The position numbers were made by a program, and so were the translations under genes. The notes under the pieces were generated by a model that searched no databases, had not been told where the DNA came from, and saw nothing but the letters and a program-made list of their open reading frames with translations. Shown piece by piece: positions 1 to 64,000 of a stretch of 64,000 nt of DNA. The stretch covers positions 288,001-352,000 of the forward strand of contig CBDETY010000003.1 of the NCBI GenBank assembly GCA_965243025.1, written 5' to 3'. The stretch comes from Candidatus Latescibacterota bacterium. Lineage in GTDB: Bacteria; Latescibacterota; UBA2968; UBA8231. Each line of letters opens with the position of its first letter. Position 1 is the stretch's first letter.

Positions 1-1
1 G

Positions 2-646
2 GATGCCGAAGATATTGACCTCGGGGTCGCGCAGCAGCTCCTCCCCGCCCTTCGGGCTGCCGGTGTCCCTTTCCCACATCTGCAGCAGCTTCGGGGCGAC
101 GCGGTCGTATTTCCGGGCCCGCGCCGGGATATCGAGGTGCAGCGACCAGAGCGAGTCGTGGAAGGGGTTCCTGTGGGATCCGGGGATCACCCGCAGGCAG
201 CCCGAGTCCCGCCCCACCGGGTCGAGGTAGAAGGCGACCTTTATCGACGGCCGGTAGTGGTTGGTCAGGTTGCCGGCCAGCCGGTAGGGATCGTTCATCC
301 CTTCGGGGATGGCGGGGTCCCAGCCGAGGTCGGGATGCCACACGGTGTCGCCGACGTAGAGGTTGCCGTCGTTGTGGTCCTTCAGGGAGTTCTCCGGCCC
401 CAGCAGCTCGTCGACCTTGCCGCGGATGCGGGGGTCGGTTTCGAGATAAGCGGCTTCGGGCCGGCTCCTGACCCAGTCGAGGATGGTCCGCCGTTCCGCC
501 GGCTCCGTCTCCGGCCCTTCGAGCTCCTCCCGCATGGCCGCGTCGAACTCGCGGCTTATCGCGTCGATCTCCGGTGCGGGGAACAGCTGCCGCCTGACGA
601 CGAACCCGAAGGTGTCGAACTGCCGCCGGTCTTCCGTCCCGCTCAC
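2..646 (-). CDS. Phytanoyl-CoA dioxygenase (PhyH) family Fe/2OG oxygenase, runs off the left edge of the window
   Basis: Not in the ORF track because there is no stop in the window. Manual translation from GTG at 646, which overlaps the sulfatase stop (GTGA): MSGTEDRRQFDTFGFVVRRQLF...GDTVWHPDLGW...SIKVAFYLDPVGRDSGCLRVIPGSH. The WHxD and GCLxVIPGSH motifs are typical of PhyH. Confidence 0.85.
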   Translation of the reverse strand, partial: MSGTEDRRQFDTFGFVVRRQLFPAPEIDAISREFDAAMREELEGPETEPAERRTILDWVRSRPEAAYLETDPRIRGKVDELLGPENSLKDHNDGNLYVGDTVWHPDLGWDPAIPEGMNDPYRLAGNLTNHYRPSIKVAFYLDPVGRDSGCLRVIPGSHRNPFHDSLWSLHLDIPARARKYDRVAPKLLQMWERDTGSPKGGEELLRDPEVNIFGI

Positions 647-2160
647 GGCGTCTCCTCCCCGAGGTACTGGTCCATCGCTCCCCGCCGGTAGTCGTACCGG
701 GGAAAGTGCCGCCAGGTCTGGCCGCGCTCCCGCATGACGTCGCGGATCAGGCGGCGGCGGTACAGGCTTTCGAGGTTCTCCTGCTCCATCGCCGCCGGGT
801 CGAAGCGGCCGAGCATGGCACCCTCCATGCGCCGGGCGACATCGGCGTGCCCCGGGTCCGCGGCGAGGTTGTTCCACTCTCCCGGGTCGGCCTGCAGGTC
901 GAACAGCTGCGGCTCGTACCCGTGTATGTAGCTGTACTTGTAGGACCCCTCGCGCATCATTATGCAGGGCATGCCGACCGCTTCGTGCGCCTGCGCGAAG
1001 ACGCAGCGGCCGCCGTCCTCCCCCTCGATTACCGGCAGCAGGCTGCCGCCGTCGTGGGGCAGGAGGTCCCGGATGCCGGCGATCTCGGCGAAGGTCGGAA
1101 GCAGGTCGAGCAGCGACACCGGGGTCTGCACCGCGCTGCCGGCCCGCCAGCCGCCGGGGAAGCGGACGACGAGCGGCACCCGGCAGGACCACTCGTAGAA
1201 GCAGCGCTTCTGCACCATCTCCCGCTCGCACAGCATGTCGCCGTGGTCGCTGGTGAAGAGGACGACGGTGTCGTCGGCGAGCCCGGTCTCCTCGAGGGTG
1301 TCGAGGAGACCGCCGAGCTTGTCGTCCATGTAGGTGGTAACCCCGTAGTAGGCCCGCCGCACCCGCTCCATGCTCTCCCGGCGGCGCAGGTCGAAGCGGC
1401 CGACGCCGTGGTAGGCGTTGAGGCAGCGGTCCATCTGCGAGCGCCCCGCCTCGAATCCCTCGGGGAACCCGGCGACTTCGATTTCCGCTCCGTCGTACAG
1501 GTCCCAGTACTGCTGCGGCGGCCAGAACGGCTCGTGCGGGTGGTGGTAGGAGGCGACCAGCAGGAACGGTTCCTCCCCCTTGCTCTGCCCCCGGGCCCGC
1601 AGGTACTCGACCGCGCGGAAGTGGGTCTCCTCGTCGTAGCTGAGGGCGTTGTGCCAGCGGCCGACCTCGATCCCCTCGCCGACGTAGTGGGCGGCGTTGT
1701 AAGTCTGCCGCTGCGCCATCACCTCCTCCGGGTCGGCGCCGCGGTTCTCCTTGATGCGGATCCACTCCTCCCGCACCCAGGAGAAGTCCGGGGAGTAGAT
1801 GTCGGTGGTCAGCCGCCGCCGGAAGCCGTGGCGCTGCTCGGCGCCGATGAAGTGCATCTTGCCCGACAGCACGGTGTCGTACCCGGCTGCCGCGCACCAA
1901 GTGGCGAAGGTCGGGTGGTCGCAGCCGAGCGGGGAGCCGTTGTCCCAGGCGCCGATCTCCGAGGCGTGGCGCCCCGACATCAAGCAGGCGCGCCCGGGGG
2001 CGCAGAGGGGAAAAGGGGTGTAGGCGGAGTCGAAGCGCACCCCCTCTCCGGCGAGGCGGTCGAGGTGGGGGGTGCGGACCACGGGATGGCCGTACGCCCC
2101 GGTCAGGGCGGCGACCATCTGGTCTGAAACCACCAGCAGTATGTTCGGTCGTTTCGCCAT
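643..2160 (-). CDS. betC: Choline-sulfatase-like sulfatase (505 aa)
   Basis: N-terminal PNILLVVSDQ, formylglycine motif CAPGRACLMSGR, BetC-like segment LSGKMHFIGAEQRHGFRRRLTTDIYSPDFSW, and FTSDHGDML. Substrate not certain. Confidence 0.75.
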   Translation of the reverse strand: MAKRPNILLVVSDQMVAALTGAYGHPVVRTPHLDRLAGEGVRFDSAYTPFPLCAPGRACLMSGRHASEIGAWDNGSPLGCDHPTFATWCAAAGYDTVLSGKMHFIGAEQRHGFRRRLTTDIYSPDFSWVREEWIRIKENRGADPEEVMAQRQTYNAAHYVGEGIEVGRWHNALSYDEETHFRAVEYLRARGQSKGEEPFLLVASYHHPHEPFWPPQQYWDLYDGAEIEVAGFPEGFEAGRSQMDRCLNAYHGVGRFDLRRRESMERVRRAYYGVTTYMDDKLGGLLDTLEETGLADDTVVLFTSDHGDMLCEREMVQKRCFYEWSCRVPLVVRFPGGWRAGSAVQTPVSLLDLLPTFAEIAGIRDLLPHDGGSLLPVIEGEDGGRCVFAQAHEAVGMPCIMMREGSYKYSYIHGYEPQLFDLQADPGEWNNLAADPGHADVARRMEGAMLGRFDPAAMEQENLESLYRRRLIRDVMRERGQTWRHFPRYDYRRGAMDQYLGEETP

Positions 2161-2193
2161 GCCGCTCCTGACGGTCCGGGAAGCGCCTCCCGG

Positions 2194-4119
2194 CTACTTC
2201 TCGAACAGGTCGCGGGCGACCGCCCCCTGGCAGTGGGCGGGAGGCTCGACCCCGAAGAGGTGGCACCAGGTCGCCACGACGTCGACGGCGTGGATGTACC
2301 CCAGCTCCTCCACCGGGCGCTCGTACCCCTTCCTGACGCCCGGGCCGGCGATCATCATCGTGCCGAAGCTCGAGGAGAGGTCGTTCCGCGTCGGCAGGAA
2401 ACCGCCGTGATGGGCCCCGAACACTTCGGGGGCTCCGGCGGCGCCCCCTCCGACGATGCCCCGCCACTGGCCGAAATAGCCGCTGACGTACCCGTGGTCC
2501 CAGGCGAAGACCACGTCCCCGCACTGCGGACCCCACTGCCCGAGCAGGTAGGCGTCCCGCTTCGGCAGGGCGATGGCGACCGGAGTGCCCCCGACCTCCT
2601 CGTCCACCCAGGTGCGCAGCGCCAGCAGCAGCTCCCGCTCGATGCGGTCGAACTCCTCTCCCGGCTCGGCGTTGATGTAGATGTCGAACCCCTTGTCGTC
2701 TTTCAGGTAGGCCCGCGTCTTCCCCCAGTCGATGTCCTCTTCGAGCACCAGGTCCTCCTCGACGCGGCTGCCGCCCCCCGGCTTCAGCGCGGTGAACCCC
2801 CGGTCGTGCAGGTACTTGCGGATGTTGGCGACGCGGACGTCGGGGTAGGCGCCGTGGTCGGCGAGCACGCTGACGTAGGTGCCGGGGCCGGCCGCCTCCC
2901 AGATGCGGCCGAGGACGCGGTCCCCGACCTGGTAGGCCTTGCGGAACATCTCCATCGCCTCGTCCGCCTTCGCCGGATCGTACCCGGGACAAGCGGGGTC
3001 GACGTCGTTCAGGTGTATGTGATTCAGGTAGTCGAACAGGTGCCAGTGGCAGGTGAAGAAGGAGCAGTCCTTCTCCCGCAGCATGTAGTTGGCGACGTCG
3101 GCGAACCAGAGCCCCTGGTACTCGCACTCCTCCATGGCGGTGTCGAAGTCCGCCATGCCGTGGGTGTAGGGAAGGGTCGAGGCGTGCTCCTGGTACGGCC
3201 CGAAGCGGTCGACCAGCTCGGCGGCGAGATCGCCGGGAAAGGTGAAGCCGTCGGCGAAGGTCACCTGCGAGCGGTAGAGCTGGAGGTGGGTCCCGTCGGC
3301 GCTGAGGGCGACGGGCTTGAAGCGCACCGAGGCCCGCTGCCGGCGCCCGCCGAAAGCGAAGTCGTCGATCGCCCAGCCGCTCCAGCAGCCGGCCGCGGCC
3401 GCGGCGAGAGGGGCGCCGCCGTCGCGGTCCCGGCAAATGGTTACGCGGTCGTACCCCTTCCCTTCCGTGTCGGTGACCAGCACCTGGAGCACGGTGACGT
3501 CGCCGCCCCGGGCCGCCTCGATTTCTATGGAGGTCGCCAGCGGCGGCGACTTGCCGGGGGGCAGGTTGGTCCAGCCCTCCGCCGGGCGCAGCGGCGCAAC
3601 CTGCTGCACGCTCCGCTGCGAGCGCCGCACCGCGGTGCCGTCGTGGTCCATCTCGATTTCCGTCTCTTCGACCGCGGCCGTGGTGTACGCCTGCGCCAGG
3701 GCGATTTCGTAGTCGGTGCTCGCGTGTCCGGGGTGGCCGTACCCGTCGACGACGAAACCGGTCCTGACGCCGGATGGATCGGCGGCCGGGTAGTGCACGG
3801 CCACCGACTTGAGGCCGGCCCGTTCCAGGGCGTTCCAGATGCGCTCGGCGCTCAGGGCGCGGCCGTCGAAGCTGCTGATCCGCTCCCCGTCGGGAAGCTG
3901 CACGCGCCAGCGCGTGGCCCCGTGGGTGCCGGTGTGGGCTCCCGTCGACAGCGTCGCCCAGTTGGTCGGGGTCCAGACCGGGAAGGAGGGGGCGGTCTGG
4001 TTGACCGCCCCTTCGGCGAGCATGCGGGCGAAGTTCGGCAGGATCCCCTCGGCGGCGAACTTCTTCACCATCGGGGTGATGAGCCCGTCCATGCCGTACG
4101 CGTAGATCTTCGTTTCCAT
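2194..4119 (-). CDS. Alkaline phosphatase superfamily protein, nucleotide pyrophosphatase/phosphodiesterase type (641 aa)
   Basis: GMDG motif, Thr-nucleophile segment FPVWTPTNWATLSTG, DYLNH, ADHG, and C-terminal GAHHGG...GPGV...VDVVAT. Confidence 0.85.
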   Translation of the reverse strand: METKIYAYGMDGLITPMVKKFAAEGILPNFARMLAEGAVNQTAPSFPVWTPTNWATLSTGAHTGTHGATRWRVQLPDGERISSFDGRALSAERIWNALERAGLKSVAVHYPAADPSGVRTGFVVDGYGHPGHASTDYEIALAQAYTTAAVEETEIEMDHDGTAVRRSQRSVQQVAPLRPAEGWTNLPPGKSPPLATSIEIEAARGGDVTVLQVLVTDTEGKGYDRVTICRDRDGGAPLAAAAAGCWSGWAIDDFAFGGRRQRASVRFKPVALSADGTHLQLYRSQVTFADGFTFPGDLAAELVDRFGPYQEHASTLPYTHGMADFDTAMEECEYQGLWFADVANYMLREKDCSFFTCHWHLFDYLNHIHLNDVDPACPGYDPAKADEAMEMFRKAYQVGDRVLGRIWEAAGPGTYVSVLADHGAYPDVRVANIRKYLHDRGFTALKPGGGSRVEEDLVLEEDIDWGKTRAYLKDDKGFDIYINAEPGEEFDRIERELLLALRTWVDEEVGGTPVAIALPKRDAYLLGQWGPQCGDVVFAWDHGYVSGYFGQWRGIVGGGAAGAPEVFGAHHGGFLPTRNDLSSSFGTMMIAGPGVRKGYERPVEELGYIHAVDVVATWCHLFGVEPPAHCQGAVARDLFEK

Positions 4120-4146
4120 ACCTGTCTCCGTGAGGGGGGCCGGGGG

Positions 4147-6042
4147 CTACCGCGCCAGGTGCCAGTCGGGGTCCTCGAGCGCCTCGTAGACGACGCCCCC
4201 CTCGACGTCGCGCGGCATCGGCACGCCCATCAGGTAGCAGATGGTCGGGGCGACGTCGACGGCCCGCACCTGGCGCCGCAGGTCGGCGCCCTGCCGCACT
4301 CCCGCGCCGGCCATGATGAAAGTGCAGTGCTGCCCGCCGATGCCGAGGCTGGCCGAGGGAAGCTGCTTGCCGTGGGCGCCGTCGAACTCCGGGCGCAGGG
4401 CGTAGACCACGTCGCCCACGAGGTCGCCCCAGAGGTTGACCATCTCGGCGTCCTCGCGCGTCAGCGCCAGGGCGAACGGGCACAGGCCGGTCTTCTCGTC
4501 GACGTACCCGTTCAGTGCGGCGACGATGTCGAGCTGGGTCTGCCGGTATTCTTCCGGGGCGACGATTCCGGTCGGCTCGCGCCCCTCGAGGTTGATGAAG
4601 ATGTGGACGAGCCCGACGTCGGCGGCGATGGTGCGCTCCCAGTCGATCCCGCCTCCCTCCCTGCCGGTGAGGAATCCTGTCTCTTCGAGCACCTTCGAGA
4701 CGTTCACCGCCCCGTACTGGGTCGGGGTGCCGCCGTGATCGGAGACAACAAGGCAGACAGTGTCGTCGTCGGCGAGGGCGGCCACCCGGCCGATCATCGC
4801 GTCGACCGAGGCGAAGGTGCGCTCGAGCCCCTCGCGGCAGCGGGCGAGGGTGCCGGGGTCGGCGCCGCTGACCTCGTCGGCCTGCGCCAGGAAGAAGTGG
4901 CTGGCGTAGTCGGGGGCGTGGGACTCGATGAAGAGGATGTCCCACTCGCGCGAGCCGGTCAGGTACCCGGCGACGTCGGCGAGCCTCTGGTGGTGGAAGT
5001 CGAGGAGCTCGAAATAGGTGTCGTCGTCGACGACTCCGAGGGCGTCGCGGGCGGGGTTCTGCAGGAAGTTTCCGACCTCCTCGTCGAGCTCCCGCGACAG
5101 CGGCACCGGGGCGGTGTACCCGACCGCGGGCCAGATCTGCGGCATGAAGAGCTCGAAGCGCTCGAGGCCGGGGGGCATCGCCACCAGCTTGGCCTGCACG
5201 TACCCGTCGATCTCCTCGCCGTCGATGAGGAAGGTGTCGCGCCACCACTCGCTCCACTGGCCCTCGGAAAGCTCGGCGACCGCAGCGCCGCAGTCCCGGT
5301 CGCGGCAGACCAGAAGCCGGTCGTAGCCGTCGCCGCCGCTGGCGTAAGCGAGGCCGTAGTAGGTCTTGGGCTTTGCGGTGCTGCCCCTCGGCACGCGGCC
5401 TCGGGTCAGGGGCCTGACGGTCAGGTCCACCGCGCGCGGCGGCATCTGCGACTCGGGGAGATTCTTCCAGTTTCTGCTTCCGGCCGCCTTGATCCTCACC
5501 GGATCGGCGACCTCGATGGTCTGCAGGGCGCTCGGGTCGAGGGTCTCGGGGTCGCGCTCGCCGCCGACCGGTCGCGGTTTCCAGTCGCCGGAGACGAACA
5601 GGTGGTAGCCGGCGATCTGGTGCACGTTCGACACCCCGGGACCGGTTCCCTCGACCTGCACCCCGTCGCGGACGGTGGGGGGCCAGGACATCTCCCACTT
5701 GACGAGAATCGGCTTGCGGCCGGCGCGCTCCATCGCATTCCACAGGTATTCCGATTTCGACAGGCCGGTGTCGATGCCCCAGACCGTCTCGTCGAGGCGG
5801 CCTCCGAGCTTGCGGATGTTGAAGTCCATGACTTCGTGGTTGCCCGGCCAAGAACCGGTGGACGTGGCCGTCCAGCCCGGCGGAGTCAGCGTGGGAAACA
5901 CGCCGATCATCGGCCGCCGCACCCCCCTGCCGGCAAGGGCCGCGAGGTTGGGCATGTGCCCCCCGTCCATCATCCGCGACACCAGCTCCATGCTGGCGCC
6001 GTCCATGCCGATCACGATGGCTCGCTTTGCAGGTGGGTTCAT
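4147..6042 (-). CDS. Alkaline phosphatase superfamily phosphodiesterase, paralog of the adjacent gene (631 aa)
   Basis: IGMDGA, FPTLTPPGWTATSTG, DYASH, VSDHGG, GAHG, VDVAPT. Confidence 0.85.
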   Translation of the reverse strand: MNPPAKRAIVIGMDGASMELVSRMMDGGHMPNLAALAGRGVRRPMIGVFPTLTPPGWTATSTGSWPGNHEVMDFNIRKLGGRLDETVWGIDTGLSKSEYLWNAMERAGRKPILVKWEMSWPPTVRDGVQVEGTGPGVSNVHQIAGYHLFVSGDWKPRPVGGERDPETLDPSALQTIEVADPVRIKAAGSRNWKNLPESQMPPRAVDLTVRPLTRGRVPRGSTAKPKTYYGLAYASGGDGYDRLLVCRDRDCGAAVAELSEGQWSEWWRDTFLIDGEEIDGYVQAKLVAMPPGLERFELFMPQIWPAVGYTAPVPLSRELDEEVGNFLQNPARDALGVVDDDTYFELLDFHHQRLADVAGYLTGSREWDILFIESHAPDYASHFFLAQADEVSGADPGTLARCREGLERTFASVDAMIGRVAALADDDTVCLVVSDHGGTPTQYGAVNVSKVLEETGFLTGREGGGIDWERTIAADVGLVHIFINLEGREPTGIVAPEEYRQTQLDIVAALNGYVDEKTGLCPFALALTREDAEMVNLWGDLVGDVVYALRPEFDGAHGKQLPSASLGIGGQHCTFIMAGAGVRQGADLRRQVRAVDVAPTICYLMGVPMPRDVEGGVVYEALEDPDWHLAR

Positions 6043-6333
6043 TTCCTGTGTCCGTTCTCTCCGGGATGACGGTGAAGTGTTGCCGCCTGAAGGGGATTTT
6101 CAGGCCGGGACAAGGTACGGCTCCCGGTATATGGGTTCCACCGCGACGGCCGGGTCCGACAGGGGCGGCTTCAATGTCGGGACCGGACAGGCGAGGGCGG
6201 TGCAGCGGCGCGTCGACAGGGCTGCGATTCGGGTCCGGAAGCCATGGCCCTGACGGCCGGGGAACCGGTTGAGGGTGACCGTTGCGCTGCCATCCCGCGG
6301 AATGGTTCCCCGGGCCCGCAGCTGCTGCCTTTC

Positions 6334-8046
6334 CTATTCTTCCGGCTCGGTAACGGTCAGCACCTGGTTCACCTCGACATCCTCGAGCGTCTGCACGATC
6401 CCGCTCGGCCAGCGCAGCGTCACCTTGTCGACGCGCCCGGCCTTGCCGAGGCCGAAGTGGACGCGCATGTCGTCGTGCCCGAGATAGCTGCCGCCGCTGC
6501 GCACCTCGTTTACCTGGCCGAGGCCCGCCGCTTCGATCTCGATCCGGGTTCCCACTCCGTCGCGGTTGCTTTTGCGGCCGACCGTCCTGACCAACAGGTA
6601 GTTGCCGGCGTTGCCCCCGTCGTTGCGCAGCAGGTTGGGCTTTCCGTTCAGGTTGAGGACGAAGATGTCGATGTCCCCGTCGGCGTCGAAGTCGGCGAAC
6701 CCCGCGCCCCTGCTCACCTCGCGGATCGCCAGCCCCGGCCCCGATTGCCGCGACACGTCGCGGAAGGTCCCGTCTCCGAGATTCTCGAACAGCAGGTTGA
6801 GCTGGGCGTAGCTGGCGTTGGTGTGCGGCAGGTCCGCTTCCGGATAGGTGTGGCCGTTGGCGACGTAGATGTCCTTGTCGCCGTCGTTGTCGTAATCGAA
6901 AAGGGCGGTTCCCCAGCCGACCTCCGGCTCTCCGACGGCGGCGACACGGGACACGAAGGAGACGTCGAGGAAGAAGCCGTTCCCCTCGTTCCGGTAGAGG
7001 GTGTTGTGCTCCCCCTCGAAATTGGAGACGAAGATGTCGAGGCGGCCGTCGTTGTCGTAGTCGCCGACCCCGACTCCCATGCATCCCTGCTCGGCACCCT
7101 CGGCGTCGAATCCGACCCCGGAGCCGAGTCCCTCGTCCGAGAAGGTGCCGTCCCCGTTGTTGAGGAACATCATGTTCGGGGTCATGTCGTCGGCGACGAA
7201 CAGGTCGGGCCAGCCGTCGTTGGTGAAGTCGGCGAACACCGCCCCGTAACCGAAGTACTTGCGGCCGGCCATTCCCGCCTCCTCGGTAACCTCCCTGAAG
7301 CGGCCGCCCCCCTCGTTGCGGTAGAAGACGTCGGCCTGCGGAATCATCCCCCTGGGACCGCACATTATGTCGTAGGTCTTCCAGACGCAGGGGATCGTCG
7401 ACTCGTAGTCGAGGGAGAAGTCGATGTAGTTCGAAACGTACAGATCGAGATCTCCGTCGCGGTCGTAGTCGCCGAAGGTGCCGGCGGTGCCGTAGCCTTC
7501 GTCGCCTACGCCGGCCTCTTCGGTGACGTCGGCGAAGCGCCGGTTTCCCAGGTTCCGGTAGAGGGTGTTGCGGCCGAAGTTGGCGACGTGGAGATCGAGG
7601 TGCCCGTCGTTGTCGTAGTCGGCCGCCGCGCAGCCGAGCGACCAGCTGGTATCGCCGACGGCGGCGTCAGCGGTCACTTCCGTGAAAGTGCCCCCGTCGT
7701 TGCGGTACAGCCGGTTGTGGGGATGCTCTCCTTCGGGAAAGCCGTGGAAACTCGAGCCGTTGGCCACGTACAGATCGACGTCCCCGTCATTGTCGTAGTC
7801 GAAGAAAGCGGTGCCGCCGATCGAGGTCTCGACGAGGTACTTCTGGTCCCTGCCGGAGACGGTGGGCGCCACCAGGCCAACCTCTTCGGCGACGTCGATG
7901 AATTGCACTTCCGGCGCCGCTTTTGCAGGTCCCGCTCCGGGGCCTTCGCCGGACAAAGGCGCACAGAGGGCTCCGAGAAGCAGGCCGGCGAAGAGTGCCC
8001 GCGAGGAGAAAGACCGGGGCGCGATGGCTCGGTGAATGGATTTCAA
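6334..8046 (-). CDS. CRTAC1-family secreted protein (FG-GAP/VCBS repeats + ASPIC/UnbV), 570 aa
   Basis: Signal peptide, repeated DYDNDGDxDLxVxN motifs, and C-terminal SNRDGVG...GGSYLGHDDMRVHFGLG...VTLRWPSG. Confidence 0.9.
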   Translation of the reverse strand: MKSIHRAIAPRSFSSRALFAGLLLGALCAPLSGEGPGAGPAKAAPEVQFIDVAEEVGLVAPTVSGRDQKYLVETSIGGTAFFDYDNDGDVDLYVANGSSFHGFPEGEHPHNRLYRNDGGTFTEVTADAAVGDTSWSLGCAAADYDNDGHLDLHVANFGRNTLYRNLGNRRFADVTEEAGVGDEGYGTAGTFGDYDRDGDLDLYVSNYIDFSLDYESTIPCVWKTYDIMCGPRGMIPQADVFYRNEGGGRFREVTEEAGMAGRKYFGYGAVFADFTNDGWPDLFVADDMTPNMMFLNNGDGTFSDEGLGSGVGFDAEGAEQGCMGVGVGDYDNDGRLDIFVSNFEGEHNTLYRNEGNGFFLDVSFVSRVAAVGEPEVGWGTALFDYDNDGDKDIYVANGHTYPEADLPHTNASYAQLNLLFENLGDGTFRDVSRQSGPGLAIREVSRGAGFADFDADGDIDIFVLNLNGKPNLLRNDGGNAGNYLLVRTVGRKSNRDGVGTRIEIEAAGLGQVNEVRSGGSYLGHDDMRVHFGLGKAGRVDKVTLRWPSGIVQTLEDVEVNQVLTVTEPEE

Positions 8047-8202
8047 ATCTGTCAGCGGGTCGTCAATTCAGTCGGGAAGTCGGGGGAGAAACCGGGGCTT
8101 TCCGGGCCGGGCATGGGGGTCCGCCTTCAGAGGCACCAGGCGGCCCGCCAGACGACTAAATCTGAGGACCGTGGCTGGATTACACCAACCGCGGAAAAGC
8201 GG

Positions 8203-8347
8203 AAATAAAATCCGGCAGTCCGGGGCCCGGTCTTGATTTCAGTACCCGGAACCTTCAGGGCCCGGTGGATCGCTCGCGGAGGTATTGAAGCGAACCCTTC
8301 CGTTTGTGGCCTCACAACCTGCCAGGTCCCGGGGACCACGGCCGGGA
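8203..8347 (-). ncRNA. Candidate structured RNA (6S-RNA-like rod or attenuator)
   Basis: On the minus strand CCCGGCCGUGGUCCCCGGGACCUGG pairs with CCGGGCCCCGGACUGCCGG as a bulged closing stem. An apical GUUCGC/GCGAGC stem lies inside it, and UUUUAUUU follows. Folded by eye only; no covariance model was run. Confidence 0.3.
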
Positions 8348-8398
8348 GAGACGGGCTCGCCCGGGCATTGGGGCCGCGCTCGAGCCGGGAGTCGCGGG

Positions 8399-9916
8399 TC
8401 AGCGCCTGCTCTCCAGGTCGGCGCGGGTGACGCGGGCGAAGGGGGCAACCCCGTGCTTCCCACCCTCGGCGCCGCGGCCGACCTCCCTGGTCAGGGAGTA
8501 CATCTCGAGAACCTCGATCCGCTCCCCGGGTCCGCGCCCCTCGTTCCACCTGCGGAACAGGTGCTCGGCGAGCGGCTTCCGGCAGGGACCGCCCTCCGCG
8601 TCGACCAGGCGCACGTGCAGCCTGCGCCAGCGGTGGTTGGGAAATGCCTCCGCTGGCCTTGAGGCGGGCTCGAAGGAGGTGAGCACTCCTTCCTCGAGGA
8701 TATCGATGGCGCGGCCGTCTCCAAGTACTCCCCGGTAGATGTACCAGTAGTCGCGCGGAATCGCGGTGTGATACATCCCCCAGGCCTGCGGCAACATCGC
8801 GGCGTTGCCGATCGCCTTGAGCCAATCCGGCATCTGCCGGTAGCGCAGGGTCGAGAAGTCCCAGGACGCCACGATATACACCAGAAAAAACAGGCAGAGG
8901 GTGTTGCCGGCGCGCCTTCCCCACGGCACGAGACGCCCCCCGGTCAGGCGCTGCAGGTTCCCTTCGATCGCGTCGGCCGGGCCGCCGGGAAGCGGTCTTT
9001 CCCAGCGCCTTGCGAGAAGCGCCCGCAGCGGTTCCAGGCGGCCGCGGACCCCGGTGCAGCACCGGCAGCTCCAGAAGCAGGCAGGCAGGAACAGGATCAG
9101 GCCGCTCAGGGAGACGAAGGCGAACAGCCCGACGTGCAGGGTGAGCTCGATGCCGATGTGGAAGGCCGCGAACAGGGCGATCCCCGCGGCGCGCACCCCC
9201 TTCCAGGGGGCCAGCAGGGCGAACGGTCCGGCGATCTCCAGCAGGACGGTTCCCCTGGTGAGCCCTTCGAGGAGAACACGGAAATCCACAAGGTATTCGC
9301 CGAGGGGCTTCACCAGCATGGAGTAGCGCAGCAGGTGGTCCATGGCGTTTCCCCCGAGCCAGACCTCGTTGAGCTTGGCCAGCCCGGAGTACCAGTAGAC
9401 GATGCAGACCTGGAGGAGGATGGCCGCCCCGGCCACCGACAGGGCGGGGGTTTCCGCCACGCCGGCGGGGGACTGCGGCCTCCGGAGGGCGTCGAGGGAC
9501 CACGCCTTGCCCAGCGGCAGGAACATGCTCCAGAACAGCAGCAGCCGCAGGTAGGAGTCGCCGGCGTTGAGGACCAGCGGCATGCGCGCGTGGAGGGAGA
9601 CCAGCAGGACCCAGGAAAGGACGGCGGCGAGGCGGGCGCGCCAACCGGCCAGCAGCGCCAGGGCGCAGAGACCGGCGAGGAAGAAAAGCAGCCCCTGGAA
9701 CCCGCTCGACGCGGAGAGAAAGTGCAGGGACCAGCGCCATTCCTCGTGGTACTGACCCGCCAGCGCCAGCGGCAGGATTCCCTCCTCGGTGTACATGGCG
9801 GAGAAATCCTGCAGGCGGGTTACGAGATCGACCAGCAGCAGGGCCGCAACGCAACCCCGGAACAGGGCCAGGGAACGAGGGTCGAGGCCGAAGACCTGGT
9901 TCAGTTTCGACTTCAC
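8399..9916 (-). CDS. HTTM-domain membrane protein (vitamin K-dependent gamma-carboxylase-like family), 505 aa
   Basis: Start moved to GTG 9916 (GGAGG upstream). Motifs FGLDPRSLALFR, AGDSYLRLLLFWSMFLPLG..WSLDA, YWYSGLAKL...WL.G, FHIGIE; multiple TM helices. Confidence 0.85.
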   Translation of the reverse strand: MKSKLNQVFGLDPRSLALFRGCVAALLLVDLVTRLQDFSAMYTEEGILPLALAGQYHEEWRWSLHFLSASSGFQGLLFFLAGLCALALLAGWRARLAAVLSWVLLVSLHARMPLVLNAGDSYLRLLLFWSMFLPLGKAWSLDALRRPQSPAGVAETPALSVAGAAILLQVCIVYWYSGLAKLNEVWLGGNAMDHLLRYSMLVKPLGEYLVDFRVLLEGLTRGTVLLEIAGPFALLAPWKGVRAAGIALFAAFHIGIELTLHVGLFAFVSLSGLILFLPACFWSCRCCTGVRGRLEPLRALLARRWERPLPGGPADAIEGNLQRLTGGRLVPWGRRAGNTLCLFFLVYIVASWDFSTLRYRQMPDWLKAIGNAAMLPQAWGMYHTAIPRDYWYIYRGVLGDGRAIDILEEGVLTSFEPASRPAEAFPNHRWRRLHVRLVDAEGGPCRKPLAEHLFRRWNEGRGPGERIEVLEMYSLTREVGRGAEGGKHGVAPFARVTRADLESRR

Positions 9917-9984
9917 GGGAAGGCCGCCTCCATTGCGCCGTTCGTATATTCGAACCCCTGCACTCGAAGTGATGCAATGAATGC

Positions 9985-12900
9985 ATGGCGGGAACAACGT
10001 TCAAGACAATCGCCGCTGTGGGGTTCGCACTGGCCGCGGCCGGATGTGAGCCGGGGAAACCCCCGCCCGCCGCGGGTCCGGCCGCCGAGACCCGCAGCGG
10101 AGCAACTGCCGCAGGGGTTGTTTTCACCGACGTCGCCGCCGAATCCGGGCTTTCGTTCCGCAACCTGTCCGGCGGCGTTGACCAGGATCTCGTCGTCGAG
10201 TCCATGTCCGCAGGCGCCGCCTTCCTCGACTACGACGGCGACGGCTGGCTCGACCTGCTCGCCGTAAACGGCACCTCCCCGGGGGCTTCGCCCGGGGAGG
10301 GGAGAAACCGCCTCTTCCGCAACGAACAGGCCGGCCCCGGTCAGACCTCGCCCCGCTTCCGCGAGGTAACCGGCGGCACCGGCCTCGGCTCCCCGGAATG
10401 GGGAATGGGCTGCGCCGTCGGGGATTACGACAACGACGCCGACCCGGATATCTACCTGACTTACTGGGGACCCGACCAGCTCCTTCGCAACGACGGTGAG
10501 GGCGCCTTCGCCGACGTTACCGCGGCCGCCGCTGCCGGCGATCCGGGCTGGGGTTCCAGCGCCGCCTTCGGCGATTTCGACAACGACGGGCTCCTCGATC
10601 TCTACGTCGTCAACTACCTCGAGTTCGATTTCGAGAACCCTCCCGCCGGCGGCAGAAAACGGCGTTATAAAGGTCTGGAGGTGTTCTACGGTCCGATGGG
10701 GATTCCGGCACAGGCGGACAGGCTGTACCGCAACGGCGGGGATGGCTTCGTCGACGTCAGCGCGGAAACCGGTATCGCCGCCCATGCCCTCCCCGGCCTC
10801 GGGGTGGCCCTGGGGGATTTCGACGGCGACGGCGATCTCGACATCTACGTCGCCAACGACTCCGAGCCGAACCAGATGTACCGCAACGACGGCGCCTGGC
10901 GCTTCGCCGAAACCGGCACCGCTTCGCGGGTAGCCTTCACCGAGGACGGCAGGCCCCAGGCAGGCATGGGGGTGCACGGCGGCGACTACGACAACGACGG
11001 CGACCTCGACCTCTTCGTGACCAATTTCTCGGAGGACGTCAACACCCTCTACCGCAACGACGGGGACTGGTTGTTCGCCGACGCCACCTCCCGCGCCGGG
11101 CTCGACGGCGTCGTGCGGCCGTTTCTCGGCTTCGGCACCGGATTCTTCGACAGCGACAACGACGGCTGGCTCGACATCTTCGTCGCCAACGGGCATCTCT
11201 ACCCCCAGCTCGAGAAGCTGTCCTCCGGCCTGCGCTACCGGCAGCGGAACCTGCTTTACCGGAATGCCGGGGGACGCTTCCTCGAGGCCGGCGCAGCCGC
11301 CGGTCCCGGCCTGTCCGCTGCCGCGGTCAGCCGCGCCGTTGCCTTCGGCGACTACGACAACGACGGGGACGCCGACCTGTTCGTCGCCAACCTCAACGAC
11401 GAGCCGGCCCTGCTGCGCAACGACGGCGGCAACCGCAACAGCTGGATCGGGCTCGAGCTCGAGGGGGGCGAGAGCAACCGCGACGCCATCGGGGCCTCGG
11501 TGCGGGTGTCGGCCGGCTCTCTCGTGCAGATGCGGGAGGTCCACAGGGGGTACGGCTTCCAGGCGCAGCACGATCCCCGGCTCCTGTTCGGGCTGGGCGA
11601 CTCGCCGGAGCCGCCCCGGGTGGAGATCCGCTGGCCCTCCGGGAAAAGGCAGATCCTCGAAGACCTGCCCCTGCGCCGCTACGTCGCCATCCGGGAAGGG
11701 GTGGATGGATTCGTCGCAGGGCCCGTGAGGGAACCGATTGCGGCTGCCGCCAGCCCCGGACCCGCCCCGGCGGAACCCGGTGCTCCGGAAAAGGGACCTT
11801 TCCCCTCCCTGCCGGCCGCTTCGGCGCCGGCCGCTGCTTCCCCGGATTCTCCCGCTGCAGCACCGGGGCTCGATCCGGTGGCGCAGCGGTTCTACCGGGA
11901 GGCGCGGGCTCACTACTCCGAGGGCAGGCTGCCCGAAGCCGCCGAGGCCCTGGAACAGGCGGTGCGCGCCGACCCTGAAGGGGACCGGGCCTTCCTGCTC
12001 CTCGGGAAGACCTTCCTGAACCTCAACCGCGACCGGGAGGCGGTCGCCGCCCTCGAGAAGGCGCACGCCCTCGATCCGGGGAACTGGGAGTACTCCAACC
12101 TGCTCGGGGTCGCCTACAGACGGGCCGGCCGCATGGAGGAAGCCTTCGGGGCGTTCGCAACCGCGGCGGGGAACGCACCCTGGGCGCCCCGGCCGCACCT
12201 CAACCTCGCCCGCTTGTACGATGAGATCGGACAGCCCGGCAGCGCCGAGGTCGAGCGCCGCCTGTTCGAGCAGTGGCGGCCGCTGCAGCGGGAAAGCGAG
12301 GTCGCCCTGGACATGGTGAAGTCGAACCCCGACGACCCCCTCGGCCGCAGGAATCTCGGCCTCGCCTACACCCGGCAGGGGCGCCACGCGGAAGCCCTTG
12401 CCGAGTTCCGGCGCGCCTGCGACCTCGATCCGGACGACGGCATGGCCCGCTACGGGTTGGGGGAGGCCCTGCACCGGGAGAAACGGTACGCCGAGGCGGT
12501 GGAGAGCTACGAGCAGGCACTCGAGCTGGTTCCCGGGGATGCCGGGGTTCACACCGGTCTCGGCAGATCCCTCGCCGCTCTCGGCAGGGTCGAGGCGGCA
12601 GCCGAGCAGTTCCGGACCGCCCTGGCGTCGGATCGGGACCATGCGGCCGCGCACCTGGGACTCGGCGAGCTGGCCCTGAAACAGCGGGACGAAGCCGCCG
12701 CGGTTCGCGCCTGCGGGCGCGCCGTCCGGCACCAACCCGCCCTCGCCCTCGCCCACAGCTGCCTGGGAAGCGCCCACGCCGCGGCCGGCCGCTACGATGC
12801 GGCGGCCGCGGCCCTGGGGAGAGCGCTCCAGCTCGATGCGCGCCTGGTCCAGACCCGCTACGCACTGGGACTGGTCCACCATCTCGAGGGGCGTTACCCC

Positions 12901-13005
12901 GAGGCGGTCGGGGAATGGAAGCGGGTGCTGCTGCTGGCCCCCGCCCACGTCAAGGCGCGGCAGGGAATCGCGCAGGCAAAAAGGGAATCCGAGGCCCGGA
13001 GATGA
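9985..13005 (+). CDS. Lipoprotein: FG-GAP/ASPIC-UnbV domain, Pro/Ala linker and about 10 C-terminal TPR repeats (1006 aa)
   Basis: Lipobox LAAAGC; DYDNDGDLDL repeats; SNRDAIGA...LLFGLG...IRWPSG; AAASPGPAPAEPGAP linker; TPR pattern such as GLGEALHREKRYAEAVESYEQALELVP. Confidence 0.9.
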   Translation: MAGTTFKTIAAVGFALAAAGCEPGKPPPAAGPAAETRSGATAAGVVFTDVAAESGLSFRNLSGGVDQDLVVESMSAGAAFLDYDGDGWLDLLAVNGTSPGASPGEGRNRLFRNEQAGPGQTSPRFREVTGGTGLGSPEWGMGCAVGDYDNDADPDIYLTYWGPDQLLRNDGEGAFADVTAAAAAGDPGWGSSAAFGDFDNDGLLDLYVVNYLEFDFENPPAGGRKRRYKGLEVFYGPMGIPAQADRLYRNGGDGFVDVSAETGIAAHALPGLGVALGDFDGDGDLDIYVANDSEPNQMYRNDGAWRFAETGTASRVAFTEDGRPQAGMGVHGGDYDNDGDLDLFVTNFSEDVNTLYRNDGDWLFADATSRAGLDGVVRPFLGFGTGFFDSDNDGWLDIFVANGHLYPQLEKLSSGLRYRQRNLLYRNAGGRFLEAGAAAGPGLSAAAVSRAVAFGDYDNDGDADLFVANLNDEPALLRNDGGNRNSWIGLELEGGESNRDAIGASVRVSAGSLVQMREVHRGYGFQAQHDPRLLFGLGDSPEPPRVEIRWPSGKRQILEDLPLRRYVAIREGVDGFVAGPVREPIAAAASPGPAPAEPGAPEKGPFPSLPAASAPAAASPDSPAAAPGLDPVAQRFYREARAHYSEGRLPEAAEALEQAVRADPEGDRAFLLLGKTFLNLNRDREAVAALEKAHALDPGNWEYSNLLGVAYRRAGRMEEAFGAFATAAGNAPWAPRPHLNLARLYDEIGQPGSAEVERRLFEQWRPLQRESEVALDMVKSNPDDPLGRRNLGLAYTRQGRHAEALAEFRRACDLDPDDGMARYGLGEALHREKRYAEAVESYEQALELVPGDAGVHTGLGRSLAALGRVEAAAEQFRTALASDRDHAAAHLGLGELALKQRDEAAAVRACGRAVRHQPALALAHSCLGSAHAAAGRYDAAAAALGRALQLDARLVQTRYALGLVHHLEGRYPEAVGEWKRVLLLAPAHVKARQGIAQAKRESEARR

Positions 13006-14486
13006 GCCGGTACACAATCTGCGTGGCGCTCCTGGCCTGGTCCTGCGCCCCGGATACGGCAGAGGTCGACCGCCTGGTCGAACGGGGGAGGGTCCTCTAT
13101 CTGAACGGGGAATACGACGCGGCCATCGACAGCCTGAACCGGGCGGTAGCTCTCGACGACAGCCGGGTCCTCGCCTGCCTCTATCTCTCCCGCGCCAACC
13201 TGCGCCTGAACCGCCACGACGAGGCCGGGCGGGCGATCGCCAGGGCCCTGGAGCTGGACCCGGACCGGCCGTCCCTGTACGAGATCCTGGGAAACATCCA
13301 CGTCTCGCGGTACACCGCCTACGCCTACACGGAAACCGGGGAGGCCGATCTGAAGGCGGCGGTCGCCGCTTTCCGCAAGGCGATTGCCATGGACGGCGGA
13401 AGCTCCCAGGCGCACTACAACCTGGGCGTCGTGTACGGATTTCTCGACAGCACCCGGCTCGCCGGGGAATCGTTCGCCGCGGCCCTCGAGGCCGACTCCA
13501 CTCTGGGGGCGGCCCACAAGAAGCTGGGGATCATCCACAGGACCTCGGGCCGTCTGCGGTCGGCGGCCGCTTCCCTCGAGAGAGCGACGAGCCTCGCCCC
13601 GGATGATTCGGAAGCCCATTACCAGCTCGGCCTCGTCCAGAGGGATGCCGGCGAGCTCGAGAAAGCCGCTGCCAGTCTGGAGAAGGCGGCCGGGCTCGAC
13701 CCGGTATCCCCCAAGATCGGCTTCAGTCTAGGCAGCGTATACAACCGCCTCGGCCGCTTCGAGGAAGGAAGCCGCGTGCTCGCGGCCGCGGAACGCCGCC
13801 GCGAACGGCTCGGCCGCCAGTATTCGGAGGCGACCCCGCCCCGCGGCGGGGCGCTGCCGGTCGGATCTCCCAACGACCGCTACAACTTCGCTCTCGTGCA
13901 TGCCAAGGCCGGCCGCATCGAGGCCGCGGCGCTCGAGTTCCGGCGCACCATCGAGATCGACCCCGGCCGCGCCGATGCGGTGATGGGGCTGGGAAGGCTC
14001 TACTTCGAGACCGGGTCGCCGGACTCGGCGCTTCCGTACTTCGAACGCGCCGTCGCCATCGACGGGAACGATCCGGTCGCCCGCATGCGGCTGGGATGGA
14101 CCTACCGGGAGCTCGGAAGGCTGGGTGAGGCGAGGGAGGCTTTCGGCGAGGCCGCCCGGGTGGCCCCCGGAATGGCCGAGGCGTACCTCAACCTCGGGCA
14201 GATAGCCTTCCGCATGGGAGATGTCGAGGAATCGGTCGGCCATTTCCTGAAAGCGGTCGAGCTGAGACCCGACTACTCGCTTGCCCATCTGAGCCTCGGC
14301 GTCGCCAGGGTTCGCCTGGGCAGGTTTCGCGAAGCCGCCTCCGCTTACGAGCGCGCCGTGGAGCTCGACCCCGACGACGGCCAGGCCCACCTGTTTCTCA
14401 GCGACGTCTACGACAGGATCGGCCGCGGCGATGAAGCGCGGCGCCACAGGGAGCGGGCCCGGACCTTGGCCGATTCCCTCCGCTGA
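13002..14486 (+). CDS. TPR-repeat protein, probable lipoprotein (494 aa)
   Basis: ATG 13002 overlaps the previous stop (ATGA). Lipobox-like MSRYTICVALLAWSC, then continuous TPR repeats (AHYNLGVVY, AYLNLGQI, AHLSLGVA). Confidence 0.88.
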   Translation: MSRYTICVALLAWSCAPDTAEVDRLVERGRVLYLNGEYDAAIDSLNRAVALDDSRVLACLYLSRANLRLNRHDEAGRAIARALELDPDRPSLYEILGNIHVSRYTAYAYTETGEADLKAAVAAFRKAIAMDGGSSQAHYNLGVVYGFLDSTRLAGESFAAALEADSTLGAAHKKLGIIHRTSGRLRSAAASLERATSLAPDDSEAHYQLGLVQRDAGELEKAAASLEKAAGLDPVSPKIGFSLGSVYNRLGRFEEGSRVLAAAERRRERLGRQYSEATPPRGGALPVGSPNDRYNFALVHAKAGRIEAAALEFRRTIEIDPGRADAVMGLGRLYFETGSPDSALPYFERAVAIDGNDPVARMRLGWTYRELGRLGEAREAFGEAARVAPGMAEAYLNLGQIAFRMGDVEESVGHFLKAVELRPDYSLAHLSLGVARVRLGRFREAASAYERAVELDPDDGQAHLFLSDVYDRIGRGDEARRHRERARTLADSLR

Positions 14487-14513
14487 GAAGTTTCCCCGAA
14501 AAAGAGAAAATGA

Positions 14514-14542
14514 TTGATCCCCTCCGGGGGTTTTTGTACAAT
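14514..14542 (+). promoter_or_regulatory. Sigma70-type promoter of family C gene 1
   Basis: TTGATC-17 nt-TACAAT in an AT-rich gap, 75 nt upstream of ATG 14618. Confidence 0.6.
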
Positions 14543-14617
14543 AATCGAGATCCATAACCAAGAAATCGATTCCAGCCCCCTGCGGGGGCGCAAACCCGAT
14601 CCTGGAGGATTTTTCCC

Positions 14618-15544
14618 ATGCGCAAACGTTTCAGCGCAGCAGCGGCGGCGGCAGCCCTGCTCTGCATGAGCACCTTTGCATTCGCTCACGTACCGGCGGA
14701 CTTCATCGGCCTGTTCTGGCAGTGGCCGTCGAACCAGGTGCCGGTCCTCGACGGCGACCTCAGCGAGTGGGCGGTGGTTCCGGACGACTACTCGTGGACC
14801 ACGGACGAGGCCAACGCCAAGTTCTCCCCGGGGGATGGGATGTTCATCCCCAACGACACTCCCGACCTCGCTTCCATCGACTTCAAGGTCACCTTTTCCT
14901 ACGTCGACGGTCAGCCCCGTCTGTATTACGGGTACGAGCGCTTTGACGATGTCTGGACGAGTGACGACGACATCGAGATTTACATCGACGGCGATCACAC
15001 CGGCGGAACCTACTGGTCCGAGGAAGGGATGTCGGACGAGGAGGCTGCGCGCGCCAAAGGCCGCCAGGCCCAGATTTACCACATCTTCGCCGACGACGGC
15101 TTCCGGCTCGGCGGCGATCGCTGGAACTGGTTCTGGATGACCCAGGGTGACTGGCATGAGCAGCCCCCCTGGTCCGACATCGGGTATCAGTACGAGGGGA
15201 CCCCGGGCTCGTTTCAGGAGGTAACCATGTCGGTGGAGTTCTATGAGACAGTCTGGGACGACTTCAACTGGCAGGATCCCGACGGCAGCATTCAGCACGT
15301 GATGAGGGAAGGTGAGATCATCGGCCACGGCATCAACTTGTGGGAGTTCGACGGGACCGAGGAGACCTACCGCACCGATGGCTGCGAATGCGGCGCCACA
15401 TGGTCGGACAACACCGCCGGAGAGACCTGGGTCGACGCCAGTTTCTTCCCCGACTACCTCCTCGACGAAGTGCAGACGGACCTCATAGGCACAGCCGTCG
15501 AAGAGGACAGCTGGGGCAACATCAAGGCCTCGATGAGGAGGTAA
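14618..15544 (+). CDS. Family C secreted protein 1: CBM9/DOMON-like fold, C-terminal TAVEEDSWGNIKA tail (308 aa)
   Basis: GGAGG RBS; signal peptide ending AFA|HV; PVLDGDLSEW and IDGDHTGG motifs; very acidic; paralog of 39596..40534. Fold assignment is inference. Confidence 0.8.
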   Translation: MRKRFSAAAAAAALLCMSTFAFAHVPADFIGLFWQWPSNQVPVLDGDLSEWAVVPDDYSWTTDEANAKFSPGDGMFIPNDTPDLASIDFKVTFSYVDGQPRLYYGYERFDDVWTSDDDIEIYIDGDHTGGTYWSEEGMSDEEAARAKGRQAQIYHIFADDGFRLGGDRWNWFWMTQGDWHEQPPWSDIGYQYEGTPGSFQEVTMSVEFYETVWDDFNWQDPDGSIQHVMREGEIIGHGINLWEFDGTEETYRTDGCECGATWSDNTAGETWVDASFFPDYLLDEVQTDLIGTAVEEDSWGNIKASMRR

Positions 15545-15580
15545 AAGTCCGGCTCTGCCGGAAGAAACAGCAGCAGAACG

Positions 15581-15621
15581 AGAAAAGCGGGGGTGCCGCA
15601 CGGCACTCCCGCTTTCTTGTT
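15581..15621. terminator. Bidirectional intrinsic terminator between convergent genes
   Basis: Stem AAAGCGGGGGTGCC / GGCACTCCCGCTTT with a 4-nt loop, A-rich on the left and T-rich on the right. Confidence 0.8.
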
Positions 15622-15652
15622 GGCCTGAGGGAAGTTTCCTCCAGATTTCCCT

Positions 15653-17302
15653 TCAGCGCAGGTACGTCCTCGCCCCGTATTTCCGCCGCAGTCCGCGCGC
15701 GTACTCGACGAAGCCTCGCCTCAGGGCATCTATCCGCAGGTACCCGCTCGCGCGCCTCCGGGATTCGTCGTCGAACGGCTTCATCTCCGGGGGCCGGTTC
15801 TCGACGACCTTGAAGACGGAAAAGCCGTTCTCCAACCGGACCGGACCCACGACCTGCCCCACCCTGGTTCCTTTCGCCTCCTTGTACAGTTCGCGCAAAG
15901 GGCTGCGTTTGGTGAGCTCGATCAGCCCGTCGTGGTGAGCAACCCCCTCGCGAATGGTGTGCAGGCGGGCGAGCTCCGCGGCGTCCTCTCCGGCGTCGAG
16001 CCTGTCCCGCAGCTGCCGGGCAAGTTCCCTGAAGGCGACGAGGATTTCGATGACAACGACCTCCTCCCACGTCTGGAATTTCTCGGGATGAGCCTCGTAG
16101 TAGGCGAAGGACTCGGCCGCGGAAGGGGGTGGAATCCGGTCGTCGACACCCCGCTTGCGGAGGGTGCTCAGGATCAGGTCGTCCCGTTTGTCCGCAACCG
16201 CCGCTTCGAGCTCGGGATCCTCCTCCCCCCGGGTCAGGCGTTTCATCTCTTCCAGGAATAGCCGTGCGGGTATTGCCCGTTCCCGCAGGAGCGACTCGAG
16301 GAGACCGGGCTGGTCCCTCATTTCCGGATTGAGGTTGGCTTCGGGAACGAGGGTGACGAAATCCTCGAACGACAGGTTCCCCCCTTCGTACAGGCACAGG
16401 ATGCCGTCGGGCAGAGGGGAGGATTCGAGCCCCGCCGCCGCGAACTCACCGAACAGATCGTGGAGCCGGCCGGTTTCACGGGGGGAATAGGCCTCGTCCA
16501 GGGAATCGAGCAGGGCCTTGCGCCGGGCCTTCAGCTTGACCTGGTAGAGTTCGCCGATCCAGGGATGGCGGGAGCGGGCGTCCGCCAGGGAAGGGGAAAC
16601 CGGACCCAGATTGACCGGGATTTCGTCGGTAACCCTGATGACGGCGTAGTTGGTGGCGCCCTTGTAGAAAAACGGGATCGGCTCGGAGAGTTCACCGACC
16701 TCGAGCTCGAAAATGCCGTGCAGGGCCTCGACGATTCCGTCCTTCTTCAGGTACTCCATGCTGTCTCCCCCGGTCTCCCGGGCCGGGTCGTAGAGAGAGC
16801 GCTCCCGCGACATCCCGGCGAAATCCGCCCCGGCGTGCAGGGCCTGAATCGCCTCTTCCGCCTCCTTCCTGGTCGGCAGCAGCATCCCGGAGATGCGCAG
16901 GGCCCGGTCCCGGTGCGTCTCCCTGAAAAAGGCCAGAATCTCCTCTTCGGACAGCGAAACCTTCTGCGTCACTTCGCGGTACACGTACATCTTGATCAAC
17001 TGGTCCTTGCGGAAGCGCTCCACCGCTCTCCCGAGCCAGGCCTCTTCGCCGACCCCCTGTTCCTGCGCCTCCATCAGCAGGGCCTTCTTGTCGACGAGGG
17101 ATCTCAGCAGGGCGCTGTCCGAGTGCGCGGGGGCCTCCGGTGAGAGTGTTCTTTTGACCGATGACCTGAACCGCTCCAGGTCGGCGCGGGTGATCTCCTC
17201 GCCGGCGATCTCCGCAACCACTTCCTCCGGCTCGGCCCCGGCGCGGGTCCATGGGAACAACAGGGCTGCGGCGGACAGGGTCCACCACCATCTGCTGCGC
17301 AT
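15653..17302 (-). CDS. SurA/PrsA-like periplasmic peptidyl-prolyl isomerase/foldase with two rotamase domains (549 aa)
   Basis: Signal peptide MRSRWWWTLSAAALLFPWTRAGA; VVAEIAGEEIT; GADFAGMSRERS...GGD; second domain GEDAAELARLHT...GQVVGPVRLENGFSVFKV. The start could be 17311 or 17323. Confidence 0.8.
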   Translation of the reverse strand: MRSRWWWTLSAAALLFPWTRAGAEPEEVVAEIAGEEITRADLERFRSSVKRTLSPEAPAHSDSALLRSLVDKKALLMEAQEQGVGEEAWLGRAVERFRKDQLIKMYVYREVTQKVSLSEEEILAFFRETHRDRALRISGMLLPTRKEAEEAIQALHAGADFAGMSRERSLYDPARETGGDSMEYLKKDGIVEALHGIFELEVGELSEPIPFFYKGATNYAVIRVTDEIPVNLGPVSPSLADARSRHPWIGELYQVKLKARRKALLDSLDEAYSPRETGRLHDLFGEFAAAGLESSPLPDGILCLYEGGNLSFEDFVTLVPEANLNPEMRDQPGLLESLLRERAIPARLFLEEMKRLTRGEEDPELEAAVADKRDDLILSTLRKRGVDDRIPPPSAAESFAYYEAHPEKFQTWEEVVVIEILVAFRELARQLRDRLDAGEDAAELARLHTIREGVAHHDGLIELTKRSPLRELYKEAKGTRVGQVVGPVRLENGFSVFKVVENRPPEMKPFDDESRRRASGYLRIDALRRGFVEYARGLRRKYGARTYLR

Positions 17303-17372
17303 TTGCACCATTCCTTCCGTCATGGGAAAGCCCCTTCCGGAAGAAGGGGCCCGAGTGAAACAGACCAGTTCT

Positions 17373-20063
17373 TCAGTAGGCGACTGCGATCGTCCTCGCC
17401 GCGTGGGTGTCCTCCACGCCGGTTCCTTCGGTGGCCGTATCCAACCCCAGCCGCACCGTGTACAGCCCCGGAGGGACCAGGTTTCCCGACTCGTCGAGAC
17501 CGTCCCAGGAAATCGCGTAGCGGCCCGCGCTGACGTCGCGGCGTTCCTGGATGCGGCGCAGGAGGCGGCCTGCGAGATCGAAAATCTCCACCTCGGCGGG
17601 GCTGCCGGGGCCCACCATGACCACCGAAAACTCGAACAGGGCGGCGTCGTTGATCCCGTCCCCGTTGGGCGTGAACAGGCCGGGGGCCTGCAATCCCCGA
17701 AGCAGGCCGCCCCCGCCGCCGCTTTCGGCCACCACGAGCAGCGAGTTCCCGTCTGCCAGCCCGGTGGCGTCGCCGACATCGATCCGCTGCCAGAACTCCC
17801 CGGCGGAGTTGCGCAGCCAGGGCTCCAGGCGTCCCCCCGAGGAGTAGAGCGTTGCGGGAAAATCGAGGCGCACGAGGTCCACTCCCGATTCGACAAGGGG
17901 AAACCGCACCAGCAGGCTGTCTCCGAAGCCCGCAACCTCCGCCCCCGCCACCAGGAGTTCGCCCGGATCGTTCGCGGCGGCCTCGAACTGGGAAGCGCGG
18001 CCGGCGTACATCCTCACCCTGTCGCGCGCCGTCTCCTCCTCTCCGAGCACCATGCCCGAAGGCGGCCGGATCAGGAGCTCGTCGAAGCCGGTCTCCAGGG
18101 CGTCGACGGCGACGTGAAGGGTGAAGCGGCGCTCGATTCCGAGAGTATCGACCCGGGTGGGAGCCACTTCTCCGAACAGCCGGCTGGCGACCGGTTCGGC
18201 GAAATGCAGTCGCAACGACCGCAAGGTCGCGGCGGTGTCCTGTCGGTCAGAGAGCAGGGAGGCCCGGATTTTCAGGATCTTTCGCGGCGACGGCGACTCG
18301 ATCAGGCTTCCGGCCGGATCTTCGTAGCGGGTGCTCCACGGCGACCACTCGGGACCCTCCTCGTAAATCACCCTCTTGTCCTTGTTCTTGGTAAAGCTCT
18401 TCTGTCCCCGGCTGTAGAATTTGTCCGCCCCTTCCTGCCCCCGCCCGTAGAGCAACCCGTCGTCCCGGAAGTACAGGGTGTCGGGGATCAGCACGTTTCC
18501 CGTTTTCGTCTGCAGCACCACCTGGGTTCCCGGCGGCGTGTCCGCCTCCCACTCGATGGCGGTCAGGTTGCGGCTCCCAGGCAGCTCGATGGGATTCGAC
18601 AGCAGCTCCACCTCGGGATGGTATCCCGACCCGAACAACTGCATTTCCGTCAGCGGGTGGACGCCGCTGCAGTTCCGGATATCCCAGGCGAAGCGGAAGA
18701 AACGCGCCTTGACGGGATCGAAATCGTGGCGCCTCAGGCGCATGCCGCTCGCGGGAACGCCTGAGAAGCTCTCGTCCTCCGCCCTGTTGTAGACCACTGT
18801 CGCCGTCCAGGCGAAACCGCCGTTGGCCTGCCTCGCCCCGTCGGAGAAATCGAGGCGGTAGCTGCAGTACTCCTGCACCGCGGCGGCGGACCGGAAGTTG
18901 GCAACCATGCGGTAGGCGTCGATCCAGTACCACGAGCCCAGATCGAAGAACAGCTCGTCCTCGTTCCTCTGGTCCCGGGTGTGCAGGGGAAAGTTGAAAC
19001 CCGTCTCCACGTCTCCGTCGAAGAGGATGTCGGCGCTGAAGTCGTGGTCAATGGCGATCTGTCCTCCCCGGTCCGCGACCCCCTGGATGATCTCGTCCCC
19101 GGATCCCCAGACCTCCAGCTCGGCCAGCCTCGGGCGCTCGCGCTCGAAATAGCGGATCGGGCCCCGGCGGGCCGGTTCGAGCTGCTCCCACACCTCCGGG
19201 GAAACGGCGACTTCCCTGCCGTCCGGCAGTCTCTTGGTGTGCTCGACGAACCCCCGGTCCGCCGGTGCGAGGTTCTCCCAGGCCGCCAGTCCCTCTTCCC
19301 CTTCTCCGACGACCCGCCCCCGGTCGAGGTCGCTGTCGCGGACCACGATCTGCAGGAAGCGGCCGAGGGGATCGATCTGGCCTGGGGCGGTCTGCGAGAG
19401 GTCGAGATCGAACACCCGCCGGGTCTTGTTGGGCACCAGGGTCTGAATCACCGGGACGTAATCGCGGACGTCGCCCTGTTTCGCGGTCGGAGGCTTCAGC
19501 CCGCTGGACACCAGCAGATCGAAAAGCAGGAATGGATCCCCCTCCCCCTCGGGGGCGAACCGCAGGACGATGCGGTCGATGATGACCAGGCGTCCGAGGT
19601 CGACGGTGAACCACCATTGCGAGGGCAGGTCGACGTCTCCCGAGGGCGGGGCCGGCTCCCAGAAGGTCGACATGTCTCCGTCGAGCACATTGACGACCTC
19701 GTCGCGGTTGGTTCCGGCCTCGATCCCGTCGAGCAGCTCGATCTGGGACCGGTCCTTGTCCCTGACGTTTTCGGGGGGATGGAGGCGGAGAAAGTCGACG
19801 ATATCGAGGCAGGCGTTGGTGTTTTTTCTCAGCCTGCCGGATCGGACCCCGGCGTCGGTGACTTCGATGGTTCCGGCGGGGAATATCCATTCCCGCCAGA
19901 GGTCCGGCCGGTCGACGACGATCTGGTCTCCCCCGGCCCTTCTGTATCCCTGCTGTCCTCCCGCATCGGTGAGATTCGGGGGCAGGAGAAGGGAAGCGGC
20001 ACCCGCCAGGGAACCGGCGAGAAGGAGGCCGTTCAGGGTCCGGGAACGGATTCTCATTGCCAT
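17373..20063 (-). CDS. Family B secreted protein, B1 subtype: discoidin-like domains + C-terminal FlgD-Ig/T9SS-like domain (896 aa)
   Basis: Signal peptide; LDGDMSTFWEP and VDLGR discoidin-like motifs; WSPWS; GFDELLI; C-terminus FTPNGDGIND...DLAGR...WDG...PPGLY...IAVAY. Confidence 0.8.
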   Translation of the reverse strand: MAMRIRSRTLNGLLLAGSLAGAASLLLPPNLTDAGGQQGYRRAGGDQIVVDRPDLWREWIFPAGTIEVTDAGVRSGRLRKNTNACLDIVDFLRLHPPENVRDKDRSQIELLDGIEAGTNRDEVVNVLDGDMSTFWEPAPPSGDVDLPSQWWFTVDLGRLVIIDRIVLRFAPEGEGDPFLLFDLLVSSGLKPPTAKQGDVRDYVPVIQTLVPNKTRRVFDLDLSQTAPGQIDPLGRFLQIVVRDSDLDRGRVVGEGEEGLAAWENLAPADRGFVEHTKRLPDGREVAVSPEVWEQLEPARRGPIRYFERERPRLAELEVWGSGDEIIQGVADRGGQIAIDHDFSADILFDGDVETGFNFPLHTRDQRNEDELFFDLGSWYWIDAYRMVANFRSAAAVQEYCSYRLDFSDGARQANGGFAWTATVVYNRAEDESFSGVPASGMRLRRHDFDPVKARFFRFAWDIRNCSGVHPLTEMQLFGSGYHPEVELLSNPIELPGSRNLTAIEWEADTPPGTQVVLQTKTGNVLIPDTLYFRDDGLLYGRGQEGADKFYSRGQKSFTKNKDKRVIYEEGPEWSPWSTRYEDPAGSLIESPSPRKILKIRASLLSDRQDTAATLRSLRLHFAEPVASRLFGEVAPTRVDTLGIERRFTLHVAVDALETGFDELLIRPPSGMVLGEEETARDRVRMYAGRASQFEAAANDPGELLVAGAEVAGFGDSLLVRFPLVESGVDLVRLDFPATLYSSGGRLEPWLRNSAGEFWQRIDVGDATGLADGNSLLVVAESGGGGGLLRGLQAPGLFTPNGDGINDAALFEFSVVMVGPGSPAEVEIFDLAGRLLRRIQERRDVSAGRYAISWDGLDESGNLVPPGLYTVRLGLDTATEGTGVEDTHAARTIAVAY

Positions 20064-20149
20064 CCCTCAGTAGTTCCCATGTGCCTGCGGCACAACCCGA
20101 TACATGAAACGGCGACTCTTCATGGGCAATTCCCCGCAGCGCGATTTCC

Positions 20150-22183
20150 TTAATAGACGAGGGCGACGGCCTCGGTGACCGCGCCGGTCGCCGCATCGGT
20201 TTCCACCTCCAGGCGCAGGAGGTATATCCCCGGAGGCAGCAGGTTCTGCCCGTCGGTCCCGTTCCAGGTTTCGCGGAAGCTGCCGCTTTCCCGCTCGCTG
20301 ACGATCCCCGCCACTTTTCTTCCGGAGAGGTCGTGGAAGGATACCGTTACCGGCACGGACCCGACCATGTTGACGAGCTCGTACTCGATCGCCAGCTCGT
20401 CGTTGATGCCGTCCCCGTTCGGCGTCAGGGCCGGGGTCGAGAGCCGCAGCCCGGCCACCGATTCGGCCTCGATCTCGGTGAGGCTCACGCTCAGACTGTT
20501 TCCGTCGACAAGGGGGTCGGCGTCCCCGGCGGCGATGCGCTGGCGCACCTCCCACTCCCGGGTGCTGTCGAACACCCGGCCCGAGAACACGGTGCCGTAC
20601 TGGAAAACCCGGGCGCGGAAGATGACCTGGATGGGGATCAGCGAGCTCTGCGCGTCCCTGCGGTACTCCTCGGGCAAAGGTATGACGAACCCGTCCGGTC
20701 CCACCTGGGCGAGGGCGCTGACGTCAAGGGTGTCGATCGCCGCCGCGTCGGTGGGGGAGCTCAGGATGACGGTGTCGACGCTCGCCGCCCGGGCGGGAGT
20801 ATCGATCTCGATGCTGTCGAAACCGAGGTCGTCCTCCCCGAACTCCGGAAGCAGGGTGTAGGCGAACCGCACGGTTTCCCCGGACTGCACCCGCACCGGG
20901 GTGATCTCGGCGGCCAGCTCGCTGACGATCGGCGGTTTGCTGACGGTGAACTCGATGTAGTCGAGCCGGCTTCCGGCCTGCACCGGCCGTTGCGAGAGGA
21001 AGTTGGCGCTGAACTGGATGAACCGCCGCGGCAGGTTGGCCACCAGCCGGTCCTCACCCAGGTCGAAATCCAGCGGCGGGGTCCAGAAATCCCAGTTCCG
21101 CGTGTCGGGTGCGATACCCCCGCGCTCACCGGTCTCCAGGTCGAAGTAGGCGTCCCGTGTAAGCGGCTTCCCCGAAGCGTCGAAGCGCGACCGCTCCTCG
21201 CCCCGGAAGGTATTGCGCCAGTACACGTTGGGATCGGTGTCGCTGCCGTTGCGCACGGTGAGCTCCACCACGGCTCCCTCGTCCCGCGAGCCGGACCAGA
21301 TCAGGGTCCCGAGACTGGCTGGTTCCCCGAGATCGAGGATGTTGGAGACATAGGTCGCCTCGGGGGCGAAACCGGAGGCGTAGATCTCGATCTCCGCCAC
21401 CTCCCACTTGCCGACGATGGTCTCGAAGAAGATGTGCCGGGCGGGAACGTTCCCCATGTCGAGCTCGAGCAGGGGAACGGTGTTCTCCAGCATGATGTGG
21501 CGGAGGTTGAAGTTCAACGGGCCGGAGCGCCAGTAGAAGTTCATGTCCCGGGTGCCCTCCTTCAGCGGATCGCCGTCGCTCGTTCCGATCAGGAAGGACT
21601 TCACCGGGCGCTCGTCGAAGTACTTGGGGGTCGGGTACATGCGGATCAGGTGGATGGGAAAGGCGCCGCCGAGGCTGAGCCAGATCGCCTTGGAGTTGCT
21701 CCCGGGAAGGTTTCTGTTGGCGCCGCACTGGCTCCGGGGAAGCCGCGAAGAGCAGCTCGACCCACCCTTGTAGTGGCTGCCGCCGCCGTCGTAAGCCGTG
21801 GACGGATCCCCGTCGAACAGGAAATCGAGCTGCGGCTCGTCCTCGAATCCGTACCCGTCCGACGACTTTATCCAGCCCCCCGGCCGCTCGCGCAGGGTCG
21901 GCGTGAGGTTGACGGTCGGGTCCATCCTTTCGGGACCGATGGAACCGTCGGCGGTCTCGACCAGGAGCGCCCGGCCGAAGCGGTCCTCGTCGACGGGGGT
22001 CCAGGGAAGGGAGACGAACTCGACGTCCCAGTTTTCGGGGAACTCCGGCTCGGGCAGGTCTTCGGCGCCCCCGAGCCGGTAGACGAAGAGGGTGGCGCTC
22101 GTCTCCGCCATCCAGCCGGGACTGAGAGCGACCAGGGCGCCCAGGAGAAGGGCCCCGAACAGGTTGGCAGGCGATCGGTCCAT
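20150..22183 (-). CDS. Family B secreted protein with C-terminal FlgD-Ig/T9SS-like domain (677 aa)
   Basis: ATG 22183 after AAAGGAGG; signal peptide; FDGDPSTAY; EVAEIEIYASGFAPEATYVS; LTPNGDGIND...DLSGR...WNG...PPGIY...VALVY. Confidence 0.8.
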   Translation of the reverse strand: MDRSPANLFGALLLGALVALSPGWMAETSATLFVYRLGGAEDLPEPEFPENWDVEFVSLPWTPVDEDRFGRALLVETADGSIGPERMDPTVNLTPTLRERPGGWIKSSDGYGFEDEPQLDFLFDGDPSTAYDGGGSHYKGGSSCSSRLPRSQCGANRNLPGSNSKAIWLSLGGAFPIHLIRMYPTPKYFDERPVKSFLIGTSDGDPLKEGTRDMNFYWRSGPLNFNLRHIMLENTVPLLELDMGNVPARHIFFETIVGKWEVAEIEIYASGFAPEATYVSNILDLGEPASLGTLIWSGSRDEGAVVELTVRNGSDTDPNVYWRNTFRGEERSRFDASGKPLTRDAYFDLETGERGGIAPDTRNWDFWTPPLDFDLGEDRLVANLPRRFIQFSANFLSQRPVQAGSRLDYIEFTVSKPPIVSELAAEITPVRVQSGETVRFAYTLLPEFGEDDLGFDSIEIDTPARAASVDTVILSSPTDAAAIDTLDVSALAQVGPDGFVIPLPEEYRRDAQSSLIPIQVIFRARVFQYGTVFSGRVFDSTREWEVRQRIAAGDADPLVDGNSLSVSLTEIEAESVAGLRLSTPALTPNGDGINDELAIEYELVNMVGSVPVTVSFHDLSGRKVAGIVSERESGSFRETWNGTDGQNLLPPGIYLLRLEVETDAATGAVTEAVALVY

Positions 22184-22244
22184 CGCGGGACCTCCTTTGA
22201 TGGCGGGCCTTGCGTCAGAATATGCTGACCGGGAGGGCATGCGG

Positions 22245-25220
22245 CTATCTCAGGGCGGCGAAAAGGGTCAGGTAGGCGAGGCCGGCGGTCATCGCCTTGC
22301 GCTCCTCCGCGACGACCTCGAGGGAGCGCCGGTCGACGCGCAGTCCGGTCTGCATGGTCAGCCTGTACCCGAGGAACTCGCTGACGTTGGTGAGCTGGAG
22401 CGCCGCCGCGGTGCCCCGGAAATCGCCGGAGACCGTCCCCGCCGGGAGCTCCTCCTCGCCCCTTGCCAGCTCCTCGAAGAAACGCTGCTCCAGTCCGGCC
22501 TTGAGGCGGCTCTTCTTGAGCACGGGGAACTCGACCAGGAGGAAGAAGATGCGGTCCCAGGAGCGCCGCTTTCTCTCGGTCAGACTGAACGGGGTCTCGC
22601 GCAGAAACTCGCTCTTGAACCTGGGCGACAGCTCGACCCGCCCGTACCGCTGCAGGTACTCGATCTTGTTGATGAGCCCGAAGAACCCCGACTCCCGGCG
22701 TCCGTTGCGCCCCTCCGGTCCCAGGGGATCGAATACCGACAGGGTGTCTCCCGCCGCGTCCAGGTTGACCTGCGGGTCGCTGTGGCGCTGCCTCCAGGTC
22801 TCCCATTTCAGGCGGCTCATCGACCTCCAGGGGCGCTGGCCGGCCAGCTCCCAGTCGGCGTAGAGGACGTTGATCCAGGTGTCCTCGGCGGCCAGCGGGT
22901 CGAGGACCGGCTCCATGCGGCCGCTGCTCGCGGTGGGATTGCCCAGCAGGGTCCGCCTCATGCGCCACTGTACCAGGTTGTCGGGGATGGTGTCCTCCGC
23001 CTTCCTCAGCATCTCGAAGACGCGTACCCGTCCGGCTCGCGGCGTGTTCCTGTCCAGGGTGAGCAGGCCGTAGCTGGTCCGGTTGACGCGGCTCGACCTG
23101 CCCATCTCCTCCCGCAGCTGTCCGAGCTTCAGTTCGATCTCCGGGGTGATCTCGACGCCGCCGAAGAGATTGTAGCCGAAGTGGTCCTTCTTGTAGGGGT
23201 AGTCGGGCTCGTCGTCGTTCTCGAAGCGCTCGACCCAGCCGTTGTTGTTGAGGTCCATGCCGAAGAGGAACTGCGGCCTGTCGGAGCGGAAGCGCAGGAA
23301 GGGCTCGTCGTAATCGGGAAAGAAGTTCGGCCGCTCCGGCGTCGTGTTCTGGTTGAAGTCGGGAATGAAGTCCTGGTTCTCGTCGTACCCGGGAAACACC
23401 TCGGGGTCGGCGACGCCGCTCACGTCGATGGACCTCACGCGACTTGCCCGGACGGGGACCAGGGATCCCTGCCCGAAGCGGCGTTGATCGGGTTGGCGGT
23501 CGTTGTCGTCGTTGTCGTCGACGTAGTCGTAGAGCAGTTCGGTCGCCCCGGTGCCGTAGTTGGGCAGACCGCCGAGGTCCATCAGCAGGACGCTGGTCGT
23601 GTAGTCGTCGTCCATGCCGAACCCCTCGGCGAACAGGGACAGGGGCCCTCCCCTCCAGGAGGCGTTGACCATCCACCCGACGGCGCGCTCGTGGCCCGGG
23701 AAGCCGGAGATGGCGCGGTGCTGGCTGCGGGTGACTCCGGGGTACTTGCGGTACTGGTTGTTGAGGTTGACCTCGCCGTAGAAGTCGAAGCCGCGGAAGT
23801 CCCGGATCTCGGCGGTGAAGCCGGCGATGTTGTTCGCCGTGGGCAGGCCGTAGTCGAACACGACCTCGCGCTGGTTGAGCCGGTTCTTGACGTTTCCGGC
23901 GGCGCGCGTCACCGTGCGGAACTGGGGAACCCCCTCCTCGTCGGTCTGCCGGTCCGAGGTCACGGCGATGGCGTAGTCGTTGGCGACGATGAGCCTGATA
24001 CGGAGGTTCTCGACGGCCGCGATCGCCTCCTCCGCCTCGGTCGGGGTCAGGCCCAGCGCGGTCCCCAGCAGGGAGCGCAGCGTGAGGGGTTCCAGCTGCG
24101 CGACCCTTTCCTCGGCGACGATCTGCGGCGGCAGCTCCAGAAGGTAGTTGAGGACGATCACGTCGCCGCCGTCGGCGGTGCGGAACCCCTCGACCAGCCT
24201 GCCCTCGCCGATCCCGACCTCGCCGGTGACGAACTGAAGCCCGGGAATCGCCTCGAAGCCGATGTCGCTGCCGACTATGACGGTATCGATCGGCACGACC
24301 GCCACCCCGTCGCCGGCCGGCACCTCGCGCATCAGGGTCGTGCTGATCTCTATGTCGCTGCTGATGAGAACCGCCCCTCCTTCGCCGTCCTCGGGGGAGT
24401 CGTCGGAGATCCTGACGGCGAGGGTGTTCACCCCCCTCGAAGCCTGCTCGGGCGAGAGGAAGCCCTTCAGGGGGTTCCCCTGCATGGTTTCGTAGGTGCC
24501 GCTGTTGTTGTGGCTGTTGACGAAGTTGAACCCGAGGGTGAGGGCGTCGTTGACGTCCAATTCCATGCGGCCTCCGGCAAGGGCGGTAGTGTTCCTCACC
24601 CTTCCCGCCCCGGTGCCCAGCATCGGGACGTTGATCCTCGAAAACAGGCCGGTGGCGCGGTAGCGGCCGCTCTGCATGCTCGTGACGACGCCGTTGAACC
24701 CCGCCTTGCGCAGGGTCATCGGGGTCAGCAGCGCCGAGATCTCGTCCCCGATGAGAATGGAGAACGAGGTGTCGCCGCGGCGGTCGGAGCTGATGAGCAG
24801 GCGGTCGAACCAGCTCAGGTACTGGCCCTGGCGGACGATGTTGGAGCTCTGCGAAAGCAGCGGCTGGGTCTGGCGCCAGTCGTAGATCAGCCAGCCCTTG
24901 GAAGCGAGGTTGCCGTAGAGGTCGTAGAAGTAGTCCCCTTCCTGGCCGGGAGCGACGTAGCGCAGGTAGCTGTCGATCCCCCAGTTGGTGTACTGCCACT
25001 GGCGGCGGCCGTACTCGGCGAACTGGGTCGGCGGCATGTACCACCGGTGAACGGCCGGATCGAGAGTCCCGGCGTATATCGGCACCCCGGCGGACCGGAA
25101 GAACAGCTCCTCCCCGAGGCGGGAACCGAGGCGGTTGCCGTACTCGACGGCGACCAGCGGGGCTCCCGCCAGATGGAGCAGCACCGCTCCCGCCAACCAC
25201 GCCGCTGTCTTCGCCCGCAT
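22245..25220 (-). CDS. Family A exported protein, putative outer-membrane protein (991 aa)
   Basis: ATG 25220 after GAAGGAG; signal peptide MRAKTAAWLAGAVLLHLAGAPLVA; family motifs LDPAVHRWY, SDDSPEDG, YGLPTAN, DDNDDNDRQPD, GMDLNNNGWVERFEND; alternating-residue C-terminal strands. Confidence 0.8.
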   Translation of the reverse strand: MRAKTAAWLAGAVLLHLAGAPLVAVEYGNRLGSRLGEELFFRSAGVPIYAGTLDPAVHRWYMPPTQFAEYGRRQWQYTNWGIDSYLRYVAPGQEGDYFYDLYGNLASKGWLIYDWRQTQPLLSQSSNIVRQGQYLSWFDRLLISSDRRGDTSFSILIGDEISALLTPMTLRKAGFNGVVTSMQSGRYRATGLFSRINVPMLGTGAGRVRNTTALAGGRMELDVNDALTLGFNFVNSHNNSGTYETMQGNPLKGFLSPEQASRGVNTLAVRISDDSPEDGEGGAVLISSDIEISTTLMREVPAGDGVAVVPIDTVIVGSDIGFEAIPGLQFVTGEVGIGEGRLVEGFRTADGGDVIVLNYLLELPPQIVAEERVAQLEPLTLRSLLGTALGLTPTEAEEAIAAVENLRIRLIVANDYAIAVTSDRQTDEEGVPQFRTVTRAAGNVKNRLNQREVVFDYGLPTANNIAGFTAEIRDFRGFDFYGEVNLNNQYRKYPGVTRSQHRAISGFPGHERAVGWMVNASWRGGPLSLFAEGFGMDDDYTTSVLLMDLGGLPNYGTGATELLYDYVDDNDDNDRQPDQRRFGQGSLVPVRASRVRSIDVSGVADPEVFPGYDENQDFIPDFNQNTTPERPNFFPDYDEPFLRFRSDRPQFLFGMDLNNNGWVERFENDDEPDYPYKKDHFGYNLFGGVEITPEIELKLGQLREEMGRSSRVNRTSYGLLTLDRNTPRAGRVRVFEMLRKAEDTIPDNLVQWRMRRTLLGNPTASSGRMEPVLDPLAAEDTWINVLYADWELAGQRPWRSMSRLKWETWRQRHSDPQVNLDAAGDTLSVFDPLGPEGRNGRRESGFFGLINKIEYLQRYGRVELSPRFKSEFLRETPFSLTERKRRSWDRIFFLLVEFPVLKKSRLKAGLEQRFFEELARGEEELPAGTVSGDFRGTAAALQLTNVSEFLGYRLTMQTGLRVDRRSLEVVAEERKAMTAGLAYLTLFAALR

Positions 25221-25231
25221 CTCCTTCACCT

Positions 25232-28090
25232 CTACTGTCCCGCGTACACGGTGATGAAGCCGGTCGATTCGGTCGCCCCGGCGCTCGCTTTCTCGAACTC
25301 TCCGGCGGCGCGGTCGGCGAGCTGAACCCTCTCGGTGAAGAACTGCGCCAGCCGGAACCCGACCTGGGTCGTCAACCGGTACCCCAGGTACTCCGAGGCG
25401 TTGGTCAGCTGGACGGCGCCGATGAGCGAGCGCAGGTCTCCGGTCTCGCCCACGGCCCCGAGCTCGAGCATCTCTTCCTCGTCGGCGAGCCGCTCGCTGA
25501 ACTGGGCCAGTTCCAGCCCCAGGGTCAGCGAGCTCCGCGCCAGCACCGGGAACTGGGTGACCAGCGTCGCGATTCCCGTCCATTGTTCCTGGCTCTTCCC
25601 GGCTTTTACGAAGGCGTCGCGCCTGAGGAACTCGCTCTTGACCTTGGGCTGCACCGTCAGGCTTCCCAGGGTCCAGCGGTAGTCCGCCTTGTTGACCAGG
25701 CCGAAGAGGACGGGTGAGGCGCGCAGCGGTCTGCCGGCCGGATCCCTTGGATCCCCGGACCTGTTGTGGTACAACTCGTACTTGAGCTTGTTGACGAGGC
25801 GCAGGTTCGGCACCGCGGTGTAGTCGAGGCCGAGCCAGGCGGTGTTGACCCAGGTGTCCTGGGCGGGGAGCACGTCCGGGACCAGGGGCGGGTACCCGGC
25901 CCGGCGGAACGGGGAGACGTCGCGGCGGTCGTCGGCGATCGCGTCCTGCGCCAGCTTGAACATGTCGAGGAGGCGGACGCGTCCGAGGTTGGGGTAGTCC
26001 CTCTCGAAGGTGGCGATAGCGTAGGTCGTCCGGTTGCGGCGGTCGTCGGAGATCATGCGCTCGTCGAGCCTGCCAAGGGTAATGCGGGCTTCGGGGGTCG
26101 CCTGCATGCCGCCGAAGATGTTGAGGCCCCTGCGGTCCTGCCTGTACGGGTAGTCGGGCAGCTCGTCGTTCTCGAAGCGGTCGACCCAGCCGTTGTTGTT
26201 CAGGTCGATTCCGAACAGGAACTCCGGCCGCTCGACGTCGTGCCTGAGAAACGGCTCCTCGTAGTCGGGAACGGTGTTCGAAACCGCGTTGTTGTCGTTC
26301 TGGTTGAAGTCGCTGATGAAGTCGTTGTTCTCGTCCCAGCCCGGGAAGACGTTGGTGTCGCTGAACCGCGAACCGGATCTCACCCAGTCGGGGATGTCGT
26401 CCTGATCGTCGTTGTCGTCGACGAACTCGTAGGCGTGAATCGGCAGGTTGTCGTACTGGATGTTTCCCTCGGTATCGACGACGAAGCTCTGGGTGGAGTA
26501 GTCGTCGTCGATGGCGTACCCCTCCCCGTACAGAAAGAACGGGTACTCCTCCTTCGACGCGGTCAGGTAGCGGGCGTCGGCGGTCCGGCGCGAGATCTCG
26601 TGGCCCTCGTTGGCGCTGAACAGGGTGGCGTTCGGGTACTGCGAGTAGCGGAAGCTGCGGTCCCATTCCCCGTAGAAATCCACTCCCCAGAGGTCGACTC
26701 CCTCGATCGTCGCTCCGGCCACGAGGTTGGCGGTCGGCAGGCCGTACTCGAACACGACCTTGCGGATGTTCGAGATGTCGGTGACGTTGCCGCCCGCCCG
26801 CGCCACCGGCAGCAGCGCCAGCCCGGCCTCGACGATCTCGACCGTTATCGGAGGAGAGGGAACTCCCGCAAAGGTCCGGCTGAGATAGGTGCGCGCCCTG
26901 CCGGGCTGCTTGTTCGACCAGATCTCGACCTTGTAATCGTTGGCGAGCACGTAACCGAACTCGACCGAGACGATGTGGGTCTCGTCGAGGCCGGACTCCG
27001 CCGGAAGCTGGAACCCGGGATCGTTGAAGTCGTAGTTCAGGATGATCGGCTCGTCGCCGTCGGCGGTCCGGAACCCCTCGCGCTCGAAACCTCCGAGCAC
27101 CAGGGGCCACTCGGTTCCCGGACGCACGACGTCCGCAAGGGTCCACACCCGTTCCTGTCCGGTCTCGAAATCCCGGGTGGTGATGCGCACGTCGTGCTCG
27201 AACAGGGCGGCCCCGGCGACGCCGTCGGCGGGCGAATCGTCGCTGAGGACGACGGCGATCGCCGTCAGCGGGGTCCTGCTCTGGCCCGAGGTCAGGTTGC
27301 CGGCCACGAGGTCTCCGGCGAACAGCTCCAGGGCCGAGTTGGAGTTGCGGGCGTCGACGAAGGTGCCGCCGACGGTGATGCGATCGCCGAGCACGACCTC
27401 GGCCCGCCCCCCGAACATGCTGGTGGAGTTCGTGTGGCGGTCCGCCTGGGGCCGGGCGAGGATGATCGGGTTGCTGATGCGGGATCCGAGGATCGTCGCC
27501 GCGTACCGGTTCCCGGTGAAATCGACCTGGACGCCGTCGAAGGCGGCCTTGGAAAAAGTCAGGGGAGTCAGCGTCGTGCGGATCTGGCTGCCCACCGTCA
27601 CCGAGTAGGTCCGGTCACCCTGCTTGTCCCTGGCGATCGTCGCGTTGCTGAACCAGCCGGCGAACTTGTCCCCCTTGAAGACGCTGCTGCCGTCGGAGAG
27701 GGGCTGCTCCTGGCGCCAGTCGTAGACGAGGAAGCCGTGGCTGACGAGGTCGCCGAAGTAGTCGTAGAAGTAATCCCCTTCGACCGCGGTGTTGACGTAG
27801 CGCTGGTAATGCCGGCGCCCGTAGTTCGAGTACTGCGTCTGGAGCCACCGGTACTCGTTGTAGAGCTCTTCCGGGATGTACCAGCGCCTCACCGTCGGAT
27901 CGAGGGGCCCGAACATCACCCCGTGTCCGCGGGGCTCGAAGCTCACCTCGCCTCCCCGCTGCACCTGGCGCCGGGAGCCGAGCTCCCCGGTTTCTCCGAA
28001 CCCGGGTGCGAGCGGCAGCAGCAGGGCGCAGGCGGCGGCCAGGGCCTGGATTACCCGGGGCGCGCCCGCGTTTACGCCGGGACCGGGCAT
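25232..28090 (-). CDS. Family A exported protein (952 aa)
   Basis: ATG 28090 overlaps the upstream stop (TGATG); signal peptide; LDPTVRRWYIPEELY, IRTTLTPLTFSK, DDNDDQDDIPDW, GWDENNDFISDFNQN; ends FITVYAGQ. Confidence 0.8.
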   Translation of the reverse strand: MPGPGVNAGAPRVIQALAAACALLLPLAPGFGETGELGSRRQVQRGGEVSFEPRGHGVMFGPLDPTVRRWYIPEELYNEYRWLQTQYSNYGRRHYQRYVNTAVEGDYFYDYFGDLVSHGFLVYDWRQEQPLSDGSSVFKGDKFAGWFSNATIARDKQGDRTYSVTVGSQIRTTLTPLTFSKAAFDGVQVDFTGNRYAATILGSRISNPIILARPQADRHTNSTSMFGGRAEVVLGDRITVGGTFVDARNSNSALELFAGDLVAGNLTSGQSRTPLTAIAVVLSDDSPADGVAGAALFEHDVRITTRDFETGQERVWTLADVVRPGTEWPLVLGGFEREGFRTADGDEPIILNYDFNDPGFQLPAESGLDETHIVSVEFGYVLANDYKVEIWSNKQPGRARTYLSRTFAGVPSPPITVEIVEAGLALLPVARAGGNVTDISNIRKVVFEYGLPTANLVAGATIEGVDLWGVDFYGEWDRSFRYSQYPNATLFSANEGHEISRRTADARYLTASKEEYPFFLYGEGYAIDDDYSTQSFVVDTEGNIQYDNLPIHAYEFVDDNDDQDDIPDWVRSGSRFSDTNVFPGWDENNDFISDFNQNDNNAVSNTVPDYEEPFLRHDVERPEFLFGIDLNNNGWVDRFENDELPDYPYRQDRRGLNIFGGMQATPEARITLGRLDERMISDDRRNRTTYAIATFERDYPNLGRVRLLDMFKLAQDAIADDRRDVSPFRRAGYPPLVPDVLPAQDTWVNTAWLGLDYTAVPNLRLVNKLKYELYHNRSGDPRDPAGRPLRASPVLFGLVNKADYRWTLGSLTVQPKVKSEFLRRDAFVKAGKSQEQWTGIATLVTQFPVLARSSLTLGLELAQFSERLADEEEMLELGAVGETGDLRSLIGAVQLTNASEYLGYRLTTQVGFRLAQFFTERVQLADRAAGEFEKASAGATESTGFITVYAGQ

Positions 28091-30315
28091 CAGTAGGCGA
28101 CCCCCACGGTACCGACCCCTTTCACGGCCCCGGTCGAGGCGTCGAGGGAGACGGCGAAGATGTAGTTGCCCGGCGGCACCGGTTTCCCGGCGTCGTTCAG
28201 GCCGTTCCACCGGCGCGCGTAGCGGCCGCTCGGGTCCTCGCCGTCGTACAGGCTCGCCATCTTCCGTCCGGAGAGGTCGAACACCTCGACCCGCACCCGC
28301 CTCGGCTCGGCGATGTTGGTGATGTCGTAGAGGATCAGGGCGCCGTCGTTGACCCCGTCCCGGTTCGGCGTCAGCACCGCGGGAACCGCTTCGACGTTGA
28401 CGAGGAGGTCGCGGGTTATCGGCACGGATACCGACAGGTTCCCCGGGCTGAGGCTGCCCACGGGCTGCGAGTCGGGATCCTCGAGGCCGTCCCCCCCGAG
28501 GTCGGCGGCGTTTCCGGCAACGAGTGCCTGGCCGATTCCGGGGTGGGCGGAGTTCCCGGCGCGCCCGGTGAACAGGGTGCCGAAGCGCAGCACCGAGTTG
28601 TCGAAGCCGACCTTGATTACCGCTCTTTCCTCCACCATCGGGAAGGAGATGACCAGACGGTCGTCCCGCACCTCCTCGATGGATACCCCGTTGCGGGTGA
28701 CCGGCAGCGCGTCGAGGGCGGCCCCGGTGAAATCGGCCAGCTGCCGCGATTCGCCGCGCTCGATCTCGATCCATCCCACCGCGGGAGTCCGCGTCGGGGT
28801 GTCGATCTCGATACGGTCGAAGCCGCCGCCGTCGGCGGAAGGCTCGCAGAGAACGGCGTAGGTGAATCCGGTGCGCTCTCCCACCGCCGCGGAGCGGGGC
28901 AGAATCTCGGCGATCAGCCTGTCGGCGAAGGCCGGAGAGAGGGCTTCGAAGCTCAGCCCTCCGAGCCCGGTGGCGGCGTCGAACGCGTCGTTGGCGAACT
29001 CCACCATGAACTGGAAGTAGCGCCGCGGATCCGGAGAGGAGATGGAGATTCCCCCGCCGGCCTCGCCCAGGGACTCGGGATCGACGATTCCCGGGGCCGG
29101 GTAGGGCGCCGACCAGGGGCTCCAGTTGGTCAGATCTTCCCGCAGGTCCCCGCGCTCCGCCCTGTCGACCTCTCTCCTGTAGTACTCCTGATCGATCTCG
29201 AGGGCGGCCCGCTGCTCGAGGGGGAGCTCGTTGTAGAAAAGCAGCACCTCGCGGCCGTCGAGGTCGGGATTGTCGAGCACGGTCTCGACGACCTCCCGCA
29301 GCTCCCCGTCCTCGATGGCGTCGGCGCGTTTCCACAGCGCTTCGATCGGAATGTCGACCTCGAGGATGTCCCCCTGGGCGACCTGCAGATCGATCCGTCC
29401 CGAGGGCTGCAGCCCCACCCGCGGGAACACCACCGTGCCCGGATCCACTCCGGTTCGGGTGCGGATGCGCATCTGGGACCGCAGCGGATCCCCCACCTGT
29501 TCCTCGACCCAGCGGATGTTCCCGAGAAGTGTCGGGGTGCCGAAGTCGATGATGTTGGAGACGTAGGTCGCCTCGGGAACGAAGCCCTGGGCGAAGGCCT
29601 GGAACTCGGCGATCTCGAACTCGGTGTTGGTCAGCACCTTGAGCCTGAGGTGGCGGACGAAGCGCGGCTCGATCCTGAGGTCGACGACCGGCTCTTCGTT
29701 CTTGGCCACGGTCTCGAGGGTCTCGAATATCAGCACCCCGTTGCTCTCGCTCTCCGGGGCGCCGTCGTTCTCGAGGATCTCGAATGACTTGAGAAAGTCC
29801 TTCTGATTCGGAAACCCCGGGGCCGGGAAGGCCGGGTCGGCGTTGCGCGGGAAGAACCTTATCCGGTTGAGGGCGAAAACGGCGCCGAGGTCGAACTGCA
29901 TGATGAAGCCGCTCGCCCGCGTGCTTTCCCCGGCCCTTTGCGGACGGACTTCCAGGGCGGTCTCCCCGTCGTCGTCGATCATTTTCGACAACTGCCCCTC
30001 CAGAGCCCGCAGACTGAGCGTCGGCGTCTCCAGCGACCCGCCCCTTGCGGGCGAGGTCAGGCCGATCATGATGTTGCGCTCCGTGTCGACCTGCTGCGGG
30101 AAGATCCAGTCCGGCCGCTCCGCGGTGCCGAAGTCGATGACACCGCCGGGGGCGTTGGTCTCCTCCACGGAGGTGTTGCCGCGGATAACGGTGGGGGGAA
30201 TGTCCCCTTCGTCGCCCCATCGGATCCCTTCGGGGCCGCCGATGACGATGGTTTCCACCTGGGCTCCCGCCTCCGGCAGGAGGGCGAACAACGCGATGAG
30301 GAGAATGGCCGTCAT
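28090..30315 (-). CDS. Family B secreted protein with C-terminal FlgD-Ig/T9SS-like domain (741 aa)
   Basis: ATG 30315 overlaps the upstream stop (ATGA); signal MTAILLIALFALLPEAGA; FDLGAVF; EIAEFQAFAQGFVPEATYVS; WSPWSAPY; LTPNRDGVND...PPGNY...VGVAY. Confidence 0.82.
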   Translation of the reverse strand: MTAILLIALFALLPEAGAQVETIVIGGPEGIRWGDEGDIPPTVIRGNTSVEETNAPGGVIDFGTAERPDWIFPQQVDTERNIMIGLTSPARGGSLETPTLSLRALEGQLSKMIDDDGETALEVRPQRAGESTRASGFIMQFDLGAVFALNRIRFFPRNADPAFPAPGFPNQKDFLKSFEILENDGAPESESNGVLIFETLETVAKNEEPVVDLRIEPRFVRHLRLKVLTNTEFEIAEFQAFAQGFVPEATYVSNIIDFGTPTLLGNIRWVEEQVGDPLRSQMRIRTRTGVDPGTVVFPRVGLQPSGRIDLQVAQGDILEVDIPIEALWKRADAIEDGELREVVETVLDNPDLDGREVLLFYNELPLEQRAALEIDQEYYRREVDRAERGDLREDLTNWSPWSAPYPAPGIVDPESLGEAGGGISISSPDPRRYFQFMVEFANDAFDAATGLGGLSFEALSPAFADRLIAEILPRSAAVGERTGFTYAVLCEPSADGGGFDRIEIDTPTRTPAVGWIEIERGESRQLADFTGAALDALPVTRNGVSIEEVRDDRLVISFPMVEERAVIKVGFDNSVLRFGTLFTGRAGNSAHPGIGQALVAGNAADLGGDGLEDPDSQPVGSLSPGNLSVSVPITRDLLVNVEAVPAVLTPNRDGVNDGALILYDITNIAEPRRVRVEVFDLSGRKMASLYDGEDPSGRYARRWNGLNDAGKPVPPGNYIFAVSLDASTGAVKGVGTVGVAY

Positions 30316-33107
30316 CGGTTGATCCCGGCGTACACGGTGATGAAGCTGATCGTCTCCGACGTCCCCCTGCTCCTTTTCCCGAAAAGCCCGTCCTCGTCCG
30401 CCTGCACCCGCTCGGCGAGGTTGCGCGCCAGCCGGAAGCCGATCTGGGTGGTCAGCCAGTATCCCTGGTAGGCGGAGTTCGTCGTCAGCTGCACCGCGAG
30501 ATTGACCGAGGTCACGTCGCCGGTCTCCCCCGCGGTTCCCGCGTCGATCATCCCGTCTTCGTCGACGGTCCTGTCGACGAACCGGGCGAGCTCGAGCCCC
30601 GTGGTGAGGGTGCTCCGTTCGAGGTAGGGGAATTTTGCCAGCAGCGTCGCCAGCCCCATCCAGTGCTCCCGGTCGACCCCGATCACCTCTCCGAGCAGCG
30701 ACTCGCGCACGAACGGCTGCCGGCGGAAGTACTCGAGCTTGGCCTTGGGCTCGAAGCTCACCGCTCCGATCGAGAAGCCGTACTCGACCTTGTTGACGAA
30801 GCCGAGCAGGGTGGGCGAGGCGGTCAGGGAACGGCCCTTCAGGTCGGTGGGATTCTCCTTCACGTGGTTGTAGATCTCGTACTTCAGCTTGTTGACGATC
30901 TTCAGGCGCGAGGCCGCGGTGAAGTCGAAGCCGACCCAGGCGGTGTTGATCCATGTGTCCGGTGCCGGAAGCAGATCCTCGATGACCGGCCTGGAAATGG
31001 CATTTCGCCAGGGGGAGGGGGCCAGGCGGTCGTCCGGTATGGTGTCGCTGGCCCGCTTCAGCATGTCGAAAACGCGCAGCCTCCAGGACCCGAAGCGTCT
31101 GTCCATGGTGAACAGGCCGTAGGTGGTTCTGTTGTCGCGGTCGTCGGAAAGCATGCGCTCCCGCGCCCGTCCCGCCATCACCCGGGTGTCCGGGGTCAGA
31201 TGTAGTCCGGCGAACGCGTTGTACCCCCTGCGGTCCGCCTTGTACGGGAAATCGGGAAGGATGTCGTCCTCGAAGCGGTCGATCCAGGCGTTGTTGTTGA
31301 GGTCGATGCCGAAAAGGAACTCCGGCCGGTCGACGTCATGCCTGAGGAAGGGCTCCTCGTAGTCGGGAAGGGTGTTGCGCAGGGTTCTGTTGTCGTTCTG
31401 GTTGAAGTCGGAGATGAAGTCGTTGTTCTGGTCCCACCCGGGGTAGACGTCGGTGTCGCCGGCCTGCGAACCGGGCCGCACCCAGTCGGGAAGGCGGTCC
31501 TGGTCGTCGTTGTCCTCGACGAACTCGTAGAGGTGCAGATCGGGGCGGTCGTAGTCGATGTCCCCGTTCTCGTCGACGACGAAGGCGCTCGTCGAGTAGT
31601 CGCCGTCGATCGCGTAGGCCTCGCCGTATAGAAAGAGGGGGTATCTCTGTTTGCGGGCGGTCACGTAGCGGGCGTCCGCGGTCCGCCGCGAGATCTCGTG
31701 ACCCTCGTTGGCCCTGAAGAGCGCCGCGTTCGGGAACTGGGAATAACGGAGATTGCGGTCCCATTCCGCGTAGAGGTCGATGCCCCAGATATCGGTACCC
31801 TCGACGGTCACCCCGGCGATCATGTTTGCGGTGGGCAGCCCGTAGTCGAAGGTGACCCGGCGGATATTCGTTATGTCCCGCACGTTGCCCCCGGCGCGGT
31901 CGACCAGGAGCAGGGCGGGGCGCTGGGCCTCGATGATCTCGCTGGTCAGGGGCGTATCCGGGGGGCCGTTGCGACCCGTCTGCCGGTCCGACCAGAGCTC
32001 GATCCGGTAGTCGTTGGCCAGCACGTAGTCGAACTCGACGGCGACGATGGTCGTCGGGTTCGGACCGATGTAGTCCGGGTCGCTGAAGTCGTAGTTGAGC
32101 ACGATGCGCTCGGCGCCGTCGGCGGCGAGGTAACCGCGGCGGGCAAGGCCGCCGAAGACGTCCGGCCAGCGGCCGCCTGGACGCACCACCTGGTCGAGTC
32201 TCCACTCGCTGTCCTCGCCGGTGTCGAAATCGCGGCTGGTGATGCGGACGTCGTGGTTGAACAGGGCGGCGCCGGCGGCTCCGTCTTCGGGGGAGTCGTC
32301 GCTGAGAACGACGGCGACCGTCGTGACCGGGACTTTGGACTGGCCTTCGGTCAGGTTTCCGGCGGCGAGGTTTCCTCCGAACAGGTCGAGGTTGGTGTTC
32401 GAATTGCGCGCGTCGACAAGGGTAGCCCCGACGGTGATGAAGTCGCCGATCTGGGCGGTGCCGCGTCCCGCGACCAGGCTCGTCGAGTTTGCGGTTCGCG
32501 CCGGTTCGATGGTAACCGAGGCCGCCGGGTCGCTGATCCGGGAGGCGAGGATGGTCGCCGCGTACTTGTCGGCCACGTAGTCGGCCTGCACGCCGTTGAA
32601 GGTCGGCTTCGAAAAGGACAACGGCGTCAGGGTGGTGCGGATCCGGTTGCCCACGGTGACGGCGTAGCCGTTCTGCCCCTTGGCGTCGCCGCTGATGGTC
32701 AGCGAGCTGAACCAGCTCTGGAACTGGCTCCCCTTGTAGATGGCGCTGCCCAGGGCGTTGGGCTGGTCCTGGCGCCAGTCGTACACCAGCCAGCCGTGGC
32801 TGATGTAGTCGCCGTAGACGTCGTAGAAGTAGTCCCCCTCGATGGCGGTGTTGACGTAGCGCTCGTAGCCGCGGGTCGCGTAGCTGGTGAACTCCCACTG
32901 GCGCCAGCGCCGCTCCTGGTACAGCTCCTGGGGGATGTACCAGTGCTGGAGGGTGGGATCGAGGGCGCCGAACAGCACCCCGGGACCGGCCGGCTCGTAG
33001 TTGACCTCGCCGTCGGCGGAAGCCCCGAGGCGGGTTCCGTACTCCTGCGCATGCAGCGGGGCTGCCAGGAGGAAAGTGAGGAAGAGAGCCGGGGTACCGA
33101 GTTTCAG
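30312..33107 (-). CDS. Family A exported protein, first gene of the minus-strand operon (about 931 aa)
   Basis: Signal peptide (L)KLGTPALFLTFLLAAPLHA|QEYGTRLG; all family A motifs; ends FITVYAGINR. Start uncertain: CTG 33107 (GGAG just upstream) or TTG 33167. Confidence 0.78.
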   Translation of the reverse strand: MKLGTPALFLTFLLAAPLHAQEYGTRLGASADGEVNYEPAGPGVLFGALDPTLQHWYIPQELYQERRWRQWEFTSYATRGYERYVNTAIEGDYFYDVYGDYISHGWLVYDWRQDQPNALGSAIYKGSQFQSWFSSLTISGDAKGQNGYAVTVGNRIRTTLTPLSFSKPTFNGVQADYVADKYAATILASRISDPAASVTIEPARTANSTSLVAGRGTAQIGDFITVGATLVDARNSNTNLDLFGGNLAAGNLTEGQSKVPVTTVAVVLSDDSPEDGAAGAALFNHDVRITSRDFDTGEDSEWRLDQVVRPGGRWPDVFGGLARRGYLAADGAERIVLNYDFSDPDYIGPNPTTIVAVEFDYVLANDYRIELWSDRQTGRNGPPDTPLTSEIIEAQRPALLLVDRAGGNVRDITNIRRVTFDYGLPTANMIAGVTVEGTDIWGIDLYAEWDRNLRYSQFPNAALFRANEGHEISRRTADARYVTARKQRYPLFLYGEAYAIDGDYSTSAFVVDENGDIDYDRPDLHLYEFVEDNDDQDRLPDWVRPGSQAGDTDVYPGWDQNNDFISDFNQNDNRTLRNTLPDYEEPFLRHDVDRPEFLFGIDLNNNAWIDRFEDDILPDFPYKADRRGYNAFAGLHLTPDTRVMAGRARERMLSDDRDNRTTYGLFTMDRRFGSWRLRVFDMLKRASDTIPDDRLAPSPWRNAISRPVIEDLLPAPDTWINTAWVGFDFTAASRLKIVNKLKYEIYNHVKENPTDLKGRSLTASPTLLGFVNKVEYGFSIGAVSFEPKAKLEYFRRQPFVRESLLGEVIGVDREHWMGLATLLAKFPYLERSTLTTGLELARFVDRTVDEDGMIDAGTAGETGDVTSVNLAVQLTTNSAYQGYWLTTQIGFRLARNLAERVQADEDGLFGKRSRGTSETISFITVYAGINR

Positions 33108-33328
33108 GGCCGGTCTCCGTTGGCTGAACGTCCTTGCGTTGTTGGTGGAGGTCCGGGTATTTACCAAATGCCGAACAGAGATATGGGAGTTGCAGACGGA
33201 ATTACCGGGCGATCCGCACGAACCGCATGGGGTTAAGGTTAATGAAAATCCGCCTCGAAATCGACCCGAAGTCAACGCCGCGGCCGATTTCCGGAAAACC
33301 AGCTTTACCTGTTGTTATTGATACGATT

Positions 33329-35281
33329 ATGTCCCTCCTGAACAGGGGGCGGCCGCGCCTGGGGGGAGCAGCCGGAGCCGCCGCGGCCTTGTTTCTTTCG
33401 CAGTTGCCGGACCCGCTCCCGGCAGAGGTCCGGAAACCCCTGGCCTGTCCCGCGGACGCGGTCGAGCCCCCCTGGGTCGACACCAGGCGGGAGATGCAGC
33501 TGGCCACCGCGGCCCGGTTCCGGACTTTCGTCGGTTTCACCTTCACCGACCGCCGCCGGGAAAGCGGAATCGGGTTCGTCAACGTCACCACCGCCGACAC
33601 CGGAAAGAACTACCGGGCCTCGCACTACGATCACGGCAACGGCGTCGCCGCCGCCGACGTCGACGGCGACGGCCTCGCCGACATCTACTTCAGCAACCAG
33701 GTCGGGGCCAACGGGCTGTGGCGCAACCTCGGGGACGGCAGGTTCGCCGACGTCACCTCCTCCTCGGGGACGAGCCTCGACGAGGCCCTCGGGGTCGCCG
33801 CCTCTTTCGGCGATACCGACAACGACGGCGACCCCGACCTCTTCGCGACCACGGTCCTGGGGGGGAATTCCCTGTTCGCCAACGACGGCTCCGGCAGGTT
33901 CACGGACGCGACCGCCGCCTCGGGCCTTGCCTACAGCGGCCATTCGTCCGCCTCGGTCCTGTTCGACTACGACAGGGACGGCCTGCTCGACCTGTTTCTG
34001 TGCAACGTCGGCGTGTACACGACGGGGGAGGTCATCGAGGCCCCGGTCGACGCGCTGAACCCCGGGGAAGGGGAATCCTACCGGTATTTCGCCGCCCATG
34101 GCGATGCCTTCGCCGGCCACCTCAAACCGGAGCGGACCGAGCGCAGCATCCTCTACCGCAACGGGGGCAACCGCTTCTCCGACGTGTCGGAAGCGACCGG
34201 GCTGATCGACACCGGCTGGTCGGGGGACGCCAGTCCGATCGATGCCAACGAGGACGGCTGGCCCGACCTGTACGTCCTCGACATGCAGGGCAACGACGAC
34301 TACTTCGAGAACGTCCGCGGGCAGAGTTTCGTCCGCCTCGGCAGGGAGGTGTTCCCGAAGACCCCCTGGGGATCGATGGGAGTCAAGACTTTCGACTGGG
34401 ACAACGACGGGGATTTCGATCTCTTCGTCAGCGACATGCACTCCGACATGAGCGTCGACGTCGGGCCGCCGGACGAAAAGAAGAAGGCCGATATCCAGTA
34501 CTCCGACGAGTTCCTCGCCAGCGGCGGCCGCAGCATCTTCGGCAACGCCTTCTACCGCAGCGAGGGCGGGGGGAGCTACCTCGAGATCTCGGACCGGGTC
34601 GGCGCCGAGAACCACTGGCCCTGGGGCCTGAGCACGGGAGATCTGAACGCCGACGGCTACGACGACGTCTTCCTCGCCTCGAGCATGAACTACCCCTTCC
34701 GCTACGGGGTCAACACGCTGCTCGTGAACGACCTGGGAGAGGCTTTCCTCGACGCCGAGTACATCCTCGGAATCGAGCCGCGGCGAGACGGGCGCACCAC
34801 CAAAGCCTGGTTCCTGCTCGACTGCGGGGGAGCGGACAGGGAGCACGACCGCTGCGAGGGGCAGGAGGGCCTCATCGAGATATGGGCGGCCCTGGGCTCG
34901 CGCTCCTCGGTGATCTTCGACATCGAGGGGGACGGCGACCTCGATATCGTAACCAACGAGTTCAACTCCGAGCCCCAGGTCTTCGTCAGCGATCTTTCCG
35001 AAAGGAAGCGGATCAGCTACCTCGAGGTGAAGCTCGCCGGCCGCAGGTCGAACCGGAGCGGTATCGGCGCCGTCGTCACCGTGGAGGCCGAAGGCGCCCG
35101 CTACAGGAAGGCGAACGACGGCCAGTCGGGCTACCTGTCGCAGAGCGACCTGCCGCTCTACTTCGGCCTCGCCGGCGCCGCTTCGGTCGACAGGATCGTC
35201 GTGCAGTGGCCATCCGGAAAGACGCAGACCGTCCCGGGCCCGGTGGCCGTCAACCGGCTTGTCGAGGTGACGGAGAAGTAG
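33329..35281 (+). CDS. CRTAC1-family protein (FG-GAP + ASPIC/UnbV), about 650 aa
   Basis: GNGVAAADVDGDGLADIYF, DYDRDGLLDLF and DWDNDGDFDLF repeats; SNRSGIGA...GYLSQSDLPLYFGL...VQWPSG. Confidence 0.88.
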   Translation: MSLLNRGRPRLGGAAGAAAALFLSQLPDPLPAEVRKPLACPADAVEPPWVDTRREMQLATAARFRTFVGFTFTDRRRESGIGFVNVTTADTGKNYRASHYDHGNGVAAADVDGDGLADIYFSNQVGANGLWRNLGDGRFADVTSSSGTSLDEALGVAASFGDTDNDGDPDLFATTVLGGNSLFANDGSGRFTDATAASGLAYSGHSSASVLFDYDRDGLLDLFLCNVGVYTTGEVIEAPVDALNPGEGESYRYFAAHGDAFAGHLKPERTERSILYRNGGNRFSDVSEATGLIDTGWSGDASPIDANEDGWPDLYVLDMQGNDDYFENVRGQSFVRLGREVFPKTPWGSMGVKTFDWDNDGDFDLFVSDMHSDMSVDVGPPDEKKKADIQYSDEFLASGGRSIFGNAFYRSEGGGSYLEISDRVGAENHWPWGLSTGDLNADGYDDVFLASSMNYPFRYGVNTLLVNDLGEAFLDAEYILGIEPRRDGRTTKAWFLLDCGGADREHDRCEGQEGLIEIWAALGSRSSVIFDIEGDGDLDIVTNEFNSEPQVFVSDLSERKRISYLEVKLAGRRSNRSGIGAVVTVEAEGARYRKANDGQSGYLSQSDLPLYFGLAGAASVDRIVVQWPSGKTQTVPGPVAVNRLVEVTEK

Positions 35282-35384
35282 CCCCCGCCGGGGTTGCTCC
35301 GGCGCCGGCCCCCGGGGCGGTGAGTCCTTCGCCGCCGGCGCGGGACCCCGACTTCGCCCGAGGCCGGATTCAGCGGACCGGCTC

Positions 35385-37316
35385 GTGACAACGCCATCCC
35401 CCTTCACCCTCCGCGGCCTTTTCGCCGGCACCCTCCTGTCGCTCTTCGTCGGCGTCGCCGCCCCCTACGGCTTCATCGCCGTGCGCGGGTCCTGGTGGGG
35501 GTTGAACGCCTCCTCTCCCGGGGCGGTCTTCCTGTTCTTCGTCTTCACCTTCTTCGTCAACACCGCCCTCCGACTCATCAGGCGCCCCCTCGCTCTCGGC
35601 CGCGGCGACCTCGTCCTCGTCTACGCCATGATGGCAATGGCGATCACCGTGCCGACGCAGAACTTCCTCGTCTACATCATCCCGACGATCTGCGTCCCCT
35701 ACTACTCGGCAAGCGTCGAGAACAACTGGGAGTCGCTCATCCACCCATGGATCCCGGAGTGGATGGCGCCTGGGGACTTCGACGCCATCAGGGGTCTGTA
35801 CGAAGGGCTGCCGGCCGGGCAGGCGATTCCGTGGGCTTCCTGGATCGTGCCGCTGGGGGCCTGGTTCTCCCTGTTCATCGCCCTCAGCCTGATGATGATC
35901 TTCATGTCGTCCATACTGCACCGGCAGTGGGCGGCCAACGAGCGGCTGCCCTACCCGATGATGCAGCTGCCGCGGCAGATGATCGAGGAGGGGGACGGTC
36001 CCGCCGGGCTGGTGGTCCCCTTCTTCAGAAATCCCGTGACCTGGGCGGGGTTCGCGCTGCCGTTCGGCCTCTTCGGGCTGACGGGGCTGAACCACTACTT
36101 CCCGATCGTTCCCGACTACCCGTTCTGGCACGGCAGCATCGAGCTCTTCGAGGGGGTCCGGCTGCCGATGGCGGTGAGCTTCGCCTGGATCGGCTTCTTC
36201 TATCTCGTCGACCTCGGCATCGTCTTCAGCATCTGGTTCTTCTACCTGGCGGGAAAGGTCGAGGAGGGGGTTTTCAACAGCCTGGGAGTCTCGAGCCGCG
36301 AGACCTTGAGCCAGTACGAGAACTACCAGACCGCCGACCTGTCGCATCAGGCCACCGGGGCGGTGATCGCCTTCGTCCTGATCGGGTTATGGACCGCCCG
36401 CCCGCACCTGGCCGCGGTGTGGCGCAAGGCGTGGCGCCCCGCTTCCGGGATCGACGACAGCGAGGAGCTCGTTCCCTACCGGGCCGCCCTGTTCGGATGG
36501 TTCGGGTGCCTTGCGTTCGTCCTCTTCTGGCTCTGGCAGTCCGGCCTGCCGGCGGCGGCCCTCCCCCTGTTCGCCGGCATGGTGCTCATCTACTACATCA
36601 TGATAACGCGGGTGGTGACCGCGGGGGGCATCCCCACCAGCCGCCCTCCGATCGTGGCCCCCTACGTCGTCATTTCCGGAATGGGGGCCTCGCTGCTCGG
36701 CACCAGGGGCCTTGTGTCGCTGGGATTCGCCATGGGCTGGCAGGCGGAGATGCGCCTGTTCCCGATGATCCCCTGCGCCAACGCCCTCAAGCTCGCCGAG
36801 ATCGTCCCGGGACCCAAGGGAAGGCTGTTCTGGGGGATGCTGATCGCCCTGCTCTGCAGCCTCGGGGCGGGAACCTGGCTGCTGCTGACCCTGGGCTACG
36901 AGCACGGGGGGATCAACATGGTCGGGCCGCTGCTGTCGAACGGGAACAACTGGCACTTCCTCAATCCGCAGCTGAACGACCCCCCCGAAGCCAACCTGCG
37001 CGGCTGGGTCTTCACCGGCATCGGCGCCGCGGTCGAGGGATTCCTGATGTGGGCCCAGCACCGCTGGTACTGGTGGCCGCTCCACCCCCTCGGGTTCGCC
37101 ATCGCCGTCGGCTTCATCACCTCGCACATCTGGTTCTCGGCGCTGCTGGCCTGGACGCTGAAGGCGGGGATCCTCAAGTACGGGGGGATCAGGCTGTTTT
37201 CCGCGATGAGACCGTTCTTTCTCGGCCTCATCCTCGGGGAGGCGGCGAGCGCGGGGTTCTGGCTGTGCCTCGACGCCGTCACCGGGGCGACGGGGAACCA
37301 CATCACCGCCATGTGA
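35385..37316 (+). CDS. DUF6785/DUF6784-type polytopic membrane protein, putative transporter (643 aa)
   Basis: Many TM helices; RQW...ERLPYP motif; C-terminal WWPLHPLGF...WFSALLAWTLKAGILKYGG...RPFFLGLILGE signature. Confidence 0.75.
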   Translation: MTTPSPFTLRGLFAGTLLSLFVGVAAPYGFIAVRGSWWGLNASSPGAVFLFFVFTFFVNTALRLIRRPLALGRGDLVLVYAMMAMAITVPTQNFLVYIIPTICVPYYSASVENNWESLIHPWIPEWMAPGDFDAIRGLYEGLPAGQAIPWASWIVPLGAWFSLFIALSLMMIFMSSILHRQWAANERLPYPMMQLPRQMIEEGDGPAGLVVPFFRNPVTWAGFALPFGLFGLTGLNHYFPIVPDYPFWHGSIELFEGVRLPMAVSFAWIGFFYLVDLGIVFSIWFFYLAGKVEEGVFNSLGVSSRETLSQYENYQTADLSHQATGAVIAFVLIGLWTARPHLAAVWRKAWRPASGIDDSEELVPYRAALFGWFGCLAFVLFWLWQSGLPAAALPLFAGMVLIYYIMITRVVTAGGIPTSRPPIVAPYVVISGMGASLLGTRGLVSLGFAMGWQAEMRLFPMIPCANALKLAEIVPGPKGRLFWGMLIALLCSLGAGTWLLLTLGYEHGGINMVGPLLSNGNNWHFLNPQLNDPPEANLRGWVFTGIGAAVEGFLMWAQHRWYWWPLHPLGFAIAVGFITSHIWFSALLAWTLKAGILKYGGIRLFSAMRPFFLGLILGEAASAGFWLCLDAVTGATGNHITAM

Positions 37317-37368
37317 CTGCGCACCGCCGAAAAAAGGGTAGTGGCGCAGTTTGAAATGTATCTTTAAT

Positions 37369-37743
37369 TCAGGAAGTATCTTCAAATGGGTGGTACAGTC
37401 GCCGACGGCCTGAGATTCCAGGTGGTATCTGATCCGTTTTCTTGAAGACCATTCCGCAGTAGCAACGCTTTGCTTTCGGGCGTCGATCTCGACCGCATTT
37501 CGGGCACCGCGGCCGGTCCGCTTGCTCGGCTCCACAATGGCTGCACACTTCCGCCTCGCTGCTGATGCGTTTTCGACAGCGGAAACATTGGGTGCCGGCG
37601 CACAGCGCCAACAGGATGCCGATGGGACCGAGCAGGATCCCGCCGATGAAGTAGTAGAAACCGTTGCCGCCGCGGCCGGAAGCGATCACGGCCGCTGCAA
37701 CCCCGCACAGAATCCAGAGAATCCAGAGAAAGAGCAGTTCCAC
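37369..37743 (-). CDS. IS passenger: small membrane protein with zinc-ribbon motifs (124 aa)
   Basis: GTG 37743 after GGAGG; two hydrophobic segments (GILLGPIGILLAL), then CFRC..CSHC and CPKC..CYC. Confidence 0.7.
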   Translation of the reverse strand: MELLFLWILWILCGVAAAVIASGRGGNGFYYFIGGILLGPIGILLALCAGTQCFRCRKRISSEAEVCSHCGAEQADRPRCPKCGRDRRPKAKRCYCGMVFKKTDQIPPGISGRRRLYHPFEDTS

Positions 37744-38021
37744 AGGCCCCTCCGTTCGCGCGATGGGTGGAGGCCCAGGCTTCACGTTTTGGTGCCGGGC
37801 CTTTTGCCACCGCCACAAGCGCGGAGCACTGCGGACAGTCCCTGCCTATTCGCTGCCAGGGAAAACCCCGGCGGGGTCGTACGGCTATGGTATTCAGCAG
37901 GAGACCCGACCAAGCGGGACTCCGCGCTGAAAAAAATGGCGGTGGCGACAGCCAATATAACCCGTTTCTTCTTCTTGACATAATTGATCCGGTGCCAGAA
38001 GTTTCAGGAGGGGAGAAATCG

Positions 38022-38288
38022 ATGACCGACCAAGAGTTCCAAGCCTCGGTGCTGTCCGAGTTAGAGGCCAACCGCAAGTTCCAGGCCGAAGTCCTGAAGC
38101 GGTTCGAGCAGATCGACTCGCGGTTCGAGCAGATCGACTCGCGGTTCGAGCAGATCGACTCGCGGTTCGATCGTCTGGAGCGCAAGATGGACGAAGGGTT
38201 TGAGCGGATTACCAACGAGTTCCAGGACGTGAGGTTGATCCTCCAGAACCACGAGACACGAATCCGTCGCTTGGAGGATGCCGCATAG
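38022..38288 (+). CDS. IS passenger: small coiled-coil protein with heptad repeats (88 aa)
   Basis: AGGAGGGAG RBS; (RFEQIDS)x3; ends NHETRIRRLEDAA. Confidence 0.75.
   Translation: MTDQEFQASVLSELEANRKFQAEVLKRFEQIDSRFEQIDSRFEQIDSRFDRLERKMDEGFERITNEFQDVRLILQNHETRIRRLEDAA
38099..38170 (+). repeat. 21-bp perfect tandem repeat, 3.4 copies
   Basis: GCGGTTCGAGCAGATCGACTC x3 plus GCGGTTCGA. Confidence 0.95.
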
Positions 38289-38290
38289 CC

Positions 38291-38494
38291 ATGCCGATCG
38301 GACCCCAGGGACAGAAACGTCCCGTCTCGGTAGTCGAATCCGCGGTGCTCATCTGCCGGATTGCCACCGGCCAGCAGGAAGAACAGTTCGTCAACGGCAA
38401 GCCCCGACGCAAACGCCACAGAGGGGAGACTGACAAACTTGCTCAGGAGCCGATCCCCACTTCTGAAAGCGGCACAGTTGCCGCTGGGTCGTGA
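38291..38494 (+). CDS. Small IS1-associated hypothetical protein (67 aa)
   Basis: MPIGPQGQKRPVSVVESAVLICRIATG resembles the short MPxGPxGxKRP...xIATGE proteins that I recall next to this transposase type (recollection, not searched). Starts 2 nt after the previous stop. Confidence 0.6.
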   Translation: MPIGPQGQKRPVSVVESAVLICRIATGQQEEQFVNGKPRRKRHRGETDKLAQEPIPTSESGTVAAGS

Positions 38495-38562
38495 CGCTCC
38501 CGAGCCGGTCAGTCTCCCTTATCATTTCTTTTCACAAAGCGTTCCCCCACAACAACTTACGC

Positions 38563-38591
38563 TTGATCCGTCGGCATCCGTTTGCTATATT
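38563..38591 (+). promoter_or_regulatory. Sigma70 promoter for a leaderless transposase mRNA
   Basis: TTGATC-17 nt-TATATT with an extended TG. The ATG lies 6 nt after the -10 box, with no RBS. Confidence 0.6.
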
Positions 38592-38597
38592 CTGGGT

Positions 38598-39473
38598 ATG
38601 AAAATCCTGCCCAGGAGCAAGCGGGAAACGGCTGTGCATCTGCTGGTTGAGGGCATGTCCCTGCGCGGAACCAGCCGACTCGTCGACTGCTCCTACAACA
38701 CGATTCTGAAGCTGCTGGTCAACGCTGGTGAAGCTGCCGCGGAGTATCACGACCGGGTTGTCAGGAACGTCCGTGTCCGGCAGGTGCAGTGCGACGAGAT
38801 ATGGTCGTTCTGCTACGCCAAGCAGAAGAACGTGCCCGACGCCCGGAAGGCACCGCCCGGTGCCGGTGATCTGTGGACCTGGACGGCCTTCGACCGCAAG
38901 AGCAAGCTGGTGTTGTCCTACCGGATCGGCGACCGGTCCCTCGAGACGGCCACGGAGTTCATGCGGGATCTGAAGGGCAGGGTGGCCAGCCGGTTCCAGC
39001 TGACGACCGACGCCCACAATGCGTACTTCGACGCGGTCGACGAAGTGTTCGGGGCGGACATCGACTACTCCCAGTTGACCAAGGTGCCCGGCATCGACCC
39101 GGAAACAAAAAAGCCGAAGGTCAGCCAGGAGAAGACCGTTATGATCGGCAACCCGGATCTTTCCAAGGCCAGCACGTCGCACGTCGAGCGGCAGAACCTC
39201 AACATGCGGATGGGCATGCGGCGCTTCACTCGGAAGTCGAACGCCTTCAGCAAGAAGGTCGTCAACCACGTCCACATGTGCAGTCTGTACTTCCTGTTCT
39301 ACAACTTCTGCCGCATCCACCAGACCCTCGAGGTCACGCCGGCCCTCCAGGCCGGCATCGACGACAGGCTGCGGGACATTGCCTGGATAGTCGACCTGAT
39401 CGACGCCAGGGCCCCGAAGCCAAAGCGTCCCAGGACCTATCGGAAAAAACCACGGCCGATTTTTTCAGACTGA
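38598..39473 (+). CDS. IS1-family DDE transposase (291 aa)
   Basis: N-terminal HTH LVEGMSLRGTSRL; QCDEIWSF; QLTTDAH; TSHVERQNLNMRMGMRRFTRKSNAFSKK; YNFCRIH. The stop lies inside the right IR. Confidence 0.92.
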   Translation: MKILPRSKRETAVHLLVEGMSLRGTSRLVDCSYNTILKLLVNAGEAAAEYHDRVVRNVRVRQVQCDEIWSFCYAKQKNVPDARKAPPGAGDLWTWTAFDRKSKLVLSYRIGDRSLETATEFMRDLKGRVASRFQLTTDAHNAYFDAVDEVFGADIDYSQLTKVPGIDPETKKPKVSQEKTVMIGNPDLSKASTSHVERQNLNMRMGMRRFTRKSNAFSKKVVNHVHMCSLYFLFYNFCRIHQTLEVTPALQAGIDDRLRDIAWIVDLIDARAPKPKRPRTYRKKPRPIFSD

Positions 39474-39595
39474 GTCATTGCCGAAAAAAGGCTTGAATTC
39501 TTCCGTCTCGATTTGTTACATATATAGGATTTACAGGAAAATACAAGGCCGCTCCCTGAGCGTCCGTCATCCACCCACAGAAGAGGAGCTTCTGC

Positions 39596-40534
39596 ATGAA
39601 ACGTTTCACCATCCCCGGGGTCGCCGCCGCCGCGGTCTTCGCCTTCACGAGCGCCGGCAACGCCCACGTAGGCGACATCGTCTACCCGATTTACGAACTG
39701 CCGACCAGCGATCTGCCCGACATCTTCGACGGCTCGCTCGAAGACTGGGAGGACGTGCTTCCGGGCACGGAGCTGACCCACGACGATTTCACCCCGCTGA
39801 ACGTGGGGGAAGCCGCCGGAATCGACCCTGAGGATTCCGCCTACCGCGTCTACCTGGCATGGCACAGCGCCGGCCAGCACGTCTATGCCGCCGTCGAGCG
39901 CATCGACAACGTCTACATCAACACCTACGAAGGCGGCAACGTGCACATCCTGGCCGCCTACGACGATGTCGAGTTCCATCTCGACGGCGACCACACCGGC
40001 GGCCAGTACAACTTCTGGCTCGAGGCCGACGACTACTCGGAAGAGGAGTTCAAGCTGCTCCAGAACTATCAGGCGCAGCAGTACGTGATAATCGCCGAAT
40101 CTCCGGACGGACAGATCATCGGCTACCAGGGGAACGGACTCGGCTGGGCCATCGATCCGCCGTACACGGATGCCGGCGGCACCGCCTTCGGCGAGGATCC
40201 CGTGACGACGATCGTGGAGTTCTACGTCACCGCCTGGGACGAGATCAACTGGCAGGGACCGCACCTGTCCAAGCGCTCCGAGCTCGTGGGAGGCAAGATC
40301 ATCGGCCTGCAGGTAACCATCGCCGACTACGATGCCATCAACGAGGAGGGCGGTACCGTGAGGCGCGGGTTCCATACCCTTTCCGGGCAGGACAACACCT
40401 GGATTTACGCAGAGAGGTTCGTCGACGCCGAGCTCATCCCGTGCGATACCGGTGATTGCGGAGCCGCGGCCGAGCCGCTTCCGACAGCGGTCGAGGAGGA
40501 CAGCTGGGGGCGCATCAAGGCCACGTTCAAGTAG
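39596..40534 (+). CDS. Family C secreted protein 2 with C-terminal TAVEEDSWGRIKATFK tail (312 aa)
   Basis: GAGGAG RBS; signal ending GNA|HV; FDGSLEDW, LDGDHTGG, QAQQY and VEFYVTAWD motifs shared with 14618..15544. Confidence 0.82.
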   Translation: MKRFTIPGVAAAAVFAFTSAGNAHVGDIVYPIYELPTSDLPDIFDGSLEDWEDVLPGTELTHDDFTPLNVGEAAGIDPEDSAYRVYLAWHSAGQHVYAAVERIDNVYINTYEGGNVHILAAYDDVEFHLDGDHTGGQYNFWLEADDYSEEEFKLLQNYQAQQYVIIAESPDGQIIGYQGNGLGWAIDPPYTDAGGTAFGEDPVTTIVEFYVTAWDEINWQGPHLSKRSELVGGKIIGLQVTIADYDAINEEGGTVRRGFHTLSGQDNTWIYAERFVDAELIPCDTGDCGAAAEPLPTAVEEDSWGRIKATFK

Positions 40535-40627
40535 AATGCCGGCGTGGCCAGGTGAAGGCGCCCGCCCCCTGACCGGGGCTGAAAAGGCGCCGGCGGTCAC
40601 GGCGTAACCGTAACAACCGCAACTGAG

Positions 40628-40661
40628 AGAAGGGGGGGGAGTTTCCCCCCCTTCTTTGTTT
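40628..40661 (+). terminator. Intrinsic terminator/attenuator between the family C gene and the first family B gene
   Basis: Stem AGAAGGGGGGG / CCCCCCCTTCT followed by TTGTTT. Confidence 0.7.
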
Positions 40662-40680
40662 GGTGACGGGAGCGAAACGG

Positions 40681-43230
40681 GTGCAACGGGTTTTTCCGGG
40701 TCTCGCCGTCGCGGCAGCCCTGGCCGTACTGCCGGGGGCCGGCCCCGGCCAGTGCCAGCTCACCAGCCTGCGCATCCCCGGCGACATCGAGTGGAAGCGG
40801 GCCCAGCAGCTTCCCTTCAACCCGGGGGGCTTCTTCGAAAGCGTCGACTTCAAGATCGAGGACGGAATCGCCCCCCTCGACACGGCGCGCTGGGTTCCAC
40901 TCCCCGCCATCCCCGACTCGATCGTCTCCGCCTCCGACTTCGGCTTTGCCGACCGCCGGCTCTTCGACGCCTTCACCCGGCACGTGTCGCGCGACCGCGT
41001 CCTGGCGCGGGCCGAGGTGGTCGAGGAGGGGGCCGTCACCGTCGAGGCGGGAGGTCTGCTGCTGTCCCCGAAAGAGGACTTTCCCCGCACCGTGGCCGGG
41101 GTTCGCCGGTTCCGGGCGGCCGGCATCGACAGCCTGCGCGCCATGGTCAACCTGGCGAATGCCGTCCTCGTCCCGATCGATCCCCAGCTTCTCTTCAGCA
41201 ACTGGCTGCGCTCTCCGACGATATACGAGACCCAGCTGACCAAGGGCCAGGAACAGGCCCTTCTCGAGGCGCTGATCGACGCGGATCCGGAAAACTCCTT
41301 CCGCCGGGTGGACGGCCAGAACCGCCCGGTGCGGAAGCGCTCCGTCGTCATCATCATGGACCTCACGCGCCGGTTTCCGGTCGGCATGGTGCGCTTCTAT
41401 CCCCGGGTGGAGGAAAACCCGCTTCCCATCGCCGGATACAAGCTCGAGGTCCACGACGGGGTCACCGTGAAGCGGGGGAGGGGGGAGCGGATCGCCGAGC
41501 GGGATTTCCTCGGCTTCGGGGGGGGTGCGGAAGCGTCGGCGGGAACGGTGCCGGTGTTCGAGCAGCTGATAATCGACCAGAGCAATACCGAGGACACGGT
41601 GGCGGTCCGCTTCGACGAGCCGGAATACCTTCAGCAGTTCAAGTTCCGCTCCCTGACCGGCCTCGATTTCGACATCGCCGAGTTCGAGGTCTTCAACGAG
41701 GGGTTCACCCCGAAGGCCGTCTACCTCGGGAAACCGCTTCCGGTCGATCCGGCCGGGATCGATGCCATGCTGCGCTACCTGGGCGGCGATCTCTCCCTGC
41801 GGGCCGAGCTCGACCTTTTGCAGGGCGGCACTCTCGGCCGCGTTTCCTGGGATGAGGAGAAGATCGGCGACCCCTCGGCGTCGTCGGCAGCCGTCAGCAT
41901 GCAGACCGGGTTCACCCCCGAGCCGTGGATCCCGATCCGTCTCAACCGCAACGGCGACGCCGTCGAGTGGCGCCCGGACGCCGAGGTGGTGGACCGGCGC
42001 GCCGGCAGTCCCGGCCGCGGAGAGCTCGTCAACCTCGACGATCCGCTGCTGCGGGCCGGCGCCCGCGACGTCTGGAACGCCCTTTCCGACGAGGAGCGCC
42101 TCGTCGCCCGCACGACGTTCCCCGAGTATAACGACCCGGCAATCGTACCGGTCGCCAACAAGCGGACCCGTGCCGGGGAAGTGCTGCCGATACTGCCCGA
42201 TCCCCTGTTCTGGAGCGGATTCCAGCCCCTGGTGAACGGAGAGCGGGCGCAGCTTCCCGGAGAGCGTCCCTTCTTCCAGCTCCGGGTCGACTTCACCAGC
42301 TCCGACCCGGGCGCGGCCACGGTCATCCGCAACCTGCGCATCGAGCAGCTGCTGCCGCCCCTGCTGCGGGAGGTGCGGGCCGAGATCGTGCCGGCAACGG
42401 AGGTGACGGCAGGTATCGACACCCTGTTCACCTACGCGCTGCGGCCCCGGTTGCGGCCGGGCGACCCCGGTTTCAACCGCATCCGCATCCCCACGCCGAC
42501 GCGGATATCCCGGGTCCGGAGCGTCCGCTTCGCCTACGGCCTCGACGGCGTCGAACGCTCGCAAGAGGTCGCGTTCGAGACCGTGGCGAGCGAGGAGGAC
42601 CTGTTCGTCCTCGGCGTTCCCAGGGTGGAGCCCTCGATTGCGGCCGGGGACTCCCTGGTGGTCCTGATCGAGTTCCGCGCCCGCGTCCTCGACGTCAAGA
42701 CCGATTTCACCGGGCACGTCTTCCTCGACACCCTCGGCGCCGCCGAGGGGACCGATTACGGCGGCATCATCACCCTGGTCGGCGGCGGCGCCGACACCCT
42801 GGCGACCATCCTGCCGCAGCGGGTCATGGCGGGGGATGTCCTGTCCTTTCCCGGGGAGCTGTCCGACCGCAATTCACTGGCGGTGGTTACGAGCGTCGCA
42901 CAGCCGGTCGAGGAGGTGATCTCGCGGGTCGGGATCGCCCCGAATCCCTTCACTCCGAACGGGGACGGAATCAACGACTCGGCGGCCATCACCTTCGACG
43001 TCCTGCGCGTGGTCGAGTCGGTACCGGTGACCACCGAGCTGTTCGACCTTTCGGGACGGCTGATCCGCAAATGGGACGCGGAGCGAACCGTCGGCAGCTT
43101 TTCCGAAACCTGGGACGGCAGCGGGGCGGACGGCCGGCTGGTGCCGCCGGGACTCTATCTGCTCAAGCTGAAGAGCGCGACCGACAGCGGCGTCTTCGGG
43201 TCCACCCTGACGGTGTCGGTCGTCTACTGA
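40681..43230 (+). CDS. Family B secreted protein with C-terminal FlgD-Ig/T9SS-like domain (849 aa)
   Basis: GTG 40681 after GGGAG; signal peptide; DIAEFEVFNEGFTPKAVY; GFNRIRIPTP; PNPFTPNGDGIND...DLSGR...WDG...PPGLY...VSVVY. Confidence 0.8.
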   Translation: MQRVFPGLAVAAALAVLPGAGPGQCQLTSLRIPGDIEWKRAQQLPFNPGGFFESVDFKIEDGIAPLDTARWVPLPAIPDSIVSASDFGFADRRLFDAFTRHVSRDRVLARAEVVEEGAVTVEAGGLLLSPKEDFPRTVAGVRRFRAAGIDSLRAMVNLANAVLVPIDPQLLFSNWLRSPTIYETQLTKGQEQALLEALIDADPENSFRRVDGQNRPVRKRSVVIIMDLTRRFPVGMVRFYPRVEENPLPIAGYKLEVHDGVTVKRGRGERIAERDFLGFGGGAEASAGTVPVFEQLIIDQSNTEDTVAVRFDEPEYLQQFKFRSLTGLDFDIAEFEVFNEGFTPKAVYLGKPLPVDPAGIDAMLRYLGGDLSLRAELDLLQGGTLGRVSWDEEKIGDPSASSAAVSMQTGFTPEPWIPIRLNRNGDAVEWRPDAEVVDRRAGSPGRGELVNLDDPLLRAGARDVWNALSDEERLVARTTFPEYNDPAIVPVANKRTRAGEVLPILPDPLFWSGFQPLVNGERAQLPGERPFFQLRVDFTSSDPGAATVIRNLRIEQLLPPLLREVRAEIVPATEVTAGIDTLFTYALRPRLRPGDPGFNRIRIPTPTRISRVRSVRFAYGLDGVERSQEVAFETVASEEDLFVLGVPRVEPSIAAGDSLVVLIEFRARVLDVKTDFTGHVFLDTLGAAEGTDYGGIITLVGGGADTLATILPQRVMAGDVLSFPGELSDRNSLAVVTSVAQPVEEVISRVGIAPNPFTPNGDGINDSAAITFDVLRVVESVPVTTELFDLSGRLIRKWDAERTVGSFSETWDGSGADGRLVPPGLYLLKLKSATDSGVFGSTLTVSVVY

Positions 43231-43256
43231 AGGCCGGTGGAGTGGAGGGAGTAAAG

Positions 43257-46200
43257 ATGAGAAGACTGCTGGCCGCCGCGGCGATCGCCACTGCTCTGGC
43301 CACGGAGGCGCCGGCGCAGACCGGGGAGGCGTTCGAGTTCGACGGGACGGGCCGGCGGATCGTCGTCGACCGGGAAACCCACTGGCGCAGCTGGGTGTAC
43401 CAGAACAACCTGGTCCGGGACGTGCGCGCGCCGATGGACTCGACCGGCCTGTTCGACTTCTCCGAGGGCGTCGTGCCCCGCTACTTCCCGGCGGTCAGGA
43501 ACTACGTCCTCGACCGGGAGGAGTTCAGCTTCGTCGACAACGTGCGCTTCCGCGGGCAGACGGTGACGGTCACCGGTCAGATCACCGCCCTGTCCAACGA
43601 CGCGCTGGCAGGGCGCGTCGGCGACGGAGACCTGACGACCTTCTGGGAGCCGTCCAGCGCCGACTTCAACGCCGAGGGGCTGCGCAACTGGCAGCTCCTC
43701 GTCGACCTCGGGCGGGTGGTGTTCGCCGACAGCATCGTCGTCCACTTCCCCCCCGCCGGAACCGGGGAAGACCTCGGCGACGCCCCCAAACTGTTCACCG
43801 TCGAGGTGTCGATGGGAATACAGGCCGGGGCCAGGGAGTACCACTTCGACGTCGTCGGCAGACAGTCGGTGTCCGGAAGCCAGCGCCGTTTCGTCTTCCC
43901 CCTGAGACCCCTCGACCAGGCCGACGCCGATCTCGACGGGGAGCCCGACTTCGAGGGAACCTTCGTGCACTTCGTCCGGCTGGCCGTCTTCGACAGCGAC
44001 CTCGATGCCGCCGAGCTGATCGGCGAAGGGGAAAGCGGGCGCGAGGCCTACGAGGCCCTGGCACCGGAGCGGCGGGGCATGCGCATCTTCCAGCGGCGGA
44101 CCGCTGGCGACTTCGTCAAGCGCATCGATCCCCTGCTCGGGGACGGCGGGGACACCCTGCAGACCGCCGAAGAGACCTACCTCTCCCTTCCCGATCCGGA
44201 ACGGGGTCCGATCCAGTACTTCAAGCGGGAGCTGCCGCGGGTATCCGAGATCGAGGTCATCGGCCGCGGACCGAACCTCGCGTACCGGCCACAGCGCCGC
44301 GCCGGGGCCGCGTACGAGGACGGCGGCAAGGGCGCCCCCCTCAACGCCGTCGACGGGGTCTACCTGACCAACTGGAACGGCAACGCCTGGGACCTGTCGT
44401 TCTCGAGCGGATTCGCCGGCCACGGAGATCTCGTGTTCGGCACCATGTGGCTCGATCTCGGGGCGACTTTCTGGATCGACCGGATCCTGCTCGGCATGGT
44501 GCCGGTCAGCGAAACGGAGACCGGGGGGATCCTCTTCGGCTGGTACCTCGACGGGTCGGACGGCACCGTCCTGCGCGCCCTCGACATGCGGACCCCGGAG
44601 GATTTCATCCAGCTCGAGAAGAGCCTGGAGTGGAGGGACCTGGTCAGCGATGTCTACAAGGACAACAACACCGCCCGGGTGCGCATGATGGCCGAGTCCT
44701 TCGAGCTGCGCAAGCTGCGCTTCTTCCAGCAGCGCAACGACGACCCCACGGGGCGTTTCTCGGGCACCTACGGGGCCGCCGGCCACTTCAACGAGCTGCA
44801 GATGTTCGGGCGCGGCTATCCCGCCGAGGTCAGCTTCACCTCTCCCGAGATCGTGCTGCTGCCGGGGGTCGCCAGGGAGGAGGCGGCCGGCGTGCGCGAG
44901 CGCCGCGTCCTGTCGGAAATCCGCTGGGAGGCGGAGGCCGTGGTGCGGGAGGTCGATCCGCAAACGGGGCAGGCCGTCGAGAGGACCGGGCCCCTCGACC
45001 TGAACCCGGCGGTGGAGCTGTGGCTGCAGACACGCACCAGCGACACCATCGACTCGCTGTTTTCCTACTTCCAGGTCGCCACCACGGGCACGAAGAGGCG
45101 AGCCGAAGTCGAGGTGGCCGACTACGAGGCGCTCGTCGAGCTGTGGGAGGTGTTCCGCACCTGGGAGGCCCTTCCCGAAAGCGCGCAGATTACCCTCCGC
45201 GATCACAGCGACGGCGACGATGACGGGGACGGGGTGGCCAACGAGGATCCGATAGACGGGTTGGACAATGACGGCGACAAGCTCATCGACGAGGATGCGG
45301 GGGAAGGGGAGACGGGCGGGCCCCAGTCGATTCGCGGAGCCGGGACCATCGAGCTGACCAGGCACCAGCGCCGCCAGGACGACGACGGGGACGGCGCCGA
45401 GGACGAGGATCCCATCGACGGGATCGACAACGACGGCGACTTCCTCGTCGACGAGGACGGGAAGAAGGCGGCTCAACCCCGCCAGGAAGCCGAGCGGGTG
45501 GTGACGCCGGTTTTCGCCGGTTGGAGCGCCTGGAGCGAGCCGTACAAGGCAATCGGAACCGAGGCGAGGGCGGAGATCACCTCCCCGAGCCCGCGGAAAT
45601 TCCTGCAGGCCCGGGTCACGATCCGGTCCGAGGATCCCGAGGTCACCGCGCGCATCCGCTCCCTGAGGGTTGACCTGGCCGTGCCGATCAGCACCGACCT
45701 GGCCGGAGAGCTGGCGGTGCTGACCGACGCCGGCCGGCAGCTGAGCGGCCTTGCGGCGGCGCCGGAGGATTACAGGGCGCCGCAGGGCGTCGAGCCGCTG
45801 GAACGGACGCCGTACGCCTTCTTCGTGCGCGCCGCCGGGCCGGACCCGAACGCACCGGAAGCGGCCGGGGGGTTCGACGAGATCCTGCTGCTGACCCCCT
45901 CGCAAGCCCGGCTGACCGGGTTGCGCCTGGGACGGGTGGCGGTCGAGGATCTTCCCGGGGCCGAGAGCAAGGCCGAACGCCGGGCCGAAGGGAGCGTCTT
46001 CGAGCGCGCCTTCCTGCCCGGGGAAGGGGACGGCCGTTTCCGCGACGGCGAGGGCAACGAGCTGATCGCAACCGCCTCGGGCGACTCGCTGCTGCTGCGT
46101 TTTCCCGGGTCGGTGAACGCCGGGTTTTCGGAAAAAGAGAACGCCCTCGTCGAGCTGCGCTTCGAGACCCGGACCCTGAGGGCGGGAAGCGAGTTCGCCG

Positions 46201-46643
46201 CCCTGGTGCGCAACGCCGCCGGCTCCGGCGTTTTCCAGCGCGTCGAGTCCGAGGGGCGGGACGCCACCGAGCTGGTGGACAGCGGCACGGCGCGGCCGGG
46301 TATTCTGCAGGCCGGCGAGATCGTCGGCGGGATCCGCGTTCCGGAGGTGTTCACCCCGAACGGAGACGGGGTCAACGACCTGCTCCATATCGAGTTCACC
46401 GTCCTGACGATCCGCGAGGACCGCCCGGTCGAGGTCGCGCTCCACGACCTCTCGGGCCGGCGGATAGCGAAGGCGACGCCGCGGGGCGGGGCCGGCAAAA
46501 CCCGGAGCGGGACCGTGAGCTTCACCTGGGACGGCAGGGCCGGAGAAGGGATGGCCCCGCCCGGGATCTACATCGCCCGAGTGCGGCTGAATACGGACGC
46601 GGAGGATTTCGAGGCGGTGCGGCTGGTCAACGTCGTCTATTGA
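43257..46643 (+). CDS. Family B secreted protein, B1 subtype, with acidic DxDGD repeats (1128 aa)
   Basis: ATG 43257 after GGAGGGAG; signal MRRLLAAAAIATALATEAPA; DGDLTTFWEP, VDLGR, DLGATFWID; WSAWSEPY; FTPNGDGVND...PPGIY...VNVVY. Confidence 0.82.
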   Translation: MRRLLAAAAIATALATEAPAQTGEAFEFDGTGRRIVVDRETHWRSWVYQNNLVRDVRAPMDSTGLFDFSEGVVPRYFPAVRNYVLDREEFSFVDNVRFRGQTVTVTGQITALSNDALAGRVGDGDLTTFWEPSSADFNAEGLRNWQLLVDLGRVVFADSIVVHFPPAGTGEDLGDAPKLFTVEVSMGIQAGAREYHFDVVGRQSVSGSQRRFVFPLRPLDQADADLDGEPDFEGTFVHFVRLAVFDSDLDAAELIGEGESGREAYEALAPERRGMRIFQRRTAGDFVKRIDPLLGDGGDTLQTAEETYLSLPDPERGPIQYFKRELPRVSEIEVIGRGPNLAYRPQRRAGAAYEDGGKGAPLNAVDGVYLTNWNGNAWDLSFSSGFAGHGDLVFGTMWLDLGATFWIDRILLGMVPVSETETGGILFGWYLDGSDGTVLRALDMRTPEDFIQLEKSLEWRDLVSDVYKDNNTARVRMMAESFELRKLRFFQQRNDDPTGRFSGTYGAAGHFNELQMFGRGYPAEVSFTSPEIVLLPGVAREEAAGVRERRVLSEIRWEAEAVVREVDPQTGQAVERTGPLDLNPAVELWLQTRTSDTIDSLFSYFQVATTGTKRRAEVEVADYEALVELWEVFRTWEALPESAQITLRDHSDGDDDGDGVANEDPIDGLDNDGDKLIDEDAGEGETGGPQSIRGAGTIELTRHQRRQDDDGDGAEDEDPIDGIDNDGDFLVDEDGKKAAQPRQEAERVVTPVFAGWSAWSEPYKAIGTEARAEITSPSPRKFLQARVTIRSEDPEVTARIRSLRVDLAVPISTDLAGELAVLTDAGRQLSGLAAAPEDYRAPQGVEPLERTPYAFFVRAAGPDPNAPEAAGGFDEILLLTPSQARLTGLRLGRVAVEDLPGAESKAERRAEGSVFERAFLPGEGDGRFRDGEGNELIATASGDSLLLRFPGSVNAGFSEKENALVELRFETRTLRAGSEFAALVRNAAGSGVFQRVESEGRDATELVDSGTARPGILQAGEIVGGIRVPEVFTPNGDGVNDLLHIEFTVLTIREDRPVEVALHDLSGRRIAKATPRGGAGKTRSGTVSFTWDGRAGEGMAPPGIYIARVRLNTDAEDFEAVRLVNVVY

Positions 46644-46778
46644 GCCGGGTATGGTACCTGCGCGCGTAAATGAGCGTTGCGAACGAGGATGTCTGATGCG
46701 GGATGCAGGGCGGCCGAATTCAGGCGGAAGTGCGCGCGCCGGCATTTGTATGCCGGCATTCACAAGGGAGGGTTTAGC

Positions 46779-49556
46779 GTGAACGAGCGAGGCAAGGGAG
46801 CCGGCGGGCTCCTCGTGCTCCTTGCATTCTGTACCCTGGCGGCGGCCCCCGTTTCCTCCCGGGAGGACACGGGAACCCGGCTGGGGGTGCGCCGCGGGGG
46901 GGAGGTGACCTTCGAACCCTACGGCCCCGGCGTCCTGTTCGGGGCTCTCGACCCGGCCGTGAAGAGGTGGTACGTGCCCCAGGAGCTGTTCAACGACTTC
47001 GGCTGGAACCAGTGGGAGTACACCAACTACGCCCGCCGGCAGTTCCAGCGCTACGTCGACTCCGACATCGAGGGGGACTACTACTACGACGTCTACGGCC
47101 GCTTCCTGACCAAGGGCTGGCTGCTGTTCAACTGGACGGTGTCCGAGCCTGAGGCCGCCGGCAGCCGGCTGTTGAAGACGGGGCAGTTCAGCCAGTGGTT
47201 CAGCAACCTCGTGGTCGCCTCGGACTCGAAGGGCCAGTACTTCGCCGCGGCGACCGTGGGCAACCAGATCCGCACCACCCTGACGCCGCTGACCTTCTCC
47301 AAGCCGCTTTTCGACGGCATCCAGATGGACATGGCCTCCGACAAGTACAGGGTCACCGCCATCGCCTCGCGGCCGAGCGGCTTTCGCAGCCTTGCCGGCG
47401 CCCCCAACGAGAGGTCGAACGTCACCAACCTCCTCGGCGGCCGGGCGGCGGCGCAGATCGGGGACTTCGTCGAGCTCGGCGTTACCTACGTCAACGCCTT
47501 CAACGCCCGCACCCGCGGCCAGGCGTTCCAGGGCAATCCCTTCCGCGGCGCCCTGACGGAGGCCCAGAACGCCGACATCACGCAGGTGCAGATCCGCCTG
47601 AGCGACGACTCCCCCCAGGACCCGGCGGGGGCGGCCTTCTTCCTCGAAGAGGTGATCATCACCGACAAGGACGGCAACAGGATCTCCAACCGCCGGCGCC
47701 TCGAGCAGAAGGACGGCAGCCTGAGCCCCGTGCTCGAGTACTCTCCCATCATCGAGGGGGGCTTCCAGCGCGAGGGTTTCCGCACCGCCGACGGCCGCGA
47801 GACGATCACCCTGCGCTACGAGTTCGACGGACCCGACTACCGGGCCGCGGGGGTAGGGCCCCAGCCGGCGGAGATCGCCGCGGTCGAGTTCCGCCTGCTG
47901 CTGGCCAACGACTACCGCATCGACGTCACCTCGAACAACCAGACCAACCAGCTCAACCAGCCGGTGTTCCTGTCCGAGGGCATGCCGGAACGGACCATAC
48001 GGGCTCCGGGCAACGTCAGGGACGGCTCCAACCAGCGCTTCGTCCGCATCGAGTACGGGCTGCCCACGGCCAACGAGATCTACGGCTTCACCCTCGAGTC
48101 GACGGGCGCCCTGGGTTTCGACGTCAACGCCGAGTGGGCCCGCAACCGGCGGCACAAGCGGTTTCCGAGGTTCGCCGAAAACGACGCGACGAAGAACCTC
48201 CACGCGGTGGAGGAATCCGACGCCTGGATGATCAACGTATCGCGGCAGTCTTACCCGTTCTTCCTCTTCGGCGAGGCGTACAGCATGGCCCCGGACTACA
48301 GCACCAGCTCGTACCTCGCCAGCCAGCGCGGCGACACCGGCCCGGTGGACTACGACTCGCAGTCGCAGGGGGTGTTCGAGCTGGTCGACGACAACGACGA
48401 CCAGGACCGCCTCCCCGACTGGCAGCGGGTGGGATCCGGCCTCTCCGCCGACCGCTTCGTGTTCCCGGGCTGGGACGAGAACAACGACTTCATCGCCGAC
48501 TTCAACCAGAACAACGTCGACATCGTGCGGCCCAACCTGAAGCCGGACTGGGAGGAGCCCTTCCTGCGCTACAACGTCGACCGGCCCGAGTACCTGTTCG
48601 GAGTCGACATGAACAACAACGGCGTCGCCGACCGCTTCGAGAACGACGACGAGCCCGACTACCCGTACAAGCGGGACCGCCGCGGCTTCAACGTCTACGG
48701 AGGCGCCTTCCTCGGACCCTGGACGCGGCTGACCGTGGGCCGCCTGGACGAGAGACAGCTCGCCGACGACCGCGCCAACGAGTCGACCTACGCCCTGCTG
48801 ACCTACGAGCGCGACTTCGCCGGCGCCGGGCAGGTGCGCGTCTTCGAGAACCTGCGCCGCGTCAGGGACGACATAAAGGACAACCTGCTGGTCTGGCACA
48901 TCGCCGACGGCATCGCCGGCGAGATCGTCCCCCGCGTCGACCCGCTGCCGATGCGCGACGCCTGGGCGAACACCCTGTACGCCCAGTTCGACCTCGGGCG
49001 CTGGGAGTCGCTGAACTTCACCAGCAAGGTCAAGCACGAGTTCATCCGCCAGGTCGGCTTCGAGGAGTTCCGCGCCGAAAACAGGGTGCTCGCCAGCGAG
49101 GACGTGCGCGAAACCGCGAGCTTCTTCGGCCTCGTCAACAAGGTGGACTACACCCGGGAGTACCGCGGCCTGCTGGTTCAGCCCCGCTGGAAAAGCGAGT
49201 TCCAGCGCAGCGCGCCCTCCCTGAAGGAGAGCCAGTTCGAGCGCGCGACGACGGAGCTGCGGGAGTCGGTTTTCCTGATCGTCCGCATGCCGGTCCTGTC
49301 GCGCAGCTCGGTGCAGCTCGGGGCCGAGTACCTGTGGATGAAACAGTTCCGGGACAGCGCCAGGAACACCCTGGCCGGCTCGCCTCGCAGCGAACTGGTC
49401 GGCGCCCTGCAGGTGCTCAACCGCACCCCTTACCAGGGGTACGAGATCTTCACCGAGTACGGCCTGCGCGTCTCGAGGATCGACATCGAGTTCCTCGAAG
49501 GGGCGCGCACCGAGACGTTCCTCTTCTTCGCCATGTACGCCGGTTTCGGGAGCTGA
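46779..49556 (+). CDS. Family A exported protein (925 aa)
   Basis: GTG 46779 after AAGGGAGGG; signal peptide; GPGVLFGALDPAVKRWYVPQEL, IRTTLTPLTFSKP, YGLPTAN, GWDENNDFIADFNQN; ends FFAMYAGFGS. Confidence 0.82.
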   Translation: MNERGKGAGGLLVLLAFCTLAAAPVSSREDTGTRLGVRRGGEVTFEPYGPGVLFGALDPAVKRWYVPQELFNDFGWNQWEYTNYARRQFQRYVDSDIEGDYYYDVYGRFLTKGWLLFNWTVSEPEAAGSRLLKTGQFSQWFSNLVVASDSKGQYFAAATVGNQIRTTLTPLTFSKPLFDGIQMDMASDKYRVTAIASRPSGFRSLAGAPNERSNVTNLLGGRAAAQIGDFVELGVTYVNAFNARTRGQAFQGNPFRGALTEAQNADITQVQIRLSDDSPQDPAGAAFFLEEVIITDKDGNRISNRRRLEQKDGSLSPVLEYSPIIEGGFQREGFRTADGRETITLRYEFDGPDYRAAGVGPQPAEIAAVEFRLLLANDYRIDVTSNNQTNQLNQPVFLSEGMPERTIRAPGNVRDGSNQRFVRIEYGLPTANEIYGFTLESTGALGFDVNAEWARNRRHKRFPRFAENDATKNLHAVEESDAWMINVSRQSYPFFLFGEAYSMAPDYSTSSYLASQRGDTGPVDYDSQSQGVFELVDDNDDQDRLPDWQRVGSGLSADRFVFPGWDENNDFIADFNQNNVDIVRPNLKPDWEEPFLRYNVDRPEYLFGVDMNNNGVADRFENDDEPDYPYKRDRRGFNVYGGAFLGPWTRLTVGRLDERQLADDRANESTYALLTYERDFAGAGQVRVFENLRRVRDDIKDNLLVWHIADGIAGEIVPRVDPLPMRDAWANTLYAQFDLGRWESLNFTSKVKHEFIRQVGFEEFRAENRVLASEDVRETASFFGLVNKVDYTREYRGLLVQPRWKSEFQRSAPSLKESQFERATTELRESVFLIVRMPVLSRSSVQLGAEYLWMKQFRDSARNTLAGSPRSELVGALQVLNRTPYQGYEIFTEYGLRVSRIDIEFLEGARTETFLFFAMYAGFGS

Positions 49557-49561
49557 CGGTC

Positions 49562-50308
49562 ATGACGGTTCGAGCCATCTGTCGGGCCGCATGCGCGGCG
49601 GCGGTCTTTCTCGCCGGCGCCTGCGCCTGGAAACCTTACGCCGGGGAGCTGCGCGCCAGCTCCGAGGAGCGGCAGGCGGGCGGCACCACCGTTGCCGACG
49701 ACGGCACGGTCACCTTTGTCCGCGACCGCCTCGAGGTGCGGCTGCGGCCGGTCAGCGACGCCGAGCTCGAGCGCCAGTTCGGGGGCGGCGGCCAGGGTCC
49801 GGAAAGCGAGAACCCGTTCACCTTCGGGGGCACCCGGGACGTCTACTCCGGCAGCCGCCAGCAGCGGTTCACGGTGTTCCTGCTCGGGATCAAGAACTAC
49901 CAGTATCCCAAGGTCCGCCTCGACGGGGAGGTCGTCGTCGAAGCGGACAACGGCCGCAAGTACTACGATCTCTCGGAAAGCCAGCTGGACCGCTACTTCC
50001 GCGCCTACGCCATCGGCTACCGCGGCAACGAGTACGGGGTGTACAAGGAACGCCGGGCGGTCCTGCAGTCGACGATGTTCACCCGTGCGGAGGTCTTCAG
50101 CGGCCAGGAGACGGAGGGGTACCTGCTGTTCGAGCCGTTGCACGGCGACGTTTCTGAGATGACGGTCGTCGTCAGGAACCTCGTGGTCCGCTTCGACTAC
50201 CGGGGGGAGCCGGTCGAGTCGATCGAGGCGCGCTTCCGCTTCGAGCGCGACCTCGGGCGGCAGTACCCCGACGGCACCGTGAAGCTGTCGGAAGGGGGAG
50301 GGGAATGA
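49562..50308 (+). CDS. Hypothetical lipoprotein (248 aa)
   Basis: ATG 5 nt after the family A stop; lipobox VFLAGAC; ENPFTFG and FTVFLLGIKNYQYPKV; its stop overlaps the PPIase start. Confidence 0.78.
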   Translation: MTVRAICRAACAAAVFLAGACAWKPYAGELRASSEERQAGGTTVADDGTVTFVRDRLEVRLRPVSDAELERQFGGGGQGPESENPFTFGGTRDVYSGSRQQRFTVFLLGIKNYQYPKVRLDGEVVVEADNGRKYYDLSESQLDRYFRAYAIGYRGNEYGVYKERRAVLQSTMFTRAEVFSGQETEGYLLFEPLHGDVSEMTVVVRNLVVRFDYRGEPVESIEARFRFERDLGRQYPDGTVKLSEGGGE

Positions 50309-51741
50309 GGCCGGGTCTCCTGCCGGCCGGACTCCTGTGGCTGGCGCTCCTTGCCGGTTGCGGGAGCCGCGGACAGGAAGAGGGGCCGCTGGTCGAGGTC
50401 GGGGAAGAGGGGATCGCCGCCGCCGACTTTCGCGAGTACCGCGACCGCCTGCCGGAGAGCTACCGGTCGCCCGCTGGGGAGGATGGGGTCAGGAAGCTGC
50501 TGCAGGCGCTGGTCGACCGCGAGGTCATGGTGCTGGAGGCCGAGCGGCTCGGCTATCACGAGGACCCGGAATTCCGCGCCCGGCGCCATAGGCTGACCGT
50601 CGAGCGGCTCATGCAGGAGGTGCAGCACGACGAGTTCGGCGGAGACCTCCGGGTCACCGAGGAGGAGATCCGCAGGATCTACGAAGAGCGCCACTGGAAC
50701 AGGAGGATCCTGCCGGCGCACATCGTCTGCGCCTCGCAGGAGGAGGCGCGCGAAGTCATAAGGCTCCTCGACGAGGGGCGGGATTTCCACGAGCTGGCGC
50801 GCGAGCGGTCGCTGGCCGCCGACGCCGCCGGCGGGGGGTTTCTCGATCAGTACTTCGCCCCCGGGGATGCGATGGGGAACCTGGTGGAGGGAGTCTACGG
50901 ACTTCCCGTGGGGGCGTACACGCCGGAGCCGCTGAAGACCAACGACGGCTGGGAGGTGGTCAAGGTCCTCGACGAGGAGGAGGTGTCCCTGGAGCAGGTG
51001 CGCCCCCGGCTCGCCCGCGCCGCCCACAGGGAGAAGTTCCTCGCCCTGCGCAGGGAGTTCGTCGCGCGCCTGCAGGGGAAGTTCGGGCCTGCTGAAGGGG
51101 GCGCTTCCGGTTCCGGGGGAGCGGCGCCGGAATCGCTCCTGGTCGCCGAGGCGCGCTCCCGCGGCATGGACCAGTCCCCTGAGTACCTGCAGTTCGAGCG
51201 CTCCCTCTACGAGCGCATGCTGATTACCCTGCTGCGGCGCAGGCAGGTCCTGGAGAACATCCCGGTCAGCGGGGAAGAGGTGGAGTCGGCGTACCTGCAG
51301 GAGCAGGAGGAGTTCCGCCTTCCGGCGCGCGTCCAGGGAACGCGCCTGCTGGTCGGGTCCGCCGAACAGGGCCGCGACGTCGCCGGACGCCTCCGCGCCG
51401 GGGAAGAGCCGGAGGTCGTGGCCCGGGAACTGGGGCTGACGCTGGGTCACATACACATCCCCGAGACCGACCCGGCATACCGGAGGTTCGCCGGCGCCGA
51501 GGCCGGCGACGTGGTCGGGCCGGTGGAGGTGCAGTCCCGGTTCGAGGTCCTCCACGTCGATGCCCTCACACCGGCGCGCCTGCGCCCCCTCGAGGAGGTG
51601 CGGCACATGGTGCGCCACCGCCTGCGGCTGCGCCGCATCAACGAGGCGTTCGAGACCTATATCCGCGGCTTGCGCGGCCGCTACGAGGGCGAGGTGACCT
51701 GGCACGACGACCGCATCCGCCGGCTGGCCGAGGGGGCCTGA
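50305..51741 (+). CDS. SurA/PrsA-like peptidyl-prolyl isomerase lipoprotein (478 aa)
   Basis: Lipobox LLAGC; AHIVC...GRDFHELARERS...GGFL rotamase motif; second degenerate rotamase GEEPEVVARE...GDVVGPV...RPLEEVR. Confidence 0.85.
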   Translation: MRPGLLPAGLLWLALLAGCGSRGQEEGPLVEVGEEGIAAADFREYRDRLPESYRSPAGEDGVRKLLQALVDREVMVLEAERLGYHEDPEFRARRHRLTVERLMQEVQHDEFGGDLRVTEEEIRRIYEERHWNRRILPAHIVCASQEEAREVIRLLDEGRDFHELARERSLAADAAGGGFLDQYFAPGDAMGNLVEGVYGLPVGAYTPEPLKTNDGWEVVKVLDEEEVSLEQVRPRLARAAHREKFLALRREFVARLQGKFGPAEGGASGSGGAAPESLLVAEARSRGMDQSPEYLQFERSLYERMLITLLRRRQVLENIPVSGEEVESAYLQEQEEFRLPARVQGTRLLVGSAEQGRDVAGRLRAGEEPEVVARELGLTLGHIHIPETDPAYRRFAGAEAGDVVGPVEVQSRFEVLHVDALTPARLRPLEEVRHMVRHRLRLRRINEAFETYIRGLRGRYEGEVTWHDDRIRRLAEGA

Positions 51742-51746
51742 CACCG

Positions 51747-54722
51747 ATGCCGGACCGACGCGGACTCCCCCGCTTCCACCTCGCCGGCGGGCTCGCCCTC
51801 GCCGGGGCTCTCGCGGTCCTGCCCGGCGCCCTCGGAGCCGGCGCCTGGCGCATAGGGGACGGCGGCCAGCCCTGGAGGACGTTTCCCGTCAGCTACCGCC
51901 TCGACGCCGGCGAGGTGTTCAGGCACGACTTCATCTGGGGCGGCCCGCACGCGGTGGAGATCGTCGTCGACGACGACGGCGACGGCCTGGTCGACGAGGA
52001 TCCGGTGGAGATTGTCGACAACGACGGCGACGGGTTGTTCAACGAGGACCCGGCGGACGGCATCGACAGCGACCGCGACGGCCTGGTCGACGAGGACGGG
52101 GTCGAGCCGCAGTTCGACAACGACGGGGACGGCCTGCTCAACGAGGACGGGATGCGCACCGGCGGGGTGGTGTACGAACCGGTCCTGCGCGCCCAGATGG
52201 AGAGTCCTCCTTTCGGACGGTACCCCACGCCGGAGGCGGCAGCCGGCGACCCGGAAGGCCGCGGGACCGGCTGGGGCGACGGCGGCGGGTACGGCTGGGG
52301 GGACGACGACCGCGACGTCAACTTCAACGAGGACGGCATCGACGGGGTCGACAACGACGGCGACGGCCTCGTCGACGAGGATCCCCCCGGGCCCCCGGTG
52401 CCGCTGCCCGGAAGCCTGCTGCAGGTGGTGTTCGCCTACGACGGCGACGGGTACACCGAGGCCGAGCGCCGGGCAATCCCCTTTTCCTGGGACCCGGGCA
52501 GCTCCCTCTTCGTCGGAGAAGGGCCCCGCGGGGAGGTCACCGCCGTTGCCGGGGAACGCCGCCTCAACCCCAGCGACTGGCTGCGGCCGATCCGCCTCGA
52601 CGAAACCCGGAACATCAGCCTGCTGACGGCCGACCGCTTCTACAGCGGGGAGTTCTTCACCGATCCGACCAACTCGTCCAACTGGAACTCCGGGACCGGG
52701 GGCAGCGCCCACGCCGACGCCAGGGGCCACGGCATAGTGGCCGACGGCGACATCTTCACGGCGCGGACCGCCGTCGGCAGGGCGTTCTGGGGGGGCGGGT
52801 ACCACATCCACTTCAACGCCCTCTTCTGGCTCGACCTGATCCGCCTGAGGCCGCGCCCCGACTTCCCGGAGCGCACCCCGACCACCTTCGACATCTGGTA
52901 CGCCGGCGACAGGGAGAGGCATTTCCGGACCAACATCCTTCTCGGTGAGCTGGTGACCAAAATGGACGTCCGCGATCCGATCGTTCCCCGCCAGACGGAC
53001 CGGATCAGGCCGGCGATCAAGGAGTACCGGTTCGGGGAGGGAGAGGAGTTCGACCCGGTGAAGGCGCGCATCCTGCAGTTCGAGAGCTGGATGTCGTCGG
53101 TGGAGTCGTGGGAGCTGGCCGAGTTCCAGGTATACGGACACGGCTACGCCCTCGACGCGGCGTACGCGACCGAGATCATCGACGTGGGCACGGCGCAGCC
53201 GCGGTTCCGCCGCTACTTCGACCCGAACGACCCGGACCGGCCCATCGCCATGGAAAAGATCCAGACCTTCGACGGCGACGACGACGGGAGCATTTCCGCT
53301 TCCGAGCAGGCTACCGCCATGCTCGCAGGGCAGTTCGACCCCGGGGAGCCCGGCAATCCCGTCACCTGGGGGCGGGTGCGCTGGCACGGGCGGATCGAGG
53401 GGGACGGGAATGCCGAGATCCGGGTGCGGTCCGGTTCGACCCTCGATACGCGCATCTACCAGCGCAAGGTGGGCCGGGGATTGCTGTCTCCCTTCGCCGG
53501 CTCCCCCATCGTCGCGGACTGGCCGGCCCCGGGAAGCCGCCTCGACGTCACCGCGTTCCTTCAGCTTTCGGGATTGCAGCGTCCGCTGGTGAGGGACCTG
53601 CCGCTCAACCTCGAGACGGATCTCGACGGCGTTCCGGGGGGATGGACGCCGTGGTCGGCGCCCCTCCCCTTCGCGGCGGGCCTGGTTGAGGCGGAAGCGG
53701 AATCGGGCGGCGTGGCGCTGCCGCTGCCGCCCCTTCACCGCTACATCCAGTTCCGCGTCGATTTCGAGAGCGGCGAGCACAGCGGAGTCAGTCTCGACTA
53801 TATCGAGTTCGATTTCGCCGATCCCGTCGTCAGCCGCGGCGTTCTTGCCGAGATCTTCCCGGCGACCGCGGACGCCCTCGGAAGTCCGCTGCCGTTCCGC
53901 TACGTACTCAGGCCGGACCTGGCCCCCGGCGATGCCGGTTTCGACCGCATCGAGATCGCCGTGCCGTCCCCCGGGGCCGCTATCGATTCGCTGCTGGTCG
54001 ACGATCTGCGCTGGGAGCGCATCCTGCCCGCCGCTCCGGACGGCCTCTCCGAAACCGCTGCCTCCGAGTGGATACGGGAGCGGCTGGCGAGCCGCGCCTG
54101 GCTCGACACCGCCCAGGTCAGCGGCGACCGGTTCGCCGCGGCCACCTGGTTCGACCCGGAGTCGGGATCACACAGGCTCGCCCTCAAGACCCGCCTGCTC
54201 ACCTCGGCGGACTTCCCCCGGGGCCAGGACCGCGAGATCGAAGTGGCCCTGACGACCCCCCTGTTCAGGCTCCTCACCGGATTCGACAGCTGGGTCTCGA
54301 ACCAGGCCGCCGGGACGGACCTGAAGCAGCCGACCCAGCCCGGCAACGCCTCCGACCGCCTGCCGTCGGATGCGGTGCAGGTTACTGTCCCCTCCGCCGG
54401 GCGGGCCCTGGAAATCCGCGGCTTCGCTCCCAATCCGTTCACCCCGAACGGCGACGGCGTCAACGACGCCACCAGGTGGACTCTCGACCTCTTCATGCTG
54501 ACTTCCGCGGCCGGGGTCTCGGTGAGCATCCACGATCTCGACGGGCGCCAGGTGCGCCGGCTCGAGGAGCTGGCATCGTCCGGCCGGCTCACCGTCGAGT
54601 GGGACGGCCGCGACGGGACGGGTGAGCGTGTCCTCCCGGGGATCTACCTCTACCGGCTGTTCGTCGACAGCGACACCGGGGAGGACAACGAGCTGCTGGG
54701 AACGGTAGCCGTAGCCTACTAG
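51747..54722 (+). CDS. Family B secreted protein with N-terminal acidic DxDGDGLxxED repeats (991 aa)
   Basis: Signal peptide; six D(N/D/S)DxDxxxxED units; ELAEFQVYGHGY; WTPWSAPL; GFDRIEI; PNPFTPNGDGVND...PGIY...VAVAY. Confidence 0.82.
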   Translation: MPDRRGLPRFHLAGGLALAGALAVLPGALGAGAWRIGDGGQPWRTFPVSYRLDAGEVFRHDFIWGGPHAVEIVVDDDGDGLVDEDPVEIVDNDGDGLFNEDPADGIDSDRDGLVDEDGVEPQFDNDGDGLLNEDGMRTGGVVYEPVLRAQMESPPFGRYPTPEAAAGDPEGRGTGWGDGGGYGWGDDDRDVNFNEDGIDGVDNDGDGLVDEDPPGPPVPLPGSLLQVVFAYDGDGYTEAERRAIPFSWDPGSSLFVGEGPRGEVTAVAGERRLNPSDWLRPIRLDETRNISLLTADRFYSGEFFTDPTNSSNWNSGTGGSAHADARGHGIVADGDIFTARTAVGRAFWGGGYHIHFNALFWLDLIRLRPRPDFPERTPTTFDIWYAGDRERHFRTNILLGELVTKMDVRDPIVPRQTDRIRPAIKEYRFGEGEEFDPVKARILQFESWMSSVESWELAEFQVYGHGYALDAAYATEIIDVGTAQPRFRRYFDPNDPDRPIAMEKIQTFDGDDDGSISASEQATAMLAGQFDPGEPGNPVTWGRVRWHGRIEGDGNAEIRVRSGSTLDTRIYQRKVGRGLLSPFAGSPIVADWPAPGSRLDVTAFLQLSGLQRPLVRDLPLNLETDLDGVPGGWTPWSAPLPFAAGLVEAEAESGGVALPLPPLHRYIQFRVDFESGEHSGVSLDYIEFDFADPVVSRGVLAEIFPATADALGSPLPFRYVLRPDLAPGDAGFDRIEIAVPSPGAAIDSLLVDDLRWERILPAAPDGLSETAASEWIRERLASRAWLDTAQVSGDRFAAATWFDPESGSHRLALKTRLLTSADFPRGQDREIEVALTTPLFRLLTGFDSWVSNQAAGTDLKQPTQPGNASDRLPSDAVQVTVPSAGRALEIRGFAPNPFTPNGDGVNDATRWTLDLFMLTSAAGVSVSIHDLDGRQVRRLEELASSGRLTVEWDGRDGTGERVLPGIYLYRLFVDSDTGEDNELLGTVAVAY

Positions 54723-54740
54723 CCGGGCCTGCCTGCCGGT
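54636..54740 (+). repeat. 105-bp direct repeat, copy 1 (3' end of the family B gene plus 18 nt downstream)
   Basis: Ungapped match to 56608-56712 with 14 mismatches by manual count (about 87% identity). Confidence 0.9.
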
Positions 54741-54749
54741 CCGTTTCCC

Positions 54750-54783
54750 AGTCCGGGCAGCCGCCAGCCCCGCCCGGACTTTT
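54750..54783 (+). terminator. Intrinsic terminator ending the plus-strand operon
   Basis: Perfect 9-bp stem AGTCCGGGC / GCCCGGACT followed by a short T run. Confidence 0.6.
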
Positions 54784-55081
54784 CCGGCGTTCCAACCGCT
54801 GAACAAGCCCCCACCAGTGCGGCGGCGGGCGTACCGGGGAGCGACCCCTCTGATTTGGCGCGTGTCAATGGTGGCAGAACAATACTGATTTTTCTCTCTC
54901 CCCGGTCCGGCCAATACCACTGTTTCCCTACCCTGGCCAATACGCCGAATACTCCCACGGCAAGTACCACCGCAGGCCCTGCAAAGTATCATCCCAGGGC
55001 TCCCTGACACCTGCAACTCCAAACCTTGACGGCGGGCCCCAAAAGGCGTGCCTTACCAAACCTTCGGGTAAAGGAGGAGAT

Positions 55082-56395
55082 GTGTCTGTTGATTCTATAC
55101 GCGAGAGGTATCGCAGGGTGCGCAACCACTCTCTCGAAATGGTGGCGATGTTGAGTGAGGAGGAATTTTACCACCAGGCCGTGCAGGAGGTGAGCCCGCC
55201 GGCCTGGAACCTTGGGCACACCAACTGGTTCTTCGACGCCGTCATCCTCGGCAGGTACGCCGGGTCCCTCGGGCGGGGCGGAAAGCTGTGGTATCACTTC
55301 AACTCCTACTACAAAGGGGCTGGCCGGCACGTGCGCCAGGCCTGCCGCGGCGCGGTGCTCATCCACGAAGCCCCTCTCCGGAGCATATTGAAGTACCGGT
55401 CCGACGTGGACGCGGTGATGGACCTCCTCCTCGACGGCGACCACGGCGAAGAGTTCGACCGGCTGTTGGAGTTGGGGATCAACCACGAGCAGCAGCACCA
55501 GGAGCTGTTCTACACCGAGGTTCTGCGAAACAGATTCGAGCGCCGCGCAGAAAGCGGGCGCATCTGCGGCGAGTCCCGTGTCCCGGGCTCGGTGGAAATC
55601 CCCCTCCGGTGGGTCCCCTTCGAGGAGACCATAGCAGAGGTGGGCAACGTGGAAGGTGGGTTCGGCTTCGACAACGAATACGGGGTGCACCGGCAATACA
55701 TCCATTCCTTTGCCATGATGAACCGCCCGGTGACCAACGGTGAGTTCATGGATTTCATCGCCGACGGCGGTTACGAGAACTTCGCCTTGTGGCTCTCCGA
55801 GGCCTGGGATGACGGCTCCATGCGGCCGGTGCTCCGGTTGGCGGACCGGGAGATTTTCCCCCGTGCCCCCCTCTACTGGCAACGGATCGACGGCAGGTGG
55901 CAGCAGTTCACCCTGCACGGCTGGCAGGAGACGGATCCCCACGAGCCGGTCTCTCACCTGAGCTACTTCGAGGCCGCGGCCTACGCCAACTGGAAGAGCC
56001 GCGGCGAAGACAGGATCGTGCGCCTGCCCACCGAGTCGGAATGGGAGCACGCCGCCCGGCGCACCGACGCCATGGCGCAGGTGCGCAAGAATGAGGCGGT
56101 GCTTCTGGACGGGGGGGTGCACCGGCCTGCGATGACGCCCCAGGAAGGGGGGCTCAAGCACATGATTGGCAACGTCTGGGAATGGACCAACAGCTCCTAC
56201 CTGCCCTACCCCGGATTTCGGCCCTACGCCGGCGCCATCGCCGAGTACAACGGCAAGTTCATGAGCAACAAGATGGTCCTCAAAGGAGGGAGCTGGGCGA
56301 CGCCCAAGGACCACATCCGCATCAGCTACCGCAACTTCTGGCCCCTGAGCTTCCAGTTCGCCATCCCCGGGTTCCGGCTGGTAATGGAATCATGA
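55082..56395 (+). CDS. egtB: EgtB-like non-haem iron sulfoxide synthase (DinB_2 + FGE-sulfatase-like domains), 437 aa
   Basis: AAGGAGGAG RBS; SPPAWNLGHTNWFF; iron ligands INHEQQHQEL; RLPTESEWEHAAR; GNVWEWT; EYNGKFM; LKGGSWATP. Confidence 0.8.
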   Translation: MSVDSIRERYRRVRNHSLEMVAMLSEEEFYHQAVQEVSPPAWNLGHTNWFFDAVILGRYAGSLGRGGKLWYHFNSYYKGAGRHVRQACRGAVLIHEAPLRSILKYRSDVDAVMDLLLDGDHGEEFDRLLELGINHEQQHQELFYTEVLRNRFERRAESGRICGESRVPGSVEIPLRWVPFEETIAEVGNVEGGFGFDNEYGVHRQYIHSFAMMNRPVTNGEFMDFIADGGYENFALWLSEAWDDGSMRPVLRLADREIFPRAPLYWQRIDGRWQQFTLHGWQETDPHEPVSHLSYFEAAAYANWKSRGEDRIVRLPTESEWEHAARRTDAMAQVRKNEAVLLDGGVHRPAMTPQEGGLKHMIGNVWEWTNSSYLPYPGFRPYAGAIAEYNGKFMSNKMVLKGGSWATPKDHIRISYRNFWPLSFQFAIPGFRLVMES

Positions 56396-56607
56396 GTGCG
56401 GATACCCGGTCGCGGGGCCAGCGCATCGGCCTGTGGCTCGGGCCAATCCTTTCGCGCTTACCCTGATGCTCGACCTGGCGCAGGGCAAGCCGGAGGTCGC
56501 GCGCATGGCGGCCCTTGCCGTGCTCATGGCCGCCTGGTGGATCACCGGCGCCATTCCCCTCTTCGCCACCGCCCTGTTCCTCTTTCCGCTGCCGGGCATC
56601 GAGCGCA
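56392..56607 (+). pseudogene. Truncated, frameshifted SLC13/DASS Na+/anion symporter N-terminus
   Basis: ATG overlaps the egtB stop (ATGA). MSADTRSRGQRIGLWLGPIL, frameshift near 56450, then FALTLMLDLAQGKPEVARMAALAVLMAAWWITGAIPLFATAL..FPLPGI, after which the sequence switches to repeat copy 2. Confidence 0.75.
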
Positions 56608-56712
56608 CCGGGGCTCTGCATCTACCGGCTGTTCGTCGACAGCGGCACCGGGAAGGACAAGGAGCTGCCGGGAACGGTAGCCGTGGCCTGCCAGACGGGT
56701 CTACCTGTCGGT
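56608..56712 (+). repeat. 105-bp direct repeat, copy 2 (degenerate family B gene tail)
   Basis: Reads PGLCIYRLFVDSGTGKDKELPGTVAVACQ versus PGIYLYRLFVDSDTGEDNELLGTVAVAY-stop in copy 1. Confidence 0.9.
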
Positions 56713-56715
56713 ACA

Positions 56716-57726
56716 CTAGACCCGCACCCGGCGCCCCCGCCTGACCGACTCGATCTCCTTGAGACACAGGCGCAGGCTGTCGCGGGCGCTGATCCCCGAC
56801 AGCTCCCTGGAGTCCCTGCCGGCGGCCACGGCTCTGACCGCCTCCTGCAGCTCGCCGACGAAGCCGTCCTTTCCGGGCAGCCGCGGCGTGCGGGTCCCCC
56901 CTTCGGCGGTGAGCAGCACCGGGGGCTTACCGGAGGAGCTGTTGTACTTGAGGGTCCCCCGCTCGAAGAACACGTCGTAGCCGTGCTCGAAGGGGCAGCC
57001 CTGCTTGGACAGCCAGCCGCCGCTGGCGGTCACCTGGGGCCCGCCCTCGAAGTGGTAGTGGGTGTCGATGTGCTCCACCACCCCTCCCTTGCGGATCACC
57101 CCCGCCGAGGTCACCGCCTCGGGCATGCCGAAAAGGAACTGCACGAAGTCGGCGTCGTGGATGTGCAGGTCGATGGCCGGTCCGCCGGTGCGGTCCAGGT
57201 CCTTCGGGTCCCACCACGCCGGCATGGAGATGACGCGCTTGAAGTCCGCCGCCAGCACGCGGCCGTGCTCGCCGCCGGCCATCAACTCCCGGATCAGCCG
57301 GAACTCCGGGAAGAACCGCAGGACGTGGGCCACCATCAGCCGCAGGCCGCGCTTGTCCGCATCCGCCACCATGCGGTCCGCCCGCCGCAGGTCGAGGGCG
57401 ATGGGCTTTTCGAGGAAGACGTGCCTGCCCGCCGCCAGGGCCGCCAGGGTCGAGTCGTAGTGCAGGGTCGTGGGCAGGCAGATGTCCACGAGGTCGACGC
57501 GGTCGTCGGCGAGCAGGTCCTCGATGCGGTCGTACGCCGCCACCCCCCGCAGGTCGTGCACCCCGCCGTCGTCGCCGAAGTTCCCCTGCACCCCGCGCCA
57601 GTCTCCCCTCAGCTTCTTCGGGTCCCGGGTGCAGATGGCGGCCACCTTCGCCCCTTTGACCCGGGCGATGGCCTTGTAGTGGGTGGCGCCCATGAAACCG
57701 ATGCCGACGATGCCGATGCGTACCAT
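56716..57726 (-). CDS. Gfo/Idh/MocA family oxidoreductase (336 aa)
   Basis: IGIVGIGFMG Rossmann motif; HVFLEKP; GGPAIDLHIHD. Confidence 0.92.
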   Translation of the reverse strand: MVRIGIVGIGFMGATHYKAIARVKGAKVAAICTRDPKKLRGDWRGVQGNFGDDGGVHDLRGVAAYDRIEDLLADDRVDLVDICLPTTLHYDSTLAALAAGRHVFLEKPIALDLRRADRMVADADKRGLRLMVAHVLRFFPEFRLIRELMAGGEHGRVLAADFKRVISMPAWWDPKDLDRTGGPAIDLHIHDADFVQFLFGMPEAVTSAGVIRKGGVVEHIDTHYHFEGGPQVTASGGWLSKQGCPFEHGYDVFFERGTLKYNSSSGKPPVLLTAEGGTRTPRLPGKDGFVGELQEAVRAVAAGRDSRELSGISARDSLRLCLKEIESVRRGRRVRV

Positions 57727-57898
57727 GGATTCTCTCCCCTTGGGGCGGCTACGTCAGCCGGGCCCCGGAAAGGGTGTCAAGGCACCCGCGTCGACGAGGG
57801 TAGAGGGTGTAGCTCGCCCCGAAGGGGACGTTCTCCCGGGATCCCCCATCAGGTGCGCTGCCGCCGTCAGGGCCCGGTTCACGGCTCGCCCCCGAACC

Positions 57899-58636
57899 TC
57901 AATCGATCCGATAGACCACGGTGATGGTCACGGTGACAGTGAGCTCCCCCGGGAGAACGGGAGTAGAGGTGCGGGCGGCGTCGGCGAAGGTTTCCTCAAC
58001 CTGGTAGGGGCTCGGCGGCCCCTGGAACCAGGTGCTCTCTGTGATGGAAAGCGGTTCCCCCAGCGTTGCGCCGCTTGTTTCCGCCAGGGTCCGCGCCTTC
58101 TCCTCGGCATCCTTCACCGCCAGCCTGCGGGCCTGGGTCTGCAGGGGCGTGGTGTCATCGATCATGAACCGGATGGAGTTGAGGACGATGCTGTTCCCTC
58201 CTGCGTCGGCGGCATCATCTATGACATCACTGAGGGTTTCCAGTCTCCGGACCTTCACCCGGACGGTGTTGTTCACCATGTAGCCGCGAAGTGTGCGATC
58301 TCCCTCGCCATAGTCGTACAGAGGATGGATGCCGAGATTTCCGGTCTGGATGTCCTCTTCGGCGATCTGGTTCTCCTGCAGGGCGTTGAGCACGGCGGTC
58401 ATCGCTCTGGCTGCTGCTTCACGGGCATCTGCAACAGTCTCCCTCTCGACAGCGACGCCCAGATCGAGCGTTGCCAGATCGGGTTCGCCGGCAATTGAAC
58501 CGCTCCCGGTCACCTGGATGGTCCTCTCTGCTGTTTCGGCCGACATCACATCCGAGCCGATATTCACATCACAGGCAGCAAGTGCCCAGATCAGCAATGG
58601 GCTGAGCACCAAGAGAGGGTCACTGCGTCTATTCAT
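57899..58636 (-). CDS. SIMPL domain (DUF541) lipoprotein (245 aa)
   Basis: Lipobox ALAAC; TIQVTGSGSIAGEPDLATLDLGV; AVKDAEEKARTLA; PGELTVTVTITVVYRI. Confidence 0.9.
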   Translation of the reverse strand: MNRRSDPLLVLSPLLIWALAACDVNIGSDVMSAETAERTIQVTGSGSIAGEPDLATLDLGVAVERETVADAREAAARAMTAVLNALQENQIAEEDIQTGNLGIHPLYDYGEGDRTLRGYMVNNTVRVKVRRLETLSDVIDDAADAGGNSIVLNSIRFMIDDTTPLQTQARRLAVKDAEEKARTLAETSGATLGEPLSITESTWFQGPPSPYQVEETFADAARTSTPVLPGELTVTVTITVVYRID

Positions 58637-58701
58637 GGGTTCCTCCTGTTCGAGAGGGAGTCAAGGGGCCGGTGCGCTCGCTGTGGGATCGCTACCCGAG
58701 G

Positions 58702-59886
58702 TCAACCGCCTGCAAGACGCTGTGCTCTACCCGTATCGGAGGCGCGGTACAGGGCGTGCTGAATCTCCAGGAAGCGCAGGCCGTCCTCGTTGGAGTTGGG
58801 CGGATCACACTCTCCACGGACGGCATCGAGGAAGGCTTGAAAGAAAGGGTCCTCCCCTTCGGGTCCTACCGCGTGGCTGAGATCGGTCTCCCAGCGTTTG
58901 ATGAGGTGCCGGTCCGAGGGTTCGCCCAGATGCCCGGTACCGCCCTCGAGGTCGGCTTGAAGGTCGAGCGTGAACTGCCCGCTGTCGGAATTCGCGGAAA
59001 TGCAGCCCTTTTCACCCCACAACCTGAAGCCGCGTGACTGGGCGGAGCTCCGGTCTTCGGGAAGGAGCGCGGGCTTGACCGAGTCGCTCATAATCAGAGT
59101 ACCGGCTGGGCTGATGGACTGGACCTCCGTTTCCACAGGCTGGTAAGGAGTCGGCCCCCAGTAGCCGCTGTGCAGAACACCCACGGCGCCGCCGGCAAAA
59201 CGGACGCACAGCACTATGGTATCCTCCACCTCCAGCGGCTCCCCGCACACGACGTCCGCAAAGCCCGTCACTTCCACGATCTCCTCCCCGAGTATGCGGC
59301 GCATGGAATGAAGGTAGTGGCATGCGAGATGGCCCAGGATCCCTCCACCCGCCTGCTCCCCGGAAAACACCCAACCGAAGTCATGGCGTCGCCGCCACCT
59401 CTGGTGGTCCATGCTCAGGTAGTTTATGCCGTAGATGCGGCCAAGAGTTCCTTCCGACACAATCCTGGCAGCCTCGCGAACCACGGGGGAGTCTGCAATC
59501 AGCGCCATGGTGAGGAGCAGCCCCCGAGCGTTCGCCAGTTCTACCAGGGGTGCATAGGCGTCCGGGCTGGTGGCGCCGGGTTTCTCCACGAGGACATGGG
59601 CGCCAGCCTCCAGGGCTGCCAGAACGGCGTCCGGCATCCTCGAAGGAGCCATGGTCACCACGGCCATCTGGATCTTGTGCTGCTCGAGGAGTTCTTCCGG
59701 AGAGGAGTAGACGCCGCCCAGTTTGTCTCCGACTGCCTGACTCACGAGGTCTGCATTCTTCCCCGATGGATCGGAGAGAAAGACCTTCGAGATGCTGTCG
59801 CTGTGGCCGAGCCGGATCGCCCAGCCCGTGCGGTGCCACCCCAGCTCCTCGGTGAGGATTGCCGCGTGCATGCTGTTACTCCTCAT
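58702..59886 (-). CDS. Gfo/Idh/MocA family oxidoreductase with a divergent N-terminus (394 aa)
   Basis: GAHVLVEKPGA; GGGILGHLACH; VEDTIVLCVRFAGGAVG. Confidence 0.85.
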   Translation of the reverse strand: MRSNSMHAAILTEELGWHRTGWAIRLGHSDSISKVFLSDPSGKNADLVSQAVGDKLGGVYSSPEELLEQHKIQMAVVTMAPSRMPDAVLAALEAGAHVLVEKPGATSPDAYAPLVELANARGLLLTMALIADSPVVREAARIVSEGTLGRIYGINYLSMDHQRWRRRHDFGWVFSGEQAGGGILGHLACHYLHSMRRILGEEIVEVTGFADVVCGEPLEVEDTIVLCVRFAGGAVGVLHSGYWGPTPYQPVETEVQSISPAGTLIMSDSVKPALLPEDRSSAQSRGFRLWGEKGCISANSDSGQFTLDLQADLEGGTGHLGEPSDRHLIKRWETDLSHAVGPEGEDPFFQAFLDAVRGECDPPNSNEDGLRFLEIQHALYRASDTGRAQRLAGG

Positions 59887-59901
59887 CGTTCATACGGCTC
59901 G

Positions 59902-61179
59902 TCACCCGCCTCGCTGAACCCCATGGGTCAGGCGTCCCTTCCTGCTGTAGAAGGGATCGTCCCTGTCCAGCGGAAGCGTGACCGGCCGGCGTTCCTCGGC
60001 CGACTTGTAGATTGCCCGCACCAGCTCCACGTGATGACGCGGTACCTCGATGGGCACACGGGGTTCCGTATTGTCAATGATGCTTTCCAGGAACAGCCGG
60101 GTCTGGTATTCCTGGGTTATCTGCTCGGGGATGTGCGCCACATCCGCCCTCAGCGCCTCCAGGGCCTCCAGGGCAGCGGGATTATCTGCCGAGGCGAAGG
60201 ATGTACTGGCCTGGGTAAGATCGGGAGGAGCGTTCTCTTCCGGTAATACCAGGAGGGAAGCGTCCCGCCCCGATATCTCGATGCGGCTTCGATGGCCGCG
60301 GGGTTGGCGGTGGGTAATCAGGGAGGCGTGTATGCTGCCTGTAGCACCGTTGGCAAAGCGGACCACTGCCTGGCTGAGGCTGTCGTGTTCAACCCGGCGC
60401 AACACAGGTCCCGAGTAAGCAAAGACCTCCACGACCCGGGACCCGACCACCCACAGAAACGGGTCTATGACGTACCTGCCCTGATGGAACACGGCGCCCC
60501 CTCCTTCACCTTCCCAACTGCCTTGCCAGTGACCGGAAGGTGAGTCCGGGTCGAAGTAGCTCTGCGGGCGATAGTTGTTCATCTCGACCCTGGCGCTGCC
60601 CATCTCACCCAGTCTGCCGCTCTCCACCGCACTCCGGGCCAGGGCCATCGCCCGGGTGTAGCGGGGGAAGCACTGCGAAACGTACTTGACCCCTGCCTTG
60701 CTTACCGCCGCAACTATGGCATCCGCCTCCTCGACGCTGGGGGCCATGGGCCCTTCGCTGAAGACGTGCCGGCCCGATTCGGCGGCTGCCACCACGGGCT
60801 CGGCCCTTACAGGAGGCGGCGTCTGAACAACCGCCACCTGCACCTCGTCGTCGTTCAGCAACTCCTCATGGGTGCGGTATTTCCTTATCGACACACCGGA
60901 AGCGGTCCCGGCCGCCTCCGCTTTCCTCAGGTGAGTCTCGCGGTTGGCCTTGCGTTCCTGTGGACTCCAGCCCTTGTCAGCCAGGACCCGTTGGCGGGAG
61001 GCTTCCTCCAGATAGGCATTGGTCAACATCCGGCGCCGCTCCTCGGCCAGCTCACCCACCGGGTCGGCCACCGCCACCACTTGAGCGATATCTGCCAGGC
61101 CGGCATACATCTGCACGTAGAGCTCCCGTGAGATACCGCCACAGCCTATGAATCCGACTTTCAGCGGCGTATCAACCAC
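59902..61179 (-). CDS. Gfo/Idh/MocA family oxidoreductase with a helical insertion (425 aa)
   Basis: VGFIGCGGIS; HVFSEGPMA (EGP in place of EKP); GGGAVFHQGRY; RFANGATG. Confidence 0.88.
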   Translation of the reverse strand: MVDTPLKVGFIGCGGISRELYVQMYAGLADIAQVVAVADPVGELAEERRRMLTNAYLEEASRQRVLADKGWSPQERKANRETHLRKAEAAGTASGVSIRKYRTHEELLNDDEVQVAVVQTPPPVRAEPVVAAAESGRHVFSEGPMAPSVEEADAIVAAVSKAGVKYVSQCFPRYTRAMALARSAVESGRLGEMGSARVEMNNYRPQSYFDPDSPSGHWQGSWEGEGGGAVFHQGRYVIDPFLWVVGSRVVEVFAYSGPVLRRVEHDSLSQAVVRFANGATGSIHASLITHRQPRGHRSRIEISGRDASLLVLPEENAPPDLTQASTSFASADNPAALEALEALRADVAHIPEQITQEYQTRLFLESIIDNTEPRVPIEVPRHHVELVRAIYKSAEERRPVTLPLDRDDPFYSRKGRLTHGVQRGG

Positions 61180-61470
61180 GATTCCCTCTCTTTCATCTCG
61201 GCGAGGATTCTCCCGTTCAGCCGCCGGTCACAGGAAAGGCTCAGGACCGATAAAGCGGCCTGAAGAGATCGTCAGTCTATGGCGGTGGAGAGGTGGTGTC
61301 GAGAGGGGAGCAGCGGGATGGGGTTGCGGTGGGCTCAGCCCCTTGACCGGGAGTCCGAAATAGGTGCCTCATATTTCTTATTCTTTGCAGCAGGCGATCG
61401 TGGAGCCATACAATCCGGGGCGGCCCGATATCGCCGCCCCGCCCGCCGAAGGAGAGGCAGCCTGACTTCC

Positions 61471-62901
61471 ATGCCGGACAGACGCCCCAACATACTGTTC
61501 GTCCTCACCGACCAGCAGCGGCCGGAGTGGGTCGAGATGAACCCGGAGATTCCGGTGCGCACTCCGCATCTCGAGCAGCTCGCCGACCGCGGGATCTGGC
61601 TGTCCAATACCGTCTGTCCATCGCCTGTTTGCGCTCCTTCGCGCTCCTGCCTGGTGGCAGGGCAGGAGTACGACCGCACCCGCGTGTGGGGCAACGACAC
61701 CTGTCCCCCTGACGATCTGCCCAAGTACCATCTGCGCCTGCGCGACGAGGCCGGGTATCACGTCATGGCGGCCGGCAAACACCACGTGGGCAATAATCAA
61801 TCCGGAAACCCCCCGCAGTTGCACCGGGGGATCGACGGCCGGCAGGGGCTGGAAGAATGGGGGTTTTCCGACGCGATCTTCAACGCCGGCCTGAACCAGG
61901 CGACTACCCTGATGCGCCGCAACGACATGGTTCCCCAGGATTCGTACATGGCGTTCCTGCACGAGCGCGGCCTGGCGCAGGAGCACCTTGACGACTACGC
62001 GCGCCGCAACCGGGAGGGGGTGTGGACGGCTACTTTTCCGACGACGCTGCCCGACGACGCCTATTTCGACACCTGGATTACCGGCAACGCCCTCGCCTTG
62101 CTGGATCGGGCACCTGACGACAAGCCGTGGTACCTGGAGGTGAACCTGCAAAACCCCCATCACCCCTGGGACATCACCGAGTCGATGCACCGGTGGTACC
62201 GCGAACCCCCGGTCGATTTTCCTCCGCCTCTGTTCAACACCGGGAATATCTCCCCTGAGACACATCAGGAGGTGCGCCGCAACTGGGCCGCCACGGTCGA
62301 ACATCTCGATCAGTGCCTCGGACGCCTGGTAGAGCAGGTTGGCAAGCGGGGGGATCTGGAGAACACGGTCGTTGTCTTCACCAGTGACCACGGCGAGATG
62401 CTCGGGGACTACAATCAATGGCAGAAACTGTCCCCTCTGCAGGCCTCGGTCGGGGTTCCCCTGGCAATAGCGGGCCCCGGGGTGGCTGCTGTCGGCCGCG
62501 ACGAGGCTCCGATGACGACCCTCGATCTGACGGCGAGCTTTCTTGAGTGGGCGGGGCTGACGCCTGGTGAAGCTCTCGACAGCCGCTCCCTTGTCGGTTA
62601 TCTCGGAGGAGGTGGGTACAGGCACCGAGATGTGGTGTTTTCCGGCCTGAGTGCCTGGCGCATGGTCTTCGACGGTCGTTTCAAGCTGGTTCGCGGCTAC
62701 GACCCGATGAAGCGCATCGGCGGCGATACCTTCGAACCGATGCACGTTCCACCTGACGAAACGAAGCGCCTGCAGCGCGACCGGCCCCAAATACTGTACG
62801 ATGTCGAGCGCAACGAAAGAGACGATGTGTCCTCCGCATTTCCCGAGGTCCTTCACCGGCTCGGCGCGGCTCTCGATGAGCATTTGGCTTCCATAGGATG
62901 A
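61471..62901 (+). CDS. Sulfatase (476 aa)
   Basis: MPDRRPNILFVLTDQQR; CAPSRSCLVAG; GKHH; NPHHPW; FTSDHGEMLG. Confidence 0.9.
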   Translation: MPDRRPNILFVLTDQQRPEWVEMNPEIPVRTPHLEQLADRGIWLSNTVCPSPVCAPSRSCLVAGQEYDRTRVWGNDTCPPDDLPKYHLRLRDEAGYHVMAAGKHHVGNNQSGNPPQLHRGIDGRQGLEEWGFSDAIFNAGLNQATTLMRRNDMVPQDSYMAFLHERGLAQEHLDDYARRNREGVWTATFPTTLPDDAYFDTWITGNALALLDRAPDDKPWYLEVNLQNPHHPWDITESMHRWYREPPVDFPPPLFNTGNISPETHQEVRRNWAATVEHLDQCLGRLVEQVGKRGDLENTVVVFTSDHGEMLGDYNQWQKLSPLQASVGVPLAIAGPGVAAVGRDEAPMTTLDLTASFLEWAGLTPGEALDSRSLVGYLGGGGYRHRDVVFSGLSAWRMVFDGRFKLVRGYDPMKRIGGDTFEPMHVPPDETKRLQRDRPQILYDVERNERDDVSSAFPEVLHRLGAALDEHLASIG

Positions 62902-63259
62902 AATCCATCCCACTGTTGGTGAAAAGCGGTTCTGCCACCGCGATTCGTCGGTGCCTTCCGAACCCCTCCGAGCCGGGGTCCGGGTCCTGGCTGTAGCTGA
63001 CCGGCTCGAAGAAGGCGAAGAACCCGAAATTGACCGGATCGCCGGCAGGCGCACACGAGTCGTGTAGGTGATCGACGATGGTTTCGGAAAACCCCACTAT
63101 CGAACATGGCTTCTGCAATGATTCAGTGCTGGCGTTCAATAATCTTTCCGGTCCTGGTCTGGGGATCCGCATTCCGAATAACCAGCCAGCGGTTTTATTT
63201 TCCCAACAGCCATTGAAATAAAAACGACCAGCCAATTCCTGAGATTGAGTCCCCCCGCC

Positions 63260-64000
63260 ATGCCCCGCCGCTCCTCGTCCACGCCCCCGAACCTGCTGCT
63301 GATCGTCACCGATCAGCAGGCGCGCTCGACCCTGGCCGCCTACGGCAACGACCGCATCCAGGTGCCGCGCATGAACGCGCTGGCCGCGCGCAGCACCGTG
63401 TTCCACCGCGCCTACTGCGCCCAGCCGGTGTGCGGTCCGGCGCGCGCCTGCCTGTTCACCGGCACCTGGCCGCACTGCAACGGCCAGGTCACGCTCCTCG
63501 AGCATCCCATGCACGACCACGTCCCCTGCCTGACCGATCTTCTCGACGATCGCTGGGCCTGCGGGTTCTTCGGCCGCAGCGGCCACCTTCGCTACGCCGG
63601 CGGGCCGGCCCCGCGCGCCGAGGGCATCGACGAGCTCGACTTCAACGACATCGCTACCGATCACCTGCTGCGCGCGCACGGGCTGACGCCGTCCGACGGC
63701 GTACGTTTCGGCAAGAAGGACCGGCCGGCCATCCCCGAGCACCTGGGCGGTCCGTCCAACATCGCCGCCAGGGCGTGCGACTTCATCCGCCGCCGCGCGG
63801 GCAGGCCGTTCGCCCTCACCCTCTGCTTCTACGAGCCCCACGATCCGTTGTCGGGACCCCTGGACGACCTGCATCCCTTCGACCAGGTGCCGCTGCCGGA
63901 CAACTGGCACCATCCGCCCGGCCCGGACCAGCCCCGCAAGGCGCTGCTGGAGCACCTGTATACCCTGCACCGCCCCAGGGACGGCATCGCCCTGCGCTCG
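63260..64000 (+). CDS. Sulfatase, runs off the right edge of the window
   Basis: Not in the ORF track. Manual translation: MPRRSSSTPPNLLLIVTDQQARSTLAAYGN...AYCAQPVCGPARACLFTG...FYEPHDP. Confidence 0.88.
   Translation, partial: MPRRSSSTPPNLLLIVTDQQARSTLAAYGNDRIQVPRMNALAARSTVFHRAYCAQPVCGPARACLFTGTWPHCNGQVTLLEHPMHDHVPCLTDLLDDRWACGFFGRSGHLRYAGGPAPRAEGIDELDFNDIATDHLLRAHGLTPSDGVRFGKKDRPAIPEHLGGPSNIAARACDFIRRRAGRPFALTLCFYEPHDPLSGPLDDLHPFDQVPLPDNWHHPPGPDQPRKALLEHLYTLHRPRDGIALRS

Follow-up and report, generated by a model that had tools for sequence, protein, structure and literature searches.

Two paralogous operons of a Candidatus Latescibacterota bacterium as possible satellite cassettes of a motor-driven outer-membrane capture system

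We analyzed two paralogous operons within a 64,000-nucleotide stretch of a Candidatus Latescibacterota genome (the window) and found them to be part of a conserved envelope module, in agreement with the original prediction of an undescribed system; the openly available texts that were searched yielded no description of such a module. Our tentative reading is that the two operons could be satellite cassettes of a pmf-driven capture-and-import machine, combining predicted giant family A barrels with surface proteins predicted to bind sugars.

All 15 predicted window genes were real, in the order and on the strands predicted. The minus-strand run A-B-A-A-B-B1-PPIase extends from 33107 to 15653, with a plus-strand family C gene converging on it, and the plus-strand run C-B-B1-A-L-PPIase-B spans 39596–54722. 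The genes are as tightly coupled as proposed, with overlaps of 4 nt at Ac/Bb and L/PPIase2 and of 1 nt at Bb/Ab, gaps of 11 nt at Ab/Aa and of 5 nt at Ad/L and PPIase2/Bd, and 26–146 nt for the remaining gaps within the runs. A signal peptide or lipobox had been assigned to all 15 proteins: a hydropathy scan located a hydrophobic amino-terminal stretch in each of them, but the only canonical lipobox was the LAGC of PPIase2, L carrying LAGAC and PPIase1 lacking the Cys. Sequence identity amounted to 32% between the C paralogs of the window, 26–30% between its PPIases, 22–36% among its B proteins in local alignments and 35–59% over about 950 aa among its A proteins, with Ac and Ab as recent paralogs (59% aa and 73% nt identity).

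Table 1. Genes of the two operons, with their positions in the window
Gene	Position	Strand	Description
C1	14618..15544	+	CBM9-like secreted protein; C-terminal TAVExxSWGxIK tail
PPIase1	15653..17311	-	SurA/PrsA-like foldase with two parvulin domains, no lipobox Cys; Rotamase_2 E=1e-19
B1a	17373..20057	-	B1 subfamily; F5/8C domain, B core, Tyr-ended type-B-like CTD
Ba	20150..22183	-	Family B; all-beta multidomain prediction, F5/8C lectin domain and CTD; model pLDDT 92.7
Aa	22245..25220	-	Family A barrel (predicted), alpha subfamily
Ab	25232..28090	-	Family A barrel (predicted), beta subfamily; in tandem with Aa
Bb	28090..30315	-	Family B subfamily found directly upstream of beta-type A genes
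Ac	30312..33107	-	Family A barrel (predicted), beta subfamily; putative CTG start codon at 33107
C2	39596..40534	+	CBM9-like secreted protein; SWGxIK tail
Bc	40681..43230	+	Family B; Tyr-ended CTD
B1b	43257..46643	+	B1 subfamily; acidic DxDGDG-type repeats, Tyr-ended CTD
Ad	46779..49556	+	Family A; predicted barrel of ~24-26 strands, inserted beta domain, conserved acidic loop; pLDDT 81.8, pTM 0.83
L	49562..50308	+	Probable lipoprotein of no known family; this copy without AgmX/PglI domain
PPIase2	50305..51741	+	Lipoprotein foldase (LAGC)
Bd	51747..54722	+	Family B; acidic repeats, Tyr-ended CTD

Where only two operons had been proposed, both are real but make up 2 of the 24 family-A clusters of this genome, which holds 42 A, 91 B, 121 C and 9 lipoprotein (L) ORFs. 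The A-B linkage exceeds chance, since of the 91 B genes 58 have an A gene within 10 kb, compared with 9.0 on average over 2000 rotations (4 of which reached 58). Other CTD proteins were not linked to A, with 5 of 87 inside the same distance and a rotation mean of 8.7. B adjoins A in 22 of the 24 clusters, and the linkage was retained at 76 of 79 loci in other genomes. The pattern of one foldase and one B1 gene per operon holds within the window, but genome-wide a single B1 was present in only 9 of the 13 same-strand runs containing both A and a PPIase, two being found in 2 runs and none in 2. The membrane proteins of family DUF6785 were rejected as a fixed part of the module, as their linkage to A is not significant in this genome (9 of 49 near A, rotation mean 4.9, reached in 144 of 2000 rotations), a result that also speaks against import. 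Among the long loci of other genomes, 14 of 37 contain them, a count for which there was no control.

In the Ad model, 23 long strands are joined by short ones, no plug is modelled with confidence and the amino terminus of A is poorly modelled. All fold matches of the model were large outer-membrane barrels. Family A is accordingly predicted to form an outer-membrane barrel of about 24–26 strands and 900 aa with no close solved relative, and not a soluble enzyme; the predicted outer-membrane location of the original model stands. Profile searches gave no solved relative at E≤1 and, in a second search, two chance-level rows, and the four window A proteins had no Pfam or NCBIfam match. The best match on A to PF21620, an SlpA-type barrel family (8e-7; 28.3 versus 35 bits), remained below threshold, this family being precomputed on 4 of 44 hits, and the ESM Atlas returned unnamed clusters, with DUF6029 at 0.89 serving only as a lead. 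The A1 scan of the genome collection comprised the best 80 matches; among the matches listed, none named a relative beyond Latescibacterota-type labels. Tandem A genes belong to two fixed subfamilies in the order beta then alpha (9/9 in the tree, 16/17 elsewhere), and a Bb-type B gene lies directly upstream of 19 of the 22 beta-type A genes of other genomes.

Profile scans detected no Plug or TonB-receptor match in A, and this genome keeps 28 ordinary plug-domain matches; both observations go against import. The idea that A replaces TonB receptors was rejected, as these are present in 32 of 32 genomes. A further point against import is that the barrels nearest to A in size, LptD, the FimD usher, SlpA and MtrB, are not importers of such a kind. 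The Deinococcus protein SlpA, a 30-stranded trimeric barrel, gave both the top TM-score (0.29–0.31) and the longest structural alignment (416 residues, rmsd 8.0, Z 11.4), and shares with A the very large size and acidic, probably metal-binding insertions. Family A might thus constitute a structural SlpA/OmpM-like layer of trimeric barrels with metal-binding loops and a lectin coat, in which A gene triplets would suit a trimer. We consider this very unlikely: sequence identity is 9–14%, A has fewer predicted strands, and neither the Pfam scan nor the model revealed an SLH domain, a coiled-coil stalk or a long helix. Weak SlpA_C matches, in 5 of 12 proteins of one set of divergent A sequences and in 2 of 8 of another, count in favor of the layer, but in our scans all of them stayed under the cut-off, spanning about 80 residues. 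Moreover, a structural layer leaves the motor genes described below unexplained, and 61 of the 168 genomes of the phylum lack A.

Family B proteins are predicted, from sequence, to combine a sugar-binding F5/8C lectin domain with a type-B-like CTD, as the original prediction of a CTD had it; a profile search of solved structures matched them to CBM32 and F-type lectins. Like the type B cargo handled by type IX secretion systems (T9SS) of Flavobacterium johnsoniae and Porphyromonas gingivalis, they have a Sec-type amino terminus and a clear FTPNGDGxND motif in the CTD. The matches to CHU_C and TIGR04131 are weak, with 1 of 6 window B proteins reaching the CHU_C cut-off (29.1 versus 27) and none of the 6 that of TIGR04131, and, in contrast to that cargo, the CTD ends in Tyr in 86 of 91 proteins. 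The search for T9SS genes retrieved the SprA translocon, a PorV-family shuttle and a PorU-like C25 protein, whereas GldM, GldN and PorP/SprF (PF11751) had no match in this 96% complete genome, with controls that matched nowhere either. No literature joining Latescibacter with type IX secretion was found.

In the original model, A passively shuttles or anchors the CTD of its cognate B and is the functional equivalent of PorP/SprF. The adjacency of B and A, B subfamilies that track A subfamilies, the lack of a PF11751 match and the absence of the small barrel X from the window and G030 cassettes all speak for this model. According to PMC12618676, type B cargo of Flavobacterium requires linked shuttles, a further point in favor, but one shuttle can also serve several orphan type B CTDs, which weakens the case. 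Further, PorP/SprF-type shuttles reach about a third of the size of A, a passive anchor does not account for the motor genes, and A copy number does not track that of B: the genome G008, with 16 A, 15 T and a single B match, has multiplied A with T and C. X comes directly after B in 8 core loci from 7 genomes; this small PorV/PorP-like barrel matched PorV_fam in 6 of 6 and T9SS_PorP_fam in 5 of 6 cases, all below cut-off. X, rather than A, is therefore the likely CTD shuttle, and the model of A as a passive shuttle or anchor is improbable. In most cassettes, unlike in type B loci, the neighbor of B is the 900-aa barrel A, and an ExbBD motor operon accompanies the system.

The ExbB/ExbD, giant TPR and TonB-like proteins were missed originally because their genes lie outside the window. 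They belong to a core operon, B-X-A(1-3)-TPR-ExbB-ExbD-T-L, conserved across the phylum (this genome, G031, G011, G008, G007, G022, G016 and G030), which encodes one ExbB, two ExbD, the TonB-like T, a giant TPR protein and up to three A barrels in a row. In G030, a window-type cassette, C-L-B-B-B-A, leads directly into TPR-ExbB-ExbD-T. T has one transmembrane helix, with a His shared by all 11 of the aligned sequences; according to PMC12204202, a His in a single transmembrane helix is a mark of motor-coupled transducers. The carboxy terminus of T is DUF4159 and not TonB_C. The scan of the core TPR proteins covered Pfam. Core-operon paralogs of L add an AgmX/PglI (TonB_C-like) domain, for which 5 of 6 long L proteins passed the cut-off, and their whole-protein GltG/GltJ scores were 17–45 against cut-offs of 650 and 450.

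This parts list resembles that of the Myxococcus Agl-Glt/Agl-Nfs machinery, with ExbB and two ExbD, a TonB-like and a giant TPR protein, multiple barrels and an AgmX/PglI domain whose carriers match GltG/GltJ weakly, to which lectin-like surface proteins can be added. A surface motor of this type, moving adhesins or polymers for gliding or coat assembly, nevertheless seems to us a poor candidate with little chance of being correct. The barrel, the transducer and the surface proteins come from other families, A, T and L matching no Glt family save for the short carboxy-terminal domain, which here resides on a lipoprotein, and an expansion to dozens of barrel paralogs is hard to fit with motility.

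The components co-occur with A across the phylum. TPR (19 candidates scored per genome) and T were each found in 15 of 17 A-positive versus 0 of 22 A-negative genomes, L in 16 of 17 versus 0 of 22, and C in 16 of 17 versus one weak match in 22; the second half of the B core was present in 15 of 15 A-positive and 0 of 61 A-negative genomes. As the A-negative genomes fall into four families, one or two losses may underlie this co-occurrence. SprA was present in all 22 A-negative genomes, none of which has TPR, T or L, and the TPR-ExbBD operon is for this reason disfavored as a T9SS motor replacing GldLM. The converse idea of a system running without T9SS was also discarded, because the A-positive G031, which had no SprA match, keeps PorV-family genes along with two C25 proteins and 47 CTD matches, making an assembly gap likelier than a true absence of SprA. 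The core operon with its motor, the A-linked co-occurrence and the fixed tandem pairs together suggest that A probably forms hetero-oligomeric barrels coupled to the motor. Within this genome, a TPR gene lies within 10 kb in only 4 of the 24 A clusters and ExbB in 1 of 24, so that for the window cassettes themselves we can only infer a coupling to the motor.

Family C proteins are predicted to be CBM9-like secreted proteins, in accord with the lectin role first suggested (profile match to the CBM9 structure 1i82, E=0.0011; CBM9_1 on 19 of 30 Atlas hits), and carry a SWGxIK tail. This tail occurs on 115 ORFs of the genome, 24 of them outside family C with varied amino-terminal parts. One stand-alone copy of the predicted outer inserted domain of A (G000 C3:6496526) bears it. 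The tail shares a T-A-V-E cleavage-like motif with type A CTDs in only 18 of 65 cases. The tail was matched in 8 of 13 A-positive genomes and in none of the 22 A-negative ones, each of which contains SprA. These data would suit a trans-envelope machine of the Latescibacterota's own, in which ExbBD drives T, with its TonB-like helix and DUF4159, and TPR on A hetero-oligomers, and in which the roughly 15-residue tail is the sorting signal. Together with the PPIase, A would then translocate or anchor tailed proteins, constituting a new secretion or display system for more than 100 proteins in parallel to a motor-less T9SS. The single foldase of each cassette is reminiscent of chaperone-usher operons, and the barrel size corresponds to that of LptD and the ushers. 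Against such an export route, the tail went unmatched in 5 of the 13 A-positive genomes and was matched once, marginally, in a sixth, the C protein of G011 ends in a PKD domain in place of the tail, and a single signal would not need dozens of barrel paralogs. Similar tails presumably also exist in Poribacteria and other phyla, and among the A matches listed there was no relative with a name beyond Latescibacterota-type labels. Overall, we regard export by this route as possible but rather doubtful.

Import by a motor-driven machine, the reading we tentatively prefer, places the system next to SusC/SusD and TonB-dependent transport, with which it shares many paralogous cassettes, a barrel with carbohydrate-binding-like surface proteins, ExbB/ExbD and a single-helix, His-bearing TonB-like transducer. 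It differs from these in that A is not a plugged 22-stranded barrel, in that neither B nor C is a lipoprotein of the SusD type (profile scans matched no SusD family in B, C or L), in its transducer terminus, and in its fixed heteromeric A pairs and dedicated PPIase. A domain profile scan matched no glycoside hydrolase or regulator in the window cassettes, which are in this respect unlike PULs, a point against import. In the capture-and-import machine, A barrels would assemble into mixed oligomers, keep the B and C proteins, predicted to bind sugars, on the cell surface and pass the ligand, probably glycans, inward. B would exit via a reduced T9SS (SprA) on X and dock on its cognate A; C would dock or be sorted through its tail, and the PPIase would fold the proteins of its cassette. 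ExbB/ExbD would drive T and the TPR scaffold, which may act on A, and a few motor operons could serve all cassettes in trans.

Latescibacterota, a phylum of uncultured bacteria, appear widespread, with record titles naming sponges, seawater, deep lakes and groundwater, and this genome devotes about 280 ORFs to these five families. The cognate pairs (beta and alpha A, Bb and beta-type A, B and X) and the A-negative relatives make the system testable. Whether it serves import or export, it would be a third way in which ExbBD-type motors are put to work at a large outer-membrane barrel, and would bring a new family of barrels, a new class of transducers and a candidate for a new sorting signal.

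Re-reading of the sequence and comparison of the paralogs returned the 15 genes of the window with the order, overlaps and family relations of the original prediction; their signal peptides were called from hydropathy alone. Pfam and NCBIfam matches within the 15 genes were confined to the PPIases, the carboxy-terminal domain of family B (FlgD_ig, CHU_C) and one F5/8C domain, and neither database held a match for A, C or L, the latter a probable lipoprotein. The stretch separating the two operons contains genes for an ASPIC/UnbV and a DUF6785 protein, together with an IS1-family transposase. In this genome 9 of 49 strong DUF6785 matches lie near A, which is not significant. Relatives of the FG-GAP, ASPIC/UnbV and TPR genes flanking the cassettes also occur close to a cassette in another genome, G010. 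The DinB_2 protein beyond the plus operon is presumably EgtB-like, judged by its domain order.

Features of the window and of its genome (contig C3), with one locus, L060, from genome G011
Feature	Position	Strand	Remark
FG-GAP/ASPIC-UnbV proteins (three, one TPR-fused) and one TPR protein	window 6334-8046, 9985-14486, 33134-35281		flank the cassettes
DUF6785/DUF6784 membrane protein	window 35364-37316	+	between operons; 51 profile matches in genome
Small ORF, coiled-coil-like	window 38022-38288	+	tandem 21-nt repeat at about 38100-38170
IS1-family transposase	window 38598-39473	+	immediately 5' of plus operon
DinB_2 + FGE-sulfatase protein	window 55082-56395	+	
Stranded B C-terminus fragment	window 56608-56712		87% copy of final 105 nt of Bd gene (54636-54740)
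Core operon	C3:6172345-6191172		
Second motor locus	C3:3502055-3510723		C-L-X-TPR-ExbB-ExbD-T
Family C tandem arrays (example)	C3:494863-505962		~100 genes in all, in stand-alone arrays away from A, many fragmented
C-family proteins, PKD or similar domain replacing tail	L060:7576-8673; C3:2573354		mainly family f10, where the SWGxIK tail is nearly absent
Free-standing copy of the inserted domain of A, 193 aa	C3:6496526-6497104 (locus L023)		SWGxIK-terminated

The model of Ad, an A protein of the window (pLDDT 81.8, pTM 0.83), contains 23 long antiparallel strands plus short amino-terminal ones, and its secondary-structure string suggests a barrel of about 24–26 strands. A beta domain is predicted to be inserted at residues ~218–400 and an acidic loop, in which many of the invariant residues fall, at ~477–606, both being placed on the outer face by strand parity. 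Foldseek returned LptD, SlpA, MtrB and ushers at TM-scores of at most 0.31 against the query, and VIA-align generic barrels with Z up to 13.8, the longest alignment being to SlpA. In SlpA, three barrels of 30 strands each, bearing metal-binding insertions, are described as forming a trimer (PMC9388160). A fails a defining test for SlpA, and we regard a structural coat as improbable. The model of Ba, a B protein, is all-beta and multidomain (pLDDT 92.7), and a profile search with Ba hit CBM32/F-type lectins as well as FlgD; family C resembles CBM9.

In a FastTree phylogeny of 65 A proteins (branch supports not displayed), the tandem A genes of satellite cassettes form two subfamilies, with beta preceding alpha in 9/9 cases, and the two A triplets of the window's genome correspond position for position. 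Likewise, 16 of 17 adjacent A pairs in other genomes run beta then alpha by best hit. In other genomes, a Bb-like gene lies directly 5' of 19/22 beta-type A genes and of 0/83 others, and the B1 subfamily is a clade (28/29, support 0.93). These patterns point to hetero-oligomeric A barrels that would bind matched B partners.

The window's genome encodes 42 A (including one fragment and one stand-alone domain), 91 B, 121 C (including fragments), 9 L and 21 PPIase-like ORFs (16 strong). Its 24 A clusters adjoin B in 22 cases, C in 17, PPIase in 14 and L in 7. The expected A–B linkage held elsewhere, B adjoining A in 76 of 79 foreign loci; among the 37 of at least 20 kb, B occurs in 37, C in 29 and PPIase in 28 (in both sets best matches, several per genome). 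A profile search of 50%-identity representatives yielded 1244 A relatives. Named homologs carry the labels Latescibacterota, Gemmatimonadota/Gemmatimonadetes, Handelsmanbacteria or uncultured bacterium. Within the phylum, A was matched in 107/168 genomes, including all 75 others of the window's own family and 0/56 in three sister families.

Outside the window, B-poor genomes (G031, G011, G008, G007, G022, G016) keep a core operon in the order B, X, 1–3 A, TPR, ExbB, 1–2 ExbD, T, L, with some parts absent or located elsewhere in single genomes. X is a PorV/PorP-like barrel of 300–350 aa and the TPR protein comprises ~1100 aa. Three more A clusters of the window's genome carry TPR, T and L without ExbB, and in G030 a window-type cassette continues straight into TPR-ExbB-ExbD-T, X being absent there. 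In the TonB-like protein T, a single transmembrane helix is followed by a basic linker and then by DUF4159. The helix contains a His that is invariant in 11/11 aligned sequences and was found in 19/21 by an automatic count in which some windows fell outside the helix. Such a helix His marks TolA/TonB-type transducers according to a survey whose main text mentions neither DUF4159 nor Latescibacter (PMC12204202). Among six long L proteins, five score above the AgmX/PglI cut-off, as would suit an Agl-Glt-like motor, but A is set apart from Glt barrels by their defining test, and we give this reading little credence.

We compared 17 A-positive with 22 A-negative genomes, hand-picked to span families. 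TPR and T each occur in 15/17 versus 0/22, L in 16/17 versus 0/22 and C in 16/17 versus 1/22 (a weak match); the SWGxIK tail occurs in 8/13 (one marginal) versus 0/22. Of the B core, the second half was matched in 15/15 A-positive and 0/61 A-negative genomes, 8 of the 61 having one weak first-half match. SprA was matched in 24/25 A-positive and 22/22 A-negative genomes, 46 of 47 in all. As the A-negative genomes come from four families, the co-occurrence may stem from one or two losses and should not be read as a statistical test; it nevertheless shows A, and not SprA, to be the companion of the motor operon and of the tail.

The suggested whole-genome T9SS search recovered SprA, PorV-family genes, three C25 proteins and ~80 type-A-like CTD proteins, with no match for GldM, GldN or PorP/SprF, for which control searches were equally silent. 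B proteins end in an FTPNGDGxND domain with a final Tyr in 86/91; 87 further ORFs match this domain alone and have no linkage to A in this genome; most are type-A-like, and 73 have Arg or Lys as the final residue. The terminus TAVExxSWGxIK is carried by 91/121 C and 24 non-C ORFs. Export or anchoring of the tailed proteins by the system is the strongest rival, in our view rather unlikely; the tail is unlike the short T9SS signals of Prevotella, which are described as beta-sheets of 43–55 residues (PMC11969387).

Type B cargo is described as using linked shuttles, orphans being able to share one (PMC12618676), and the original prediction cast A as an outer-membrane anchor or shuttle for B, by analogy with PorP/SprF. 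This was not borne out: A differs from PorP/SprF by their defining test, the analogy suits B and X better, and in G008 (16 A, 15 T, one B) A rises with T and C while B stays single; a passive shuttle appears quite unlikely. No description of the module was found in the literature searched, subscription papers and supplements lying outside the search. Each lineage expands a different part of the system, G007 having 42 T-family matches and six giant TPR genes. Against import, the window's cassettes hold no hydrolases or regulators, A has no plug match, and ordinary TonB receptors are retained; A is distinct from these receptors by their defining test. Even so, with its motor, its transducer, its dozens of barrels and their diverse lectin-like partners, the system would, we tentatively suggest, be most like energised capture and import.
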